This document shows, in pieces, positions 1 to 64,000 of a DNA stretch of 64,000 bases. Numbering within the stretch: position 1 is the first letter of the stretch; every line of letters starts with the position of its first letter. Made by a program: the position numbers and the translations under genes. Source of the stretch: an uncultured virus (IMG/VR IMGVR_UViG_3300017593_000761). Lineage: Duplodnaviria > Heunggongvirae > Uroviricota > Caudoviricetes. The DNA is taken from the IMG/VR virus record IMGVR_UViG_3300017593_000761; one strand, given 5' to 3'. The notes under the pieces are model-generated. The model had not been told where the DNA came from and searched no databases. It saw only the letters and a program-made list of their open reading frames with translations.

Positions 1-129
1 AATCTCAAGAACTTCTTTAAATGCATGAATTTTACCACAATAAAATTCTTTATTCTCTCTTGTGACGGATTCTTCGTACATCCTTCTTGCTAAATCAAGC
101 CTTGATAATATTTCATTCTTATCTAACAT
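1..129 (-). CDS. Hypothetical protein, truncated by window edge
   Basis: Not in ORF track; MLDKNEILSRLDLARRMYEESVTRENKEFYCGKIHAFKEVLEI, open to position 1, overlaps the stop of the upstream gene. Confidence 0.55.
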   Translation of the reverse strand, partial: MLDKNEILSRLDLARRMYEESVTRENKEFYCGKIHAFKEVLEI

Positions 130-401
130 TCTCTATCTCCTTCATCCAGTATAGCTTTCCAGTTCCTTTCCCGAATTGCCTTCCTTAAACTCGTAAGTTG
201 ATTCCATTTGAGAGCAAGAAGGAACCCAAGAAGAATCAGTGCCAACCCATAATATTCGTGTCCTAATAGCTCAATATCAAATCCTTGAAATCGTATGAAA
301 TGCTCCCAAAGGAGGAAGTTTCCCACAGCCAATAACGCTCCAGATACAAGCCAACGATAATATTGGAAGCATGGTTTTGCAAAATCACTTCTTCCGGTCA
401 T
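123..401 (-). CDS. Small membrane protein
   Basis: Two hydrophobic segments; part of an overlapping minus-strand gene chain. Confidence 0.65.
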   Translation of the reverse strand: MTGRSDFAKPCFQYYRWLVSGALLAVGNFLLWEHFIRFQGFDIELLGHEYYGLALILLGFLLALKWNQLTSLRKAIRERNWKAILDEGDREC

Positions 402-661
402 TCTTCCTCTCCTGTTGGCAATATAACTTTAGGCTTGCTATATCCCGTTGCCGTGAAGCCTTCCTTTAATGCTAATCTCCTCGCTATAACCTCTATCAAG
501 TCTAAGAGCTGCTTCTCACTTAAACAAGCATATTCTCCTCCGATAGTGAATTGTATGCAATATCTGTTTCCTTCAGGACCCACAAATGCAGTCAACTCTA
601 AGTCTTTAGTGTTCCCATATCCCTCCTTCATAGTCCTATATATCCTAATGTCTTGGCTCAT
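398..661 (-). CDS. Hypothetical protein
   Basis: ATGA-type overlap with neighbour. Confidence 0.65.
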   Translation of the reverse strand: MSQDIRIYRTMKEGYGNTKDLELTAFVGPEGNRYCIQFTIGGEYACLSEKQLLDLIEVIARRLALKEGFTATGYSKPKVILPTGEEE

Positions 662-896
662 GTTCCACTTCCATCATAAAACATATCTTCTCTCGTATTT
701 CATTTAAAGACATCCTATTGAATTCTTCTACACTTACTCCATCCCTATAATGGTAATAATACACTTCGGGATATCTTTGATAGCTAGTGAGCAATACTCT
801 TTCTACAAATGCTTTCTCTCCCTTCTTAATTATTGAACCACAGGCTTCACACGTGTGTTCTTTTCTTACCCGAACTATTTTTATCCATCTGCTCAT
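645..896 (-). CDS. Small putative Zn-binding protein
   Basis: HTCEACGSIIKKGE motif; GGAGGT RBS upstream. Confidence 0.65.
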   Translation of the reverse strand: MSRWIKIVRVRKEHTCEACGSIIKKGEKAFVERVLLTSYQRYPEVYYYHYRDGVSVEEFNRMSLNEIREKICFMMEVEHEPRH

Positions 897-1005
897 TTAT
901 AAAATACCTCCTTCAATATTATCCTTGCATATTAGGAGTTGTGGAGTTCGGGGAGTGCCATTCTTAATTCTGTCCCGTGAGAAAATGTGTCTAAGACCTA
1001 ACATG

Positions 1006-1126
1006 GATTTCTCACTGTTTGCATATATCCTTTGCTCACGCAAATTTCCTCATCTCCTTAATATTTTTCTATGTCCCAAACATAAAATTTCGTTATATCC
1101 CAAATATGTGCATCTGGTGCAAATCT
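1006..1126. repeat. Dispersed dyad element copy 1 (core 1020-1112, 93 bp)
   Basis: TGCATATAT...CAAATTT...ATAAAATTT...CAAATATGTGCA. Confidence 0.85.
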
Positions 1127-1620
1127 TACATAAAATTCTTCTCTATCTCATCAATCGAAAAGAGAGTCAATACTCCAATTATCATTTCAAGAACTTCTTT
1201 TTTCTTTCTCTCATCGCCAAAAACAATCGCTCCTTTTACAGAAGCGGTTCGTAGCATTCCATCGGTAAGAGGGACACCCTCCATCGTAACCTCTTTGAGT
1301 CTATTATACAATGATTTATCATAGGTAGAATGAATAGTAAAACTAAAAACATTCTTTTTCTCATCGTGTATGGTGTGTATTCTTCTAACGCAGAGAGAAA
1401 AGAAAGAGCCATCTATATTAAGAATCAACGAAGCATTTATTTTGTCCAAGCAGTATGTTTGGGGAGGAGGAGCAGCAGAATCAATAATAGAATGACGATA
1501 AATTGAGTACAGGAATTTCTTTGAGAACGGAAGAAAATACGCATCCCACATTTCAAGATTAGAGGAGTTTTCCTGGAAGAAAAATTCAAAATTTGGAGTA
1601 GCGAAAAATACAATTCCCAT
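1126..1620 (-). CDS. Hypothetical protein, tandem paralog family A
   Basis: C-terminus GAIVFGDE..EVLEMIIGVLTLFSIDEIEKNFM shared with the next two ORFs. Confidence 0.75.
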   Translation of the reverse strand: MGIVFFATPNFEFFFQENSSNLEMWDAYFLPFSKKFLYSIYRHSIIDSAAPPPQTYCLDKINASLILNIDGSFFSLCVRRIHTIHDEKKNVFSFTIHSTYDKSLYNRLKEVTMEGVPLTDGMLRTASVKGAIVFGDERKKKEVLEMIIGVLTLFSIDEIEKNFM

Positions 1621-1621
1621 C

Positions 1622-2131
1622 TCACATAAACTCCTTGACGATTTCTTCGGGTGAATAAAGATTTAATAGCCCAGCAACAATCTCAGAAATCTCTTTCTTG
1701 TCTTCTCTTTCATCATAAAAGACGATGACACCTGTTATATCTCGAGCAATTCTTATTTCTCCCTCACCCCCTTTCATATAATAATCGGTTAAGCTACTTA
1801 AATATTCATAAATTTCACCATTATATTCGGTGAAGAAATCAAGTTCATAACCTTTCATACTACATTCTCTTACAGGAAACGAAACCAGCGAATGATTTAT
1901 ATTGAGGATTAAAATTAAATTTGCATCCTTTATAGTGAATCTTGGGAGGAAAGGACCATCATTACGGAATGACTTGTCTAAACTCCGGGAGATAGCAGAG
2001 AGAAACTCTTCTGAAAAGGAGAGACACCACCGATCGAAAATCAGGAGGGTGTGGTCTTTATTCTTAAAGAGGAATCGAAGATTTTTCGTAGCAAAGAGTA
2101 TAAATTTCATATTACATAAATTTTTCCTCAA
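1622..2131 (-). CDS. Hypothetical protein, tandem paralog family A
   Basis: GVIVFYDE..EISEIVAGLLNLYSPEEIVKEFM. Confidence 0.75.
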   Translation of the reverse strand: MRKNLCNMKFILFATKNLRFLFKNKDHTLLIFDRWCLSFSEEFLSAISRSLDKSFRNDGPFLPRFTIKDANLILILNINHSLVSFPVRECSMKGYELDFFTEYNGEIYEYLSSLTDYYMKGGEGEIRIARDITGVIVFYDEREDKKEISEIVAGLLNLYSPEEIVKEFM

Positions 2132-2603
2132 TTTCTTTAGGTGAGAGAACGCTTAATAGACCACTTCCAATTTCAATAGCCTCACTTTGCTCTGCTTTAT
2201 CACAATAAATCAAAAGACCCGTGATGCCACAACGCATTCTCACTTCCCAAATTTTTCCGTTTCTCATTCGTCGTATTCCTCCTATCAAGAATTCTCCCAA
2301 CTCTTCGGGCGGGGCTTGGCGACACCCTACGATAAATTCTATTCCCTTTCGACATCGGATACAGTTTACAGACATTGATAATATCTCACTATCCTTGTTG
2401 AGAAGAGTGAAACCTTCCACAGAGTGAATCTCAAATTGAGAAGGCAAAGACACCTCCTTAATATTTAATTTTCGCTTGTGAAAATAAATCTGTGAAAGAA
2501 ATCTTTTGAAGAGAGGAAGATCAAAATAATCAATGAGGTAAAGAGTATTGCGTTTGCCAAATCTAAATATTAAGTTTTTGGAGTAAAACGGAATTGTTCT
2601 CAT
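2112..2603 (-). CDS. Hypothetical protein, tandem paralog family A
   Basis: GLLIYCD..EAIEIGSGLLSVLSPKEIEEKFM. Confidence 0.75.
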   Translation of the reverse strand: MRTIPFYSKNLIFRFGKRNTLYLIDYFDLPLFKRFLSQIYFHKRKLNIKEVSLPSQFEIHSVEGFTLLNKDSEILSMSVNCIRCRKGIEFIVGCRQAPPEELGEFLIGGIRRMRNGKIWEVRMRCGITGLLIYCDKAEQSEAIEIGSGLLSVLSPKEIEEKFM

Positions 2604-3094
2604 GTCTTTCTTAACAAAGTTAGCATCCCTATTCCAATGTGCTTCGTGTCTTCTATACTCTCTTCTCTCTCCCGTTTTATGATTATCGCTTTAAAATCCC
2701 AAAGTTCATAACAAAAGCCTTCTATTATTTTATTTGTATAAAGAGAATTTAAGGGACAAGTCGCCATAACCTTGTGTCTCATGCTTTCATATTCATTATT
2801 ATTCGGTATGACACACTGGAGATCCGCTTGTCGAAATCTTATTTCCTTCCTATAATATGTGTCTCTCCAGAGACGAATCTCTTTTAGCCGAGCAATAAAA
2901 AATCTATCTTGGACGCTAAACATTATAAAATAACTTCCCTCGTGTATTTCTGTTGTTGGAAGAATAGAGAGATTGTTAATAGCAGGCTGCCTCCACATAT
3001 ATCCTAATCCGATTAAGAAGGTTTGCCATGTCTCTTTTGTGAATGGAAGCGGAGGAAGAACTACAAATTCAGAAGGAGATGAAATAATAATCAT
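2600..3094 (-). CDS. Hypothetical protein, paralog family B
   Basis: ELWDFKAIII..E.TKHIGIGMLTL shared with 3091..3606. Confidence 0.7.
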   Translation of the reverse strand: MIIISSPSEFVVLPPLPFTKETWQTFLIGLGYMWRQPAINNLSILPTTEIHEGSYFIMFSVQDRFFIARLKEIRLWRDTYYRKEIRFRQADLQCVIPNNNEYESMRHKVMATCPLNSLYTNKIIEGFCYELWDFKAIIIKREREESIEDTKHIGIGMLTLLRKT

Positions 3095-3606
3095 TCCCGC
3101 AATATGAGATATCCAACACCTAAATTTTTTATGTTCTCTTCTGAATCCTCGTTAATGGGAAGCAATACACCATTAAAGTCCCAAAGTTCAATCTTCCATT
3201 TTCGTATCTTCCAAAATCCTTCTCCATGAGATTTGAAGAAGAGTAGCTTTATTAGTTCATCCCATCCTTCTCGATCTGCTAATTCTATATCAAAAGTAAA
3301 TTCAGCAAAATCTTGATATCTTTCTAATTCTCCACCCAGAATCTTCGCTATGAAATATCCTCGTTCCTTTTTCCAATTCGGAAACACAAGATTTTTTACC
3401 TCAAATACTACATAATAATTTATTAGTAGCCCTGAGGACATCAATTCTGAAAGTTTTGCCAGATGTTTATTCCACCCAAAAGAGTAAACCACGATTTGCA
3501 TCGTCTTCCTAAAGCGATTTGCACTTAATTCTGCTCTATATCCATAAATGGGAATTGCCTCATTCACTTCTCCCTTTACCACCATCGTAAAAGACGATTT
3601 TACCAA
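3091..3606 (-). CDS. Hypothetical protein, paralog family B
   Basis: ELWDFNGVLL..ENIKNLGVGYLIL. Confidence 0.7.
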   Translation of the reverse strand: MVKSSFTMVVKGEVNEAIPIYGYRAELSANRFRKTMQIVVYSFGWNKHLAKLSELMSSGLLINYYVVFEVKNLVFPNWKKERGYFIAKILGGELERYQDFAEFTFDIELADREGWDELIKLLFFKSHGEGFWKIRKWKIELWDFNGVLLPINEDSEENIKNLGVGYLILRE

Positions 3607-4735
3607 ATGGAAGCTTCTTGTGATATCTACGTAATTTCTCTGGCACTAACCAAACTACTGGGAAATCGGGAGATTTGTTAGGTGGAGTCCCAAATGTATC
3701 GGTAACATATATCAAGCCTCGTAATTCAGGATGATTCTCCATCTCCTTAAAGACAGGTCTGAAATCAGTTCCACCTCCGCCTTGCCACTTGATTTTATCA
3801 AGTTCTTCAGGTTCTCGTATCACGTGTTTCTCGTATAATCTCGCATCACATTGTAACAGGAGGACTTCAAGTTCGCCTCTGAAACAACTAAACAAGAACT
3901 TCATTCCTGATTTAAATTCCGATAGCAATTCCTCATCTATGGAACCACTCGTATCAATAGCTACTCCAATATGTAATTTGTTACGATTCCGGATAGGAGG
4001 CATCAAGATAGGAGGATACCTTCGTTTATTTATTCTCTTGAAGTCTGGCTGGCTAAAGCTCTGTTCAAGCACAAAAGACGATATGATTTCACTGATAGGT
4101 AATGGAGGGTAGAGCAAATCGTGAACCTCTCGACGTAAACCTTTAGGAAGATTCCCTTGCATATATGCTCTTAACAGAGACTGTCTTAGCACTTGACTCA
4201 TCACATTGTCTTTTTTGCTGTGTTTCCATACCTTGTGAGATTCTAATCGCTTCTTTGCTTCTTCACTTAGGGAGAGTTCTGGGATAGTGGTCATCCCTCG
4301 CCTCTCCTTGAGAAGTTCCCTGTATATCTGTTCAAATGTCATGCCGTCGAATCGTGAGTCGTATAACATACCAAGACGTAACCGATTGAATTCCTCCTTG
4401 ATTATTGAATTAACAGCATAATCCGCAGCCATATTCGCTATCTGCCATTCTGCATCGTTTCGAGCTATTCGCATCCTGGAGTCACCAAGATGATGCAAAA
4501 GGAGATGCAGGTATTCGTGAGCCAAATCAATCACGAGTTCTTGTGGAGATGATTCATTAAGATATTCCTCATTCACATAGATTCGTTCCCCATCTGTGCA
4601 AGCTGCTTCAATCTTCTCACCTTCCAATTCGTATGGTGGAGGAAGTGGAACAACTGGAATTCCGAGTATTCCAGACCAGAATGGCTTTTCACGTAAGAAC
4701 ATGAATTTAGCTCTCCGTATCTTCTTTTCGTTCAT
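3560..4735 (-). CDS. Metallopeptidase-like + VWA domain protein (DUF2201-like)
   Basis: HEYLH zincin motif, NMAADYAVN, MIDAS DTSGS, GGGGTDFRPVF, YVTD. Confidence 0.88.
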   Translation of the reverse strand: MNEKKIRRAKFMFLREKPFWSGILGIPVVPLPPPYELEGEKIEAACTDGERIYVNEEYLNESSPQELVIDLAHEYLHLLLHHLGDSRMRIARNDAEWQIANMAADYAVNSIIKEEFNRLRLGMLYDSRFDGMTFEQIYRELLKERRGMTTIPELSLSEEAKKRLESHKVWKHSKKDNVMSQVLRQSLLRAYMQGNLPKGLRREVHDLLYPPLPISEIISSFVLEQSFSQPDFKRINKRRYPPILMPPIRNRNKLHIGVAIDTSGSIDEELLSEFKSGMKFLFSCFRGELEVLLLQCDARLYEKHVIREPEELDKIKWQGGGGTDFRPVFKEMENHPELRGLIYVTDTFGTPPNKSPDFPVVWLVPEKLRRYHKKLPFGKIVFYDGGKGRSE

Positions 4736-5004
4736 ATTAAACCTTCAATCATACAAGCCCCTAACCCCAATCCCCTAATACTCCCCTAATAAGCATAAGG
4801 AAAGAAGTGAGTCATATTCTTCCTTTTCTTCCTCTTCTCTCGTAACGGGCTTTCCATCGGGCGCTTCAATGTTCTCATCAAAAGCATCAAGGTTCGTATC
4901 ATAAAATCGCATATATGTGAATTCTCTCCGTCTGATTTCCTCGTTAAATAGTAATACTTCGTAACTCCACCTTTGGTTATGTCAAATTCGTTCATCTTCC
5001 TCAT

Positions 5005-5118
5005 TTAAAGTTTGTTTCCGCATATATCACACACTAATTCTCCATTAACCTTTCGAGCTGTTACATATCGTTCACAATATTCACACCAATAAGCGCCTCT
5101 TGCTTCCATCGCTTCCAT
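5005..5118 (-). CDS. 37-aa Zn-ribbon microprotein
   Basis: Not in ORF track; MEAMEARGAYWCEYCERYVTARKVNGELVCDICGNKL; GAGGTGG RBS. Confidence 0.65.
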   Translation of the reverse strand: MEAMEARGAYWCEYCERYVTARKVNGELVCDICGNKL

Positions 5119-5219
5119 TTTTATCCACCTCTATTCATTTCTCAATCTGTTTTTACCATTCCCCTATCATCTCTTCTGCAAGGCTCGTATAACCTCCGCT
5201 ACTTATTACGATAAAATCT

Positions 5220-5465
5220 CTAATTGTCATCTTTAATTGTATCTATGAGTCTTAACATCCAAAGTAGTGCTTGCTCTACGCCTCTCCAGTAGGGACTTTC
5301 TTCGTGATTTCTTGCATGTTGGAGCATCTCATTAATTTCTTCTTCATTTCGGAGTTGTTGAGTTGTTATATTCGGGAAGAAGCACGAGTTGCTTCGTGCT
5401 TTTACCAAAAGAATATCTCCAGGTTTCCAGCCAAACATACGCTTCGTTTCTCTTAGGGAAGACAT
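5220..5465 (-). CDS. Hypothetical protein
   Basis: ORF with GAGGT RBS in the minus-strand chain. Confidence 0.55.
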   Translation of the reverse strand: MSSLRETKRMFGWKPGDILLVKARSNSCFFPNITTQQLRNEEEINEMLQHARNHEESPYWRGVEQALLWMLRLIDTIKDDN

Positions 5466-5587
5466 GATGCTACCTCATTGAAATAGCTATTGATAACACG
5501 AGTTATTAGATACAATGAGAAGAGTGCGACTCCCACTATAAGCGTTAAGAGGTATAGCACCATCCACTATTCATCGTCTATTTTACT

Positions 5588-5706
5588 CATTTCCTCTCAC
5601 ATGCACATAAATGCAATATAACAAAATTTGTGTCCGAGACATACTTTTATATTAGCTTTGGGATAAAATTTGCATGAGCTTCATCTATGTGCATCTCATG
5701 GGAAAT
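5588..5706. repeat. Dispersed dyad element copy 2 (core 5602-5693, 92 bp)
   Basis: TGCACATAAATG...AAAATTTG...ATAAAATTTGCATG...TATGTGCATCTCATGGGAAAT. Confidence 0.85.
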
Positions 5707-5894
5707 CATGGTGAAGTCGAGGACTGATTTTCGGGAATCTGTGGAGGAGAGGTATCCCAATCATCCATGAGCAATGCACCAACAATTATGAATAGCATCC
5801 CTAAGAATAGTCCTGCTTCCGAGCTGTTTTCAACTATACAGAGAACTGTTCCCCAAGCCAAGAGAGTCCGTCCTATGCACTGAGAGAATGTCAT
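5706..5894 (-). CDS. Small membrane protein
   Basis: Two hydrophobic helices; overlaps the ATPase stop. Confidence 0.6.
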   Translation of the reverse strand: MTFSQCIGRTLLAWGTVLCIVENSSEAGLFLGMLFIIVGALLMDDWDTSPPQIPENQSSTSP

Positions 5895-6982
5895 TGTCCA
5901 CTCACCAATGGGAGGATTTCTTTACCTATGTTCTTCATTAGCTCTCTGAAGTTCTCATCACTCAGCATCTTTCCAAACATCTCCGGTGGCATTATGTTCT
6001 TGAAGTCCACAAGGAATCCCGCTGCTCCCTCAACGTATCCGCTGTGAGATGGGTCTTGCATCCCTTTCTCCCAGATTGCCCTGACATATTTGAAATATGC
6101 CTTACAATAACTCATCTGCTTCTTCTTATTTCCTTCATTTGCTATCCTCGATAAGAGGGTCTGAATCGTGTATGTAAGCACATCATATTCATCAGATATC
6201 TCGCTAATATCACCTTGTAATATCTTTTGTGTATCGGGAATCTTATCTCGTAGCTCTGTGAATGCCAAGAACTTCGCAGCAACTGAAGCACCAATTGAGC
6301 CACTGAGGTCTTCCACTGACGTCATCCCCTGTCTTAACAACTTAGAGACTCTTTCCCATCCTCTTCCACAAGTCACTTTCTCTTCTCTATTTTCCGGGAA
6401 GACGTATAAATCATCAGGATGAGATGAGAGATACGCTATGACATCAGGGGATATCCTGTTTCTCAATGCCCAAGCTTTCCACACCGTAATATCAGGCTCA
6501 ATGTTTATCTCGTGTATCCTCGCTTCAAGAGGTATTTCAAAATCCACTACTCTTGCACCATGTATTCGTTTATTTCCAGTGCCACAAACTAACATCCCAT
6601 CGGGAAGCTTTAGGTCTCCTATCATAAAATCATAGAAGACGCGGTATAATGCTTTCTGCATCCATTCGGAAGCATGATTCAGCTCGTCAAATACGAGTAG
6701 TCCCTTAAAATCATCGGGATACTTTGCCCACTCTGGAGGAAGCTGCCTCACTATTCCATTCTCTACGTCTGGAACACACCAGCCCTCTAAATCAGGTGGC
6801 TCAAGTGTAAGTAGAGACTTAGAGACATATTCTATGCCCATCTCCTCCGCTACCTCCTTAATTATAGAACTCTTGCCTACTCCCGTTGGACCCCATAAGA
6901 TAAATGGAATCCGTTCTTTATATAACTTCCTAATCTTCTCCTTCGCCTCTAACAAATTCATTTCCCTCACCTCATGTTGCAT
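5891..6982 (-). CDS. MoxR-like AAA+ ATPase
   Basis: Walker A GPTGVGKS, Walker B VFDELN, GTGN sensor, RGWERVS. Confidence 0.88.
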   Translation of the reverse strand: MQHEVREMNLLEAKEKIRKLYKERIPFILWGPTGVGKSSIIKEVAEEMGIEYVSKSLLTLEPPDLEGWCVPDVENGIVRQLPPEWAKYPDDFKGLLVFDELNHASEWMQKALYRVFYDFMIGDLKLPDGMLVCGTGNKRIHGARVVDFEIPLEARIHEINIEPDITVWKAWALRNRISPDVIAYLSSHPDDLYVFPENREEKVTCGRGWERVSKLLRQGMTSVEDLSGSIGASVAAKFLAFTELRDKIPDTQKILQGDISEISDEYDVLTYTIQTLLSRIANEGNKKKQMSYCKAYFKYVRAIWEKGMQDPSHSGYVEGAAGFLVDFKNIMPPEMFGKMLSDENFRELMKNIGKEILPLVSGQ

Positions 6983-6992
6983 ATTTAGGAGT

Positions 6993-8024
6993 TCATGATT
7001 TCAGTATGTGATAAAACTCTTCTAAATATTTCCTGACTGTAGTCTCTTTCAGATATGTCGAGCCCTCAACACCATGAGAAATTAAATTCTCTTTCTCCGC
7101 TTTTAAATGCCGAACTATTATATCCTCTGCTAAATTAACATAAGATAAAACAGGACGAAGACTCTTTTCTTCATTCCAAGACGAATAATATACTTCCTCT
7201 AAGGTCATGAAAAATAAGTTCTCAGGCTCTATAAGAATATACTCATTTATAAAACGAAGAATTCTACCGGCTATGTTACAGAAGATATCTAACCATGAAG
7301 CATTTTGAAGAAACATGGAATGAATGGGCTTTTTCCGATATATACGAGTTCGTAAGTCAGTATCATTAATGAAGTATTTTCCCCTTTTATCAAAATAAAA
7401 TGGAACGGGAGGGAAGCTCACAGGAGAATATGGAGAAGCCACTTTATGAGCAAAGATACTTGGAAAATCAGAGATTTGTGAGTCTTCAAGAAGAACTCTG
7501 CATTCTCCATCTGAAGTCCTAAACTCAATTTCTTTTTCTTTTAACGGAAAATTCTCTCTGAGACACTCAAGTATCCACATGATTAAAGGAGGTTGTGCAT
7601 CGAGCTCTCCTATAATTCTTTCTATTATAGGCTTAATATGAATATTGAATGGATGAGATACAATGTATTTATTAAGAAATTTATGCTTACGTCCTCTTTC
7701 AAAATACTGCGATTGAATATCTCCCATTACTTTCTCATACTGCATTACTCTATCGAGCAACCTATGTGTGAAGATTAAGAGGTTCTTCGGGTTGCTCAGA
7801 TACTCTTCCATATTCTCTATGAAATGGCTTAGAGGAAGAATTATAAGTCCTGTATCCTCTGTTCCTAAATGAACAAGATGGAATCTCGCTTCTCTGTCTA
7901 TTTCGATTTTCTGAATTTCCCAAAGACGACGATCACTTGGAAGATTAATGTGCGCTCCTAATACCGATAGGACATAGTAGGCTGGTATTCCTTCCCACAA
8001 TCGAGAGACATTGATAGTTTTCAT
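6993..8024 (-). CDS. Hypothetical protein
   Basis: 343-aa ORF, no recognised motif. Confidence 0.75.
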   Translation of the reverse strand: MKTINVSRLWEGIPAYYVLSVLGAHINLPSDRRLWEIQKIEIDREARFHLVHLGTEDTGLIILPLSHFIENMEEYLSNPKNLLIFTHRLLDRVMQYEKVMGDIQSQYFERGRKHKFLNKYIVSHPFNIHIKPIIERIIGELDAQPPLIMWILECLRENFPLKEKEIEFRTSDGECRVLLEDSQISDFPSIFAHKVASPYSPVSFPPVPFYFDKRGKYFINDTDLRTRIYRKKPIHSMFLQNASWLDIFCNIAGRILRFINEYILIEPENLFFMTLEEVYYSSWNEEKSLRPVLSYVNLAEDIIVRHLKAEKENLISHGVEGSTYLKETTVRKYLEEFYHILKS

Positions 8025-8291
8025 TCAATTTTCCCAAATATTTGTGTGTCGAAAATGTTTAGTGATAATGCGTTTCTTGTGATTTCGGAATAGTTCTTTG
8101 AGAATCTCAACTTTTCGTGGACCAAGAACAGTTGTTTCATCAAGACACCCATTCCTATACGTCTCGATTGTTATTATGTTCTCTTTCCTATTGAATTTTC
8201 CTATCAACTGGATATCCATTTTTCTGTTAGTTTCTATATCAATTGTTCTCTGCACACGATGTGATTTTCGCATTATTCTCCTCCCTTTCAC
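8025..8291 (-). CDS. Hypothetical protein
   Basis: Abuts the downstream gene. Confidence 0.6.
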   Translation of the reverse strand: MKGRRIMRKSHRVQRTIDIETNRKMDIQLIGKFNRKENIITIETYRNGCLDETTVLGPRKVEILKELFRNHKKRIITKHFRHTNIWEN

Positions 8292-8373
8292 TATTTGAAT
8301 TCCTTTGTTGCATTCTTGATTGATAAAATATGAACTCTTGAGCTTCTTCCCAATCTCTTCTTCTTAGTTTCAT

Positions 8374-8400
8374 TTCTTCTTCTTCTTCTTCTTCTTCTTC
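8374..8400. repeat. (TTC)9 microsatellite next to an AT-rich intergenic region
   Basis: Read directly from sequence. Confidence 0.85.
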
Positions 8401-8515
8401 TTATAAATTAATATAAATAATATAATAATAAAGGACCTTATAATAGGATCCTACGTATTTTATACGTACACGTTATGATCAATAAAGGAGAGACCTTAAC
8501 ACGATAGGAATATCC

Positions 8516-8878
8516 TCATTCTTTATATTTTGAAAGCCATAATAAATAGACTGCATACGCGTGCCTTCCGAGATTGTTCCAGAAACACTCATTCGCCTTG
8601 AATCTCAAAATAGCTTCTCCAAGCCCGTCTCTCGTGCCTGATCCGAATCCTTGCTCTTTCAGTTCCGTACCGATTTTCCATATTCCTCTCATCACATAAT
8701 ATCTGGGCGCACCGAAGACTTCTGGAGGATAATCGGATTCCAATGTAATAATAAACCGATATTCCATCTCTGGCATAACTGTTGTCCATTTCTTCTTTTT
8801 GCAGTCATAGTATTCACTTGTCCGTAGTTCCTTCTCAAATATTTTTTGTGGTTTAAATCTATGAAATGTTCTTCCCAT
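8516..8878 (-). CDS. Hypothetical protein
   Basis: 120-aa ORF. Confidence 0.6.
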   Translation of the reverse strand: MGRTFHRFKPQKIFEKELRTSEYYDCKKKKWTTVMPEMEYRFIITLESDYPPEVFGAPRYYVMRGIWKIGTELKEQGFGSGTRDGLGEAILRFKANECFWNNLGRHAYAVYLLWLSKYKE

Positions 8879-8944
8879 CTTTTAGTTAGTCAATCATGAA
8901 CTCCTTTATTTTGAACATATATTAGAGGAAGAAAATAGAAACAT

Positions 8945-9169
8945 TCAATCTTCCTCGAAGAAGCCCTCTTCTCCTTTGCCCTCCTGCCTCTCCCGTTGTA
9001 TAGCCTCCCTAATTATAGCATAAGTGCGAGAAGGGAGTGTTGAACGAATGACTTGATAAAGCTTTTGCGCATCGGAAATTATATCTTCGTCGCTCGGAAA
9101 TGCAGTAGGGATTATCTCAATCAGTGTTATCCCTCTGTAAGACCTATCTCCGTGAATTCTTATTTTCAT
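8945..9169 (-). CDS. Hypothetical protein
   Basis: Overlaps the GATase stop. Confidence 0.6.
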   Translation of the reverse strand: MKIRIHGDRSYRGITLIEIIPTAFPSDEDIISDAQKLYQVIRSTLPSRTYAIIREAIQRERQEGKGEEGFFEED

Positions 9170-9990
9170 ATCAATCCATATAACCGTCCCAAGATAATGC
9201 TTCTGTTCCCATCGTCCCCGCTCTTAATAATCTTAGTCTCTCCGCTGTCCTTATCTTCATACACAAATGCACCACCGTTCTCTTTAACGTAGTTCCACGC
9301 TTCAGTCTTGTCTTTAAATTCCACCTCTTTCACGATATCCAGATATTCATTACCTTTTAGATAAGTCCCGTGTATTCCTCTGCTTCTCTTTACTAGGTAT
9401 TCGCCCTTTCCTACTCTTACCACATTACTATACCAAGATTGATACCAGTTATATTTCCAATCGAGGTCTGTGAACTTACGCTTGCCACTCACACGGAAAT
9501 CACCTATAAGAATCGGTTTTCTACCATTCAGCAGCAATACAAACTTTGAGTATCCAAGCATGTTCTGGAATTCCTTTGATAACATCAGAAGCATTAACTG
9601 TCTCTCACTAAGCTTAAGAGAAGATAAGAACCCAACAAAATTTGCTGTATCGCTTAAATTGCGATTGACATACTCAAAAGTGCGCAGGTGTCCTCTGTGA
9701 AATAATATTGCTCGTTTACCCTTTTTCAGCCTCACTATGAATGGGTGCGTAAGTTTTGGTTTTACTACTGCACAAGATGCTAATCTCCAGTGACATACAA
9801 CTGTGTGCTCACCCTGAATCTGGGATAGTGTCTCCCATGCTATCTCGGGTTCCATCATACCTTTAAGCACTTTCCATTTGCTATCTTCACAGTAGGCTAA
9901 TCCGAAACCATCGGGATTACTGTTCCAAATATTATTGAATTCTTCTTCGCTTACTTCACTTCCCTTTGGAAGGTATCCTATTACGCACAT
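9166..9990 (-). CDS. Class II (Ntn) glutamine amidotransferase-like protein
   Basis: N-terminal MC, NPDGFG, HWRLAS, HPF, SDT; the usual HNG reads HRG. Confidence 0.8.
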   Translation of the reverse strand: MCVIGYLPKGSEVSEEEFNNIWNSNPDGFGLAYCEDSKWKVLKGMMEPEIAWETLSQIQGEHTVVCHWRLASCAVVKPKLTHPFIVRLKKGKRAILFHRGHLRTFEYVNRNLSDTANFVGFLSSLKLSERQLMLLMLSKEFQNMLGYSKFVLLLNGRKPILIGDFRVSGKRKFTDLDWKYNWYQSWYSNVVRVGKGEYLVKRSRGIHGTYLKGNEYLDIVKEVEFKDKTEAWNYVKENGGAFVYEDKDSGETKIIKSGDDGNRSIILGRLYGLI

Positions 9991-9991
9991 C

Positions 9992-10351
9992 TTACTTCCT
10001 AAATAAGCACTTTAGTGCTCGCTTTAGATTCACCTTTTGATTCTTAATGAATCTTTGACGAAAGTAAAACGGCAGTCCTAACACGAAAGCGTATTCCTCT
10101 AACCACTTGTGGAATCCGGGAGTGTCTATTGGGACAAAGTCAATATTTGTGGCATTCTTTCGCATTAACTCTCTTAATAGCACATTATTAACGTATACTG
10201 CGTTCTCTCCACGAGAAGATGCTAATCCTATTATTTTCAGTTTTTTATATCCTCTTTCCTCCAGAGCTGGTAACGAAATCTTGAAGTTCTCCGATGGTAA
10301 ATAATCATCAGGATTGCATTCTACTTCAATCATTTCTTGCGAAATAAGCAT
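9992..10351 (-). CDS. Hypothetical protein, paralog of 10330..10635
   Basis: LPAL..G.K.LK.IG and LGLPF.FR..AL.CLFRK shared. Confidence 0.7.
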   Translation of the reverse strand: MLISQEMIEVECNPDDYLPSENFKISLPALEERGYKKLKIIGLASSRGENAVYVNNVLLRELMRKNATNIDFVPIDTPGFHKWLEEYAFVLGLPFYFRQRFIKNQKVNLKRALKCLFRK

Positions 10352-10635
10352 CTCAGTGCCTGTGCCAACCTCTTTTTATCGCCATCTATATATTTAGTCC
10401 GAAAGTTAAAAGGTAGTCCCAGTATCAATGTTTCCTCTTCTCTTTCCTCCATCTCTATTATTCTTGCGTTTATAACATTTTGCATTATCCGTTCTTTCCA
10501 GCCTTTGCTAATTACTATTTCATTGCCGTGAGTGCCGAATAGTTTAATGCGCTTAACTCCTTTCATCGCAGGAAGCCGTAAATCAAACTCCTCCTCAGGA
10601 AATCCCACAAACTCTCCAACATAAGTTATTTTCAT
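10330..10635 (-). CDS. Hypothetical protein, paralog of 9992..10351
   Basis: LPAMKGVKRIKLFG..LGLPFNFR..ALRCLFRK. Confidence 0.7.
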   Translation of the reverse strand: MKITYVGEFVGFPEEEFDLRLPAMKGVKRIKLFGTHGNEIVISKGWKERIMQNVINARIIEMEEREEETLILGLPFNFRTKYIDGDKKRLAQALRCLFRKK

Positions 10636-11345
10636 ATTCTTTTCACCATTTCCTCCTGTATCTTTTCAAATCGTTCAGGCTGTTTAATGAATCGCTTGAT
10701 GAATAGGGTCACGAGAAGAAGCTGGCGATATGTGGTTATCTTTGGGAGACGAAACTCAACGTCTCCTTTATTGGCTGTCTTTAGATTTATGAAAAAGTAT
10801 CTGTCATCCGCATCATCTAAGTGACAGTAATCATTTGGTCCTCTTCCCCAAAGCCTCTCGTCTATATAAACGTCTGAGAGCTCTGGCAGGACCGCTTCGA
10901 TTCTCTGATAATTGCTATACGGTATCCTTCCTACATGAACATGGGAGGAAACGAGATACCACCGAAAATACGCTTGATATATTTGCATTAATGGCTTGAG
11001 TGAAGATATCAGAGCTCGCCGAGACAGATATATTGGAGATTTCCATTCCGTGTCATCAATCGTTCCATCTTCAGTTGGGACGAATCCTCTTGCAGCTAAC
11101 CTCCCAAAGAGTTCTATTCGTTGTTGGGTATCTCTTTCGTGGTGTCTTCGGAATTCCAGTTCAATTCCCCATGTGAAATCCCTATTTGTTCCTGTTCCCC
11201 TCATTATTTCGTTTCGCCATGTATAGGGATAGAGATTAAGATGCTTACTGCATATATAACCGTATCCTCGAATATAAACCGAAGCCACCGTCTCGTGTCC
11301 GCATATCCTGCATTTCTTCACATTGAATCCTCTAATCCCCAACAT
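10632..11345 (-). CDS. Putative amidoligase (COOH-NH2 ligase, Amidoligase_2-like) with N-terminal Zn motif
   Basis: WGIELE, EDGT, EWKSP, HVHVG, DRY..IN, VEFRLP. Confidence 0.8.
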   Translation of the reverse strand: MLGIRGFNVKKCRICGHETVASVYIRGYGYICSKHLNLYPYTWRNEIMRGTGTNRDFTWGIELEFRRHHERDTQQRIELFGRLAARGFVPTEDGTIDDTEWKSPIYLSRRALISSLKPLMQIYQAYFRWYLVSSHVHVGRIPYSNYQRIEAVLPELSDVYIDERLWGRGPNDYCHLDDADDRYFFINLKTANKGDVEFRLPKITTYRQLLLVTLFIKRFIKQPERFEKIQEEMVKRI

Positions 11346-11348
11346 TTC

Positions 11349-11585
11349 TTATCCCCGCAAAACGATTCTTCCATCTAAGAGCAATCTGTCCACTGAATCA
11401 AAGTTCTCCGTTATTTCGTATCCGGCTTTCCTGTATAACTTATAAAGCTCTTCAAACGACAGTTTCGGTTTCCTTAAGTTACCACTCGGGTCCCTGAATA
11501 GCGTCAAGCCTATCCTCCTGAAGTGGAGGAATTCTCCGATTTCTTTCCCTCCTTTCCATACCTTAAATCTTGCTACTCTCTCCAT
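11349..11585 (-). CDS. Hypothetical protein
   Basis: GGAGGTGA RBS. Confidence 0.65.
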   Translation of the reverse strand: MERVARFKVWKGGKEIGEFLHFRRIGLTLFRDPSGNLRKPKLSFEELYKLYRKAGYEITENFDSVDRLLLDGRIVLRG

Positions 11586-11639
11586 TTTCTTATCACCTCC
11601 AATATCCTATACTTTAACACAAACGAGAAGGAAGAGACA

Positions 11640-11909
11640 TCAATCCCTTCCTCCCCGTTGTAGGTGTCTTCGCTTATTTCGTTTCTTTTCATAATTTTCT
11701 CTCACCTCTTTCACATACTCCACCACTTTATCCCAATCTTTATGATGCAAAAACACATGTCCATCTTCTATCCCTGCATTCGTGGTTATTATCTCTACTG
11801 CTCTTTCCCACACTTTCACAATGACTTTACTGTTCAGATAGTGGTCTAATATTGCGTTCTTTGTCTCTTCATCTATTTGCTTTGGTTTCATTTCTTCATC
11901 CCAAACCAT
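11640..11909 (-). CDS. Hypothetical protein
   Basis: Minus-strand chain. Confidence 0.6.
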   Translation of the reverse strand: MVWDEEMKPKQIDEETKNAILDHYLNSKVIVKVWERAVEIITTNAGIEDGHVFLHHKDWDKVVEYVKEVRENYEKKRNKRRHLQRGGRD

Positions 11910-11913
11910 GTCA

Positions 11914-12132
11914 TCATTGAGTTGTGGATTGGAACAAGTTCCCGATGGGAGAATCCAGTCCCCACTTCTTTATCCCTTCTTTAACAAGAAGTATGAGGTC
12001 TTCATTAATCTCAATGTTTCCCAAGAAGAACGAACGTTCATACGCTTCCTTGAAGCTGTAACTTAAGATATCGGGATATGAACGATATCGCGTAATGAAT
12101 TTTGCTACGCCAATCGCAATCTCATCTGTCAT
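11914..12132 (-). CDS. Hypothetical protein
   Basis: Minus-strand chain. Confidence 0.6.
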   Translation of the reverse strand: MTDEIAIGVAKFITRYRSYPDILSYSFKEAYERSFFLGNIEINEDLILLVKEGIKKWGLDSPIGNLFQSTTQ

Positions 12133-12415
12133 TGTTCAATCCTTTTTTCTCGATATCCCATCCCTCCTCTCCCGCTACGTTAATAAGGTCTGGAAGAGTT
12201 CTAAGTGAGAAATAGGATTCCGGTCTCTCAGTCCACCATTTAACCGTGAATCCAGCATGGTAATCATCAATATACGATTCTCCGTCCTTATAAATTTCAA
12301 AGTTCACTATTCCTACTCCGATGACTCTACCTCTTTCCCTTACTATAAGAACATCTCCGATACGGTATTCTCTATCGTTAATTCTAATTCCGTTATCTAT
12401 CAATTCTGCGTCCAT
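12122..12415 (-). CDS. Hypothetical protein (possibly YopX-like), paralog of 12804..13172
   Basis: YRIGDVL..G.V.F..Y.D..D.YH.GF.V..TL.DL shared. Confidence 0.65.
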   Translation of the reverse strand: MDAELIDNGIRINDREYRIGDVLIVRERGRVIGVGIVNFEIYKDGESYIDDYHAGFTVKWWTERPESYFSLRTLPDLINVAGEEGWDIEKKGLNNDR

Positions 12416-12572
12416 TCTTCCTCAATTCCTCTATTTTGTTAAGGATTCCTTCGTCCAGTTCTATAATGAGTTCTGCATTATTCTCTTCCACTTTCTTATA
12501 TGCTTCTCTGAAATCCCGTGCCTCTATTACGTCTTCCACTCCACCATCTCTATCGGCTAAGAGGTATAACAT
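12393..12572 (-). CDS. 59-aa hypothetical protein
   Basis: Not in ORF track; MLYLLADRDGGVEDVIEARDF...; GGAGG RBS. Confidence 0.6.
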   Translation of the reverse strand: MLYLLADRDGGVEDVIEARDFREAYKKVEENNAELIIELDEGILNKIEELRKNGRRIDR

Positions 12573-12803
12573 TTTAAATCCCTCCCACGCCTACGTCCCT
12601 TCGGGGCGATAGGCTATATGGGGAAAGCTCCTTGTCATTCCTTATCCGAATACACACTCGTCGCTTATAAATCAAAAATTCGTGGATGTAATATATCTTC
12701 ATCGGGGATCACTAATAACGATAGGAACACTCAGTAGTAAGATGTTAGACTCTCCTACCCATACAGATATTTATTCCAAACTTTCTTCATTGTTACCTCC
12801 TAA

Positions 12804-13172
12804 CTACTCTTTGACTTTCCATCTTTTACTCTCTAAGAGATCTATTAGAGTGTAGCGACCTACTGGAAAATCTGTATTTTCAACTATGAATCCAAGATGG
12901 TATTTATCCCATCGTCCATCTCCTACATCGACGTATTTCTTGAATCGCACTGTGCCCTTAAACCATAAATCTCCTCGCTTTCTGTCTATTACTTCAAGAA
13001 CGTCACCTACTCGGAAGACTCTACCTCCGATTTTTACTCCATCTGTTCTTAGTTCAATTTTCCTTTCTTTTCGCATTTCCATATCACCTCCTAACGCCTT
13101 TAGGGCGATTGTTGTTTTTCGCCCTTCCCGGATTTGCACCAAGGAGAAGAACTCAAAAATACTCTTCAACAT
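12804..13172 (-). CDS. Hypothetical protein, paralog of 12122..12415 (true start probably after the GGAGGTGA at ~13090)
   Basis: FRVGDVL..GTVRF..YVD..DKYHLGFIVE..TLIDL. Confidence 0.65.
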   Translation of the reverse strand: MLKSIFEFFSLVQIREGRKTTIALKALGGDMEMRKERKIELRTDGVKIGGRVFRVGDVLEVIDRKRGDLWFKGTVRFKKYVDVGDGRWDKYHLGFIVENTDFPVGRYTLIDLLESKRWKVKE

Positions 13173-13276
13173 TTTCTATGTGTATTTCATATCCATCTAT
13201 ATACATATCAGTAAAATATGGTAGATATATCATACCGTTATTTAATGGCGTTATCTCTTCCATACTTCATCACCTC

Positions 13277-13501
13277 CTAACGATTTCTAATCCTTGAGAT
13301 AATACGAAAACATATCCCTCTAAATGCACATTCCTCGCATTGACAAGGAAGCTCACACTCTGGAATCACTGATTTTACTTCTCCGTCAGGATGGAATTCC
13401 ACTATAAATTTCACCCTTACTCTGGATTTCTCTCTCAACGTTTTCTTGTGCGCTCGCCAGCACTCTATGAATTCCTCCTCTGTCATATCTATATAATTCA
13501 T
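13277..13501 (-). CDS. Small Cys-rich protein
   Basis: CELPCQCEECAFRGIC. Confidence 0.55.
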   Translation of the reverse strand: MNYIDMTEEEFIECWRAHKKTLREKSRVRVKFIVEFHPDGEVKSVIPECELPCQCEECAFRGICFRIISRIRNR

Positions 13502-13734
13502 TCATCTTCCATATATAAATCCTCTAATGCAATTATGAGAGTGGGGATAGACATCTTAGAGAATTCCTGAAGCCACCCTAAGTTCTTCTTATCTTCATAA
13601 TATTCTTGGAGCTGTCTATTTGTCATTTTCTTGTTGTATTTTTTCTGGATATTTCTTGTCAATCTCTTTATTTCTTTATCAACGTCTGTTCTCCAATTTT
13701 TGTTTGTCCAGCCCTCCTTTATGTAGACTTTCAT
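13498..13734 (-). CDS. Hypothetical protein
   Basis: GGAGG RBS; overlaps the next gene. Confidence 0.6.
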   Translation of the reverse strand: MKVYIKEGWTNKNWRTDVDKEIKRLTRNIQKKYNKKMTNRQLQEYYEDKKNLGWLQEFSKMSIPTLIIALEDLYMEDE

Positions 13735-13941
13735 GTTATCGCCTCCGCTTCAACCAAACCCCCGCCACCTAAGGAGTTGTGGCGTGCTATCCTTATTATT
13801 CTTTTCTATTTCTTCTTGCATTTTAGTCCTCCTCCCCTCTCTATATCCTTTTTATTTTCACTTTTGCCCGCTCTCCTATATATTATTATAATCGTATTAA
13901 GCATTATAATGTTAAGTCTTTGTGAAGAGGGTTGCTAAAGG

Positions 13942-14113
13942 TCAATCTACGCTCAATCTATCAATCTAAGGGCAATTCTCAGGTTTTCAGTGAACGCATC
14001 AATCTAAGAGGCTTTCTGTATATCAATCTAAGGTCTTGAGGAACATCAATCTAAGTTGCATGAGAAGGGGAAGTTGTAAGCACCAATCTAAAGGAGTATG
14101 AGCTGTCAATCTA
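13942..14113 (+). repeat. Iteron-like TCAATCTA(AG) direct repeats, 8 copies
   Basis: Copies at 13942, 13953, 13961, 13999, 14023, 14046, 14083 (CCAATCTA) and 14106. Confidence 0.85.
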
Positions 14114-14199
14114 TAATTTCTGGAAGCTATCCTATCGCCTATTCTATAAAAGGTATGATATAGCATCTTATCCAACACAGCATTAATTGAGGTGTTGGG

Positions 14200-14320
14200 C
14201 ATTCCTCTCGATATGCACATATTTGGCTTACAAACAAATTTGGTATATAGCATGAGGATTAATATAGGGTTTAAGCATAAATTTGCATGTGGGCTAAATT
14301 TAATGGCTATAACACAAAAT
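14200..14320. repeat. Dispersed dyad element copy 3 (core from 14214; right arm degenerate)
   Basis: TGCACATATTTGG..CAAATTTG..ATAAATTTGCATG at the same offsets as the other copies. Confidence 0.75.
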
Positions 14321-14726
14321 TTTGAAGGCATTCTCACCCAATACCCGCCAGGTTGGGAGTTGTTGATTGCTAAAAATTAAGGGAGGAGGGTTAAGAAGCA
14401 TTCCCTCCTTTCTCGCGTGATTATTCCATCACGCTTTATGAGGTCCATCTCGCATTTGGGGATGAACCTTATATATCCTAACTCCCCGTCTTTATATCTC
14501 AAATACAGGCTCCCAGTTTCGGGAGCCTTACTGTTCGGTATAACGATTAGTTTGCCCATCTCTCTTCTCCTATGTAGAATCTCTGTATTTCCTCTATTTC
14601 CTGTTGTATCTGGACAGCTGTTAAAATATCTCCGACTCTCAGTGCTCCCTTCTTTGCTTTCCTCAGTAGGTAAAGATTCCTCTTCACTAAGGTTATCTCC
14701 TCTTCCATCGTTATCACCCAAATAAA

Positions 14727-15689
14727 TTAAGGGAGGTAATACCTCCCTTCACTGTCCTGCGATATTAACCCCTCCGCTAACATGCTTCGTATACGCGGAT
14801 TCACTGTTTGTTGTTTCCAGCTGTAATCTCCGCCCATTCCGGATTCCACGATTCCCTTTATTATCTCCGCTTCCCTAAATCTCTGACCTCTGTGCTCCTG
14901 AAGGAATTTAAGGATTATTCCCTTTTTACCTTCGGGACTCCGCCTCCTTCCTTGTCCTCTGTTCGGAGAGGGTAAACTCCCCTCTCCGGTTATGCTTACT
15001 CTTAGCCATCTCTCCAACTCGGGGAACTCTTTAAGGTTTTCCTCTATGAAGTTCCTGACTTCTTCCTTTATCTCTTCATACGCAACTCTTGCTTTTGCTA
15101 ATCTTTCCTTGCGCTTTTGATACTCCTTTTGTAGCTCTTCCATCTTCTTAACTCGCTTTGTATCCTTCTTAAAAGCACTCCTTTGGACTGCTATCCGACT
15201 GAACCGCTCAATTTCTGTCTTTTTCCGTATCAGCTCCGCTATGAGGGACCGGACACCACTGAGTTCCTCTTCAGACATGAATTCTAACATTTCCTCATTG
15301 ACATATCCACGTAGTTCCTCCGGAAGGATTGCTTGACTATGCTTGATTATCTCTCTTCCCGATATCTCGATTTCTGGAACTAATACGGATGACTCTCCCC
15401 GTTTCACTACTCTCATGACTCGAGCTCTAAGAACTTCAGGATGGCGCTGCATTATCCGTCTCATGCTTTCCTCCGCGTTATTCCTCGAAGAAAATACGAA
15501 TATTTTGTTCTCCTTCCTCACTGGCACATAGCTTTCCTCTCCGTCTACTGCTTTCGATACCTGCACTATGTATCTCTCTTCTTCTTCCTTCTCTTCCTTC
15601 TCTACACGGCTTTCCTCTACACGTGGTAAGGACTCGCCACTTTCCTTACCCGCTTCTTTTGCTTGGTGTGTGTTTTTAGCCATTTCCAC
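14727..15689 (-). CDS. Coiled-coil protein with probable C-terminal winged-helix DNA-binding domain
   Basis: E/K-rich heptads; ILKFLQEH..FREAEIIKGI..VNPRIRSMLAEGLISQDSEGRY. Confidence 0.65.
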   Translation of the reverse strand: MEMAKNTHQAKEAGKESGESLPRVEESRVEKEEKEEEERYIVQVSKAVDGEESYVPVRKENKIFVFSSRNNAEESMRRIMQRHPEVLRARVMRVVKRGESSVLVPEIEISGREIIKHSQAILPEELRGYVNEEMLEFMSEEELSGVRSLIAELIRKKTEIERFSRIAVQRSAFKKDTKRVKKMEELQKEYQKRKERLAKARVAYEEIKEEVRNFIEENLKEFPELERWLRVSITGEGSLPSPNRGQGRRRSPEGKKGIILKFLQEHRGQRFREAEIIKGIVESGMGGDYSWKQQTVNPRIRSMLAEGLISQDSEGRYYLP

Positions 15690-16139
15690 ATCACCAATAA
15701 CCCCTATATTTACCCCTATTTAAAGGGTTTTGCTTCATAACTAAATAATTTATCAATGTCTAAAGAATTCTATCAAATAAATCCCCACATGTGTGCATTC
15801 TCTTATTTGGTGTTAAGGCGATCGAGGGATATGCGCATCTCTTGTTATCCTCACCAAGGGAAAGTTATAAACATTAATACCAAACCCCGTATGAATTCAT
15901 ACTGCTTTTGTATCACCAATTCATATCGCCCTCATCCCTTATATCGCCCGTGTTATCCCTTTAGCAAAATTTATGTTTTGACATAAAGGTTCGTAAAGAT
16001 TATCCCTAAAGTATTACTCATTAAGAATATCCCTATTATCCCTCTTATCATAAGGATGGTCTTCTCTTTCTTATCTCTCGCATACACATGCCTATAAAGT
16101 TGTTACTCTTTATGTGTTCTTACAGCCTCTAAGATTTAT

Positions 16140-16870
16140 GTTATTCCGTGTTACGTTTCCCTCTAATTGTGTTATCACACTCATCGCCAGGAAGGTATCA
16201 CGCCATAAGACTTCTCTCGCTATTCGTGATATCATACTAAACTAACTAAGAGTATCACATTGTATTACCTTCCAGCTCACTCGTGTTATCATAAGAATTG
16301 TCTCATTCGTGTTACATTCTGTTATTCTTTTCTCAATTCGTGTTACTCCAAGAGTATCACTCTTATGCTCTTATTCGTATATCCGTGTTACCTCTTATGC
16401 TTCCTATATTGTCTCCATAATACATGTTATGTTCATATTACCTCGAGAATATCACGCTGTGTTACATTCATCTTCGTGTGGTATTATTCATTATGCTCAA
16501 TACCTCCTTTGTGTATCACATGTTATACCCCAAGACCTCCTCGCGTGTTATAAGTTATGCCACATTCCTCCAAGATGTATCATACCATAACATATTCACC
16601 TCACCTGGTATTACCCGTTATGCTCTCCATCGCCTCTTAATGTTACATTGTATTACATTCTACCTCTTTAGTGCTACACATTATGCCCTATACCTGCCTC
16701 ATGTATCACAGGTTATGTCTTACACCACCTAAATGTATCATACCATAACACACCTGCCTCATTTGGTATTACACATTATGCATAACCACCACCCTCCCGT
16801 GTTACCTCTTATGCTCTATGCCACCATAAGGTATCATACAATGTTACATTCTCACCATAAGTGTTACCCT
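16140..16870 (+). repeat. Degenerate RTRTYAY heptamer array in the divergent non-coding region
   Basis: About 30 same-strand GTGTTAC/GTATCAC/GTATTAC/GTGTTAT-type words, plus longer exact duplications. Confidence 0.8.
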
Positions 16871-17309
16871 GTGTTAAGAATTGGGAAAAATTTGTTACTC
16901 ATGAAAACTTGGCATTAGCACACACCCACAAGGGGGAGGGTATCCTAAGGTATCCCTCCTATATACGTATCAAGTCGGGCATCACGGCGGGCACGACACG
17001 AAACTCCCACGAGAAGGCACGAATAAAATGGTCTGGGCAAGTTTCTGGTATCGGAGCTGAACGCTCACTCTGTTCGGGCATCCTCCGAAGAGATTGAGCA
17101 GAACTCCTCTTAAAATCCTCCGTTTCAGAGGTACTTCGTTACCTTTACTGTAATCGCCTTATCGGAACAGAGCCTTCTCCTTCCTCCATTTTGCCGTTAC
17201 CCCATTTTAAAAGCATATCGCTTTTGTTCCGCCATACGTATAGATAGAGGAAGTAATATTAAGACTAAAGTCCTTTAGTTATAAACTAAGATCAATAGGA
17301 AGAACAAAA

Positions 17310-17969
17310 GTGCAGGCAATAGAATACGAAACGCAAAAGAATACCTCTCTATTTGTAGGCGTGATATTCTCACCCTCATTTCCATATTGGCATATTGAAG
17401 CGTGTCAAGCATTCTTGAATGCAAGAAAGCCTCAATTATGGATGCTTGATATTCAACGCTCTCATGGTATAGCAAGCGCTCGTAACAATATTGTCCTTTC
17501 GTTCCTCAAGACGAATTATTCCCATCTCATGCTCCTCGATTCAGATGTCATCTTGTTCGAGGACACCATAGCTCGGATGCTTGAGTTAGATGAGGATGTG
17601 GTAGTTGCAAACGTGCCACAAAAGCCTAACGGAGGTGTTCCGTGTGTCCAGCATTCCGAGCTACCATTTAATAGGGGCGCCCCAGTTGCTAAAGAAGATG
17701 ATACCCGACCAGTAAAGCGATTCATGCTTTGCTCGTTGGGCTGTGTCCTCGTGAAGAGGCATGTCTTTGAGAGGATGAAATTCCCATACTTCCTATATGC
17801 CTCCCAAAAGTTCGATGCTGTTCCAGACTTTTATAGGGTCTCGGAAGATTATTACTTCTTCGTGCGACTTGAGGAATTGGGCATTAAGCCTGTATTCCTT
17901 CCGACTGCAAAAGCTAAGCATATCATAAGTGCTGCCTTAGAACCAAGCAAAGGGCTGGTGAGCGTATGA
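17310..17969 (+). CDS. GT-A fold glycosyltransferase (GT2-like)
   Basis: ARNNIV, LLDSDV, GCVLVKRHVFE, SEDYYF. Confidence 0.8.
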   Translation: MQAIEYETQKNTSLFVGVIFSPSFPYWHIEACQAFLNARKPQLWMLDIQRSHGIASARNNIVLSFLKTNYSHLMLLDSDVILFEDTIARMLELDEDVVVANVPQKPNGGVPCVQHSELPFNRGAPVAKEDDTRPVKRFMLCSLGCVLVKRHVFERMKFPYFLYASQKFDAVPDFYRVSEDYYFFVRLEELGIKPVFLPTAKAKHIISAALEPSKGLVSV

Positions 17970-19099
17970 AAATAGGAATCGTCTCTTCAGTATTCCTCCC
18001 CCTTATAGAAAATGCTTATAAATACTATGGCGGAATGGAAATCAGAACTCTCTCTCTCATAGAATACTTAAGCACGAAAGGGCATGAAGTGCATGTCTTT
18101 GCGACTAATGATTCCTCATTAAACATGAAGAATGTGATGCTTCACACGGGACACTATCCGATTTGGGATGGCAAGCATTCGACCTATGAGATGGAAAAGG
18201 ACATCATCTTGAGCAACTTAGATATCCTAAAAAGCTGTGATGCCGTTCTTGAGGATAATCACTTCCACTATTACAACTATCTTGCTTCAAAAGAAGGCTT
18301 TAAGCAAGATGTGGTGATGTCATGGGACTTCTATCCTAATAACCTTAATGCTCTTCCACCGAGACCGAGAAATGTTGTATGTGTCTCAAAGTATCTTCGT
18401 AATGAAATACGAGATAAGTTTGCCTCACTTGGACACAAAATTTATTATGCCTATTCGGGACTAAACTTGGACTATTATAAAGCTTACAATAACCACCCCA
18501 CCTTTGATGGACCTATCCTATTCCTCAGCAGATTTTCTCACATCAAAGGTGGGCATATCTTCCTTCAGTTAGCTAAAGACCTCCCACATGAAGACTTCCT
18601 CATGCTGGGTGATGTCCTCTTTACAAATGAATCCGCTTATGCTTGGAAGCTCAAACAAAAAGCCGATGAGATGAAAAATGTGAAGATGATTTTCAATGCC
18701 TCTTGGGACGAAAAGATTAAGGCTCTTCAAACTTGCAAACTCTTGGTTCATCCATGCATTATTCCCGAACCATTAGGACTTGATTGTCTTGAAGCTCAGT
18801 TCTTCGGTAAATACGTTATAGGCTATGGTATGGGTGGACTACTTGAGACTGTAAAGGATAACAAAACAGGTGGACTTATCTTTCCGAGTGATGATGCAGT
18901 AGCCAATTACACACTGTTACGAGAAAGACTCAAGATATTCCTATCGAGAGAACCTAATCCCGAAGCTTGCATAAGAAATGTTGAGATGAATTTTGATTTC
19001 AAGCGATTATCAGCTCCAGTATACGAGGCGATACTCTCAGGTGCGGACGAAGATACAATTCACAAATTAGAACGAAAACAAAATGCCACAGTGATATGA
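17966..19099 (+). CDS. GT4 (GT-B) glycosyltransferase
   Basis: YGGME, GHEVHVFA, SRFSHIKG, EPLGLDCLEA, GGLLETV. Confidence 0.88.
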   Translation: MKIGIVSSVFLPLIENAYKYYGGMEIRTLSLIEYLSTKGHEVHVFATNDSSLNMKNVMLHTGHYPIWDGKHSTYEMEKDIILSNLDILKSCDAVLEDNHFHYYNYLASKEGFKQDVVMSWDFYPNNLNALPPRPRNVVCVSKYLRNEIRDKFASLGHKIYYAYSGLNLDYYKAYNNHPTFDGPILFLSRFSHIKGGHIFLQLAKDLPHEDFLMLGDVLFTNESAYAWKLKQKADEMKNVKMIFNASWDEKIKALQTCKLLVHPCIIPEPLGLDCLEAQFFGKYVIGYGMGGLLETVKDNKTGGLIFPSDDAVANYTLLRERLKIFLSREPNPEACIRNVEMNFDFKRLSAPVYEAILSGADEDTIHKLERKQNATVI

Positions 19100-19596
19100 A
19101 GGATAAACATAAAGTTCAAATACTGATTGATAGATCCACAAAGAACAGGCTGATTGAAGCAAAGAATGCACTGCGTAAGACTTGGGATGATTTCTTCCTT
19201 TACCTCTTAGAGTTCTATATTGCTCATTCGGATGAGGATGATAAAGAATTAGAAAAAGCTGAAGCTATTCGGTATTGTCTTACAGATGCTGACACTTCTA
19301 CTCTTGCGTATCATAGAGAACAGCTCGCTAAAATCCTCACCGATTTAGAGAGGTCTGTTGCACAGACCGAAGACCCGAAGGATAAAGCTGTAATAGCAGA
19401 AAAGATTGCTCGAATTAATACCTCTCTCAAGGATATTGCTGAAACTGATGCTGGAAGTAGATTACTCGAAGAAATAGGACGACTAAAAAAGAACCGCTTA
19501 AAAATATTAAAGAATATAGCTCCAACGAAAACTGTGAAGGTTTCGCATGAAAATAAAGAACAGGCATCGGAAATTAAGGACGAGAGGAGACATTAA
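19096..19596 (+). CDS. Putative terminase small subunit with N-terminal ribbon-helix-helix-like segment
   Basis: Directly upstream of TerL; KVQILIDRSTKNRL..TWDDFFLYLL; helical remainder. Confidence 0.5.
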   Translation: MKDKHKVQILIDRSTKNRLIEAKNALRKTWDDFFLYLLEFYIAHSDEDDKELEKAEAIRYCLTDADTSTLAYHREQLAKILTDLERSVAQTEDPKDKAVIAEKIARINTSLKDIAETDAGSRLLEEIGRLKKNRLKILKNIAPTKTVKVSHENKEQASEIKDERRH

Positions 19597-21172
19597 GATT
19601 GAAGTCATCTGCGATTATTGTGGCAACAAGTTTGAAATTCCAGAAAAGAACTATTTTGAGAAGCTGAGAAAAGGTTATAAGTATTTCTTTTGTTGTTCCA
19701 AGTGCTTATCTCGAGCTCGTGCAGAGAACCTCTTCTCAAAGAAGCCTCCTGAGAACATTCCCGACGAACTTAAAAAACCTAAAGAAATAGAGGTTTCACT
19801 GCTCCCAGAGGACATGCAGGGTCACTGCTACTATTGCTGGAGGAAAATACCAAAATCAAAGATATTTTGCGAAAAGCATGCAACTGAAGAGCATCTTGCG
19901 ATATTTGAAGCTACTCAAGAATTGCCTGTCCATCCCAGAGGTTGGTGGTCATACGAGATTATTAAGGACTGGCTTAGTGGCGAAAAGAAAATACTTCTTC
20001 GTGGACCAGCTGGAATGGGAAAGTCAATACTTGAGGACATAATCGCTTACATGAACCTCACTCTTTTTGATAATTCCTTCACTCTCATAGGTTCAATTTC
20101 AATGCCTATCGCAGTTCAACACATAGACAGAATACGGCAGTGGGTTAATAACTCTCCATTTCGCTCTCTCATCGTTTATGACAGTAAAGAGCAAATAAAA
20201 CTCAAAACGGGTTCAAGAGTATTAGCGATAGCTCAAAACGAGAAGACTCGAGGTGGTTATCATCCAGATTTAATCCTTTTGGATGAGTTAGCCAGAATCA
20301 GACCTTCTGCTTATTATGGCTTATTTTATCAGATGGGTAAATCCAAAGGCGCAACCGAAATAGGAGTTTCGACCCCATTCGGAGCCTCAGGAGTCTTTAT
20401 GTCTCTTTGGTATTCGGGAACAGCGAAGACTCATTCGGTAAGGCTTGAGGATTGTTGGTTTATTACTCCACAAATGATAGAGGATGCAAAGAAAGCTATG
20501 TCTCCTTCATATTTTGATCAGGTATTTAAGGCTGAATTCGTTGCTTCTTCCAATAGGGTCATACCAGATGAGCAACTCTTAAATGCAATTACTGATAGCA
20601 GGTCAAGCTCAAAACGAGACCTTATAATGGGATTGGACTTCGGACGCAAACGAGACCATACTGCACTGGTTGTGCTTGACCAACGAGGCAATGTGATATA
20701 TACAGAGATACTCCCGCTTAATATTAGTTGGAGAGAACAATATAGCATCATTCGAGACCGAGTAAAGAAGTTTGAGCCAATTACAATATATGCAGACCAA
20801 ACAGCAATAGGCGATCCAATACTGGAGGAATTATCAGACCTTCCTATCGAGCCCGTATTAATGTCTAACGATAGACTGAAGAAAAAGGTAATTGATAATT
20901 TGGTATTAAGTTTTGCTTATAACTCTATACGTATCCCTAAGGACGAGCAAGAGTTGATTGACCAACTCAGTGCTTTTGTTTATTTGGATGACAACATGAC
21001 AAAATGCGGTCCCGAAGGTGGAGCGCATGATGACCTTGTTGATGCACTTGCTCTTGCCTCCTTAGGACTTGAACGACATGTGGAATATGAAGAGAATACA
21101 AATAATTGGGGAGCGGTTGGTGGAGAAAAGCCGCTCGATGTGGAACAGAGTCCGTGGCGGATTATCTGGTAG
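19547..21172 (+). CDS. terL: Terminase large subunit with N-terminal Zn-finger motifs
   Basis: GPAGMGKS, LILLDE, VSTP, GLDFGRKRDHTA, HDDLVDALALA. Confidence 0.92.
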   Translation: MKIKNRHRKLRTRGDIKIEVICDYCGNKFEIPEKNYFEKLRKGYKYFFCCSKCLSRARAENLFSKKPPENIPDELKKPKEIEVSLLPEDMQGHCYYCWRKIPKSKIFCEKHATEEHLAIFEATQELPVHPRGWWSYEIIKDWLSGEKKILLRGPAGMGKSILEDIIAYMNLTLFDNSFTLIGSISMPIAVQHIDRIRQWVNNSPFRSLIVYDSKEQIKLKTGSRVLAIAQNEKTRGGYHPDLILLDELARIRPSAYYGLFYQMGKSKGATEIGVSTPFGASGVFMSLWYSGTAKTHSVRLEDCWFITPQMIEDAKKAMSPSYFDQVFKAEFVASSNRVIPDEQLLNAITDSRSSSKRDLIMGLDFGRKRDHTALVVLDQRGNVIYTEILPLNISWREQYSIIRDRVKKFEPITIYADQTAIGDPILEELSDLPIEPVLMSNDRLKKKVIDNLVLSFAYNSIRIPKDEQELIDQLSAFVYLDDNMTKCGPEGGAHDDLVDALALASLGLERHVEYEENTNNWGAVGGEKPLDVEQSPWRIIW

Positions 21173-22151
21173 CTTCACTGATTCGTGGATGGCACATTCC
21201 TCCAAGCAGAAAGATACCAAGTCATTTGAAACTACTTCTCACATGCTAACTGCTGGAGAGCCTTCTGAGGAAGACTGGAACTTATATTTAACAAGTCCCC
21301 CTGCATTTGCAGCGGTTGAAGCTATAACCTTTGCTGTCCTTTCGCCTGGATTTGAAATCCAAAGCGATAGTGAGCAAGTAGCAGAACGATATACAAGACG
21401 GTTTGACAAAGTGTATCCTAAGTTGTATTCGGTATTGAGAAACGCCTTAGTGTTTGGAGATAGCTTTGCAAAGATTATATTCGGACGGGATGGTAAATTC
21501 ACAGACATTGAAGTATTATTTCCACTCAACATAAGAATTCAGAATGGTGATTACTTCCTATATGAGCTTGGGAAGTTCACTCGCTTAAAGAACATTTGGC
21601 AGTTCCAAGCAATGTCTCGTTCGGATTCACCTTACGGCATCTCTCTTATAGGCATAGCTCGACAGCCGCTTAAATGGAAGAAAGAAATAGACGAGAGTGT
21701 TCACGAAGGTATTATAAGACATGGATTTGCTAAATATCACATACAATGCGCTCCAGACAATAGGGGTTTATATCCAGATGACGCAAAGCTTCGAGAATTA
21801 GAGCGAGAATTCCGTAAGATTCATGTAGGACACGAGTTCGTTTCCACAGACAAGGTTAAGATAACTCCAATAGATACTTCGGGTTTCCCAGCCCTCTTAG
21901 AGTATTTGCAATACTACACAAGCCTTGCTGCAACTGGCTTGATGGTTCCTGCTGAGACACTTGGGCAAGGTATAGCAACCTCACAATATGCTACCGCCAA
22001 AGTGAGAATGGAGTTCTTCCTAAAGAATACCATACCTTACTTCCAGAGAGTCCTTGAATGTTCAATTAACGATAACCTCATGGGCGAGAAGGCTGAGGGC
22101 GCTATATTTAAACTGAAAGAGCCAAAAGAAATATCTTATAAAACAGGATGA
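21069..22151 (+). CDS. Portal protein (true start probably 21138 or 21189)
   Basis: Follows TerL; NALVFGDSF, SPYGISLI, VPAETLG, IPYFQRVLECSIN are portal-like. Confidence 0.8.
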   Translation: MNDMWNMKRIQIIGERLVEKSRSMWNRVRGGLSGSFTDSWMAHSSKQKDTKSFETTSHMLTAGEPSEEDWNLYLTSPPAFAAVEAITFAVLSPGFEIQSDSEQVAERYTRRFDKVYPKLYSVLRNALVFGDSFAKIIFGRDGKFTDIEVLFPLNIRIQNGDYFLYELGKFTRLKNIWQFQAMSRSDSPYGISLIGIARQPLKWKKEIDESVHEGIIRHGFAKYHIQCAPDNRGLYPDDAKLRELEREFRKIHVGHEFVSTDKVKITPIDTSGFPALLEYLQYYTSLAATGLMVPAETLGQGIATSQYATAKVRMEFFLKNTIPYFQRVLECSINDNLMGEKAEGAIFKLKEPKEISYKTG

Positions 22152-22579
22152 AACACGATGCATTCGTTCCACTTGGAAGGGAGAAGAAGGACATCTTCCA
22201 TGATAGGATTTTAGTTGAGAGTGGGGACCTTCTCTACGACTCAACTTCTCAAGGCATTCCGATTTATATACCTCCCACTGTCCTGAAGAATGCTCACGTT
22301 CCCAAGAGGCTCCCTTTTCAGATTTATCATAATGGTAAAGAGGTTGGAGAAGTTAAAAATGTTCATTGGGACGGCAAAGCGCTTCGTGGTGACATTATTG
22401 TTTATCCTCGATATAACAAGGAAGTCCTTCAAGAACTTATGAAGGGTAATCATGGATTGTCTGTGCGTTTCTCTTCGTTAGATGAGGACTTTAAAACCTA
22501 TACTCTCATTCGTGATATTTCGCTGGAGCATGTGGCGTTAGTCCCGACTCCAGCTTCACCATCTGCACAATTGGCGTGA
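22148..22579 (+). CDS. Prohead protease 1
   Basis: YH..VGEV, GLSVRF, LEHVALVPTPA; lies between portal and capsid. Confidence 0.75.
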   Translation: MKHDAFVPLGREKKDIFHDRILVESGDLLYDSTSQGIPIYIPPTVLKNAHVPKRLPFQIYHNGKEVGEVKNVHWDGKALRGDIIVYPRYNKEVLQELMKGNHGLSVRFSSLDEDFKTYTLIRDISLEHVALVPTPASPSAQLA

Positions 22580-22611
22580 AGATTTCTACGAAAAGAATAA
22601 GGAGATAGAAA

Positions 22612-23451
22612 ATGGGTGAATTGGCAAATTGTCTGCGTAAGTGTGCTGAAGCACGAACTCACGAACTCGCTGTGTCTGAAGATTTGCAACGATTGATACA
22701 GAAAGCCTATTATGACGCCGTAGTAAAAGGTGCTAAACGAAAGGAATTGTTCCGACGGATATTGCCCGTAGTGAAGGTCAATTCCTATCGGATGAAGATT
22801 ATCACTTCTGATGCAGATGGTTATGCTTCTAAGAAAGCACACAAAGCAGAAGTTCCGTTTATGCATCCAAAGTATACAAGCAGTGATGTAACAATAGAGC
22901 GGGTTTGGACTGTTCCTCTTGCACCTAAGGAATTAATTGAAGACGGTGAGTTTGATGTTATCGAAAACGAGGTGAGGATTGCGGGTGAACAATTAGAAAA
23001 CTCTCTCAACCGAGATGCACTCAGCACAATAATAGATAATGCTGGAAATGAAGTAACAGCTGCCGCAGATTTCTCTGATGTTCTTACGAAAACTGCGGAA
23101 GCATTAGCTAATGTTGGAGATGCAGATTTTGTTCCCACGCATATTATAGCTTGTCCAACATTTTACTTCTCTTTCATGCAAAAGACACGACAGCCATTCA
23201 TCAGAGGGTTAGATTTGAGATTGCTTTCCATTACCTCTAATGGCACGAAGACTTGGGGCTGGGGTGCTTCTGGAGATGTTGGAGCCGTAGTGTTAGATGC
23301 TTCGACAGCTGCACTGATATTGATGCGAGACGATATTACAGTGAGAAAGTATTCCGATCCTCTTGGAGATTTAAGAGGCGCAATAGTTAGTATGAAATAT
23401 AAGGTAGCTATTCGTAAGCCCAAAGCTATTTGTATAATTAAACATGCATAA
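22612..23451 (+). CDS. HK97-fold capsid protein 1
   Basis: ELIEDGEFDVIE..AGEQLEN, DDITVRKYSDPL, RKPKAIC; paralog of 39405..40391. Confidence 0.8.
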   Translation: MGELANCLRKCAEARTHELAVSEDLQRLIQKAYYDAVVKGAKRKELFRRILPVVKVNSYRMKIITSDADGYASKKAHKAEVPFMHPKYTSSDVTIERVWTVPLAPKELIEDGEFDVIENEVRIAGEQLENSLNRDALSTIIDNAGNEVTAAADFSDVLTKTAEALANVGDADFVPTHIIACPTFYFSFMQKTRQPFIRGLDLRLLSITSNGTKTWGWGASGDVGAVVLDASTAALILMRDDITVRKYSDPLGDLRGAIVSMKYKVAIRKPKAICIIKHA

Positions 23452-25865
23452 TGTCTTTAAAGGTAACTTTTCTTGGAGTAAATGCAGAAGCGAAGGGACA
23501 CTCGTGTATATTGCTTGAGTCCCCTAAGGCAAGAGTTCTTATTGAACCAACTCAACGTGTCCCTAATATAGATGCAGTTATCGTAACGGATATAGATAGA
23601 GACGAATATACCGAATGGAGATATTATGCTGAACAAGGTATCCCAATATATTCAGTAGCTGCAATTAAACGATGGGCTGAAGATATTGAGCTAAGAGAAC
23701 ATATTGATGTAATAGGTCACGAATTCTCAATAAAAGGTCTTCGCTTCCTTTGGTTAAAAGCTAATGTCGCTCCACACGAGCCAGCAGGTGGTGTCCGTAT
23801 TCCAGCTTATAATGTTGATATTGTCCCTGAGTTGCCACCGTATATTCCCCAAGCATTAATAAAGGCATTCGGGTTACCACCTTCCCATATTATTGTTGGA
23901 ATAGGCTCATACAAAAAGTCAGACCACAAAATATCATTTGAAGATTTCCTTATACAACTCGAAAAGACTCGAAGTGGCAAAGAGAAAGGTCTTTTGTCTC
24001 TTACTCTCACAAACTTCAGGAAGGACTTGAAAGAACATAAGAGCGAAGTCCTTAGGCGACTTAAAGAACGATGGGACATTCCTATCTTTTGGGCAGAAAA
24101 AGGCATGACGCTTGAATTCTCAAAGGATGGACAGGTCGAGCGAATAGACGGAACCTCTAATGAGTTAGAGAAGCTTCATCTCAAAGAGTTCCTCTCAAAG
24201 GGGATAGACTATGACATTAAACACGTTAAAACAAGATGGAAGGAGTGCATAGCGGACCTGAGGTATATAAGCAATGCCGGGATACCTCGCTTAAAAGCAG
24301 GCAAGAAGTGGGGTGAATGGACTCTTGATGCTTGCTATAAATACTTTGCAGCTTTAGTGGATGCTCTCCGTAGTGTTTATTTTGCCCTCGTTCCTCCTAC
24401 TCAGCCTAAACTTTACAAATTAGAACATCCAGATAAAGACCCGAAAGAAGCACTCAAGACTTCCTTTTGGCAAACTTACCTTAAAGCTGAAAAATACATG
24501 AAGTCGAAACCTCCTAAAGATGAAAAGGAACTGAAAGAGTGGAACAAGAAACGAGCAACGATAATAAGCACATCTGAGAAGAAAAGTGTGAAGGTCGGAT
24601 ACCTTAGTAAGGCAAAACCATATTTACGATTCTTCCTTCCTACCATCCACGAGGATATTGCAAGTGTAGGATGGGACGAAAAGAAACTCCTCATTGATGT
24701 CAAAGCTGATGGTTTGCGTGTTACATTATGGAAGTCCAATGGCAAGGGATACGTGTTCGTAGACCCAGAAGAACTCAAGCATAAATCTCCTTTGATAAAC
24801 AAATACTTGCCTCAGATAGTAAAGGAAATTGAGGAGAGCCTCCCAGACAATACTGCTTTAGATGGAGAGCTGTATGCGGCTAAAGGCAAGGAAGCTCTTC
24901 ACAGAACTGTCATTAACGGAATTATAAACACCAAGCTTCCTCCCGAAAGATTCACTCCTTATGCTTACGTATTCGTTTTCGACGTGCTCGTTTATAAAGG
25001 CACAGACGTTCGGGATAAACCTCTTGAAGAAAGACTGAAATTACTCCAGACACTAAAATCCACTCCTCATATAAAGATAGAGAAACCATCCAAAGTCGTA
25101 GTCCCCGGCTACTCGGGATACATAGTTGATGGAAACAATAAGAGTGCAATAGACAAGGCTATTCACTTGATTGAAACTTCAAAGCATGGTTTACACAAGG
25201 GATTGCAAGAGGGTGTCATGATTAAAACGTTAGACCATCCTTATGAATATCCAACGAATAAGGGAGCAGCCAAAACTAAGTTTTGGCACGAAGTAGATAC
25301 TGTAGTGTTAGGCAAAAAGTTAGTAAAAGGACAGACTGACGTCTGGAATTATCATTTAGGCATCGAGATACCAGCCGAATACGCTAAGATGATGCTCGAT
25401 GATACCAATGCTTATAAACGAGTGCGATGTCTCTATAATGGTCATCTCTATAAAAAGAAGGAATGTTTGGATTATCTGGATAGAAAAGGTGCTCGGTTCT
25501 TCATGGAGTATGGAAAGTCTGATAATACTAAAATTAAGTGTGATGTAGGAGATGTCCTTCGAGTATCGTCTGAGGAAGTCCTGTATAACGAAAATGAAAC
25601 GCATCCTGAATTCCCGTATTACACGGGTTATATCAATAGAGCGATGGAGCCAGTTCCTGAACGAAAGACGTCGGACTCTTTAGTGGTATTACACAGGCTT
25701 TCTCTTCTTGAACCCAAACGTATTCCCTTAGAAGTATTAGCAAAGTGGAAGGAAGGAATTCCATCTGAGCTCACCAAATACCATGAGTATATCAAGTCCC
25801 TTCCTACTTCAAGATTAATTCAATTTTATAACGCATTAAGAAAAGTTCAAAATGGAAGCAATTAA
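23451..25865 (+). CDS. Degenerate metallo-beta-lactamase-fold domain fused to ATP-dependent DNA ligase
   Basis: N-terminal KVTFLG..SCILLE..IDAVIVT; ligase motifs KADG, LDGELY, FVFDVL, EGVMIK, KTK. Confidence 0.85.
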   Translation: MSLKVTFLGVNAEAKGHSCILLESPKARVLIEPTQRVPNIDAVIVTDIDRDEYTEWRYYAEQGIPIYSVAAIKRWAEDIELREHIDVIGHEFSIKGLRFLWLKANVAPHEPAGGVRIPAYNVDIVPELPPYIPQALIKAFGLPPSHIIVGIGSYKKSDHKISFEDFLIQLEKTRSGKEKGLLSLTLTNFRKDLKEHKSEVLRRLKERWDIPIFWAEKGMTLEFSKDGQVERIDGTSNELEKLHLKEFLSKGIDYDIKHVKTRWKECIADLRYISNAGIPRLKAGKKWGEWTLDACYKYFAALVDALRSVYFALVPPTQPKLYKLEHPDKDPKEALKTSFWQTYLKAEKYMKSKPPKDEKELKEWNKKRATIISTSEKKSVKVGYLSKAKPYLRFFLPTIHEDIASVGWDEKKLLIDVKADGLRVTLWKSNGKGYVFVDPEELKHKSPLINKYLPQIVKEIEESLPDNTALDGELYAAKGKEALHRTVINGIINTKLPPERFTPYAYVFVFDVLVYKGTDVRDKPLEERLKLLQTLKSTPHIKIEKPSKVVVPGYSGYIVDGNNKSAIDKAIHLIETSKHGLHKGLQEGVMIKTLDHPYEYPTNKGAAKTKFWHEVDTVVLGKKLVKGQTDVWNYHLGIEIPAEYAKMMLDDTNAYKRVRCLYNGHLYKKKECLDYLDRKGARFFMEYGKSDNTKIKCDVGDVLRVSSEEVLYNENETHPEFPYYTGYINRAMEPVPERKTSDSLVVLHRLSLLEPKRIPLEVLAKWKEGIPSELTKYHEYIKSLPTSRLIQFYNALRKVQNGSN

Positions 25866-27891
25866 GGCGCATGATTTAGAAGTATTGAAAGAGCTTGTGG
25901 AATCCGAACTCAATTATCGCCATGCCAAAGCATTACATATCCCAGATAGAGGAATGTATCTTCCATCTCTCCATGCCAGACTGATATTCAATAAGCACAA
26001 GACAGTTATACTCAAGGATAGGAAGTTCAATATTGTAGGTGTGCCATTCCTTTATTGCGATAAAGACTATGCCTATGGGGTAATAGAACTTGGTGAGCCA
26101 AAAGAGATTAAGAATGAAGGACAATTTAAAGCAACTCAAAAGTATCATAGAGTAACCGAAGAAGAATTCAAGCGATGGCACTGGGGCTTCCCGCTTTATG
26201 CGTTTCCCATTAAGATGATTCATAATTTCAAAGAGCCGATACGTATAAACCTTCCGACGGGTGTGCAGAACTTCTTTAAGAACCCAATACAATATTTAGA
26301 AATTGGTGAGTATCCTTTTACAGTGAAACATAATTTGTCTTTGCCATATCCACTTGAAATAACCTGCTCAAACTGCGGTAACTGGATATATGTCCCTCAC
26401 GCTCCAATGCCGTCTCAATGTCCTCATTGTGATGCTCTTCTTATAGAAACTGAAGAGATGAAATCACGCATGGTCCCTCTTCCTAAAGAGGAATACGAAC
26501 GAATATACAAGGACTATCCCAAGAGACCTCTTCCAAAGAAGTATTACAAAGACCAGCGAAGTGGAGTTGCATGGTGCTTCTCTTCACCCAATACCCCGAT
26601 ATTGACTGAAGAGGGTTGGAAGCCCTGGCATAAAATCCAAGTGGGTGATAAAGTCCTTACTCATCTCGGAAGATACAAACGAGTAACACGCAAAGACGTA
26701 TTTGAGAATGTGCTTAGGTGGGTGAGAGTTGAATTCCAGTTTGATACACTTAAAAACCTTAAATTCCATGCAAGAGTAACTGAAAATCATCCATTCCTCA
26801 CGTCGGAAGGTTGGAAAGAAGCCAAAGACCTTAAAGTTGGTGATAAAGTCCTCTCGAAAACACCTAAACGATGTCTCAATTGTAGAGCTCCTCTTCCTTT
26901 GTCTTGGACAGAAAAGACAGACTTCCTCTTTTGTAGCGATAAATGCTATCAAGAATACAAATGGACAGAGGAAAGTTTGGACACTTCCTATATTGATAAA
27001 CAGGTGTATGATAATCCCTTCGTGGATATTCTCACAACAGTCATTAAGGTAGAGCCAGTTGAGTATCCTAAGGATAAGTTCTATTTGGCTACTCGTGCTT
27101 ATTCAATAGAAGTTGAGGATGACCATTCCTATATGACGCCACTTGCATTCTCTCACAATTCTCAGTGGCACATAAGAGGGATTGAACCTGAAGATAAGGA
27201 AGCATTCGATAAAGGCGAGATAACATTCGAGGAAATGATACTTCATCACAGCTTACACCAAGATTTAAGATGGAAGCTAAATGGCATTTCCACCCTCCCT
27301 CAGTGCACAATAACAGAAAGCGATATGGAGTCTTACGTGAGAGGAATGCTTGGACAGCTCAACCCCGAACAGAAGGGACCAGCCAATGTTCAGAAGGTCA
27401 AGGTTATTCCTAAAGTTGAGATTGCCAAACCTACGATGCCTAAGTCAAAAATTAAGGAGTTTCTTATAGACGAGAAGGGAGCTAAACTTATTAATAAGAT
27501 AATAATTCACGAGACCTCTTACTTCCTTGAACCTGGGGCTGTCGGATCCTTACAATACTCGTGGGCTTATATGGGAACTATATGGACAGGAAGAGTGGAG
27601 ACTGCGACGGAGCGTTTTGATTATCATGAAATCTTCTTTTATCCTGATAAAGACCTTCCTGAGCCTAATAGGAAATTCTTTGATGGACGATTCATATTGA
27701 GAGCCTTTAAGGGCGAAGCAGCTCGTGGTGGGAAAACATGGTGGATGTGGAAGTCCACAAAGAATCCATATCCGCAAAACCCGTGGTGCTATTGTGATCA
27801 AGGTGAGCATGAAGTCCTTCCACTTGACGAGATAAAACACTGGGGTCACGAAGATTATCCTGAGTGGGAAGAAAGAAAAGATGAATGCTAA
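25852..27891 (+). CDS. ASCH-like + Zn ribbon + intein-interrupted LigD-type 3'-phosphoesterase-like protein
   Basis: ASCH-like N-terminus; CSNC/CPHC; after splicing AW-SQWH..LHQDLRW..IWTG..DGRFILR resembles the LigD PE domain. Confidence 0.65.
   Translation: MEAIKAHDLEVLKELVESELNYRHAKALHIPDRGMYLPSLHARLIFNKHKTVILKDRKFNIVGVPFLYCDKDYAYGVIELGEPKEIKNEGQFKATQKYHRVTEEEFKRWHWGFPLYAFPIKMIHNFKEPIRINLPTGVQNFFKNPIQYLEIGEYPFTVKHNLSLPYPLEITCSNCGNWIYVPHAPMPSQCPHCDALLIETEEMKSRMVPLPKEEYERIYKDYPKRPLPKKYYKDQRSGVAWCFSSPNTPILTEEGWKPWHKIQVGDKVLTHLGRYKRVTRKDVFENVLRWVRVEFQFDTLKNLKFHARVTENHPFLTSEGWKEAKDLKVGDKVLSKTPKRCLNCRAPLPLSWTEKTDFLFCSDKCYQEYKWTEESLDTSYIDKQVYDNPFVDILTTVIKVEPVEYPKDKFYLATRAYSIEVEDDHSYMTPLAFSHNSQWHIRGIEPEDKEAFDKGEITFEEMILHHSLHQDLRWKLNGISTLPQCTITESDMESYVRGMLGQLNPEQKGPANVQKVKVIPKVEIAKPTMPKSKIKEFLIDEKGAKLINKIIIHETSYFLEPGAVGSLQYSWAYMGTIWTGRVETATERFDYHEIFFYPDKDLPEPNRKFFDGRFILRAFKGEAARGGKTWWMWKSTKNPYPQNPWCYCDQGEHEVLPLDEIKHWGHEDYPEWEERKDEC
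26575..27159 (+). mobile_element. Intein (195 aa) with no recognisable homing endonuclease
   Basis: Begins CFSSPNTPILTEEGWK, contains VTENHPFLT and YSIEVEDDHSY, ends SHN followed by Ser. Confidence 0.92.
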
Positions 27892-27919
27892 CTCTTCATT
27901 AAACTAATAGGAGAATAAA

Positions 27920-28369
27920 ATGGAATCCAAAATTACATTAGCAGATGTTAAGAAAATCTTAACGGATAAGACTGTTTCCTATACTTTAGACCATTTAGAC
28001 CATAAGGAATTCGGATTAGACGTATGGCACATTACGGCACTGGAGGATACCGGCAATGACTCACTAAGGAAGCGCAATTACAGAGTGTTCTCTCAGGGTG
28101 TAGATGATAGTTCTCCTGCATGGTGGGATGACCTGATGAAGCCAGTACTTAGTCAGCCTTCTCCACCTCCTTCATCAACCTTTACTAACGAATTACGAGA
28201 TGCAATTAAAGAGATGATTACCAATGAAAAGATTGAGTTTGCGGAAATTCTTTCAGTAGACGAGCAGAATAATCGTGCAAGACTAAAAGTAGTTACGTCT
28301 CAGTATGCAGAGAAGCAGATGTTAGTTAAGAAGACAGACAGTGGATTTGAAACTCAGGATATTGGATAA
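27920..28369 (+). CDS. Hypothetical protein
   Basis: AGGAG RBS; 149 aa. Confidence 0.7.
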   Translation: MESKITLADVKKILTDKTVSYTLDHLDHKEFGLDVWHITALEDTGNDSLRKRNYRVFSQGVDDSSPAWWDDLMKPVLSQPSPPPSSTFTNELRDAIKEMITNEKIEFAEILSVDEQNNRARLKVVTSQYAEKQMLVKKTDSGFETQDIG

Positions 28370-31300
28370 TGGGTTGGCTTTCTGGATGGCAATATCGGAA
28401 GAAAGTAACTATTTCTGGTTCGAGTGGAGCTGGGACTAACTATCAGGTCAAGCTATCCATTGGTAGTTCGTCAGGTGGCGATTTTCATTTAGAAGGACAC
28501 TGCACTGACTTCCCAAATGACATTCGGTTCACTGATGATGATGGTGAGACGCTCCTCGATTACTGGATAGAAGACCCGACACAGGACCCGATTACGGTAT
28601 GGGTAGAGGTCCAAGACAGCTTAGACAGTGATGTGGATATTTACGTTTACTACGGCAACCCTTCTGCCAGTTCTGCGATTGATGGGGAGGCGACTTTTGA
28701 GTTTTTTGATGATTTTGAGATTGGAAAAATAAGTTGGAGTCTTGGGACAGAAGGTTTTAAAAAGCCATTTTCTCATTTTGCTGTTAATATACAACAAACA
28801 GGTTTGTTACCATCCGATTATGTTGGCGATATTACTAATCCTACTGTTGCATGGAGTTACGATGCTGGAGAAGTTGGGCTATGTGTATTGGTTGATGATG
28901 TTAATAATGATGGGAAAGGTGAAGTAGTATTTGCCACTGATAGTGCGATTCGTTGTTTGGATTGGCAAGGCAATTTATTATGGACCTACTCAATCCCCGA
29001 TACAGGCATCCACACATTTTTAATTATTGATGATATAAATAACGATGGGACAAAGGAAGTAGTATTTGGCACTTATGTAACGCATGAGGTTGATGGTTAC
29101 GTGCGGTGTCTAAACGCTTCGAGCGGAGAAGAGATTTGGAATTATTACTGTAATAAAGGAGTCACCACTACTGGCAGTGATCCGAACGGAATTCAGGTTG
29201 CAGATATAGATGGAGATGGTGAGAAGGAAGTAATTGTTCTTTTAGATATAGATGGTGAGTTGCTTGTATTAAATGCTGATGGGACCTTAAAATATAGCAA
29301 AACTGATGCATCGGAATTTGAGTATGGGGTTGCAGTAGGAGATATAGATAACGACGGAGAGTTAGAGTATGTTCATGGAACTGAAAGTAATGGAATACAT
29401 ATACGGAAAGCAAGTGATGGAACGTTAGAGGCATCCTGGTCAGGAGCTACAAACACGTATTTCAGCGCATCACCCACAATCGGAGATATTGATGGAGATG
29501 GAAAAATGGAAATTCTTGCCGGTTTGGATGTGCTGGCTTCGGGAGGCACCAGTCTTGTATGTCTCGAAGATGATGGGACAGTAAAATGGGCGGTCACTGA
29601 TAAGGGAGATATGGATTATGCGTCCGGATTATTAGCTGATATTGACGGTGATGGAAATTATGAGTTTGTGAGAGGAAGTGACGACTATAATATATATTGC
29701 TTCAACGCATTAACGGGAGAAATAAAATGGACTTATTCTACAAATGATAATTGCAAATATGCGCCCGTCTTGGGTGTTGATATAGATGGCGATGGCAATC
29801 TGGAGATAATAGTTCTCAATCAGGTAGATGGTTATATTTATTGTCTTGATAATGCAGGAAATTTAAAATGGAAAATATCAGTGGGAGCCGGAGGGCAGTA
29901 TTGCTCTCTCGCAATCGCTGACCTCAATAACGATGGTAAAGTCGAACTGATAGTGCCAACGACGAATGGTGTTGCTTGTTATGTAAATGGGGAAGGTAAT
30001 CCATTAGAAAAATGGACAATTGTCTCCGGAACATGGAGCGCTGATAATGGATACTTAGAAAGAACAGGAACAAGCTCGAATTTTGATGAAATCTATGCAG
30101 AAGTTTCAAATCCGATTACAAATTTTGCTATTGACTTGCGAATGTTGCAAGGCGCAATACTGGATGAGTTTGATATTTGGATTGCGTATAACGCAGATGA
30201 AACCGTGATATATGTAGTCTGGAATGAAAATGGTGGTCAGCATGTTTTAAGTGATGCTACTGATGGTGCTTTAGATAGCAAAACAAATGTTGATGAAGCG
30301 AACACTTGGTGGGATATTTCTTTCAGGAAGTATGGAAATAATTTTAAAGTTTATAAAGATGGTGTTCTGTGGCTTTCAGGAAGCCCGACAACTGACAGGA
30401 GTGCGGAGACCATCACACAAGTAAGGATTATGAGTAGAAATACAGTAGCAGGAGAGCCGACAAACAAAATTGACCTCATCCGTGTCCGCAAATACACAGA
30501 GCCAGAGCCTTCATTCAGCAGTGCGGGAAGTGAAGAATCGCCGTATTTCACTTGTATAGACATAAGTTCACTAACTTCGTCTCCTCTACCTTTCCAAGAA
30601 CTGCACACATTATGTTCTGAAGTCTTAAAAACTTCTGGAGCATCTTCGTCCCTTCTTTCTGCTATATTGAACTCTCAAGATAATTTTGGGTTGTTGGATG
30701 CTAATCTTTCTGGTCTTCTTTTAATTGCGAGTTCCATTGATACAATAGATACAAGTGATGGTTGCACCATAACGTTCTCATTTACAGGGAATTGTTTAGA
30801 TATCCTTCACTCGACTGATAATGCGTCTTCACTACTTTCAATGTTGTGTCAGAGCACAGATAAATTTGGAGGGACTGATAGTGAGCTATCTCAACTTTCA
30901 CTTCTAACAACATTATTAGATAAGCTACATCAACATGATAGTTCAGCTTCTAACATCACACTTGAGCGAACAATTCTCGATATTTTAGGATTTCAAGACC
31001 TTTCCTCTTTTCCCATAGGCATAATCGTTTCCGCTTCTGATATTCTCCACATTTACGATTTGAATAGTGTGCGTTTAACATTCTCTTGTTCGAGCATAGA
31101 TATCATCAAAAATGCAGACAGCTCTGGAGTAAATGTTACATTTCACTTGAGCACTGATGACATCCTTAAAGGCACGGACTTTGTGTCTGGTCATCTCCAA
31201 GCTATTCTTAGTGCATTAGACGCACTCAAGATTAGTGACAGTAGTTTGTCAAGCATGTTCGCTGGGATATTAGTCTCTGCTTCAGACATTCTTGCTACTT

Positions 31301-31593
31301 CCGATTATAATGCAATTCGTTTAGAGTTTTTGGAGTCCTCAATAGACATTATAAAATCAAAAGATAGTTCATCTTCTATTGTTTCATTTCAATTAAACAG
31401 CACTGATGTTCTTCATGGTATAGATATTCTTACTGCTAATCTTCAAGCCATTCTTGGTGCTATCTCCAAGTTCAAGAATAGTGATGAAACTTCTTCGTAT
31501 GAGGTCATAATCGGAATACCCGTTAAGATATTTAAGGCTCAAGAAAAAGTCTTGGTGTTCAGAGCAAAAAAAAGCCATTTAGGTTCAAAGTAA
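28369..31593 (+). CDS. DUF2341 / FG-GAP-like beta-propeller adhesin with S/L/D-rich repetitive stalk
   Basis: DIRFTDDDG..LDYWIE..YYGNP; many DIDGDG repeats; lectin-like domain; periodic C-terminus. Confidence 0.82.
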   Translation: MGWLSGWQYRKKVTISGSSGAGTNYQVKLSIGSSSGGDFHLEGHCTDFPNDIRFTDDDGETLLDYWIEDPTQDPITVWVEVQDSLDSDVDIYVYYGNPSASSAIDGEATFEFFDDFEIGKISWSLGTEGFKKPFSHFAVNIQQTGLLPSDYVGDITNPTVAWSYDAGEVGLCVLVDDVNNDGKGEVVFATDSAIRCLDWQGNLLWTYSIPDTGIHTFLIIDDINNDGTKEVVFGTYVTHEVDGYVRCLNASSGEEIWNYYCNKGVTTTGSDPNGIQVADIDGDGEKEVIVLLDIDGELLVLNADGTLKYSKTDASEFEYGVAVGDIDNDGELEYVHGTESNGIHIRKASDGTLEASWSGATNTYFSASPTIGDIDGDGKMEILAGLDVLASGGTSLVCLEDDGTVKWAVTDKGDMDYASGLLADIDGDGNYEFVRGSDDYNIYCFNALTGEIKWTYSTNDNCKYAPVLGVDIDGDGNLEIIVLNQVDGYIYCLDNAGNLKWKISVGAGGQYCSLAIADLNNDGKVELIVPTTNGVACYVNGEGNPLEKWTIVSGTWSADNGYLERTGTSSNFDEIYAEVSNPITNFAIDLRMLQGAILDEFDIWIAYNADETVIYVVWNENGGQHVLSDATDGALDSKTNVDEANTWWDISFRKYGNNFKVYKDGVLWLSGSPTTDRSAETITQVRIMSRNTVAGEPTNKIDLIRVRKYTEPEPSFSSAGSEESPYFTCIDISSLTSSPLPFQELHTLCSEVLKTSGASSSLLSAILNSQDNFGLLDANLSGLLLIASSIDTIDTSDGCTITFSFTGNCLDILHSTDNASSLLSMLCQSTDKFGGTDSELSQLSLLTTLLDKLHQHDSSASNITLERTILDILGFQDLSSFPIGIIVSASDILHIYDLNSVRLTFSCSSIDIIKNADSSGVNVTFHLSTDDILKGTDFVSGHLQAILSALDALKISDSSLSSMFAGILVSASDILATSDYNAIRLEFLESSIDIIKSKDSSSSIVSFQLNSTDVLHGIDILTANLQAILGAISKFKNSDETSSYEVIIGIPVKIFKAQEKVLVFRAKKSHLGSK

Positions 31594-31616
31594 GATAGTT
31601 CTAAATATTAAGTAAG

Positions 31617-32135
31617 GTGAGAAATATGAGTGGCAAAATAGGAATAGGTGGTATATTTGAGATAGAATGCTATGATGCAGAGGGAAAGCTCAAATGGAAA
31701 GATAATGCACACAACATGTGGGTTCAGGAGGGTAGAGATTACATATTGAACGTGATATTCAAAGGTGCAAATCGGCATGACCCTCTTTATGTTGGTCTGT
31801 TTGAACAGGATACACCAGCGGATGATTGGACAGCTGCCAATAATGGAACTACATGGCATGAGAACACGAGCTATTCCGAATCGTATCGCCAAGAGTTCGT
31901 AGATGGAGATATAAATGGCAGCACGACTCGGCAGCTCGATAATGATGCAAGTAAGGCTACATTCAACATAACTGCAAGTGCGACTTTGAAGGGTGCGTTC
32001 CTCTCTAATGAAAGCTCAAAAGGTGCAACAACTGGAACGTTGCTATGTGCAGCAGCATTTGAAGAGGGAGACAGAAACGTTGCTAATGGTGATACAGTAA
32101 AGGTTAAATATACAGTTGGTTGTCAAGACGCCTAA
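31617..32135 (+). CDS. Virion structural (fibre-associated) protein
   Basis: KWKD.AHN..EGRDYIL, GAFL..GTLLC..F..RNV.NGDTVKVKY. Confidence 0.6.
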   Translation: MRNMSGKIGIGGIFEIECYDAEGKLKWKDNAHNMWVQEGRDYILNVIFKGANRHDPLYVGLFEQDTPADDWTAANNGTTWHENTSYSESYRQEFVDGDINGSTTRQLDNDASKATFNITASATLKGAFLSNESSKGATTGTLLCAAAFEEGDRNVANGDTVKVKYTVGCQDA

Positions 32136-32455
32136 ACGAAATGGTATTAATCCCCGATAGGTGCTATAAACAACCGAATGAGAGAGAGTATCTTCAAATT
32201 GACTTCTCCTCTCGATTAGGGTCGGGTGAGAGTATCTCAGCGATTAAGAAATGCAAGTGTTATGATGCAGACGGCAATGACGTTACAAACGAGATAATAG
32301 AAGACCCAGTATACGATGAGACCTCAGTGAAATTCTGGTTCAAGGATGGTATTTCGGGAAATCGTTATAGCTTAACCGTAAGAGTGGAGACAAGTGCTGG
32401 TGCTATTTTAGAAGAGGATTTAATCTTGATAGTGAAGGAGATAGAACATGATTGA
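32120..32455 (+). CDS. Fibre-tail adaptor-like protein
   Basis: KQPNE..IDFS.RL.SGESI..FWFKDG..G.RY.LTV.V.TS.G. Confidence 0.55.
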   Translation: MSRRLNEMVLIPDRCYKQPNEREYLQIDFSSRLGSGESISAIKKCKCYDADGNDVTNEIIEDPVYDETSVKFWFKDGISGNRYSLTVRVETSAGAILEEDLILIVKEIEHD

Positions 32456-32666
32456 TTTCAGAGAATTCCTTTCTACCTATGCAGAAATGCATTCATTTAT
32501 AATGGGAATTTATGCAGGTCTCACGGAGTGGCGTGGTATAGATTCTCAAATACTGGATAATCCAGATGTTCAGGCAGAGCCTCACTATTGTTATGGAGGA
32601 TATCTTTTAGGCACTCTAATTAGATGGGTGATAATTCTTACTGTGGGCTATACGTTCTTTTCATAA
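32448..32666 (+). CDS. Small membrane protein
   Basis: Hydrophobic C-terminus; GGAG RBS. Confidence 0.55.
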   Translation: MIDFREFLSTYAEMHSFIMGIYAGLTEWRGIDSQILDNPDVQAEPHYCYGGYLLGTLIRWVIILTVGYTFFS

Positions 32667-32694
32667 TTCTTCCTAAACTAAACAGGAGAGCAAC

Positions 32695-33477
32695 ATGCAT
32701 TTCTCAATAATAGTTGCAACAAACAGAGGACCTGAGGTCCTTCAATATTTATTCCTTAATACTCATAAAGAAAGCGAACTCATCATTGTAGATTCACATT
32801 ACAACGAAAGGACAAAGCGATGGCTGAGTGAACAGCATGGCTATTCTCAAATAGTCTATGCACCGTGCAACCATTCGCCTTATAAGTGGTATAGGGATTT
32901 CTCCCAGTCGCTTAATACAGCCTTATGTCTCGCAGAGCATGACTACATCATTCGTGCGGATGACTACATAGAATTCAAGGACGACTTCTTTGATGTCGCT
33001 GAGAAAGATGCTAAAACATTCCCTAAGAAAACTCTCATAATAGGACAGAAGGCACAGGAGTATAATGGCGAAGAGAAGTTCATTGATTACATGTCTCGAC
33101 GTGGGACAGGAGGTCAGTTTAGATATGTTAATGTTGAAAATCCAGCTTTCACTTTCTCCTTTGGAGTTGCTCCACTCCAGTTGTTCCTTGATCTCAATGG
33201 TTACGACGAGCGATACGATGCTGGTTTCGGATATGATGACAACGACTTTCTGTATAGAGCATTAAGATTTGGATATATCGCCATACTCGATAAGCTTCTC
33301 ATGGGATATGGACATGCTCATAAACCTCAGAAGCCTGTCATCTCGTTGCCTCAGATAATTTATAACGTAACATTCACAGAGATAGACTGTGGTAAGACTT
33401 GGGCTTATAATCCTTATAAACTTATAGACAGACGAGCACAAATGCTGGAGGAGAAGGAAAAATGGATAGTCAAATAA
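32695..33477 (+). CDS. GT2 glycosyltransferase
   Basis: FSIIVAT, ELIIVDS, RADD, NGYDERY..GYDDNDFLYR. Confidence 0.85.
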   Translation: MHFSIIVATNRGPEVLQYLFLNTHKESELIIVDSHYNERTKRWLSEQHGYSQIVYAPCNHSPYKWYRDFSQSLNTALCLAEHDYIIRADDYIEFKDDFFDVAEKDAKTFPKKTLIIGQKAQEYNGEEKFIDYMSRRGTGGQFRYVNVENPAFTFSFGVAPLQLFLDLNGYDERYDAGFGYDDNDFLYRALRFGYIAILDKLLMGYGHAHKPQKPVISLPQIIYNVTFTEIDCGKTWAYNPYKLIDRRAQMLEEKEKWIVK

Positions 33478-34400
33478 AGATGATTCAGATACAAACCACA
33501 AGCGTATGTCCAGGACGATGCATTGTATGCCCATACAGAAACAGCTGGCTACGAGATGCTCATGGCTATATGAACGATGACGATTTCATTCATATCTTAG
33601 AGGAGATAAAGTCCTATCTTGGTGATTATCGTGAGAAGCTTCCTCTCTACCTCATGAATGACCCTCTTGCCGATAAGAAGCTAATCGAACGCATTCATTT
33701 AGTTTATCAATACTTTCCACATTGCAAACTTGAGCTCTCAACTAATGGTATGCTACTCACCAAGAAGCTTTCTCAAGCAATAGTGGATACAGTCTCTCAA
33801 TATGAAGGTAGGGATGAATTTGAGTTCTGGATATCCTTACATGGAGTAAACAAACAGACATGGGAGTTCATTCACAACCTTTATGGTAAATACGAAAGGA
33901 CAATAACAAACATCATTAACTTCTTGAGGATAAACAATGGACGCCTCAAAGTGCTCATAAATTCCGTTGGAGGAGCTTCACGAGACGGTTCGATGTTCTT
34001 CTATTCCAAAGAGAGATGGGAACAATTCGTGCAATACCTTCTCAAAGTTAATGAAGTCCCAACACAGAATATCCAATTGCGTTACTTTACCTTTCATAAC
34101 CGAGCTGGCAACGTTAGATTAGGACACTGGGATGGTAAGGAGTTTTACCGAGAAATCGGTCCTGAGTATCCTTTTGAGTGTTGGCGATTCAGGAGTGCAA
34201 TTCACATTCTTTATAATTTAGATGTGATAGCCTGTTGCATGTCTTGGAACAGAGAAGCAGTATTTGGAAACCTCAAAACTCAAACTCTTAAAGAGATATG
34301 GGAAGGTGAGAAGCGACATGCTTTCATAGATATGGCAACGGGAAGGAAACCATCTCCTAAAGACTTTATATGCAAAAGGTGTATGTCCCCGGGTGGGTGA
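33462..34400 (+). CDS. Radical SAM / SPASM-twitch protein
   Basis: CPGRCIVC, STNG, ACC..FGNL..L.EIW..CKRC. Confidence 0.88.
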   Translation: MDSQIKMIQIQTTSVCPGRCIVCPYRNSWLRDAHGYMNDDDFIHILEEIKSYLGDYREKLPLYLMNDPLADKKLIERIHLVYQYFPHCKLELSTNGMLLTKKLSQAIVDTVSQYEGRDEFEFWISLHGVNKQTWEFIHNLYGKYERTITNIINFLRINNGRLKVLINSVGGASRDGSMFFYSKERWEQFVQYLLKVNEVPTQNIQLRYFTFHNRAGNVRLGHWDGKEFYREIGPEYPFECWRFRSAIHILYNLDVIACCMSWNREAVFGNLKTQTLKEIWEGEKRHAFIDMATGRKPSPKDFICKRCMSPGG

Positions 34401-35305
34401 GTGCTATGGGCAATATAACCGCAATTGTTAAAGGTTTCATGCGTCCCAAGAAATTCGAGAATTGCTTGAAGTGTATAATAGCTGCTGGTATAAAGAAAAT
34501 CATAGCTTCGTATGACGGACCGGAAGAGTATTTTGATGCACACAGGAGTATAGTGGGAAAACTTCAGTGGGATGCTTCCATTCGTTTCTTGGAACTTCCG
34601 TTTAATATTGGACTTTCAGCTGCTCGCAACAGAATGATTGAACGGGTTTCTACTGACTACATTCTTATGGTTGATGATGATAACTACATTCCTCCATTTA
34701 CTCTTGCAATGATAAAAGCGTTTCAGTATATGCCTGATGAGATAGGTGGAATAGCTATGGGATGGTTACCGATAAACTCACCGTTTCCACAGATGGATGC
34801 ATTCGATATCGAGATAATAGATGGTTATTTCTTTCGACGTCTTGCCAGTAAGAAATACGTTTTAGCCATAGATGGGATGACATATTTGTATCCATTTGAT
34901 TTTGTTCCCAACCAGATAATATTCAAGAGGGCTCTCTTCAATGATGTGCAATACGATGAGCATTATGTTATAAACAGAGAACATGAGGACTTCTTCCTTA
35001 CTTGCAAGCTCAAAACTGACTGGAGGTTCGCAGTGTGCACCTCGATTTATTCTATTCACGATCCGGGAAAGGATGCCAGTTATTCAAAGTTTCGATTTGG
35101 CAAAGAGCATGATGAAGCTGCTGAATACTTCCTAAAGAAATGGAACCTTAAGGGCATAGCACCACAGAGATACGGTCCCGATTACATTTCCTTGCTATAT
35201 GATGGCGCATGGCAATTCGGAAGAATGCAGGAGAAGAACATGTATTTAGAATGGAAATTAAAAGGTAAGATATTAGGAGAGCAAGACCTATGGCACGACG
35301 CTTAA
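34370..35305 (+). CDS. GT2 glycosyltransferase
   Basis: NIGLSAARN, MVDDD, EHEDFF. Confidence 0.85.
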   Translation: MQKVYVPGWVSAMGNITAIVKGFMRPKKFENCLKCIIAAGIKKIIASYDGPEEYFDAHRSIVGKLQWDASIRFLELPFNIGLSAARNRMIERVSTDYILMVDDDNYIPPFTLAMIKAFQYMPDEIGGIAMGWLPINSPFPQMDAFDIEIIDGYFFRRLASKKYVLAIDGMTYLYPFDFVPNQIIFKRALFNDVQYDEHYVINREHEDFFLTCKLKTDWRFAVCTSIYSIHDPGKDASYSKFRFGKEHDEAAEYFLKKWNLKGIAPQRYGPDYISLLYDGAWQFGRMQEKNMYLEWKLKGKILGEQDLWHDA

Positions 35306-35949
35306 AATTAGAGAAGGGCAACTTCTATATCCTTTTGGATGCCTGCCGTTATGACATCTTTGCTTCGGTCGTTTACGATTATCTCGATGGCGAATTAGAA
35401 GAACGGGATAGTGGAGCTTGTAACACGTCTCAGTTTTATCAGATTTCCAACATTAAGGACTTTCGAGTTGCGTCCTTTAATCCAACCGGTGAGTTCTTTC
35501 ATCATCCAGAATTCGTGATGCTTCCTTCTTTATATTGCGAGGACAACCTCGATGACCTCATAGCGGGAAAATTCACCTGTGAAGTCCTTCATCTTATACC
35601 ACCACACATGCCTCCCCAAGACCCGAAATACTGGAAGCTTTGGTTTGATACTATACAGGATTATGCAGAGCAGAAGGATAAAACAAAGCCTATAAACTTA
35701 GGTCGTTGTAATGTCGAGGCTTATTTCTATTCACAATTGGGCAGAGCAAGAGCACTCCAAATTTATGAGGATAATCTTCGTTTTGCCCTAAGAGCTATCG
35801 CAGAGCGATTGGATAAACTCCCAAAGCCTTTGATATTGATAGCGGATCACGGTGAGCTCTTTGGAGAATATGAATGCTGGGGACACACTGAGAATTGTGT
35901 TAAAGGAAGGCACATCTTAAGAAGAGTCCCACATTTCACAGTCAAATGA
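35290..35949 (+). CDS. Alkaline phosphatase/sulfatase-superfamily protein
   Basis: LDACRYD, PPHMP, ADHGELFGE..WGH, LRRVP. Confidence 0.75.
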   Translation: MARRLKLEKGNFYILLDACRYDIFASVVYDYLDGELEERDSGACNTSQFYQISNIKDFRVASFNPTGEFFHHPEFVMLPSLYCEDNLDDLIAGKFTCEVLHLIPPHMPPQDPKYWKLWFDTIQDYAEQKDKTKPINLGRCNVEAYFYSQLGRARALQIYEDNLRFALRAIAERLDKLPKPLILIADHGELFGEYECWGHTENCVKGRHILRRVPHFTVK

Positions 35950-36215
35950 ACAATGGAGTGATTCGCAGTTGGACTAAGTCCTTCACATGGCGAATATTAG
36001 GGATACTTCTCTTAGTCTGCTTCTCCTACATATTTACTCACGACGTCAAGGCAGCAAGCTTAATTACGTTAGTCTTTCATGGTGTTCGAGTCCCTCTTTA
36101 TTTTATCCACGAACAACTATGGGAACGAGTGCATCATATTGACATGCTCTATTTCTTCCTTGCTTTAGTTCTCTTATTTATTTCCTTTCTATTCGTCTGG
36201 AAGGTAGGAACATGA
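35946..36215 (+). CDS. DUF2061-like membrane protein
   Basis: RSWTKSFTWRILG..YFIHEQLWERV. Confidence 0.7.
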   Translation: MNNGVIRSWTKSFTWRILGILLLVCFSYIFTHDVKAASLITLVFHGVRVPLYFIHEQLWERVHHIDMLYFFLALVLLFISFLFVWKVGT

Positions 36216-36994
36216 AGCGTCTTGAAGAGAAAAGCATATACGTGATACGTGAGGCTTACAGTAGGTTTAACCGTATAGCTGCATTATGGAGCACAGGAAA
36301 GGATAGCACTGTATTATTGTGGCTCTGTCGTAAAGCTTTCTTTGATGGGATACCATTCCCTGTGATACACATAGACACAAGCTTTAAGTTTGAAGAGACG
36401 TATTCCTTTAGAGACAAGATAGCAAAAGAATGGGGATTAGACTTGATAATAGCAAAGAATGAGGAAGCACTTAGAAGTGGTATGAATCCAGAATGTGGAA
36501 AGTTTCAGTGTTGTAATGCTCTAAAGACTGAGGCACTAAAACAGTGCATACGAGAACATAATTTTGATGCCATTCTTTTGGGTATACGGCGTGATGAGCA
36601 TGGGGTGCGAAACAAAGAACGATTCTTCTCACCGAGAGATGAAAATTTCGAGTGGAACATTTGGGAACAACCTCTTGAGGCTTGGGACATCTACACAATA
36701 GATGAAGAAGCTAACCATTATCGGGTTCATCCCATCTTACACTGGACGGAAATTGACGTCTGGAAATACATTAAGAAGGAAGGATTGCCAGTTAATCCAC
36801 TATATTTCGCTAAGAACCATAAACGATACCGCTCTTTAGGTTGTAAGCCTTGCACTTCTCCCATTGAGTCAGATGCTAAGAACATTGATGAGATAATCAA
36901 GGAGATAGAGGAAAGTCATACACGTGAGCGATATGGTAGAGTGCAGGACAAAGAGAATTTGATGGAACGTTTACGTGTTCTTGGCTATATGTAA
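36212..36994 (+). CDS. cysD: Sulfate adenylyltransferase subunit 2-like (PAPS reductase family)
   Basis: SIYVIREA, STGKDS, HIDT.FKF, GIRRDE..RNKERFFS.RD, RVHPIL.WTE, RYRSLGC. Confidence 0.8.
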   Translation: MKRLEEKSIYVIREAYSRFNRIAALWSTGKDSTVLLWLCRKAFFDGIPFPVIHIDTSFKFEETYSFRDKIAKEWGLDLIIAKNEEALRSGMNPECGKFQCCNALKTEALKQCIREHNFDAILLGIRRDEHGVRNKERFFSPRDENFEWNIWEQPLEAWDIYTIDEEANHYRVHPILHWTEIDVWKYIKKEGLPVNPLYFAKNHKRYRSLGCKPCTSPIESDAKNIDEIIKEIEESHTRERYGRVQDKENLMERLRVLGYM

Positions 36995-36996
36995 AA

Positions 36997-37905
36997 ATGT
37001 TAGATAAAGAAGAAATAAAGCGATTAACCAAGAAGAGTATGGAGGGTGCTTACCTTCCTGTCCCTTCGCATGGAGGTTTAAAGACCGCTCGCTTCAGGTT
37101 AGAGGACGTTCAGAGGTGCTTTAGACAGCCTGCCCTCCTTCGGGACTTCATTTATTTAGTTGGTGGAGTAGCAGTGCATGGCAAGGGGAATGACGTGGAC
37201 TTAGTGATACGAGGTGAAGACCTCTCCGAGCCTCAACGAGAAGCATTATTATTTCGTTTGTATCGAGCCTTTGCGGATTACTTCAAGATTCCCTATGATG
37301 AGACACCCAAGTATTTGCACATAACATTCAATAATTACGGTCCCTATACGAATCACATGCTCTTATACCATCTGGCGATAGTCCCTAATGAAGAGAAGCG
37401 AATCCATGAGATGGAACTCCTGAAGTCAGCAACAAATGGTGAGTGGATAGTTTACGGTTATGGTTCTATTGATGCAGTTGATCTCGAAGGTGATGAAATC
37501 ACAATTGAGGCTCTCAAGGGCATGTGGGAAGAAATGCAGAAGACTCCCAAGAAATACTGGAACGTAATGAATGAGCATGGTGGTGTTCAGGTTGGTGAGA
37601 TCCTCCCCGAGTGGAATGGACTAAAGACGCATGTGGATGATAGGGGCTTCTTTGTGATAGTGAAACTCAGAAAGGATATAGAAGCAGCTCGAAGAGTATG
37701 GGAGGCAATTCATTCCGATGATGAAGATGAACGTATCAAGAGCTTCTCGATTCACATAGAGTATCCAGGCGGAGTAGAGGAATGCACAGAAAAAGTCTGT
37801 GATAAGAATAGGTGCTGGCGTAAAATAACCAAAGCGAGATTCCTTGAGTTGAGCTTCACGAGGAATCCAGCTAATCCCTTATGTATATTCAAACCTGCGA
37901 ACTAA
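36997..37905 (+). CDS. Pol-beta-type nucleotidyltransferase fused to HK97-type prohead protease 2
   Basis: YLVGG..NDVDLVIR; then YGYGS..VDLEGDEI, EH..VG, KSFSI, ELSFTRNPANP. Confidence 0.8.
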   Translation: MLDKEEIKRLTKKSMEGAYLPVPSHGGLKTARFRLEDVQRCFRQPALLRDFIYLVGGVAVHGKGNDVDLVIRGEDLSEPQREALLFRLYRAFADYFKIPYDETPKYLHITFNNYGPYTNHMLLYHLAIVPNEEKRIHEMELLKSATNGEWIVYGYGSIDAVDLEGDEITIEALKGMWEEMQKTPKKYWNVMNEHGGVQVGEILPEWNGLKTHVDDRGFFVIVKLRKDIEAARRVWEAIHSDDEDERIKSFSIHIEYPGGVEECTEKVCDKNRCWRKITKARFLELSFTRNPANPLCIFKPAN

Positions 37906-37932
37906 TTATACGATAAGCCTTTAGGAAGAGAG

Positions 37933-38187
37933 ATGGACGAGATTCGAGAGCTATACATTGGTGATAAACCTTATGATAATTATTTGAGAGCTCTGGGCGA
38001 TTCCCAGAGTGTGAGTATTCTTGCAAGAGGCAAAAACGTCAAGAAGGCAGTAGATGTAGCATTGATGGCACAGAGGCTAAGTCAGTTTACCATTAATGCT
38101 GTTACGATATACGATGAGAAGATGACAAGCGATGATGGCGAACGTGAATATTACGTCAGTGCAATAAGAATAGACTTGGTTCGTTAA
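37933..38187 (+). CDS. alba: Alba DNA/RNA-binding protein
   Basis: IGDKPYDNY, ILARGKNVKKAVDVA, VSAIRI match the Alba signature. Confidence 0.85.
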   Translation: MDEIRELYIGDKPYDNYLRALGDSQSVSILARGKNVKKAVDVALMAQRLSQFTINAVTIYDEKMTSDDGEREYYVSAIRIDLVR

Positions 38188-38217
38188 TTATATAAAATAA
38201 AGGAAAGGAAGAGTAAA

Positions 38218-38793
38218 ATGGCAACACAAGAAGAGGAATTTGAGGAATTCTTTAAAGAGTTAGAAGATACAGCAGAGGATACTGAGGAACAGAAGTCGGA
38301 AGAGGATGAGACAAAAGCTCTCACCAAAGCAGATGTCATTAAGATAGTGAGGGACGAACTCAAGACGTTCTGGCAGGGTGTGCTATCGGGTAAATACCCA
38401 TTACCGAAGGCAGCGAAGTATCCGTATGCAAAGTATCCCTACGCGGTTTATCCGTATGCAGTGTATCCCTATGCCAAATATCCAATGCCAGGGAACAAGA
38501 AGAACACAGATGACGTTCCCGTAATGCCATTCTTCATTATGCCACAGGTGGACACGACTCAAGCGACTTCTCAAACTGACAGCACGAAGTCCAATGACAA
38601 GGATAAGGTGATTGAGGAACAGAAGTCCCAGATAGAGGAACTGAAGAAGACCGTTGATGAGCTCCAAAAGAAGCTTGAGGACTTGAGTGCACAGCCTGCT
38701 CCAGAAGAGAATAAGCAGGAGGGTGCTTCAGTTAATTCACCGCAATACGTTTCCGACGTTGTAATAGAGGGCGATACAATATCTCGACCCTAA
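38218..38793 (+). CDS. Putative scaffolding protein with YPYA repeats
   Basis: Acidic N-terminus, (K/V)YPYA repeats, coiled coil; lies between protease and capsid genes. Confidence 0.6.
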   Translation: MATQEEEFEEFFKELEDTAEDTEEQKSEEDETKALTKADVIKIVRDELKTFWQGVLSGKYPLPKAAKYPYAKYPYAVYPYAVYPYAKYPMPGNKKNTDDVPVMPFFIMPQVDTTQATSQTDSTKSNDKDKVIEEQKSQIEELKKTVDELQKKLEDLSAQPAPEENKQEGASVNSPQYVSDVVIEGDTISRP

Positions 38794-38815
38794 AATACCT
38801 CTATGACATAACTTA

Positions 38816-38936
38816 AATTTTTCACCATTTGCACATATTTGAGGCTGAGTGCAATTTTACCCTTGAGCATGATAAATTATACCTACCTGATACCAAATTC
38901 TCTCTAAACTCAAATATGTGCATGTGGTAAAGATTT
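38816..38936. repeat. Dispersed dyad element copy 4 (core 38830-38922, 93 bp)
   Basis: Perfect inverted arms TGCACATATTTGAG / CTCAAATATGTGCA. Confidence 0.9.
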
Positions 38937-38966
38937 CTACGTTAAACCTTGATAATGAGGTAGAAA

Positions 38967-39371
38967 ATGACGGAAGTAGAAGATGTAGTTGCTGGTGCAC
39001 CAGTCATTGTGACCTTCTTGGCTGGTGCGGATATTGAGGCTGGTCAGGTAGTAGGCTATGATGTGAGTGCTTCTCCTGCCGATATGACTGTTTCTCCTAC
39101 GTATCAGGATGGCTATGATACCATTCCCGTCGGGGTAGCGGTGGATTCAGTGGAGCAGGATGACCCCGTGCCTGTTGCTATTCCTCCCTCGATAGTGAGG
39201 GTAAGGTCGGTAAGTGCGGTTAATGCTGGTCAGCTGGTGCAACTCAATGAGAGCAATGCGGGTCAGGTTGAACCATACAACTCCAGCGATAACACTTGGG
39301 CAGTCGGTCAGGCTCTTGAAGACATAGGTGCAGGTTCGACTGGTAGAGTGAGGTTACTCCTCACGAAATAA
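38967..39371 (+). CDS. Capsid decoration/cement-like protein
   Basis: AGADIEAGQVV..PVGVA..AGQLV..VGQALED..G..RVRL; immediately before the capsid gene. Confidence 0.7.
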   Translation: MTEVEDVVAGAPVIVTFLAGADIEAGQVVGYDVSASPADMTVSPTYQDGYDTIPVGVAVDSVEQDDPVPVAIPPSIVRVRSVSAVNAGQLVQLNESNAGQVEPYNSSDNTWAVGQALEDIGAGSTGRVRLLLTK

Positions 39372-39404
39372 ATACCTCTATCTTAAATTAATAGGTAAGG
39401 AGAA

Positions 39405-40391
39405 ATGGGTGATTTTGCGAATTTACTACGGGTTGTAAAGGCTGGTGATAATGCGAATGAAAGGACTTACTGGATGAAGAGACTCTCTAAGGGCACACAC
39501 GAGTTAATGCAGGCTTACAATATAAGCGCTGAACACCTCGTTCGAGAGGAATTGTATAAGGAAATACTCAGAGGCGCAGAGGAAGTCCTATGTATGCGAG
39601 AAGTCCTTCCGATTTACAGAATGAAGAAGAACGAGCTGAGGTTTGTCCTCACAGACGCTCCCACAGGTATGCTTCCACTTGTAGCACCAGGTTCGTCTCT
39701 CCCCGAGGGTCCAGATGTTCACTTTAAGTCAGACGTCACATTCGTAGCACAGAAATACGGTGAGAAGGTTGGCATACCAGAGGAACTCATAGAAGAGGAA
39801 GAGTTCGATATCATAGAGCTGTTAGTTCACAATGAAGGTCGTCGAGCAGAGAACAGGCTGAATGACGTAGCAATGAAGGCGCTATTAGATGCGAAGAGTA
39901 GCGTTGAAAGTACAGACAACGTATGTATCATTGACCGAATAGTCGAGATGATAAAGACAATGCGAGGAAACAAGTTTGAACCAGACACCATCATAATGAC
40001 ACCGGATGCAGAAGCTGAGATACTCAAATACATGGTAGGTGAATCGAAGGCAGCTAATACAACTGGCACAACGGGCTATCAGAAGACAGGTGTTCCTGAA
40101 GTGTTCAGGACTAAAGACATAGGCAGACCAATAGTAGGTCTGAAACCCTATGTGTTATCAAAGAGTGTAACTGGTGATACCCTAACTTGGGGTGGAGCTG
40201 ACACCAATGCTCACATCTGTATCCTCGATAGCAGAATGGCTGGTGGAATAGGTATGCGAAGTGACATAGCAGTTGAGCGATACGAAGACCCTCTTAATGA
40301 CCTCAGAAACCTGAAGATAACTATGAGAGTGTGTGCCAAGACATTCTTTGCGGACGCTATCGAGTTCGGTGATATAGCAAGTCTGCTATAA
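39405..40391 (+). CDS. HK97-fold major capsid protein 2
   Basis: KYGEKVGIPEELIEEEEFDIIE, PDTIIMTP, DIAVERYEDPL. Confidence 0.88.
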   Translation: MGDFANLLRVVKAGDNANERTYWMKRLSKGTHELMQAYNISAEHLVREELYKEILRGAEEVLCMREVLPIYRMKKNELRFVLTDAPTGMLPLVAPGSSLPEGPDVHFKSDVTFVAQKYGEKVGIPEELIEEEEFDIIELLVHNEGRRAENRLNDVAMKALLDAKSSVESTDNVCIIDRIVEMIKTMRGNKFEPDTIIMTPDAEAEILKYMVGESKAANTTGTTGYQKTGVPEVFRTKDIGRPIVGLKPYVLSKSVTGDTLTWGGADTNAHICILDSRMAGGIGMRSDIAVERYEDPLNDLRNLKITMRVCAKTFFADAIEFGDIASLL

Positions 40392-40436
40392 ACGTGCTTT
40401 TATACTTCTATTCTTCTATTCATTGGAGCAGACAGC

Positions 40437-40592
40437 ATGATAGGACTGACTTTACTTATAATCGGAGTAATAGGGGTTTGGGCTGCTGTCCTTATGGAGC
40501 TTAAGACTAATGCCGAACTATGGGAAATCCTTATGAAGATATTCCCAACGGTGTTCGGAGTGGGTGCATTCCTCTGCGGTATGGGGTATTGA
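40437..40592 (+). CDS. 51-aa two-TM membrane protein
   Basis: Not in ORF track; MIGLTLLIIGVIGVWAAVLMELKTNAELWEILMKIFPTVFGVGAFLCGMGY. Confidence 0.6.
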   Translation: MIGLTLLIIGVIGVWAAVLMELKTNAELWEILMKIFPTVFGVGAFLCGMGY

Positions 40593-40760
40593 AATGTGGA
40601 GTAAGAAACACTGGCACAAGGATTATTTTGAAATCATTAATAAAGGCTCGATAGATAAGGATGCCGTCTCCGACTGGGAATATAAGTGGGCAGGACTGTC
40701 CTTCCCTGATGGCTATCACCCACGAAGAATTCTCGTAGGAGGAAGATTAGATTACCCAAT

Positions 40761-41267
40761 ATGATATCGCCAAGTATCCGATTTAATACGTCAAATCTCA
40801 CCATACTGAAACGGTATGATAAATTAGCATCACGTTTATACATTGCTAAGGAGGACTCTCTCACTTTGATGCTACACACCCTAAGGAGGAATTGTCCTGT
40901 TGGATGGAGACCAGCAAGAGAAGCTCATCCCGGTGAGCCTCGTATGAAGAATGCTGTGTTCTTCAAGAGGGAGGACCGTCCTAACGTGTATGGTGGTGTA
41001 GTTTACATTGATACTAAGATTTGTCCTCACGCTTATTATTACACCTACGGAAGAGCAGGCGGAAGAATGATATTCCCTGTGAGAAAGAAGGCTCTTACGA
41101 TAGTGAAACGGGGTATGACAAAAGAAACAGCTCCACTTCGTAAGTGGGCTCGACTCGGTCCGATGAGAGCTCACACAGAATATCTCGAAAAGACGGTTCG
41201 AGAAGTAGAACCAAAGATAAGAGCATACTTTAAGGATGCGGTTAGAGTGTGGATAGGTGGTGTGTAA
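40761..41267 (+). CDS. HK97 gp10-like head-tail protein
   Basis: CPV..HAYYYTYG..IFPVRKKAL..YLEKTV; position. Confidence 0.6.
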   Translation: MISPSIRFNTSNLTILKRYDKLASRLYIAKEDSLTLMLHTLRRNCPVGWRPAREAHPGEPRMKNAVFFKREDRPNVYGGVVYIDTKICPHAYYYTYGRAGGRMIFPVRKKALTIVKRGMTKETAPLRKWARLGPMRAHTEYLEKTVREVEPKIRAYFKDAVRVWIGGV

Positions 41268-41596
41268 TGTATGGAGAATTAGCGAATGTAAAACGTCTCT
41301 TGGAGATACCGCAGAGTGAGACAACCTATGATACCACCATAGAGTATCTTCTCGATATCGCTAATGTCTGGCTTGCTACTCGTGAGAGTGTCCCTCTGGA
41401 TGATGACATTAAGAATGCAGCTTGTGAATTCTTTGCAGCTTACCTTTATAGAGCTCGTGCAGAGATGCTCTCTCCCTCTGGTGAGATATCAGGGATAGCA
41501 TCGGAATACAAAAAGACTGCCTTTGCTCTCCTTGAGGATGGGATAAAACAAGAAACTAAAGATAGAGATTTCGCATTTAAGAAGGTGAATAGGTAA
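41249..41596 (+). CDS. Head-tail adaptor
   Basis: YGELANVKRLL..YD..IEYLLD.A..IKNAAC..AAYLY. Confidence 0.7.
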   Translation: MDRWCVMYGELANVKRLLEIPQSETTYDTTIEYLLDIANVWLATRESVPLDDDIKNAACEFFAAYLYRARAEMLSPSGEISGIASEYKKTAFALLEDGIKQETKDRDFAFKKVNR

Positions 41597-42018
41597 TGTA
41601 TATAGACAGAGGTAAAGAATATCTTGATACGATAGTAAGCGTCATAGAACAGGAACTGCACGATAACAACAAGAACATTCCTGTATTTGCACAGCACTAT
41701 CTTAGAGCTTCTGATGTCGGGAAAGTCCCTTACGTTTCGGTGGTGCTGGACAGGCTTGAGCGAGACCTAACAACGATTGGCAAGTCCCTTCGTATGGTTC
41801 GTATTTATTACGCTATAACCTTAGTTGAGAAATACCAAGAGGAGAAGCTCTTCACTGATTTACCTATAATAGAAAGCGCCTTGGAGAAAGTAGAAGAGCA
41901 ACTTCCCTATACAACTGAAGGTGCAAGCATAATTGGAGAAGACATCGCTTATGAGGAAGTGGGGAACATTGTCCTTCAAGCTACTCAAATCACATTTCTT
42001 GTCGAAGCTTCAATATAA
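41596..42018 (+). CDS. Putative tail terminator
   Basis: Size, PYVSV motif and position before the tail tube. Confidence 0.55.
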   Translation: MYIDRGKEYLDTIVSVIEQELHDNNKNIPVFAQHYLRASDVGKVPYVSVVLDRLERDLTTIGKSLRMVRIYYAITLVEKYQEEKLFTDLPIIESALEKVEEQLPYTTEGASIIGEDIAYEEVGNIVLQATQITFLVEASI

Positions 42019-42048
42019 TTTTAGTTAAAAGGTTAGAGGAGAGGAGAA

Positions 42049-42519
42049 ATGGCAACACCAATTAAGGGTTGGAAAGGAGAAGTTCGTATAATAGGCGCTG
42101 ATGATAACAATTCATGGTTTGATGCTGCTCCTGACCCGAAAGCAATCCGAAGTCCGATTTCAACTTCTGTTCCGATGGATAAGATATATGTCATTGGTAA
42201 GAAGAGTCCCGAAGCGATATTAGAGGGTGAGCAAGAAATAACAGGAACGATAGAGAGACCATTATTCGCTAATGAAAGTGAGAATTACGTAGCAAGCATT
42301 AGTGGTTCTAATAAGCTTCTAACAGACCTTGCAGGTGTAACCACAGCTTCCATGATAGAGTGTAAGATGCGAGTGAGACCAAACGAATCATCCAGTCAGC
42401 TCAAGGGTTATATCCTTTCGGGTGTCAAGTTCCACGATTGGGGCATAGATTTCGCTGCTGGTGAGATGACAAAAGAGCATGCCGACTTCTCTGCGACTGA
42501 TATAGAAGAAGAGTCGTAA
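42049..42519 (+). CDS. Tail tube protein
   Basis: IKGWKG, IG.K.P..I.EG..EITGTIER, LSGVKF..W..D..EHADF.A. Confidence 0.75.
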   Translation: MATPIKGWKGEVRIIGADDNNSWFDAAPDPKAIRSPISTSVPMDKIYVIGKKSPEAILEGEQEITGTIERPLFANESENYVASISGSNKLLTDLAGVTTASMIECKMRVRPNESSSQLKGYILSGVKFHDWGIDFAAGEMTKEHADFSATDIEEES

Positions 42520-42559
42520 TCCTCTTAATTCTATTTATCTTTTATGAAGGAGAAGTGCT

Positions 42560-42949
42560 ATGAGCAAGATTACATTAGAGGAATATTTAAAGAAACAACG
42601 AGAAACCGAAGAATTGTCATTGCCTTCGGGTTTAGTTGTAAAGATAAGGAAGAGATTGTCTCCCATTCGTCTCTTAAAGATACTCGGACGTTCAGGTGTA
42701 AGCTGGGAGGACTTGGGCACTAACCTCTCTATCGAACAATATCGCAGTTTTTGTGAGGAGGGCTTTAAGGAACTGTTGATAGAGCCGAAAGTCCCGGATG
42801 ATATTTCACCCGATGACTTCACTACGGAAGACTTTACAGCCTTACATAAGCGATTAATGGAAGAATTCAGAGGCAGAATAGATAGTGAAGTTCAAGGCTT
42901 AGGAGAGAATGACTTAGAGAACAAGGATTTTACTACATCGTCAGAGTAA
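42560..42949 (+). CDS. Tail assembly chaperone (G-like)
   Basis: LPSG..VKIR; lies between tail tube and tape measure. Confidence 0.72.
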   Translation: MSKITLEEYLKKQRETEELSLPSGLVVKIRKRLSPIRLLKILGRSGVSWEDLGTNLSIEQYRSFCEEGFKELLIEPKVPDDISPDDFTTEDFTALHKRLMEEFRGRIDSEVQGLGENDLENKDFTTSSE

Positions 42950-43122
42950 TCGCAGAGACATGTCATGTCCGTCCTTCTGATATTCTTGACCCACTTGATG
43001 AGCTTTCCTATATTGATAAAATCAAACTTGATATTTCTGTATTGACAGCTCGAAGTAGAGAAGCAACTAAAACCTTACCTCCTCACGAAGCTATTGAGCT
43101 GCTTAAACGATTGAAAAAATAA
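42925..43122 (+). CDS. -1 frameshift extension of the tail chaperone (GT-like)
   Basis: The -1 frame is open from 42913 to 43122 with no ATG; G GAT TTT at 42925-42931. Confidence 0.7.
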   Translation, partial: GFYYIVRVIAETCHVRPSDILDPLDELSYIDKIKLDISVLTARSREATKTLPPHEAIELLKRLKK

Positions 43123-43123
43123 A

Positions 43124-46100
43124 TTGGAACGAATAGAAGTTGTATTAGAAGGAAGAGATAGAACCCAAAAGGCATTTGCGGAATTCCGCAAGAATGTGGA
43201 AACGTCAGTGGATGAGTTGAGGAAAGCGAAGGCAGAGATATTCGCATATAGCTCCAGCATAAAGAATGCTATTCAGTGGCAACAGATGTCCGCTAAAGAA
43301 TATGTTAGAGCCACATCTCAACTCAGAAAGTATGATGATTATCTCAGGCGATTAACCACGCAAATCCCGAAGAGCCAGCAGCAGCAAGCAAGATGGGTTA
43401 AGACGGTTCGAGAAGGACTGCATCCCATCAGGCAATACATTAAGAATTACGAGGAGATAGCACCTCTTTTGGATAATGTTTCACGAAAGGCGTTAGACTT
43501 TAATAATGCTCTCATCCAGACAACGGGGTTTGTTAAGAAGGGCTCCGCTTACACCTTAACATTAGAAGGAAGGATTCGGCGATTAGCTCGTTCCTTTGCG
43601 GATATGAAGGGACCACTCTATACAGCAGGACGAGTGTTTAACCACTATCTACCTATCTTCTTCGTTGGAATATATGCATTTAGGAATCTCCAGCAACAGC
43701 TTGACCGTCTCACGAAGTCATTTGCTGATTTTGAGTCTCAATTAGTGGTGGTCGAAAGGACGACTGGTATGGCTTCTGAGACAGTCTCAAGGCTCGGTGG
43801 TGTGATGTTAGACCTCACAACCATAATGCCTGCGACTATCTCTGAGCTCGAAGAAGTAGCGATAACCGCAGGACGATTAGGAATAACTGGCGAAGCTAAC
43901 ATTATGAAGTTTACCGATGCAGTCATTAAGATGGCTAATGCGACTGTCCTTTCGGCAGACCAAGCTGCCAACTCTATGGCACGCATAGCAAAGGCGATGG
44001 GCATTCCTATCGAGAACGTTAATTATTTAGGCTCGATGATAGACCGTCTGGCTAATACCGCTGCTGCAAATGCTGAGCAAATAACAACTGCTATGAAAAG
44101 AGCTGCTGGAGCTTCTAAGGTTTTAGGTATTCCCGCAGAGGCTCTTGCTGCTATGGCTACAACGCTGATAGAAGCAGGTGATGAGGCTGCACGCACCGGG
44201 ACACGTCTTTCAAGAGCTTTCACTTACGCCTCAATTAAGACTGCGGTAATGGCACGTCAGATGGGAATTTCAGTCTCTGAGCTCAGGAAACGCATGGAGG
44301 AGGATATGCTTGCAGTATGGTTAGACTATCTCAAGATGCTTAAAGAGACTCCTTCTAAAACAGAACGACTTGCTAAAGCACATGAAGTCTTCGGGATGAT
44401 AGGTAGCAAAGCCATAATTAAGCTTGCTAATAACTACGATACTCTCGTGAAGCATATAGAGGATGCGCATGAGGACATGTTATATGGCATAACGTTGGAG
44501 CGAGAGTTTGCGAAAGCGCTGGATACCACTTCTGCTAAACTCCAGATATTGGATAATCAAATTGAAGCTACGAAAATACGATTAGGCGAGAAGTTAGCGC
44601 CAGTCACAATGGCAATGAAAGAGATAGTTCTCAAATTTTATGAAACTTTAGCTGGACCAGAACCCGGACACTATGGTGAAGTCATCACTCATCTTACAAA
44701 CAATGTTGAGAGTCTTCTTAAAGGTCAAATGGATTTAATGGAGGGCACGGAGGAGTACCATTCTGTTTTGGCTGAAACTAATATGGGTTTACAGAAAGAA
44801 AGTGGATTTATATGGGCTGTTACAGAAGCAGTAAGTGAATTACGTCCGGGTATTGAATCAATTATACCTTCGTGGTTAGACTGGAATGAAGAACGTAGAA
44901 AAGGCAAAAAGCTGTGGGAAGATCTTATTTCGATTCAGGCTGATTCGGTAGCAGAATGGTTACGAGAAGCAGATGCTATAAGTGGTGGTGTAGCATCTCA
45001 GCTTTTCTTTAACGATGCAGTATATAGAGGAACTCGAGCATTAGCAAAGTATGGCGCAATAGCTACTCGTGCGAATGCGATTATAGGTTCTCTCACGAAG
45101 TCCCTCATAGAGAGTGGAGTAGCATCCAACAAACTCCAAGAGACGTGGGAGGAATTAGGAGATGCTCTTACAAAACGTCAGGCGCTCATAAGTTCTCTTG
45201 CAGAGCTTGAAAACCAGTGGGGTAATGTAACTGAAAGCATAAGCGATTTACAAAATGAATTAGGTGAAGTGATGGAAAAACAGTTAGGCACTATTGATGA
45301 GCTACTCTCTTCTCACGAGGATTTAGCTGAGACCTATTATAATTTAAACGATGCATTAGCCTACCTGAATGATACTTATCCTACGTTTGAAAAACTCACG
45401 AGAGGAACTCTTGCTGTCATTAATGATACAATTGTTCCAATTGAGCTTTTAGACAGGGGATTCGTTAAGCTCGGAGATGTCATACCGAAGAGGTATGCTG
45501 AACCACTTAGCAATTTAATAGGATTACACAAACGTCTAATAGAAAGCTATGAAACTCTGAGAAGTGTAGAATTACGATATGGAGCGGGCAGTGAAGAAGT
45601 TGCAGAGGCACGAGAACAGGTTAGAAAGGACTTCCAGAATTATGTGGAAGCTCTCGCTGATGCTTCTCCTTTAATTACCGAGCTTAATCATAAAGAATTG
45701 GAATGGGGACTCACAGAAAGCAAACGATATACTCAAATCAAGAAGCTGGCGATACTTTCTAAGGATGAGCTTGAGACTTACAAAAAAGAGATAGATGCTT
45801 CTGCTGATCTCAGGAACTCGTTTGACCGCTTAGCAGAGATTAGAGAAGAAATAAGGGAGTTAACTCAGGCGCAGCAGAGCGCTGAGCGAATGTGGATGAG
45901 CGCTTTAGAGGAAAGTGGTGATACTGTCAGTGCATTCAATGCGATTTTAACCAAACTGGGGATAACTGAAGAGAACGAGAGAGCGACTCTCACCAAGAGA
46001 GTAGAAGAAATAATAGCGGGCAATGAAAGTCAGGAGGAGCAGAATCGTCTCATAATTGATTACATCGCTGGTCTTTCAAAGGTTGGTGCAAAAGAAAAGG

Positions 46101-46903
46101 AATTGAGCGGATTACAAGCTGATATTAATCGTCTGAGAGCAGAAGCACAACGTTTATTGTTGGACAACTTAGACGCATTGATAGACATGGGATACATTTC
46201 CGGAAAGACTGCTGATGACTTGAGGCTACTCATTAATGCTGGAACGGATTTTCAGAGTATAACTGAAGAGGACAAGAAAGCCATCAAGGATATGGTTGCG
46301 GCTTATATGTGGATGGGAGCTTCCTCTGGAGACCTCAGAGGTTCTATGATAGAACTTGGTGAATCCATCAGGAATTTTGGTCTCACCCTCACGTATATTC
46401 CTGATGATGCTAAAACAGCTTTCGATGAAACCCAAGTTATAATCAGAGACATGATGGGCAATGTCGTTTTGGATACAAAGAAGCACATGGGTGATCTCGA
46501 GGATATCATTGGTGATATTCCCGAAGAAACACAAGAACAATTACGAAGAGCTGGAGCGGAATGGGAAAGTATATTTGGTAAGGGCAAAGTTCTCACAATT
46601 GCTTATTCAGCTCCAATAGAGGATGTCTTTAGGCATCAGTTGATAGAACTCGAGGAGATTAGCGAGAATACAAAAATGATGCGAGAGAGAGGTATTACTG
46701 CTAAGTCCATGCAGACTGGAGGAATAGTGAGAGAAACGGGACTATACACTCTACATGCAGGCGAGTTGGTTATTCCTCGTAAGGAGGTTGGAGTCTCTCA
46801 TGTAATGAACATAAACATAGAACATGTAAGTCTCAGTCCTGAGTATTCTGCTGAGCGATTCCTCAAAGACTTAGAAGCATTTAGATTCTCTGCGACGATA
46901 TGA
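43124..46903 (+). CDS. Tape measure protein (TP901-type core)
   Basis: 1259 aa helical; FESQL..V.RTTG, AGRLGI, GTRLSR; C-terminal MQTGGIV..LHAGELVIP. Confidence 0.92.
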   Translation: MERIEVVLEGRDRTQKAFAEFRKNVETSVDELRKAKAEIFAYSSSIKNAIQWQQMSAKEYVRATSQLRKYDDYLRRLTTQIPKSQQQQARWVKTVREGLHPIRQYIKNYEEIAPLLDNVSRKALDFNNALIQTTGFVKKGSAYTLTLEGRIRRLARSFADMKGPLYTAGRVFNHYLPIFFVGIYAFRNLQQQLDRLTKSFADFESQLVVVERTTGMASETVSRLGGVMLDLTTIMPATISELEEVAITAGRLGITGEANIMKFTDAVIKMANATVLSADQAANSMARIAKAMGIPIENVNYLGSMIDRLANTAAANAEQITTAMKRAAGASKVLGIPAEALAAMATTLIEAGDEAARTGTRLSRAFTYASIKTAVMARQMGISVSELRKRMEEDMLAVWLDYLKMLKETPSKTERLAKAHEVFGMIGSKAIIKLANNYDTLVKHIEDAHEDMLYGITLEREFAKALDTTSAKLQILDNQIEATKIRLGEKLAPVTMAMKEIVLKFYETLAGPEPGHYGEVITHLTNNVESLLKGQMDLMEGTEEYHSVLAETNMGLQKESGFIWAVTEAVSELRPGIESIIPSWLDWNEERRKGKKLWEDLISIQADSVAEWLREADAISGGVASQLFFNDAVYRGTRALAKYGAIATRANAIIGSLTKSLIESGVASNKLQETWEELGDALTKRQALISSLAELENQWGNVTESISDLQNELGEVMEKQLGTIDELLSSHEDLAETYYNLNDALAYLNDTYPTFEKLTRGTLAVINDTIVPIELLDRGFVKLGDVIPKRYAEPLSNLIGLHKRLIESYETLRSVELRYGAGSEEVAEAREQVRKDFQNYVEALADASPLITELNHKELEWGLTESKRYTQIKKLAILSKDELETYKKEIDASADLRNSFDRLAEIREEIRELTQAQQSAERMWMSALEESGDTVSAFNAILTKLGITEENERATLTKRVEEIIAGNESQEEQNRLIIDYIAGLSKVGAKEKELSGLQADINRLRAEAQRLLLDNLDALIDMGYISGKTADDLRLLINAGTDFQSITEEDKKAIKDMVAAYMWMGASSGDLRGSMIELGESIRNFGLTLTYIPDDAKTAFDETQVIIRDMMGNVVLDTKKHMGDLEDIIGDIPEETQEQLRRAGAEWESIFGKGKVLTIAYSAPIEDVFRHQLIELEEISENTKMMRERGITAKSMQTGGIVRETGLYTLHAGELVIPRKEVGVSHVMNINIEHVSLSPEYSAERFLKDLEAFRFSATI

Positions 46904-47253
46904 CGTATAGATTGAAATTCGGGAATTTAGAACTTGATTTAATACAGGAATGGTCTCCTGGAGTTGAACCACTAAACAAGACATACATTTTATATGATGG
47001 TAATACAGCGATAGCAACCTCAAATAAGATTAAGAGGCGACCTTCAGCTTCAGGATTATGCACCGAGACTGATATCACTACTCTTACCAGTGAGATAGGA
47101 AAGAAACAAACACTTTACATTAATTCAGGAGATGCGAACTGGGAATTCCAGAACGCATCTATTATAAATGTTAGCATTAATTATTATAAACACGCAAATG
47201 GCTCTAATTATTATAAGGTGCGATTAGAATTTGCATGTGAAGGTGGAGCATGA
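46900..47253 (+). CDS. Putative distal tail protein
   Basis: Directly after the tape measure; beta-rich. Confidence 0.5.
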   Translation: MTYRLKFGNLELDLIQEWSPGVEPLNKTYILYDGNTAIATSNKIKRRPSASGLCTETDITTLTSEIGKKQTLYINSGDANWEFQNASIINVSINYYKHANGSNYYKVRLEFACEGGA

Positions 47254-47411
47254 CTGAAGTAGAACTTCTTGGAGAAATAGAAGCAGAGATAAAGGTGCAT
47301 AGAGCCAATGGTGAAGTTGAAACTCATACCATGACGGATATGGATGAGACAATCCAACTCTATGTGTTATTGCGTAAAGCTGAATTGTTGAGGAAGGGTT
47401 ATTTATTGTAA
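47250..47411 (+). CDS. 53-aa hypothetical protein
   Basis: Not in ORF track; ATGA overlap; MTEVELLGEIEAEIKVHRANGEVETH. Confidence 0.55.
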   Translation: MTEVELLGEIEAEIKVHRANGEVETHTMTDMDETIQLYVLLRKAELLRKGYLL

Positions 47412-47436
47412 TGATAGAAAGGAGGTAGATGATAAC

Positions 47437-47814
47437 ATGGCAGTTACGAGTAGTGCAATTACGAATACCGCAAGAATAAATATGGCAAAGGCTCTCATTA
47501 ATCAGAACGAATCAAGTTATGACTATGTATGTATGGGCGTAGGGAATGGTAGCACATCAGCTCAAGTCACTGATACCTCATTAGCAGGCAACGAATCAAA
47601 ATATGCTAATGTCAGCGGAGTGTATGAGGATGATTACAAAGCAAAGTGGGTGCACACATGGTATTATAATGACTTGCCTTCTCACACATTCAGAGAAGCA
47701 GGAATATTCAAGAACGAATCTGAACTGGAGATGCTTGGCAGGATAGTCTTTGACCCAATTACTCTCAACGAAAGCGATTATTTAGATATTACTATTAGAG
47801 TAAGATTCCCATAA
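47437..47814 (+). CDS. Tail collar/fibre-like structural protein
   Basis: ITNTAR..MGVGNG..TDTSL.E..FREAGIF..MLGRIVF.PI. Confidence 0.65.
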   Translation: MAVTSSAITNTARINMAKALINQNESSYDYVCMGVGNGSTSAQVTDTSLAGNESKYANVSGVYEDDYKAKWVHTWYYNDLPSHTFREAGIFKNESELEMLGRIVFDPITLNESDYLDITIRVRFP

Positions 47815-50348
47815 TGGCTTGGTGGAGCCCTTCTTGGCTTTATAAATGTCCGATAACTCTTACGAATAACAGTGGGAATGCGTTATCGGACTTCCAAGTG
47901 CTCATAGAGCTCACGCCATCCAATTTTCATTATGAACACTGTAAAGAAGACGGTGGAGATATTCGCTTTGTTAATGCCACAGAGGATACTGAGCTTCCCT
48001 ATTGGATTGAAGAGTGGAATTATAACGGCACTTCCAAAATATGGGTAAAAGCAGATAGTATACCTGAAGGCTCGAATGTATGTCTTTATCTTTACTATGG
48101 AAATCCTTCCGCTTCAAGCGAAAGCAACAGAACAGCGGTCTTTGACTTCTTTGATGATTTTGGAGATAATGATATATCCGACTGGTCCACAAACATGTGG
48201 GGTTCTTCTAATAATGGGGACATTATAACAGACAACTACCAAATGAGGCTGAGAGTATACAGATGCTACAATGTTGAGGCATATCATGATATTGGAACTT
48301 ACACTGCAACAACTCTCTCTTTTAGATTTGATTGGAAAACGAAAGCCGATAATTGGATGGAGAGTGTTGGATGGAGAGTGTTAGAAGATGGAGAAGAAGT
48401 TAGTAAAACGGTAATTGATGGAAGTAATCCTTCTGTGGGTAGAGGTACAACCAGAACAGGAAGTGTTGAAGCAATTGCTGATATAACTAATGGGGTAGTA
48501 ACATTACTTTTTCAGATTCATCAATCAGGAGCTTGTTCCAATTCCGACCACGGGAATACTTATTTTTGGGTTGATAACATTCTCGTTCGTAAATACGCTG
48601 ACCCAGAACCCACATTTGAATTAGGTTCGGAAGTGCGGGCTGAAACTCCCTCTTACACTTTTAACATTACTCCTCTTTTTGAAGCAGACTTAAAACATAA
48701 CAATACATATATTACGGGAGCTACTCTTGAAAATACGATTCAGGCAGAAGCATGTATTGGAGCTTCTCACCAAGAGGAATTAAATGTTTCTCCATTAATT
48801 ACTGACACTTCCTTTGGAATAGGAGGAGAACTTCTTTTAGCCTCAGAGGTGCTTACTTCTTTTAGCATACATTCCTCGTTTCTCGTTATTGATATTTCCC
48901 CAAGCATCGAGAGCATGTTAGGAGTGCATTTCATCGAGGAACTCTCTCAAACGTCAGAATTGATTGCTTCACCTCTCCTTACTGCGATAATAGGTGGAGT
49001 GGCTGCTGGTAATCTATTAAGCTATCGAGTTACACAGGAATGGGGAACCTATGATACAGCAGAAGTGCGTTTCAAAGGAATACCCAATTTTAGAGCGGGA
49101 GATTACGTCCAGATAGTCCAAGAGGATTATTATACAAAAAATAGTGTAAATATCTTCAAGGGCGTAGTAGTCTCTATGGATAAAACACACAAAAAGAACT
49201 TTGAAGAGACTATTGCAAAGGCAGCTTCTTTCGAGTGGTATCTCACTAAGCAATATTGTTTCTGGGACGAATACACGGAGCATGCGAGTCTCTCTTCCGA
49301 TATCAATGCTAAGCGATACATTAAATATTGGTTGGGTGGAGGTTCGTTAGAGGTTGGAACAGAAGGAGTGCATTGGGACTTAATTACGGGTGTAAGACCT
49401 TTCATAATAGAAGAAGTTCCGAATTGGGCTGAAAAATATTGTAGGCATAGTGATTGTAGTTTCAACTTCTTCATACCCGGGGGCACAACAAAGTGGGATG
49501 CCATTATGCAGATATGTGATGCTTGTGATTTTGTATTTTACTGCACTTATTCAGGACCGTTTGCTAAACGTCATGCTTATTTCCGTCCGCGTGAGAGGAT
49601 TGAAGAAGGATATTATCCGTTTGGCGAACAATTAACGATAGATGCAACCGATGAAAGCTTAGGTTTTAACAAGAGGCTACTTGAGATACGTTCAAGAGAA
49701 AGTCAATCCACACCTGATACAAAAGTCAATAGGGTAGCCTTAACTTGTAGAGACTTTCCAATTGTTTATAAAGAACATCCATTTGTTGGTAAAGCAGGTG
49801 GCTATAAACCAGTTGAGGTGCATCGTGGCATTGATTGGGCAAACATAGATTCTGTGGACCAACTCCAAGAGGTTTGTGATAATCTTTATGAATGGCTACG
49901 AAAGCCGAATACGGTTTATGAAGCTAAATTATTATCGTTGGTGGAGCTTGCTGATGGAACTCCTCTCCATACTGGATTCAAGATAAAAGTTGAGAATGTG
50001 GAAGGGCATCCTGAGGACGTGTATCGTATCACAAAAATTACTCACGAGAAGAAGGGAGAAGACCCTATTGCCATTACCACTCTTGAATACAGAGATGTGG
50101 ACCTCATTCACTTCGGTAGTCCAAAACTAAATGAAATAGAAATAATTGCAGATGTTATTGAGAGTAGAGTAGAAAAGGGTCCGAGGATACCCGGACATCC
50201 ATGTCCTAAAGACCCTCGTTCAGTTGTAATAGGGGACTTCGCACGTGTAGAACATGGAACAATAGTCGCCATTAATGAAAGTGAGAACACGGTTGATATA
50301 CAGATAAACAGAACTGGTCAAATAGTAAGAGGTGTACCAATAACATGA
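47814..50348 (+). CDS. DUF2341 adhesin domain fused to tail hub-like region
   Basis: DGGDIRF..LPYWIE..IWVK..YYGNP..FFDDF; then IFKGVV, KWDAIMQIC, YRITKITH. Confidence 0.7.
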   Translation: MAWWSPSWLYKCPITLTNNSGNALSDFQVLIELTPSNFHYEHCKEDGGDIRFVNATEDTELPYWIEEWNYNGTSKIWVKADSIPEGSNVCLYLYYGNPSASSESNRTAVFDFFDDFGDNDISDWSTNMWGSSNNGDIITDNYQMRLRVYRCYNVEAYHDIGTYTATTLSFRFDWKTKADNWMESVGWRVLEDGEEVSKTVIDGSNPSVGRGTTRTGSVEAIADITNGVVTLLFQIHQSGACSNSDHGNTYFWVDNILVRKYADPEPTFELGSEVRAETPSYTFNITPLFEADLKHNNTYITGATLENTIQAEACIGASHQEELNVSPLITDTSFGIGGELLLASEVLTSFSIHSSFLVIDISPSIESMLGVHFIEELSQTSELIASPLLTAIIGGVAAGNLLSYRVTQEWGTYDTAEVRFKGIPNFRAGDYVQIVQEDYYTKNSVNIFKGVVVSMDKTHKKNFEETIAKAASFEWYLTKQYCFWDEYTEHASLSSDINAKRYIKYWLGGGSLEVGTEGVHWDLITGVRPFIIEEVPNWAEKYCRHSDCSFNFFIPGGTTKWDAIMQICDACDFVFYCTYSGPFAKRHAYFRPRERIEEGYYPFGEQLTIDATDESLGFNKRLLEIRSRESQSTPDTKVNRVALTCRDFPIVYKEHPFVGKAGGYKPVEVHRGIDWANIDSVDQLQEVCDNLYEWLRKPNTVYEAKLLSLVELADGTPLHTGFKIKVENVEGHPEDVYRITKITHEKKGEDPIAITTLEYRDVDLIHFGSPKLNEIEIIADVIESRVEKGPRIPGHPCPKDPRSVVIGDFARVEHGTIVAINESENTVDIQINRTGQIVRGVPIT

Positions 50349-51493
50349 GCATGATAGAGGTTGGGAAACCAGCAGTATTGTTTACTACGAGAGACAAGAA
50401 GTTCATTTCTGGTTTGAGCACGTCAGAAGTTCAAAACATCTATAATTATACCATTCAAGGAGTAGCTGGTGAAGGCGTATTCCCGTGGATATGTACTCTT
50501 TGGGATAGCAATTATCTCGTGGTAGGAATAGGTCGTATGTTCAGACTCATAAAGTATGGTTGGACTTCAAAGAGAAATATCTGGTTAGATGATAATGGCA
50601 ATATGTGGTTTTTATCAGGAGAAAAAGACTTAATCACAATCGCCAAAGAGAACTGGAAAGAATACGAGAATTCACTCTGTTATGTAGCAAGTGGCGTAAC
50701 TGATGATACCGGAGGCAGAATGCATTTAGGCAACGATATGTTATTCATAGTTGGGAATAAGAAAATTAGAGGTTGGAGCTGGGACAGAGAAACAGGTGCT
50801 ACGGAACCAGAATGGGATTGGACTACTCTTAGTGGTACGCCTTATGACTTCCAGTGGCGAGAGAAATATGATGAATTAGTATGCGGTAATTACGAAGGGA
50901 ATATAGTGACGTTGGTGGATGGTAGCACTGGAGAAATAAAAGCGACACGAGACATTGGTCATGCGAGTCAGCAAGTTGCGATAGATAAATACGGACGATA
51001 CTGGTTCCAAGAATATCACGGAAAGAAAATCACGGTATGTGAACCAGAGGACTTAACTCTTGTTGATATAACTATAAATGGAGAGACTTATAATGGGACA
51101 TTCTCGGTGCCATTCATTTCTGAAGCAAGGGGTATAGGCGAGAATAGTGAATTTGATATCATAATGACAGATTATAATGGGAACTATCCAGCATTCTTTT
51201 CTGCGAAAGACGATTATAGTAATATTATGCGGGTATCGTTAGGGAGTAAGACGTATAAAGCAGCACCTCTGGGCGATAAGAATTTCTGGTTCTTAACTTA
51301 CATTGATGGCTATAAATGCTTTGTAATGAACCCAATCAATCAGGCTTTAACCGAGATTGCTCTTTACTCTTACAGACCTTATGGACAGGGAGACCCCGGG
51401 CTTGGACGTTATAAAACTTGGGGAAGAAGCTGGAAACCTGACGTCTCAGCAATATATGACTATTTGTATACACCACTTACTGAGGAAAGTTAA
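50345..51493 (+). CDS. Putative tail-tip beta-propeller protein
   Basis: Last structural gene; aromatic/Gly/Asp-rich. Confidence 0.55.
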   Translation: MSMIEVGKPAVLFTTRDKKFISGLSTSEVQNIYNYTIQGVAGEGVFPWICTLWDSNYLVVGIGRMFRLIKYGWTSKRNIWLDDNGNMWFLSGEKDLITIAKENWKEYENSLCYVASGVTDDTGGRMHLGNDMLFIVGNKKIRGWSWDRETGATEPEWDWTTLSGTPYDFQWREKYDELVCGNYEGNIVTLVDGSTGEIKATRDIGHASQQVAIDKYGRYWFQEYHGKKITVCEPEDLTLVDITINGETYNGTFSVPFISEARGIGENSEFDIIMTDYNGNYPAFFSAKDDYSNIMRVSLGSKTYKAAPLGDKNFWFLTYIDGYKCFVMNPINQALTEIALYSYRPYGQGDPGLGRYKTWGRSWKPDVSAIYDYLYTPLTEES

Positions 51494-51583
51494 TCAGTTG
51501 AGTTGGATTCCTCTTTATGTGTTTCTTATCCCACCTTTTACGCGCTCTTATCTTGTGCTTCCTATCCCCCTTTCTATTTGCTC
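51494..51583. terminator. Convergence point of late (+) and replication (-) units with pyrimidine/T-rich tracts
   Basis: Strand switch; T/C-rich plus strand. Confidence 0.35.
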
Positions 51584-51943
51584 TCATCGTATTGATGGAT
51601 CAACTTCTTCCTTCTTTTCTTCTTTTGATTTCTTAGCTTGTTTTTGATACTCGTTCTTTATTTCATTCCAAAGGAGTTTCCCACCAATGATTGTCTTCTG
51701 GTGTTGAATGAGCTCCATGAAGAACTTATCGAGATACATCTTGAGTTTATTTACTATCTCGATGAACTCAGGTGCAGGAATCCACCCGTAGTCTGATTGG
51801 GATTCCTGTTTGATTTCCTCATATACTGAGTATATGCCCTTTAGATGCTCAACGACTGACTCAATGTAGTCTATATGATTCTTTAGCCACATCAAATATA
51901 CGTCGTCTGCATAACTCATTACCTCTTCTTTTGCTCTTGGCAT
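51584..51943 (-). CDS. Hypothetical protein
   Basis: AGGAG RBS. Confidence 0.65.
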   Translation of the reverse strand: MPRAKEEVMSYADDVYLMWLKNHIDYIESVVEHLKGIYSVYEEIKQESQSDYGWIPAPEFIEIVNKLKMYLDKFFMELIQHQKTIIGGKLLWNEIKNEYQKQAKKSKEEKKEEVDPSIR

Positions 51944-51952
51944 TTTATTCTC

Positions 51953-52084
51953 CTAACATTTACCTTTACGACCGCCTGTCTTTCGACCTGCGCCTCGTCT
52001 ATTAGAAGTTTGTCCTCTCCCTTCTTTCTTACGACCTCGTCCATCACGAGGACCTATTCCTATCGGTCCATCCTCATGTGGCAT
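51953..52084 (-). CDS. 43-aa Arg/Gly-rich basic microprotein
   Basis: Not in ORF track; MPHEDGPIGIGPRDGRGRKKEGRGQTSNRRGAGRKTGGRKGKC; GGAGGT RBS. Confidence 0.65.
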   Translation of the reverse strand: MPHEDGPIGIGPRDGRGRKKEGRGQTSNRRGAGRKTGGRKGKC

Positions 52085-52090
52085 ATTCTT

Positions 52091-52660
52091 CTACCTCCTA
52101 ACCAAATTATGAATATCCCAGTCATCCCACATTTTGGGTATCATATCTTCAGGCTTCCATTTACCCTGACCGTATTTCCCTTTATATTCCTTAAGGACAT
52201 ATCCAGTCTTGAAGAATGATATCTGTGCAATTCGCATACCGACGTGGAGGACAATAGTGATAGGCAGATGATTAGTGATTTCCATAGTCCATTTGTTAAT
52301 GAAGCCGACGTCTCCAAACCCTGCGCATTTACAAACTGAGATGCCCATCCTACCAAGTGAGCTTCTCGCATTCATCTTGCTTGCGATATTATTTCTACCA
52401 CCTATGACCTCCTGAGTGTGTGCAAGAATAGTCTCACCGGGATTAATCCAGATGACATTATCTGCTCGTCTGATATCCCAGTAGGAGGTAACGTCTTCCT
52501 TATTAAACGGATCGAGAAGCTGAGTCTGGGAAGTTCCTCTTGCGTAGTATTCCCCAAGTCTCACATCGTAGCTATTAGAATTGAGTTGTTCACGTCTGAA
52601 TGGTTCTATAACTATATTTCCTCTCTTTATCTCCTCAAGAATTTCAGAGTCGGATAGCAT
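52091..52660 (-). CDS. dcd: dCTP deaminase
   Basis: LSD.EI, SYDVRLG, ARSSLGRMG, AGFGDVGF, TMEI, RIAQISF. Confidence 0.9.
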   Translation of the reverse strand: MLSDSEILEEIKRGNIVIEPFRREQLNSNSYDVRLGEYYARGTSQTQLLDPFNKEDVTSYWDIRRADNVIWINPGETILAHTQEVIGGRNNIASKMNARSSLGRMGISVCKCAGFGDVGFINKWTMEITNHLPITIVLHVGMRIAQISFFKTGYVLKEYKGKYGQGKWKPEDMIPKMWDDWDIHNLVRR

Positions 52661-52671
52661 GAAACCCTCCT

Positions 52672-53022
52672 TTAGTTATCTAATGCCATTAGAAGTGTAA
52701 GAGAGGATGCAATGCTTATGATTATTCCGAATACGAGATAAACCCAAAAGATAGTGCTCGTCAGCCAAGTCGTAGAGATGCACGTTAAGGCTAAAACCTT
52801 TGTAGTAGCAAACTTCATTAAGATAGCCTGAACTAACCAACCAACGAATGGAATCAAGCTCAAGAACAGTGTGAAGTCGCAAATGATACACAGCAACAGG
52901 ATAGCCAGTGCACCTTTGATACCTCCATATACAAAGTAGCCCAACAGGGGGAATAGTGCCTTGAAGAGCAGAGTATAATAGTGCGAGTTAACTGAGACGT
53001 TTATATCCTTCTCCTCGTTCAT
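52672..53022 (-). CDS. Membrane protein
   Basis: Several hydrophobic helices, LIPFVGW. Confidence 0.7.
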   Translation of the reverse strand: MNEEKDINVSVNSHYYTLLFKALFPLLGYFVYGGIKGALAILLLCIICDFTLFLSLIPFVGWLVQAILMKFATTKVLALTCISTTWLTSTIFWVYLVFGIIISIASSLTLLMALDN

Positions 53023-53237
53023 TCTTCTTTTCCTTTAGTTATATTATTTATACGTATTATATTATCACTAATCTCTTTCATATAATCCGTTAATTTATAT
53101 ATTTCTACTTCCAATCGTCCTCTTTCCTCCTTTAAGAGCTCGTAAATGAAACTCTAAATATTTAATTGCTTCCTTAGGAGGTAGTCTGTTAGCCTTCAGT
53201 ATCATGTCTTGGACGTTTAACATCTTAAGGACCTCCT

Positions 53238-54083
53238 TTAGTTCAACTCCGAAAGCTTCTCTAAATAGTAAGAGTAAAGCTTCTTGGGAACAGAGTAGTA
53301 TCTTGCTTTACATTCCGCTGAGATATATTGAGCGATAAGAGGCATAGCCACTCTCTTGTCTTTGAATTGTTCTGGTCCTAATTCTTCTAAGACCTTCTGA
53401 ATTTCATTCATAATCTCAGCCTTTGGAAGCTCAGGGTATTGGGGACTTTCTCTTTCAATTTCAACTTCAACGTCCCTCAAATTAGGAACGTCTAATCTTG
53501 CTTTGAAGAAGACACTTCTCCCTCCTCCGTAAGTCTTGAAAACCACTCCTTCTCTCTTTTCTTTCTTTGCTCGATTTAACATCTTCTCTACTTGTCTCTT
53601 AAGCTGTTCGATAGCGGAATGCGATGTCACAGCCCAGAGTTTTACGATAGGAAGATTCCACTGATAGCAAAATTGATAGACTCTACTGTAATTCCACCAC
53701 CCGCTATTGGTATCATAGATATCAAAGATAACTAATTCGTCTCTTTCATGTTTTTCTGTGCGTGTGGGGCTAATACCTTTCTGGAGTAACTCGAAAAAGA
53801 TAATGATATTGTGATTCCATTGATATTTTTCAACGTAGAGAGCGTTTGCGAGGGGTTTCATATAGCCACTGTTGATAATGGATGCAAGAATATCCTGACT
53901 TGGAGGAATTAGATTTCTACTACCGAATTGAATGTTGTTTTTATCATCCAGAAAACATCGACAATTGCTTCCGTCTCTTTTTTCCTCCCAGTATATCAGT
54001 TTACCCAATAGCTCACGTCCCTCATAAGGAGACTCATGCAAATACTTCAATTTAGGATACTTGATTACGTCTTCCTCCTTCAT
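53238..54083 (-). CDS. ATP-dependent RNA ligase-like nucleotidyltransferase
   Basis: EKRDGSN, GSRN, FFEL, IFDI, REGVVFK, FK. Confidence 0.8.
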   Translation of the reverse strand: MKEEDVIKYPKLKYLHESPYEGRELLGKLIYWEEKRDGSNCRCFLDDKNNIQFGSRNLIPPSQDILASIINSGYMKPLANALYVEKYQWNHNIIIFFELLQKGISPTRTEKHERDELVIFDIYDTNSGWWNYSRVYQFCYQWNLPIVKLWAVTSHSAIEQLKRQVEKMLNRAKKEKREGVVFKTYGGGRSVFFKARLDVPNLRDVEVEIERESPQYPELPKAEIMNEIQKVLEELGPEQFKDKRVAMPLIAQYISAECKARYYSVPKKLYSYYLEKLSELN

Positions 54084-54183
54084 ATTTGAAGCTGATGCAA
54101 ATTTTATGTCTCAAGAATAGAATTATATTAGGTTGAGGATAAAATTTCCATAGAACAAGAATGTGTGCAAATGGTGCAAGATT
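54063..54183. repeat. Dispersed dyad element copy 5 (core 54077-54169, 93 bp)
   Basis: CATATTTG..CAAATTTTAT..GATAAAATTT..TGTGTGCAAATGGTGCAAGAT; the left arm contains the RNA ligase start codon. Confidence 0.85.
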
Positions 54184-54473
54184 CACGTATAGTCCTTGAC
54201 CTATATTCACAAAGTCTGCTTGAGTAATATAGCAAGGAAGACCATTGCGAAGACGAGCAGAAGTGAATAGCCCATAAGCAACAGGAAGCCTATAAGAGAG
54301 TCTTCCCAACGCTCAAACCATCTTCCTAATTCTCAAACATCTTTCATCACCTCATAATTGATGCAACCAAAAGAAGTATTGCGAGAGATAGCAGATAAGC
54401 AGTCATTCCCAAAAGAAGGAAGGTAAGCACGGGATGTTTATCCTCCAAACGCTCAATCCATGCTTCAAATCGT

Positions 54474-54764
54474 TTAATCATTTTCTTCCTCCTTCAGTTG
54501 ATTAACATGCTTCCCTATTTCATACAGAGCCTCCTCACGGGATAATCCAAAGCACTCACAGATGCCCTTGATGAAACCCTCCAGTTGTCTATCGAAATGC
54601 TCGCTTTCTTTGTTTGACAGTCCTTTCTCTCGCCAAACAATGATTTCACCACAGAAGGGACATTTCAGTTCTAAGAAACTCGGGTGCTTAAGAGTTACAC
54701 CATTCTCCTTCTCTTTAATTATCACACCAAAGACCTTACCACAGGATTTGCACTCAACTATCAT
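54474..54764 (-). CDS. Zn-ribbon protein
   Basis: CKSC..CPFC. Confidence 0.65.
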   Translation of the reverse strand: MIVECKSCGKVFGVIIKEKENGVTLKHPSFLELKCPFCGEIIVWREKGLSNKESEHFDRQLEGFIKGICECFGLSREEALYEIGKHVNQLKEEEND

Positions 54765-55501
54765 TTTATGAGTTCCTCACCTTCTCGGGTTCTAACATAG
54801 ACTGGGAAGTTTGATACTTCCTTTACATGCTCTCCTATTTCTTTGATTTCGTCTTGAGAGAACTCGTCTGTTTCCTCAATGACCTTTCGTCCGTATTGTG
54901 GGACATTATCATAAATTCCTTGTTGAATCACGTATTCACCCTTGAATTGTTTGAGTTCTCTCGCAATTTGAATGACTTCCTCTTCACCCACCAGTCTCTT
55001 AAAGACTGTGGTTTGAATTTGAAGAGGAAAGTTTGAATTAATGCAATAAGAGAGTGTCTTCCGCACAAATTTCTCTACCCCATTTACTTGAGTTACCTTC
55101 TTCCATAGTCTCGGATTGCTTATTGGAGCCTTAATATCCAAGAAGATTTTATCCACGACCCCAGCCTCTATCAATTCTTTGATGCTTGAAGAGAAATAGC
55201 CATTGGTTTGAATGCCTACGAGTCTATTTTCTTTGTGTATCCACTCTCCTATTCGTTTAATAGCTTCTACATTAAGAGTGGGTTCTCCACCCGAAAAGAC
55301 TAAGGCATCAATGAAATCCAATTCCTTTGTTATCTTCTCAATGACTTTATGAATAGGAACATAATTGGGTTCTGCACACAACTTAAAGTTCTGACAATAA
55401 AGACAACGAAGAGGACAACCCCTTGTGAATAACACAAGAGAATTCAGTCCCCTCCAGTCAATAGTCGAAAGGACTATCCCACCATAGTTTATTTCATTCA
55501 T
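54761..55501 (-). CDS. nrdG: Anaerobic ribonucleotide reductase activating radical SAM protein
   Basis: STIDW.G, GCPLRCLYCQN, SGGEPT, TNG, LDIKAP; adjacent to NrdD. Confidence 0.88.
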   Translation of the reverse strand: MNEINYGGIVLSTIDWRGLNSLVLFTRGCPLRCLYCQNFKLCAEPNYVPIHKVIEKITKELDFIDALVFSGGEPTLNVEAIKRIGEWIHKENRLVGIQTNGYFSSSIKELIEAGVVDKIFLDIKAPISNPRLWKKVTQVNGVEKFVRKTLSYCINSNFPLQIQTTVFKRLVGEEEVIQIARELKQFKGEYVIQQGIYDNVPQYGRKVIEETDEFSQDEIKEIGEHVKEVSNFPVYVRTREGEELIK

Positions 55502-57194
55502 CGTATCTGTCCACCTTTCTATATGGCAAATCTCGTGTCCTCCTTTCGTGAGTGTTGGACTGTTCCACGAAATAACCCACTATCCTCCTGAACTTAAAGA
55601 GATTCCTGTCTCCACAGATGGGACAAGCCTGAACATCTCCTAAAGTCACGTGGTTATGCGATTGACATCGGGAGATATACGTGTCAAATGCAAAATAAGG
55701 GACTTCCTTCTTCACCAACCCTCTTATTATCCTCTCCATCTGGTGGACTTCTTTGAATGGACTGGGAATACCCACGAACATCATCTGACCACCCTCAAAG
55801 AACTTAGAGAACCTTCCCGTTATCTCTGCCTTCTCTCCCAAACTCATCTCTATCCACGGCGATACGATTTGATTGGAATACATTTTTCCTGCTTCATAAT
55901 ATCTACAAAATTCGGGATTTCCCGAGTTATCCGCATATTCTTTATCAGTATCGTAGAGCGAGATAGCAGCTGACTCCGCCGGGACTAATTCACAATTATA
56001 GAAGCCTTCCCAGCTATCAATAGTTGAGCGTATCACCTGAAGAATCTCCTCTAATTCATCCCAAGTGAGAGCTGCCAGTTCTTTAAAGTCCCACAGTCCA
56101 ATGATTCCTATTGTTGAATACATTCGTCGTAGTGACCTCAAACCCAGCTGGAAAGTCACATCCAGATGCTGATAATCGTTAAGAAGCTTTCGATGCCAAT
56201 CAAGGAATTCCCTGATGAGTTGCAAATTCTCTTTAATTTTCTCTCGGAATGTATCGGGATGCCTTATGAATATGCCTGGGAGGTTAAGGGACACAACTTG
56301 ATGACTTCCTATCTGAACACCACCACTACCGTAAGAATTGAAGAACGGTCTTCTACTTGATACCAGTCTGCAACATGAGGCTATGGCATCGAGATATGGT
56401 AATACAAGGAAGTTATACATCGTGTGTTTGATGTTCTGTTCCAATGCGAACTTCAGGAATGTCTCATCTTGGATTTGACCGTTTCGTTTCTTCAGTCCCA
56501 CAGTTATAACTGGGAATCTTAACATCTGATGTTCTATCTCATTGGTGTGCCATCTCATTACTGCTTTCTGCACAGCTGACAATTCCTCGATTTCTAACTC
56601 CCATGCGTTCTTATTAAACAGGTGTGCTAAATAAGGCTCGTCAAAGAAGGTGATATTCGTAAAGAGAGATTCCGCTCCCTGTCTCAAATGCTGATTGAAA
56701 GAATAGAATAATCGCTGAAGTTCATTATGGAAACGATACTCGGTGAGCTTCCCATCAGGAGTGGTTTCGATTTTGCTTTTCTTAACGAAATACGTCAGAG
56801 CCAATATAAGGTCTGGTATTCCTATCGCTCCACGTGTCCTGTTAGCCACATAAGACGTGTATTCTATGAGTTGTGAGATGAACGAATCCAATCGCTTTGG
56901 TGGCTTGCTCTTGAAGTGTGGATAATACGGAAGACCTTCCGCAAGAATAGGCTCAACGCTAATAGAATAGCAATACGGAGTGAGGATGCACTTGGAAAGA
57001 TCATGGATATATATCTCGTTTCCGTGTCTCTTGAGTATCTCCTTACCTTTATTGAACCATTCAGTTATCAGATGCTTATTAAAGACCAGCTCTGCACCCG
57101 AAGCTAACTGCTTACGGACATTTGCTATATCAGGACTATAATTAGCATTAACATCAACCACACTTTCACCTTCTAAGAATTTCTCAAAGTCCAT
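55494..57194 (-). CDS. nrdD: Class III ribonucleotide reductase (no ATP cone)
   Basis: IYIHDL, PYC, SCCRL, SLNLP, PAES, CPICG, RRIVGYF. Confidence 0.92.
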   Translation of the reverse strand: MDFEKFLEGESVVDVNANYSPDIANVRKQLASGAELVFNKHLITEWFNKGKEILKRHGNEIYIHDLSKCILTPYCYSISVEPILAEGLPYYPHFKSKPPKRLDSFISQLIEYTSYVANRTRGAIGIPDLILALTYFVKKSKIETTPDGKLTEYRFHNELQRLFYSFNQHLRQGAESLFTNITFFDEPYLAHLFNKNAWELEIEELSAVQKAVMRWHTNEIEHQMLRFPVITVGLKKRNGQIQDETFLKFALEQNIKHTMYNFLVLPYLDAIASCCRLVSSRRPFFNSYGSGGVQIGSHQVVSLNLPGIFIRHPDTFREKIKENLQLIREFLDWHRKLLNDYQHLDVTFQLGLRSLRRMYSTIGIIGLWDFKELAALTWDELEEILQVIRSTIDSWEGFYNCELVPAESAAISLYDTDKEYADNSGNPEFCRYYEAGKMYSNQIVSPWIEMSLGEKAEITGRFSKFFEGGQMMFVGIPSPFKEVHQMERIIRGLVKKEVPYFAFDTYISRCQSHNHVTLGDVQACPICGDRNLFKFRRIVGYFVEQSNTHERRTRDLPYRKVDRYDE

Positions 57195-57223
57195 TTCTGT
57201 CCTCCAATTATATTTTAAATATA

Positions 57224-57802
57224 TTAATCAAGATTGCCCCACTGTTCTGCCATTGCCTTTGCAACCTCTTTATAAGTTCTACTTCTTTCCTTCCATCTGT
57301 CACGTGAAGGTGGAAGTTTCCATATCCGCTGTTTGACATTCTCAGGTCTTTTCTTTATCAATGGTTTCAGAGGTGGGAGGTTTTTTAGCCATAAACAGGT
57401 AGCCTTTGACTCATTGACACCAAACATCCAAGGCTGAATCAGCTGATCATACTTTCTACCTATCATCTCGACAGCGTATCTATGCGGGATAGGATTTTCA
57501 ACACATATTCTTTTAATAGGAGCGTTCAAGAGAGTTCTAAAGAATTCAGCTGCCTCTTTCAACTTCTCCCACCTCTCAGGTCTTTCATGTAACCATCTGA
57601 CTCCACTATTACACAAATATGTGCATGGTGGATGTGCTATCATCAAATCCCAGTTATCGTTTAAGACTTCTCTGACATCACCTTGAATATGATTACCTTT
57701 CCGTTCTGAGGGTAACAAATCACAACTCCAAGCATCATGTCCTCGTGAGGCAAATTCATCCCTCACTATACCGGAGAACTCACAAGCAATAAGAACTCGC
57801 AT
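57224..57802 (-). CDS. Short phage-type DNA cytosine methyltransferase-like protein
   Basis: VLIACEFSG, AHPPCTYL, VENP, QPWMFG, RSRTY..VAKAMAEQW. Confidence 0.8.
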   Translation of the reverse strand: MRVLIACEFSGIVRDEFASRGHDAWSCDLLPSERKGNHIQGDVREVLNDNWDLMIAHPPCTYLCNSGVRWLHERPERWEKLKEAAEFFRTLLNAPIKRICVENPIPHRYAVEMIGRKYDQLIQPWMFGVNESKATCLWLKNLPPLKPLIKKRPENVKQRIWKLPPSRDRWKERSRTYKEVAKAMAEQWGNLD

Positions 57803-57804
57803 CT

Positions 57805-58248
57805 TTAATCCTCCTTCAAGAAATTCTTAACCCAAGCTTCAAGCGTCTCTTTGTTTTCGTTTGTTTTCTTCTGCCCTCGTTCTTTCTTCATTTCCTCTCT
57901 CCATCGTTTATTCAGTAATTCTGTTGCATCTCCCATTATCTGTGTCCAGAACATCCCATAGAATGCTAATCCTAAACACGCAAAGATAGTCATGGGATCA
58001 AGTCCTTTGTAAATCGCAGTGGGAACATTTGAATAATTTGGATACTCACCTCTGCCTCCTAAATGAAGAACCTTTCCGTTATATTCGACGGGAATATCCA
58101 TTGCCTTTGCGAGCTTAATAATTTCATCGTAGTCACCTTTCCACGCCTGTAATGCGAGCTCAACCATACGCTCTCCTACTATTTTCATATTTTGGTCTAT
58201 CACCACACTATGATTTTGCACCATTTGCTTATATTTGCACGAGAACAA
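57805..58248 (-). CDS. Hypothetical protein (start probably 58224)
   Basis: ORF whose 5' end overlaps dyad element 6. Confidence 0.65.
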   Translation of the reverse strand: MFSCKYKQMVQNHSVVIDQNMKIVGERMVELALQAWKGDYDEIIKLAKAMDIPVEYNGKVLHLGGRGEYPNYSNVPTAIYKGLDPMTIFACLGLAFYGMFWTQIMGDATELLNKRWREEMKKERGQKKTNENKETLEAWVKNFLKED

Positions 58249-58332
58249 AATTTTATCGCTGAGCCAATAGTTTTAATCATGTCTCAAGATAAATTGCACC
58301 AGAACTCAAAATTGTGCATCTGGTTCAATAAG
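58212..58332. repeat. Dispersed dyad element copy 6 (core 58226-58318, 93 bp)
   Basis: GATTTTGCACCATT-TGCTTATATTTG..AAAATTTTAT..CTCAAAATTGTGCATCTGGT. Confidence 0.85.
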
Positions 58333-58605
58333 CATGTGCTTCCTTCGCTTAAGGTTCTTACTCGCTATTTCATTAAGAGCAAGAGCGGAATAACCCATGA
58401 TATCCAGAAGAGTATCTTGAACATAGGGTAAGGCGCTATCCTTCTCTTTCATTGCTAAATTCTTGAGCCTACTGAGTTTAATGGTAAGAATGACATTCAC
58501 TGCGGTCAAACCGTATTCCTCCCACACTCTATGAAACGCATCTCCGTATAATTTATTCTTCCTCTCCAATAAATCATTCACCAACTCAATTACAGCCATC
58601 TTCAC
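58306..58605 (-). CDS. DUF1599 / nucleotide-modification-associated domain protein
   Basis: RKNKLYGDAF..K..RL..DTLLDIMGYSAL. Confidence 0.72.
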   Translation of the reverse strand: MKMAVIELVNDLLERKNKLYGDAFHRVWEEYGLTAVNVILTIKLSRLKNLAMKEKDSALPYVQDTLLDIMGYSALALNEIASKNLKRRKHMLIEPDAQF

Positions 58606-59186
58606 ACCTCCTCTATTTTATCTATAAGACCCCAATCCTTTGCTTCTTGCGGGGACATCCACTTCTCCTTCAACCTTATTGTTTCTCTCACTTCCTCCTC
58701 TGTCTTGCCACAACGATTGGCTAATATCTTCACTATTTCATTCGTGATTCTGTTCATCTCGGTAACTTCAGTTTCAAGCTGAGAAGTGGATTCGTTGTGG
58801 AAATACACCCAACGTTTGGGTTCGTGTAGCAAGAATGTAGCATGAGGACGAGCTATACGAATATCACCAGCCTGAAGAATAATCATGGCAGCTGCACTCG
58901 CTGCGAGACCCTCAACTATTACACGCACTTTTATACCAGATTTTGATATCTCTCGTAATGCATCATAAAGAGCAAACGAACCGTGAACTTCTCCACCCTC
59001 AGAACACAGCTTCACTGTGAGAGTATCTCCTTTCTTTAATTTACGTTTAACCTCACTCAGCAACAACAGATACTCCTTTGTTTTGAATTCATCAACCTCT
59101 CCGCTGATATGGATTATACCATCTTCTAATTCCCGACTCACTATTATGTCCTCTAAACACGTGAAATAATGCTCTTTAACTTCCAT
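58602..59186 (-). CDS. clpP: ClpP-like protease
   Basis: SEGGEV, GLAASAA, LLHEP, WMSPQEAKDWGLIDKI. Confidence 0.88.
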   Translation of the reverse strand: MEVKEHYFTCLEDIIVSRELEDGIIHISGEVDEFKTKEYLLLLSEVKRKLKKGDTLTVKLCSEGGEVHGSFALYDALREISKSGIKVRVIVEGLAASAAAMIILQAGDIRIARPHATFLLHEPKRWVYFHNESTSQLETEVTEMNRITNEIVKILANRCGKTEEEVRETIRLKEKWMSPQEAKDWGLIDKIEEV

Positions 59187-59559
59187 TTTGGATTTCCTCG
59201 TGAGTAACCAATAAAATGTAAGGTTTAGATGTTCTATTCTTCAAGTCGTTAATAGCCGAGTATATATCTGGATATAGTCTTCTTGTGCTACTCTTCTCCA
59301 TGCCTATACAGGTTCTATCTGCCTTCACTATGATTCGTGGATAATACACGGGACCCTCAATCCAGGCAAAACACCAGTGCTCTTTTTCCTCCACTAAGCA
59401 CTTGTATTCTATGCCTTCTATTACGGAACATGTATCACGTCTGTGATGAAGGACTATCTTGCCATTGGGAAGTCTCGCTACGTCGTTGCCCTTGTTATCC
59501 TTGTGAAACACAAGAACCATTTCCTTCTTCTCTCCTTCTTCCATATTAAACCTCCTCAA
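59176..59559 (-). CDS. Hypothetical protein
   Basis: GAGGAGG RBS. Confidence 0.65.
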   Translation of the reverse strand: MRRFNMEEGEKKEMVLVFHKDNKGNDVARLPNGKIVLHHRRDTCSVIEGIEYKCLVEEKEHWCFAWIEGPVYYPRIIVKADRTCIGMEKSSTRRLYPDIYSAINDLKNRTSKPYILLVTHEEIQNGS

Positions 59560-59571
59560 TAAATATTAGAA

Positions 59572-60207
59572 TTATATCTCTTGGACTTCACCATCTGGAT
59601 TGACCATCATCAGCTTCGCAGACCTCTTCCTCGTATCGTATTCTGTCCAGCCGAGAAGAGCTGGTGGGAGAGACCTCTCTATTGCGTATTGCAGTCCCCT
59701 TGCCAACGAACCAGTCCTCAAGAGAGTCACTCGTTTATCTCCACGCAAGACGTCGAGCTTAGCAAGGATGTGATTGTGTCCCAACGCTATAACATCCGCG
59801 TCAATGAACTGAAGGAGTTTCCTGTGTTCACTCCAGATGTCCATTGCTGTGCTTCTGCCATGCGCAAAATAGAACTTAACACCATCCACTGTTATCTCAT
59901 GTGAAGGTTTACCCAAGTATTCCTCATAGACATTGAGACCCACCTGATTGAATATCCTGTATTCGTGATTACCCAAGCAATAAGCTATGACGTTCAATTC
60001 CCTCGTTATAGTTCTTACCCAGCGCAATTGAGCCTGTGGCTGTATCTCATTCTCGAATTGCATACCATTGGAGAGTCCACAATCTATCAAGTCACCCATG
60101 AGAATTACCTTAGCCCCTCGCCAGTGAGTCTTGGCTATCTCCTCTATGGTCTCTGGAGAAAGCTCTCCCTGACCTATATGCCAATCCCCATTTAATACCA
60201 CTCTCAT
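59572..60207 (-). CDS. Calcineurin-like metallophosphoesterase
   Basis: GDWHIG, GDLID, GNHE, AHG, GHNH. Confidence 0.88.
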   Translation of the reverse strand: MRVVLNGDWHIGQGELSPETIEEIAKTHWRGAKVILMGDLIDCGLSNGMQFENEIQPQAQLRWVRTITRELNVIAYCLGNHEYRIFNQVGLNVYEEYLGKPSHEITVDGVKFYFAHGRSTAMDIWSEHRKLLQFIDADVIALGHNHILAKLDVLRGDKRVTLLRTGSLARGLQYAIERSLPPALLGWTEYDTRKRSAKLMMVNPDGEVQEI

Positions 60208-62231
60208 ATTCCGCCTCCAAATCTATTCAAGTTGGTTTGGGAAAGAATGTCCTCTATTTCTTTTAGAGGAGTATAAAACCATTTATTAAGGATAGTTCTA
60301 TAATCAATTTCAGGAAGTTCATCAATTATATCCTCATGAATAGCCAAATAGCCAATAGAATTATTCTTAGTTGGGACAATAGGAAGCTTCTCGCCTGCAT
60401 AATACGGTATGCGATACAATCGCAGTCTGTTCTTTGCGGCTTTGAGATGAGACGTCTGCACTTTGGGTGAGGTTGAAGAGAGGCGTATCCATTCGGCTAT
60501 ATCCATCACATTCTGCTTCTTTATTTCCTCTTGCACTTGAGACTTCAAAGCACGTAATTCCTCCCATTTGCTCTTGAGTATATACTCGTATGCCAACATA
60601 AGTGCATTCCTGATATACATGGGACATGACGTTTTATTCACCACCGTCCCAGTTATCTTCAACTTGCCGTCTTTTGTGATGCCAAAATAGTTCTTCTTCT
60701 TATCGTAAAGAAACAAGACATCAAACTCTTTATCTATATCGAGATTGAATTCCTCGCCCCATGTCTTATGCAATTCCTCATTCAGCTCATTCATTATTTT
60801 CACAGGCTCTGGGTGGACTATCATCATTGCATCAGTATCTCCCGCTAATATGGGAATGCCTCGTTCTTCTACACGTTTCCAGATATATGTCAGGAGGGCT
60901 CGCTCATGTGAAGTTACCTCAGCTGCCAGCTTCCTGTTATAAAATCGTGATTTTGAATACCCGAGTATCCCTATACAGGCATTAAGTAGGAATTTATATG
61001 AGGTATTCCATATCTGACTTTGAGTGTCTCCTCTTTTCTTGTATAGCTTCTTGTATTCGAGCCTTCTCTCAAACAATTCCCGAATGGTCTCTGTGAGTAT
61101 GCCTGGATTCCTGATATCCCTATCGGGCGAGATATTGAAGTGCATAACAATAGATGGGTAGAGTGACGTAAAATCTAACACCGTGACGCCCCGATGCAGA
61201 CCCTTCTGTGGTTCTCTAACTAGTGCACCTTTATACTTTTTATGCTTCACTCTTCCCTTATTAGGCAATACATATTTGTTGTGGTATCGCCTCAAGAGAT
61301 ACGCCTCGATGATACTGCTCCTATTCATAATGTCTATGGTATTAAGAGGCACAAGATTCTGAAATGAGAAGACCAACTGTGAGAGTTTCAACTTCTCGTC
61401 TATTTCCTTAGTGAGGGTTACATCTTCTATACAATGAAGGAGCTCTGGTAGAGATGGGTCTTTCCTCCTTCCGAGCACAAGATAAGCAACGTGGTCAAGG
61501 AAATATCGTCCTCCTCGCTCTCCAAATTCTCGATACGCTCTCATCAGGTCTAATGGCTGACTTTCTCCTATCGTATATTCATCATGGTATTTCCTAAATA
61601 CGCTCTTGTCTCTGGCACGATTGAACATGTAGGTTAAATCGAAATTACTTGAGTTCCACCCAATAATCACATCGAAATCCAGCGTCTTACAGAACGAGAA
61701 GAAGGACTTCAATAACTGTTGGTCATCATCAAATACAAAAGCCTTAACGCCGTCTATTGCATAATCTCGTAATACGAAAGGATAATGTCGCTGAGTGAAG
61801 CTATCATAAGCATCAATCACGGTGATGGGAAGGGGAGCATTCTCAGTGTCGAGAGAACCATTTCCTCGCTCCACTTCGATATCAAAATAAAGTATCCTCC
61901 TGTTTAATCCAAACGTTAAATTAGAGTCTATCAAGTAGCGAGTCAAATAAGGAATGTCAGACTCCATACTAAAACTGACATTTCGTTTTCCTGTCTCAAG
62001 GTCTTTTATTGAATTGAATGAAATCTTATCAAGAGGCTTGTTGTCATAAGAAACGTATCCCTTCTCCCGTGCAACGTGAGGAAATGAAACCTTTTCTTCT
62101 GGTCTCACATAGAAATAAGGATACTTTCCGTTTCGCACTGAGTAGGTTACCTGAGAACCCTCCCGAAACTTCAATTTAACGGAAGGTCTTGAATTCCGTG
62201 AACCAATTAGAGAAGCATTCACAAGTTCCAT
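60204..62231 (-). CDS. polB: Family B DNA polymerase
   Basis: FDIE, GWNSSNFD, DFTSLYPS, K..LNA..G, GDTD, KKNY. Confidence 0.92.
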   Translation of the reverse strand: MELVNASLIGSRNSRPSVKLKFREGSQVTYSVRNGKYPYFYVRPEEKVSFPHVAREKGYVSYDNKPLDKISFNSIKDLETGKRNVSFSMESDIPYLTRYLIDSNLTFGLNRRILYFDIEVERGNGSLDTENAPLPITVIDAYDSFTQRHYPFVLRDYAIDGVKAFVFDDDQQLLKSFFSFCKTLDFDVIIGWNSSNFDLTYMFNRARDKSVFRKYHDEYTIGESQPLDLMRAYREFGERGGRYFLDHVAYLVLGRRKDPSLPELLHCIEDVTLTKEIDEKLKLSQLVFSFQNLVPLNTIDIMNRSSIIEAYLLRRYHNKYVLPNKGRVKHKKYKGALVREPQKGLHRGVTVLDFTSLYPSIVMHFNISPDRDIRNPGILTETIRELFERRLEYKKLYKKRGDTQSQIWNTSYKFLLNACIGILGYSKSRFYNRKLAAEVTSHERALLTYIWKRVEERGIPILAGDTDAMMIVHPEPVKIMNELNEELHKTWGEEFNLDIDKEFDVLFLYDKKKNYFGITKDGKLKITGTVVNKTSCPMYIRNALMLAYEYILKSKWEELRALKSQVQEEIKKQNVMDIAEWIRLSSTSPKVQTSHLKAAKNRLRLYRIPYYAGEKLPIVPTKNNSIGYLAIHEDIIDELPEIDYRTILNKWFYTPLKEIEDILSQTNLNRFGGGI

Positions 62232-62998
62232 TCTAAATACTCCTCCAAACTTCTTTGATTCCTATCTCGTCCTAAAATTCTTTCTTGTGCTATTTCACAG
62301 TATTTTTCTGATATTTCAATGCCTATCCACTTACGGTTCAGCCGCTCACATGCCACTGCCGTTGTGCCAGACCCGAGAAAAGGATCCAATACCAGCATGT
62401 CTTCTGCTGTATGATTCTTGATAATTCGGGAGACTAAGTCCAGTGGCTTTTGGTTCTGATGTAACTGTTCAGCGCCAGAGACTCTTCTGAAGAACCAGAC
62501 ATCGGACAGCCTCTTATCAGACACGAACCGAGAGCGTCCTTTACTTCCATAAATGATCATCTCATACTGCTGCCCATACTGAGCTTCCAAATCCCCTGCC
62601 GTCCAGTTGTTCTTTACCCACACTATAATGTTCTTGATCTTGAATCTGGTCTTAACGTATCTTTTGAACACGTCTACGGTCTTCCACGAACAGAACGTGT
62701 ATATGGCAGCATTCTTCCGTAGAATCCGGAACGCCTCTCTCAGGAAGAACTTTATCAGGCTTGCATGCTTTATCGAATCGTTATATATTGGCGAACAGAA
62801 CTCATGTCCCCGGTCTTTACGATAATTGGTCTCGTAGCCTATCAGATAGGGAGGGTCAGCTATCACCAAATCTACACTTTGAGTCGGAATAATGTTCATT
62901 ACTTTCAGGGAGTTACCACAAAGCAGCACTCCGTTCTCTGTATGGAAGTAGTGATATTTGCTATCAATCAGTTTCTTTCTTAACTCTTCCCAATTCAT
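62219..62998 (-). CDS. DNA N6-adenine/N4-cytosine methyltransferase (beta class)
   Basis: DPPY, HQNQKP, LDPFLGSGTT. Confidence 0.9.
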   Translation of the reverse strand: MNWEELRKKLIDSKYHYFHTENGVLLCGNSLKVMNIIPTQSVDLVIADPPYLIGYETNYRKDRGHEFCSPIYNDSIKHASLIKFFLREAFRILRKNAAIYTFCSWKTVDVFKRYVKTRFKIKNIIVWVKNNWTAGDLEAQYGQQYEMIIYGSKGRSRFVSDKRLSDVWFFRRVSGAEQLHQNQKPLDLVSRIIKNHTAEDMLVLDPFLGSGTTAVACERLNRKWIGIEISEKYCEIAQERILGRDRNQRSLEEYLEWNL

Positions 62999-63711
62999 TT
63001 TAGGAAATTTATTAAGGTCTTTTGGTGTTTATCATATCCTAATACCCGCTTCTGGATTATCTCACAATAACGTTCCGAAATCTCAATACATATCCATCTG
63101 CGGTTATGCTTCTCGCATGCCACTGCGGTTACACCTGTGCCTGCAAACGGATCCAGTATTAATTCTTCTTCCTTAGGACTGCCACGAAGTAGTAATCTTT
63201 CCCAAAATTTGAGCGGTTTGGGACATGGATGCTCATAGGATTGGTTATCTAACCCTGTTGCCTCTATTATATCGCTTCTCGCTCCGAGTCCTTGAGTTAA
63301 GTAGGGGTCCTTACCATACGCGAGTATAGGTTGCCATTGAGCAAATCCCCACTTGCCTCTTGAGTTCGTCGTCTTATAGACCCAAGCAAGAATCCAATAA
63401 GGAGGTGGATAAAGAGAGATGTTAGTGAGACCACAGGTTAATAGCATGACTTTGCCTACTCGCACAGCTTGAGGCATGAATTTCTTAATAAGAGCCTTGA
63501 GGTTCTCTTTGATATCCTCATAATTATCGTATTGCTTTCCTAATGCGTAAGGAGGATCTGTCAAAATCAAATCTATACTTTTATCGGGGAGCATCTTCAT
63601 GATTTCAATACAGTCCCCGAGAAGCATAACTCCTCGATCGGTATGAAAATAATGATATTTGGAGTTAATCAACTCACAATACAATTTATACCAGTCGGTG
63701 TGTTCTGTCAT
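62995..63711 (-). CDS. DNA N6-adenine/N4-cytosine methyltransferase (beta class)
   Basis: TDPPY, HPCPKP, LDPFAGTG. Confidence 0.9.
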   Translation of the reverse strand: MTEHTDWYKLYCELINSKYHYFHTDRGVMLLGDCIEIMKMLPDKSIDLILTDPPYALGKQYDNYEDIKENLKALIKKFMPQAVRVGKVMLLTCGLTNISLYPPPYWILAWVYKTTNSRGKWGFAQWQPILAYGKDPYLTQGLGARSDIIEATGLDNQSYEHPCPKPLKFWERLLLRGSPKEEELILDPFAGTGVTAVACEKHNRRWICIEISERYCEIIQKRVLGYDKHQKTLINFLK

Positions 63712-63778
63712 TTAGAAACAACCGGAACAGAATAACATAGAAGTTTCCATTGAGCATCCTTCCCTGCGTTATTACATC

Positions 63779-63899
63779 AATTATTGCTCACTTGCACATA
63801 TTTGGCACAGAACAAAATATTTCATCTTGGACATAGTTTTATATAGGCTCTAATAGATAATTTGCATGACGCTTATATATGTGCATCTCATAGGAAATT
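63779..63899. repeat. Dispersed dyad element copy 7 (core 63793-63885, 93 bp)
   Basis: TGCACATATTTGG..AAAATATTT..ATAATTTGCATG..TATATGTGCATCTCATAGGAAAT. Confidence 0.88.
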
Positions 63900-64000
63900 T
63901 ACAATATTGCATTGAACATTTCAGACTCGTCTAATACGAATTCCATGAATAGACTTTAAAGCCTCTATTCGAGATTTCACCGTTTCTTCATCGTCTCCAA

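Follow-up and report, generated by a model that had tools for sequence, protein, structure and literature searches.

The window analysed here, a stretch of 64,000 nucleotides, derives from an uncultured virus of the Caudoviricetes (IMG/VR record IMGVR_UViG_3300017593_000761), and the terminase, head, ligase, fibre A and tail genes described below are located on its plus strand. The gene for the large terminase (19547..21172; phrog_2, E 4.7e-26; PF17289, E 2.6e-5) is followed by those encoding the portal protein (21069..22151; phrog_9232, E 6.4e-9; PF04860, E 2.4e-8, at 34 bits below the curated cut-off of 39.1), protease 1 (ORF143; 22148..22579), a 143-residue protein with a predicted assemblin/S78 fold, and capsid 1 (22612..23451), a 279-residue HK97-type capsid protein of haloferuvirus-like character. 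Further downstream are genes for an 804-residue protein with an ATP-dependent ligase domain (23451..25865; PF01068, E 2.2e-13) and for DUF2341/FG-GAP fibre-like protein A (28369..31593; PF10102, E 1.1e-20; PF13517, E 1.8e-29). A second group of head genes encodes protease 2 (36997..37905), an Alba-like nucleic-acid-binding protein (37933..38187; PF01918, E 2.3e-5, 24.5 bits with a cut-off of 25), a putative scaffolding protein (38218..38793; PF06810, a weak match at E 0.0046), a capsid decoration or cement protein (38967..39371; PF09956, E 2.9e-7, 31.2 bits with a cut-off of 24) and capsid 2 (39405..40391), a 328-residue HK97-type major capsid protein (MCP; PF25209, E 4.5e-4, 21 bits with a cut-off of 27). 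In translation, the putative scaffold is acidic at its N-terminus, contains a KYPYA-type repeat and is coiled-coil-like in its C-terminal half. Genes for head-tail joining and for the tail follow as a single set (40761..51493), among them those for the tape measure protein (43124..46903; PF10145, E 3.5e-23) and for a distal tail fibre-like protein (47814..50348) whose N-terminus is paralogous to that of fibre protein A (40% identity over the N-terminal 102 residues of the latter). The window also encodes a family B polymerase (60204..62231; PF00136, E 4.8e-31), NrdD, ClpP and dCTP deaminase.

The first-pass annotation had described a portal protein, two proteases, an Alba protein, a scaffold, a decoration protein and two capsids, and each of these genes lies where it had been placed. 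The spacer of about 13.5 kb was likewise reproduced (13.5 kb, counted between the capsid 1 and protease 2 genes), and the two capsid genes are 16,793 bases apart from start to start. Three virus records with direct terminal repeats (G002, G003 and G004; 71.9, 81.8 and 80.7 kb among them) served as complete relatives, and across the structural arm their proteins are 56-97% identical to those of the window. All-against-all BLASTP of the window and these three records revealed neither a second portal or terminase nor an additional scaffold or tail gene, in agreement with the earlier view that there is one terminase, one portal and one tail set; the 38218..38793 product is the only scaffold-like protein found. 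The head-tail joining and tail genes are syntenic in the three relatives, and only the fibre N-termini have paralogs.

A full-length alignment of capsid 1 with capsid 2 has 81 of 315 positions identical (26%; E 1e-17). This similarity is far above chance and bears out the proposal that the two proteins are paralogs, and the four motifs quoted in the first-pass annotation all fall within the alignment. Capsid 1 has no Pfam or PHROG match of its own. It matches the MCP of HFTV1 (PDB 8qpq) with an E-value of 3.7e-12, and among named phages tblastn found haloferuvirus-type MCPs only (five records, E 4e-17 to 1e-9, 22-24% identity). Confidence in the AlphaFold2 model of capsid 1 is low (pLDDT 56). 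Foldseek searches with this model (TM 0.4-0.5) gave 125 matches at E ≤ 0.001, and those listed were all tailed-phage or HFTV1 capsid or prohead structures, with HFTV1 first (1.7e-11) and the HK97 capsid itself at 1.2e-5. The gene is intact in each of the 11 viral loci in which it occurs, as it is in 19 of 19 homologous protein clusters, all of them 277-286 residues in length. It had been considered that capsid 1 might not adopt an HK97 fold or might be pseudogenised in relatives, and these matches and the intact genes speak against both. Capsid 2 matches PDB 8qpq with an E-value of 0.013, and its homologous clusters carry a precomputed PF25209 assignment in 16 of 16 cases. Estimates of dN/dS (0.10-0.19 for capsid 1, 0.05 for capsid 2) indicate purifying selection on both genes. 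Together, the comparisons of sequence, of the predicted capsid 1 fold and of substitution rates show that the window encodes two distantly related HK97-type capsid proteins, both of which are predicted to be functional.

Also present in the window are genes for two capsid-maturation proteases with the assemblin/S78 fold. ORF143 itself has no significant Pfam or PHROG match and none to PF04586, the sole row being DUF2213 at E 0.021, while two of eight members of its family match PF04586 (best E 6.5e-5). Its AlphaFold2 model (pLDDT 83.7, pTM 0.77) has T4 gp21 as the top structural match (Z 11.0, rmsd 3.2, 124 of 164 residues aligned), followed by herpesvirus proteases (Z 8-10.6); rows for unrelated MCE-domain proteins reach Z ≤ 6.8. 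In the family alignment H61 is invariant (13/13) and S105 is present in 12 of 13 sequences. These two residues presumably form the catalytic pair, an assignment made from motif resemblance to His65 and Ser114 of HK97 gp4 rather than from superposition. ORF143 ends where the protease fold ends (the model range runs to residue 143), and the gene is under constraint (dN/dS 0.05-0.09). Based on its model, ORF143 is a minimal capsid-maturation protease of predicted assemblin/S78 fold that lacks a scaffold extension. Protease 2 is recognized by PF04586 (Peptidase_S78; residues 199-294, E 4.7e-5, 24 bits with a cut-off of 21) as well as by PHROG families of head maturation proteases, and has a dN/dS of 0.016-0.026. 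The N-terminal 140 residues of protease 2 have no Pfam match at E ≤ 1, and NTase-type clusters came up for this domain as sub-threshold Atlas leads only (score 0.84-0.85).

No significant pairwise similarity was found between the two proteases (BLASTP E 0.36), as the first-pass annotation had surmised, and its observation that each capsid gene adjoins a protease gene holds given the fold of ORF143 and the PF04586 match of protease 2. The notion that the second protease is dedicated to the second capsid fares less well, since PBV299, a virus annotated with one MCP, possesses both proteases (PMC9894754, supplementary table). In this member of the sister family Ahpuchviridae, the terminase and portal genes are adjoined by one for a 159-residue S78 protease, and far from these a 285-residue S78 protease heads a decoration-MCP block with a head-fibre-like protein and the MCP. 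Unlike the window, PBV299 has by the annotation in that table one MCP and no capsid gene after the short protease.

The two-capsid layout is already known, having been published in 2023 for the Ekchuahviridae (Laso-Perez et al., Nat Microbiol, PMC9894754), tailed viruses of ANME-1/Methanophagales with the genus Kukulkanvirus. Like the window, these viruses possess two divergent HK97-fold MCPs, each with an adjacent capsid maturation protease, and have the other morphogenetic genes in single copy. The gene order is also that of the window in both regions, namely terminase, portal, protease, MCP, ligase, intein protein, fibre and glycosyltransferases/radical SAM in one, and protease, Alba, unknown, head-fibre-like, MCP and tail in the other. 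Annotations of the window match rows _57 to _108 of Table 10 of PMC9894754 gene for gene, except for two genes after capsid 1: the ligase gene directly follows capsid 1 in the window, whereas a gene for an unknown protein and one for a papain-like peptidase lie in between in the annotated ekchuahvirus, G003 and G004. At the positions of the window's Alba and decoration proteins, the published table has an Alba-like protein and a phi29-like head fibre protein, respectively. NrdD, ClpP and dCTP deaminase are common to both, as is a family B polymerase; an RNA-primed polymerase of this family and an archaeo-eukaryotic primase are among the traits of the Ekchuahviridae. By comparison with the published annotation, the window belongs to an archaeal tailed virus laid out as in the Ekchuahviridae. 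One ekchuahvirus MCP is regarded in PMC9894754 as ancestral and the other as derived from haloferuviruses, and the HFTV1 MCP is there the best HHsearch match of the gene that corresponds to capsid 2. That search pairs the capsid 2 counterpart with HFTV1, whereas the direct sequence comparisons made here place capsid 1 closer to the HFTV1 MCP than capsid 2.

Among named viruses, the Haloferuviridae have the MCPs closest to capsid 1, and the order portal, protease, MCP is common to the window and HFTV1 (gp13-gp19). The HFTV1 protease is a 480-residue protease-scaffold fusion, compared with 143 residues for ORF143, and the two are weakly similar (hhalign with gp17, E 0.0043, probability 8%). HFTV1 has a stabilisation protein between the protease and the MCP, where the window has no gene between ORF143 and capsid 1. 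According to PMC12494034, residues 1-100 of the HFTV1 MCP are missing from virions; the alignment with capsid 1 begins at about residue 25 of the latter and at residue 109 of the HFTV1 MCP. The absence from capsid 1 of the haloferuvirus pro-region of about 100 residues is new here, as are its hypervariable A-domain (see below) and the occurrence of both proteases in the sister family.

All three records long enough to hold both modules retain the two capsids and the two proteases in unchanged gene order; the modules lie 15.6-17.7 kb apart in the terminal-repeat records. Between positions 18 and 52 kb of the window the GC content (0.39-0.445) and the positive GC skew are even throughout. A chimeric junction between the modules had been raised as a concern, and joining of two viruses in one contig can be virtually discounted given that the order of the two modules is retained in three independent terminal-repeat records, which have a single terminase, portal and tail set; an assembly artefact was also excluded in PMC9894754. 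A DUF2061 and PAPS reductase gene pair directly precedes protease 2 in the window and is absent from that position in G002-G004.

Variation among the relatives is concentrated in a subset of structural proteins. Most proteins of G003 and G004 are 95-100% identical, and capsid 2, which in the window is 89% identical to that of either record, is 100% identical between them. Capsid 1 of the two records is 84% identical, and the other variable proteins of the structural arm are fibre A (63%), the Gp77-like adaptor (71%) and the 74-residue ORF downstream of the adaptor (83%), the scaffold-like protein (89%), the tape measure protein (82%) and the following 116-residue ORF (87%), fibre B (61%) and the products of three ORFs downstream of it (27-78%), which are likely distal tail proteins. 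Beyond the structural arm, a few small ORFs and one ORF in a methylase region fall below 90%. Capsid 1 varies together with the fibre genes. Synonymous divergence between G003 and G004 is also higher in capsid 1 (dS 0.80) than in capsid 2 (0.07), protease 2 (0.13) or portal (0.21). Within capsid 1, the changes cluster in a block from about residue 146 to residue 230, which corresponds to the A-domain as judged from the order of secondary structures and the HFTV1 alignment, the AlphaFold2 model having a pLDDT of 56. In the group resembling G003 and G004, pN is 0.21-0.34 inside alignment columns 151-240 and 0.02-0.06 outside of them, and pN/pS of the block is 0.37-0.50. The block adjoins a gene-insertion hot spot. 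Identity to the two other capsids differs by region: for residues 1-24 and 231-279 of capsid 1 it is 42% and 37% with capsid 2 but 8% and 17% with HFTV1, and for the A-domain (residues 146-230) 19% with capsid 2 and 28% with HFTV1 (24-121 positions per region, from a single MAFFT alignment).

Several explanations could account for a second capsid gene. One of the capsids may be redundant or an alternative gained by horizontal acquisition, such that, depending on host or condition, only one protein makes the shell, the other gene being a spare, a host-range variant or in transit. Horizontal transfer of one MCP was inferred in PMC9894754, alleles of capsid 1 have been swapped between otherwise near-identical strains, and PBV299 manages with one annotated MCP despite having both proteases. 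This explanation is nonetheless fairly unlikely, as capsid 1 is intact in every locus and cluster surveyed and is under purifying selection, long coexistence of both MCPs was argued in PMC9894754, and a protein with neither a pro-region nor a scaffold of its own would be a poor builder of a stand-alone shell. Alternatively, the two capsids could build separate shells, such as heads of small and large size, that share the portal and terminase. Such an arrangement would fit the presence of a protease gene beside each capsid gene, and shell geometry could differ because capsid 1 lacks an A-domain segment of about 31 residues found in capsid 2 and the haloferuvirus MCPs. The single scaffold-like and single decoration protein, the pairing of both proteases with one annotated MCP in PBV299, the resemblance of the contact regions of capsid 1 to those of capsid 2, and the absence of a second genome-sized unit or satellite from the three complete relatives make two particle types doubtful, and we consider them quite unlikely.

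The overlap between the capsid 1 stop codon and the ligase start codon (TAATG) had suggested that capsid 1 is linked to the enzymes encoded behind it. Family-1 encapsulins are similar in size to the 279 residues of capsid 1, and the protein might be an encapsulin-like compartment or an intracellular assembly that houses the ligase and the intein-bearing protein. The overlap is indeed present in the window but is not conserved, which weakens the link: in G002 the two genes are neighbours but do not overlap, and in eight of the eight other relatives that reach the ligase two extra, unrelated genes intervene, which in G003-type relatives encode a signal-peptide protein and the papain-like peptidase. 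Conservation is 85-89% for the ligase compared with 56-60% for capsid 1, and the two thus do not co-vary. In addition, no encapsulin family appeared among Pfam matches at E ≤ 0.01, the best relatives of capsid 1 are virion MCPs, and its gene sits directly after those for terminase, portal and protease, between the portal-protease pair and the remaining structural operon. A non-virion shell is improbable in light of these observations.

Among a mixed capsid, two particle types and a repurposed shell, the three possibilities put forward in the first-pass annotation, the data lean to the mixed capsid. Judging from the gene sequences, capsid 1 may, tentatively, be a minor, exposed component that co-assembles with capsid 2, for instance as the vertices. 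Capsid 2 would be the bulk shell protein because it belongs to a full protease, scaffold, decoration and capsid block and is nearly invariant between strains. Capsid 1 would be a second, outward-facing subunit built into the same procapsid. It may be unable to assemble by itself because the pro-region has been lost and the neighbouring protease consists of the catalytic domain without a scaffold portion, and, lacking a pro-region or scaffold of its own, it would depend on the single scaffold protein. Capsid 1 would most likely form separate capsomers such as the eleven non-portal vertices. In T4, gp23 forms the hexamers and gp24 the vertex pentamers; their genes are adjacent and one common protease, gp21, serves both. 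As with gp23 and gp24, the window encodes two paralogous HK97-fold shell proteins of which the shorter is the proposed minor one. Unlike the T4 pair, the capsid genes of the window are 16.8 kb apart, each have a neighbouring protease gene and include that of a hypervariable protein as the proposed minor one.

In the mixed capsid, the regions by which HK97-type capsid proteins contact neighbouring capsomers (N-arm, E-loop region and P-domain) would be kept strongly conserved in capsid 1 and similar to capsid 2. The A-domain at the capsomer centre would be free to vary, and strains would exchange it in parallel with the fibre genes, which would fit an exposed surface. Some observations argue against exposure. 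The pN/pS of the variable block is below 1, and relaxed constraint together with recombination would explain the variation; the neighbouring insertion hot spot could by itself raise recombination. It is therefore somewhat doubtful, though conceivable from the pattern of variation, that capsid 1 is a specialised outward-facing capsomer, probably at the vertices, whose A-domain is a diversifying and recombining surface module that tracks the fibres. If this were true, the shell protein itself would be a determinant of host interaction or defence evasion.

The structural arm of the window carries two functional capsid paralogs and two protease-fold genes, and all other head-building parts are present in single copy. 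From about 17.3 to 51.5 kb, the plus strand is a single long structural operon of a tailed virus. It opens with two glycosyltransferase genes (17310-19099) and a 166-aa ORF (19096-19596), followed by genes for the large terminase (19547-21172; phrog_2, E 4.7e-26), the portal (21069-22151), ORF143, which is the first protease (22148-22579, 143 aa), capsid 1 (22612-23451, 279 aa), a ligase-domain protein (23451-25865), a Hint/intein-bearing protein (25852-27891) and a DUF2341/FG-GAP fibre-like protein (28369-31593). Small tail-fibre-associated proteins, as well as glycosyltransferases and a radical-SAM/SPASM enzyme, are encoded between this fibre-like protein and protease 2 (36997-37905), with DUF2061 and PAPS reductase genes (35946-36994; PF01507, E 5.9e-48 for the reductase) directly 5' of protease 2. 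Genes for an Alba-like protein (37933-38187), a scaffold-like protein (38218-38793), a decoration protein (38967-39371; E 0.033 against gp18 of the Haloferax virus HFTV1) and capsid 2 (39405-40391, 328 aa) come next, and then a single set of genes for the connector, tube, tape measure and distal tail (40761-51493). Genes for replication and nucleotide metabolism occupy the minus-strand arms on either side, among them those for a family B polymerase, NrdD and the NrdD activase, dCTP deaminase, an RNA ligase, ClpP and DNA methylases. Over both head modules, GC content and skew are uniform. All-against-all BLASTP of the window and three related genomes (G002, G003 and G004) revealed no paralogy in the structural arm beyond that of the two capsids and that of the N-terminal parts of the DUF2341 fibre-like proteins, and no second portal, terminase, scaffold or tail gene, in agreement with the single terminase, portal and tail set noted at first pass.

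Several features of these genes stand apart from the head modules as such. The terminase has a weak, sub-cut-off N-terminal match to TRASH/YHS, archaeal metal-binding domains (E 7e-4 and 3e-3), preceding its ATPase-nuclease part. A ClpP-family protease in the replication arm (58602-59186, minus strand; PF00574, E 1.4e-27) is the third protease of the genome; its distance from the head genes would argue against a role in head maturation. The Alba-like gene occupies the same place, between protease 2 and the scaffold-like gene, in G002, G003 and G004 with 83-95% identity, and its product may be a packaged DNA-binding protein. At the starts of the two capsid genes (22596-22619 and 39397-39412), the motif TAAGGAGA occurs 6 bases before the ATG of capsid 1 and 1 base before that of capsid 2, and both genes start with ATGGGTGA.

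The two capsid proteins align end to end with 26% identity (E 1e-17), and all four motifs on which the first-pass annotation had based its claim of paralogy fall inside this alignment. Capsid 1 matches the major capsid protein (MCP) of Haloferax tailed virus 1 (PDB 8qpq) with an E-value of 3.7e-12, compared with 0.013 for capsid 2. The AlphaFold model of capsid 1, built with 20 close homologs as input, is poor (pLDDT 56) and served for fold search only; despite this it matched 125 PDB chains at E <= 0.001, and the matches listed, with HFTV1 ranking first, are all tailed-phage or HFTV1 capsid or prohead structures, which bears out an HK97-type fold. Capsid 2 matches Pfam Phage_capsid_4 under the curated cut-off, and this family is present in all 16 clusters homologous to capsid 2. 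When 50,697 named phage records were searched by tblastn, capsid 1 found five, all of the HFTV1/HRTV-29/BLv36 group (22-24% identity), and capsid 2 had no match at E <= 0.01; a profile scan of viral contigs with capsid 2 gave 13 loci at 88-100%, all from the same virus group. By direct comparison, capsid 1 is the haloferuvirus-like copy.

Each capsid gene has a protease gene in its neighborhood. ORF143 has no significant family match of its own, but Peptidase_S78 is matched by two of the eight members of its family. Its structure model is good (pLDDT 83.7), and the best superpositions are with gp21, the capsid assembly protease of T4 (Z 11.0, rmsd 3.2 A over 124 residues), and with herpesvirus assemblins (Z 8-10.6), unrelated MCE-domain proteins reaching only Z <= 6.8. 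A histidine is invariant in the ORF143 family (13/13) and a serine nearly so (12/13), and these presumably occupy the motif positions of S78 proteases. Searches of PDB sequences with ORF143, as a single sequence and as a profile, gave nothing relevant, and it resembles HFTV1 gp17 only weakly (an hhalign probability of 8% and a BLASTP E-value of 0.016 across 11 residues). Protease 2 scores above the Pfam cut-off for Peptidase_S78, so that both capsids do lie beside a protease as first described. The two proteases share no significant pairwise similarity, consistent with their dissimilar appearance at first pass. The N-terminus of protease 2 has no Pfam match at E <= 1, and Atlas gave leads alone, all below 0.9, for its N-terminal half as an NTase, a putative assignment to be taken as a lead only.

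The possibility that the two modules were joined by a chimeric assembly is refuted by synteny. A viral-contig scan found both capsids together on one 71.9-kb contig, and a profile scan of viral contigs added two more large records with both. These three records, G002, G003 and G004, belong to the direct-terminal-repeat class, and each carries both capsid genes with no internal stops. Window genes from 17.3 to 47.8 kb have orthologs in identical order in these three genomes except for four ORFs, of which three (27920-28369, 35946-36215 and 36212-36994) are unmatched in all of these genomes and one (35290-35949) is matched in G002 only. The capsid genes are spaced 16,793 bases start to start in the window and 15,573, 17,678 and 17,358 bases in G002, G003 and G004, respectively. 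Only capsid 1 is seen in the 20-kb fragments G005 and G006; with such a distance between the genes, G005 would end before capsid 2 is reached, and G006 could include no more than a few hundred bases from the start of that gene. G001, the record nearest to the window, is a 27.8-kb fragment with neither capsid. Nor is capsid 1 a pseudogene, as its ORF is complete, at 279-286 aa, in each of the 11 viral loci and in one MAG contig (in a second MAG contig it is truncated by the contig end), and all 19 capsid 1 clusters are 277-286 aa long. Copies of both viral capsid genes also occur in MAGs labelled Micrarchaeota, Bathyarchaeota, Chloroflexi and Methanosarcinales (L019, L020 and clusters P0006, P0010 and P0036). 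These are most likely viral contigs binned with cellular genomes, and the taxon labels therefore say little about the host.

The two-capsid layout is not new as a discovery, having been published in 2023. The accessible portion of Laso-Perez et al. (Nat Microbiol 2023, PMC9894754; preprint 10.1101/2022.07.04.498658), to which the statements here refer, deals with the family Ekchuahviridae, whose members are tailed viruses that have been assigned to ANME-1 (Methanophagales) archaea and whose complete genomes measure 71.8 and 80.6 kb. The family has two divergent HK97-fold MCPs, each next to a capsid maturation protease, and one copy of every other morphogenetic gene. The paper likewise rules out an assembly artefact, regards one MCP as "likely ancestrally conserved" and states that the other "appears horizontally transferred from haloferuviruses", considers the arrangement unique among archaeal tailed viruses known to its authors, and proposes no function. 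Its ekchuahvirus table runs terminase, portal, protease, MCP, unknown, papain-like peptidase, ligase and intein-bearing DNA-binding protein; glycoside hydrolase, tail fibre, glycosyltransferase, radical SAM and glycosyltransferase; protease, Alba-like, unknown, phi29-like head fibre protein and MCP; connector, tube, chaperone, tape measure and fibres; and finally dCTP deaminase, RNA ligase, NrdD, ClpP, phosphoesterase and PolB. This is the gene order of the window and of G003 and G004, and by these defining features and gene order, with the type genomes taken from their description, the window is a further member or close relative of Ekchuahviridae. Two further near-complete genomes of the family appear in the accessible part of a 2026 preprint (PMC12934983). 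A Bathyarchaeia preprint was considered as a parallel for MCP paralogs and rejected, the viruses in its accessible part being non-HK97. Another paper, considered as a parallel for archaeal viruses with two major capsid proteins, likewise dealt with non-HK97 viruses. The PMC9894754 table gives HFTV1 as the best HHsearch match for the gene corresponding to capsid 2, whereas the comparison reported here favours capsid 1; because of this discrepancy, the paper's MCP-1 and MCP-2 labels cannot be mapped onto capsids 1 and 2.

The same table bears on the origin of the short protease. PBV299, from the sister family Ahpuchviridae, has one annotated MCP, yet its terminase and portal genes are followed by one for a 159-aa S78 protease, and far off it has a 285-aa S78 protease and, after that, glycoside hydrolase, a 208-aa protein that carries no annotation, a head-fibre-like protein and the MCP (PMC9894754). 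The two-protease, split-head-module layout is therefore independent of a second capsid, and, to judge from this annotation table, the short protease did not originate as one dedicated to capsid 1. The first-pass annotation was correct overall in what it observed and its anatomy of two capsids and two protease folds largely stands, but by the same table a second protease dedicated to a second capsid does not.

Capsid 1 is hypervariable and capsid 2 is not. Between the window and G003 or G004, identity is 76% for the portal, 77% for ORF143, 56-58% for capsid 1 and 89% for capsid 2, with the terminase at 79% and the ligase and protease 2 both at 88%. Within G003/G004-like loci, the corresponding values are 94-100% for the portal, 87-100% for ORF143, 78-90% for capsid 1 (nine loci, leaving out one identical pair and one pair at 96%) and 92-100% for capsid 2 (a different set, six loci of the same group). 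G003 and G004 are 84% identical in capsid 1 and 100% in capsid 2, with dS of 0.21 for the portal, 0.35 for ORF143, 0.80 for capsid 1, 0.13 for protease 2 and 0.07 for capsid 2. The higher dS of capsid 1 implies alleles older than the genomic background, which points to recombination or balancing selection. Capsid 1 is under purifying selection overall (dN/dS 0.10-0.19), and it varies mainly in columns 151-240 of the alignment (residues ~146-230 in the window), where pN is 0.21-0.34 and pN/pS 0.37-0.50, against 0.02-0.06 and 0.04-0.29 elsewhere. By secondary-structure order and alignment to HFTV1, this variable block is the A-domain. The bulk of proteins are 95-100% identical between G003 and G004; in the structural arm, those that vary are both fibre-like proteins, capsid 1, the tape measure protein, the Gp77-like adaptor, the scaffold-like protein (89%), the products of two small ORFs of 74 and 116 aa and those of three ORFs that follow fibre B and likely encode distal tail proteins, and a few non-structural ORFs also fall below 90% identity.

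Other differences among these genomes lie outside the capsid genes. The DUF2341 fibre-like proteins (28369-31593 and 47814-50348), one in each half of the structural operon, have an N-terminal region in common, which is ~100 aa long in the window (40% identity) and ~450-500 aa long in G003 and G004, and are both highly variable between strains; they may be alternative receptor-binding proteins on one anchor. The DUF2061 membrane protein and PAPS reductase have no BLASTP match at E <= 1e-5 in G002, G003 or G004, and the pair is therefore regarded as a strain-specific insertion inside the structural operon. G003-type loci, G003 and G004 included, carry two extra genes between capsid 1 and the ligase (L011, 10865-12539), one for a 225-aa protein that has no Pfam match and whose N-terminus resembles a signal peptide, the other for a 331-aa papain-family cysteine peptidase (PF00112, E 4.7e-14); both are missing from the window and G002. 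In locus L009, the terminase ORF (2110-4761) has 883 aa rather than 541 and the ligase ORF (8759-12193) 1144 rather than 804, with the window proteins matching only part of each, and the extra length may reflect intein insertions. The Hint-domain protein of G002 is likewise longer (1023 aa versus 679).

Judged by sequence comparison, capsid 1 and its neighbouring protease have lost assembly-helper parts. According to the accessible part of PMC12494034, the 396-aa HFTV1 MCP is without residues 1-100 in the virion, and the capsid 1 alignment begins only where this virion form begins. In HFTV1, protease and scaffold are fused in one 480-aa protein and a stabilisation protein comes next, whereas ORF143 is a bare protease fold and no gene separates it from capsid 1. 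An A-domain segment of ~31 aa that is common to capsid 2 and haloferuvirus MCPs is missing from capsid 1 as well. In region-wise identities, which are small samples from a single alignment, capsid 1 has 42% identity with capsid 2 and 8% with HFTV1 over its N-terminal 24 residues and 37% and 17%, respectively, over its C-terminal 49 residues, while the A-domain shows the opposite trend (19% and 28%).

It is possible, and tentatively preferred here, that capsid 2, with the long protease and the scaffold-like and decoration proteins, makes the bulk of the shell and that capsid 1, having no pro-region or scaffold of its own, is co-assembled into the same procapsid as a minor exposed subunit. The capsomer-contact regions of capsid 1 are conserved and capsid-2-like, and its capsomer centre varies freely. 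Most simply, capsid 1 would form homomeric capsomers at the vertices, much as T4 uses gp24 beside gp23. Alternatively, capsid 1 could be a redundant or alternative capsid gene, which seems unlikely, or the virus could make two particle types, as the first-pass annotation had suggested, which is a distinctly doubtful prospect. Its further suggestion of a repurposed shell started from the overlap of capsid 1 with the ligase gene and the enzymes encoded downstream, and would here mean an encapsulin-like shell outside the virion. This reading is weakened because that overlap is not conserved and the ligase does not vary along with capsid 1, and such a shell is quite improbable.

To our knowledge, tailed viruses that encode a pair of HK97-type shell proteins are very rare outside the T4-like phages. 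Beyond the accessible part of the published description, the present analysis adds the hypervariability of capsid 1, the loss of helper parts and the presence of a second protease in a single-capsid sister family. The first two are modest new clues to the role of the second capsid, and together the three observations turn an unexplained oddity into testable predictions. If both proteins enter one shell, these viruses would show a division of labour between HK97 subunits, and would also show how a horizontally acquired capsid gene becomes integrated.
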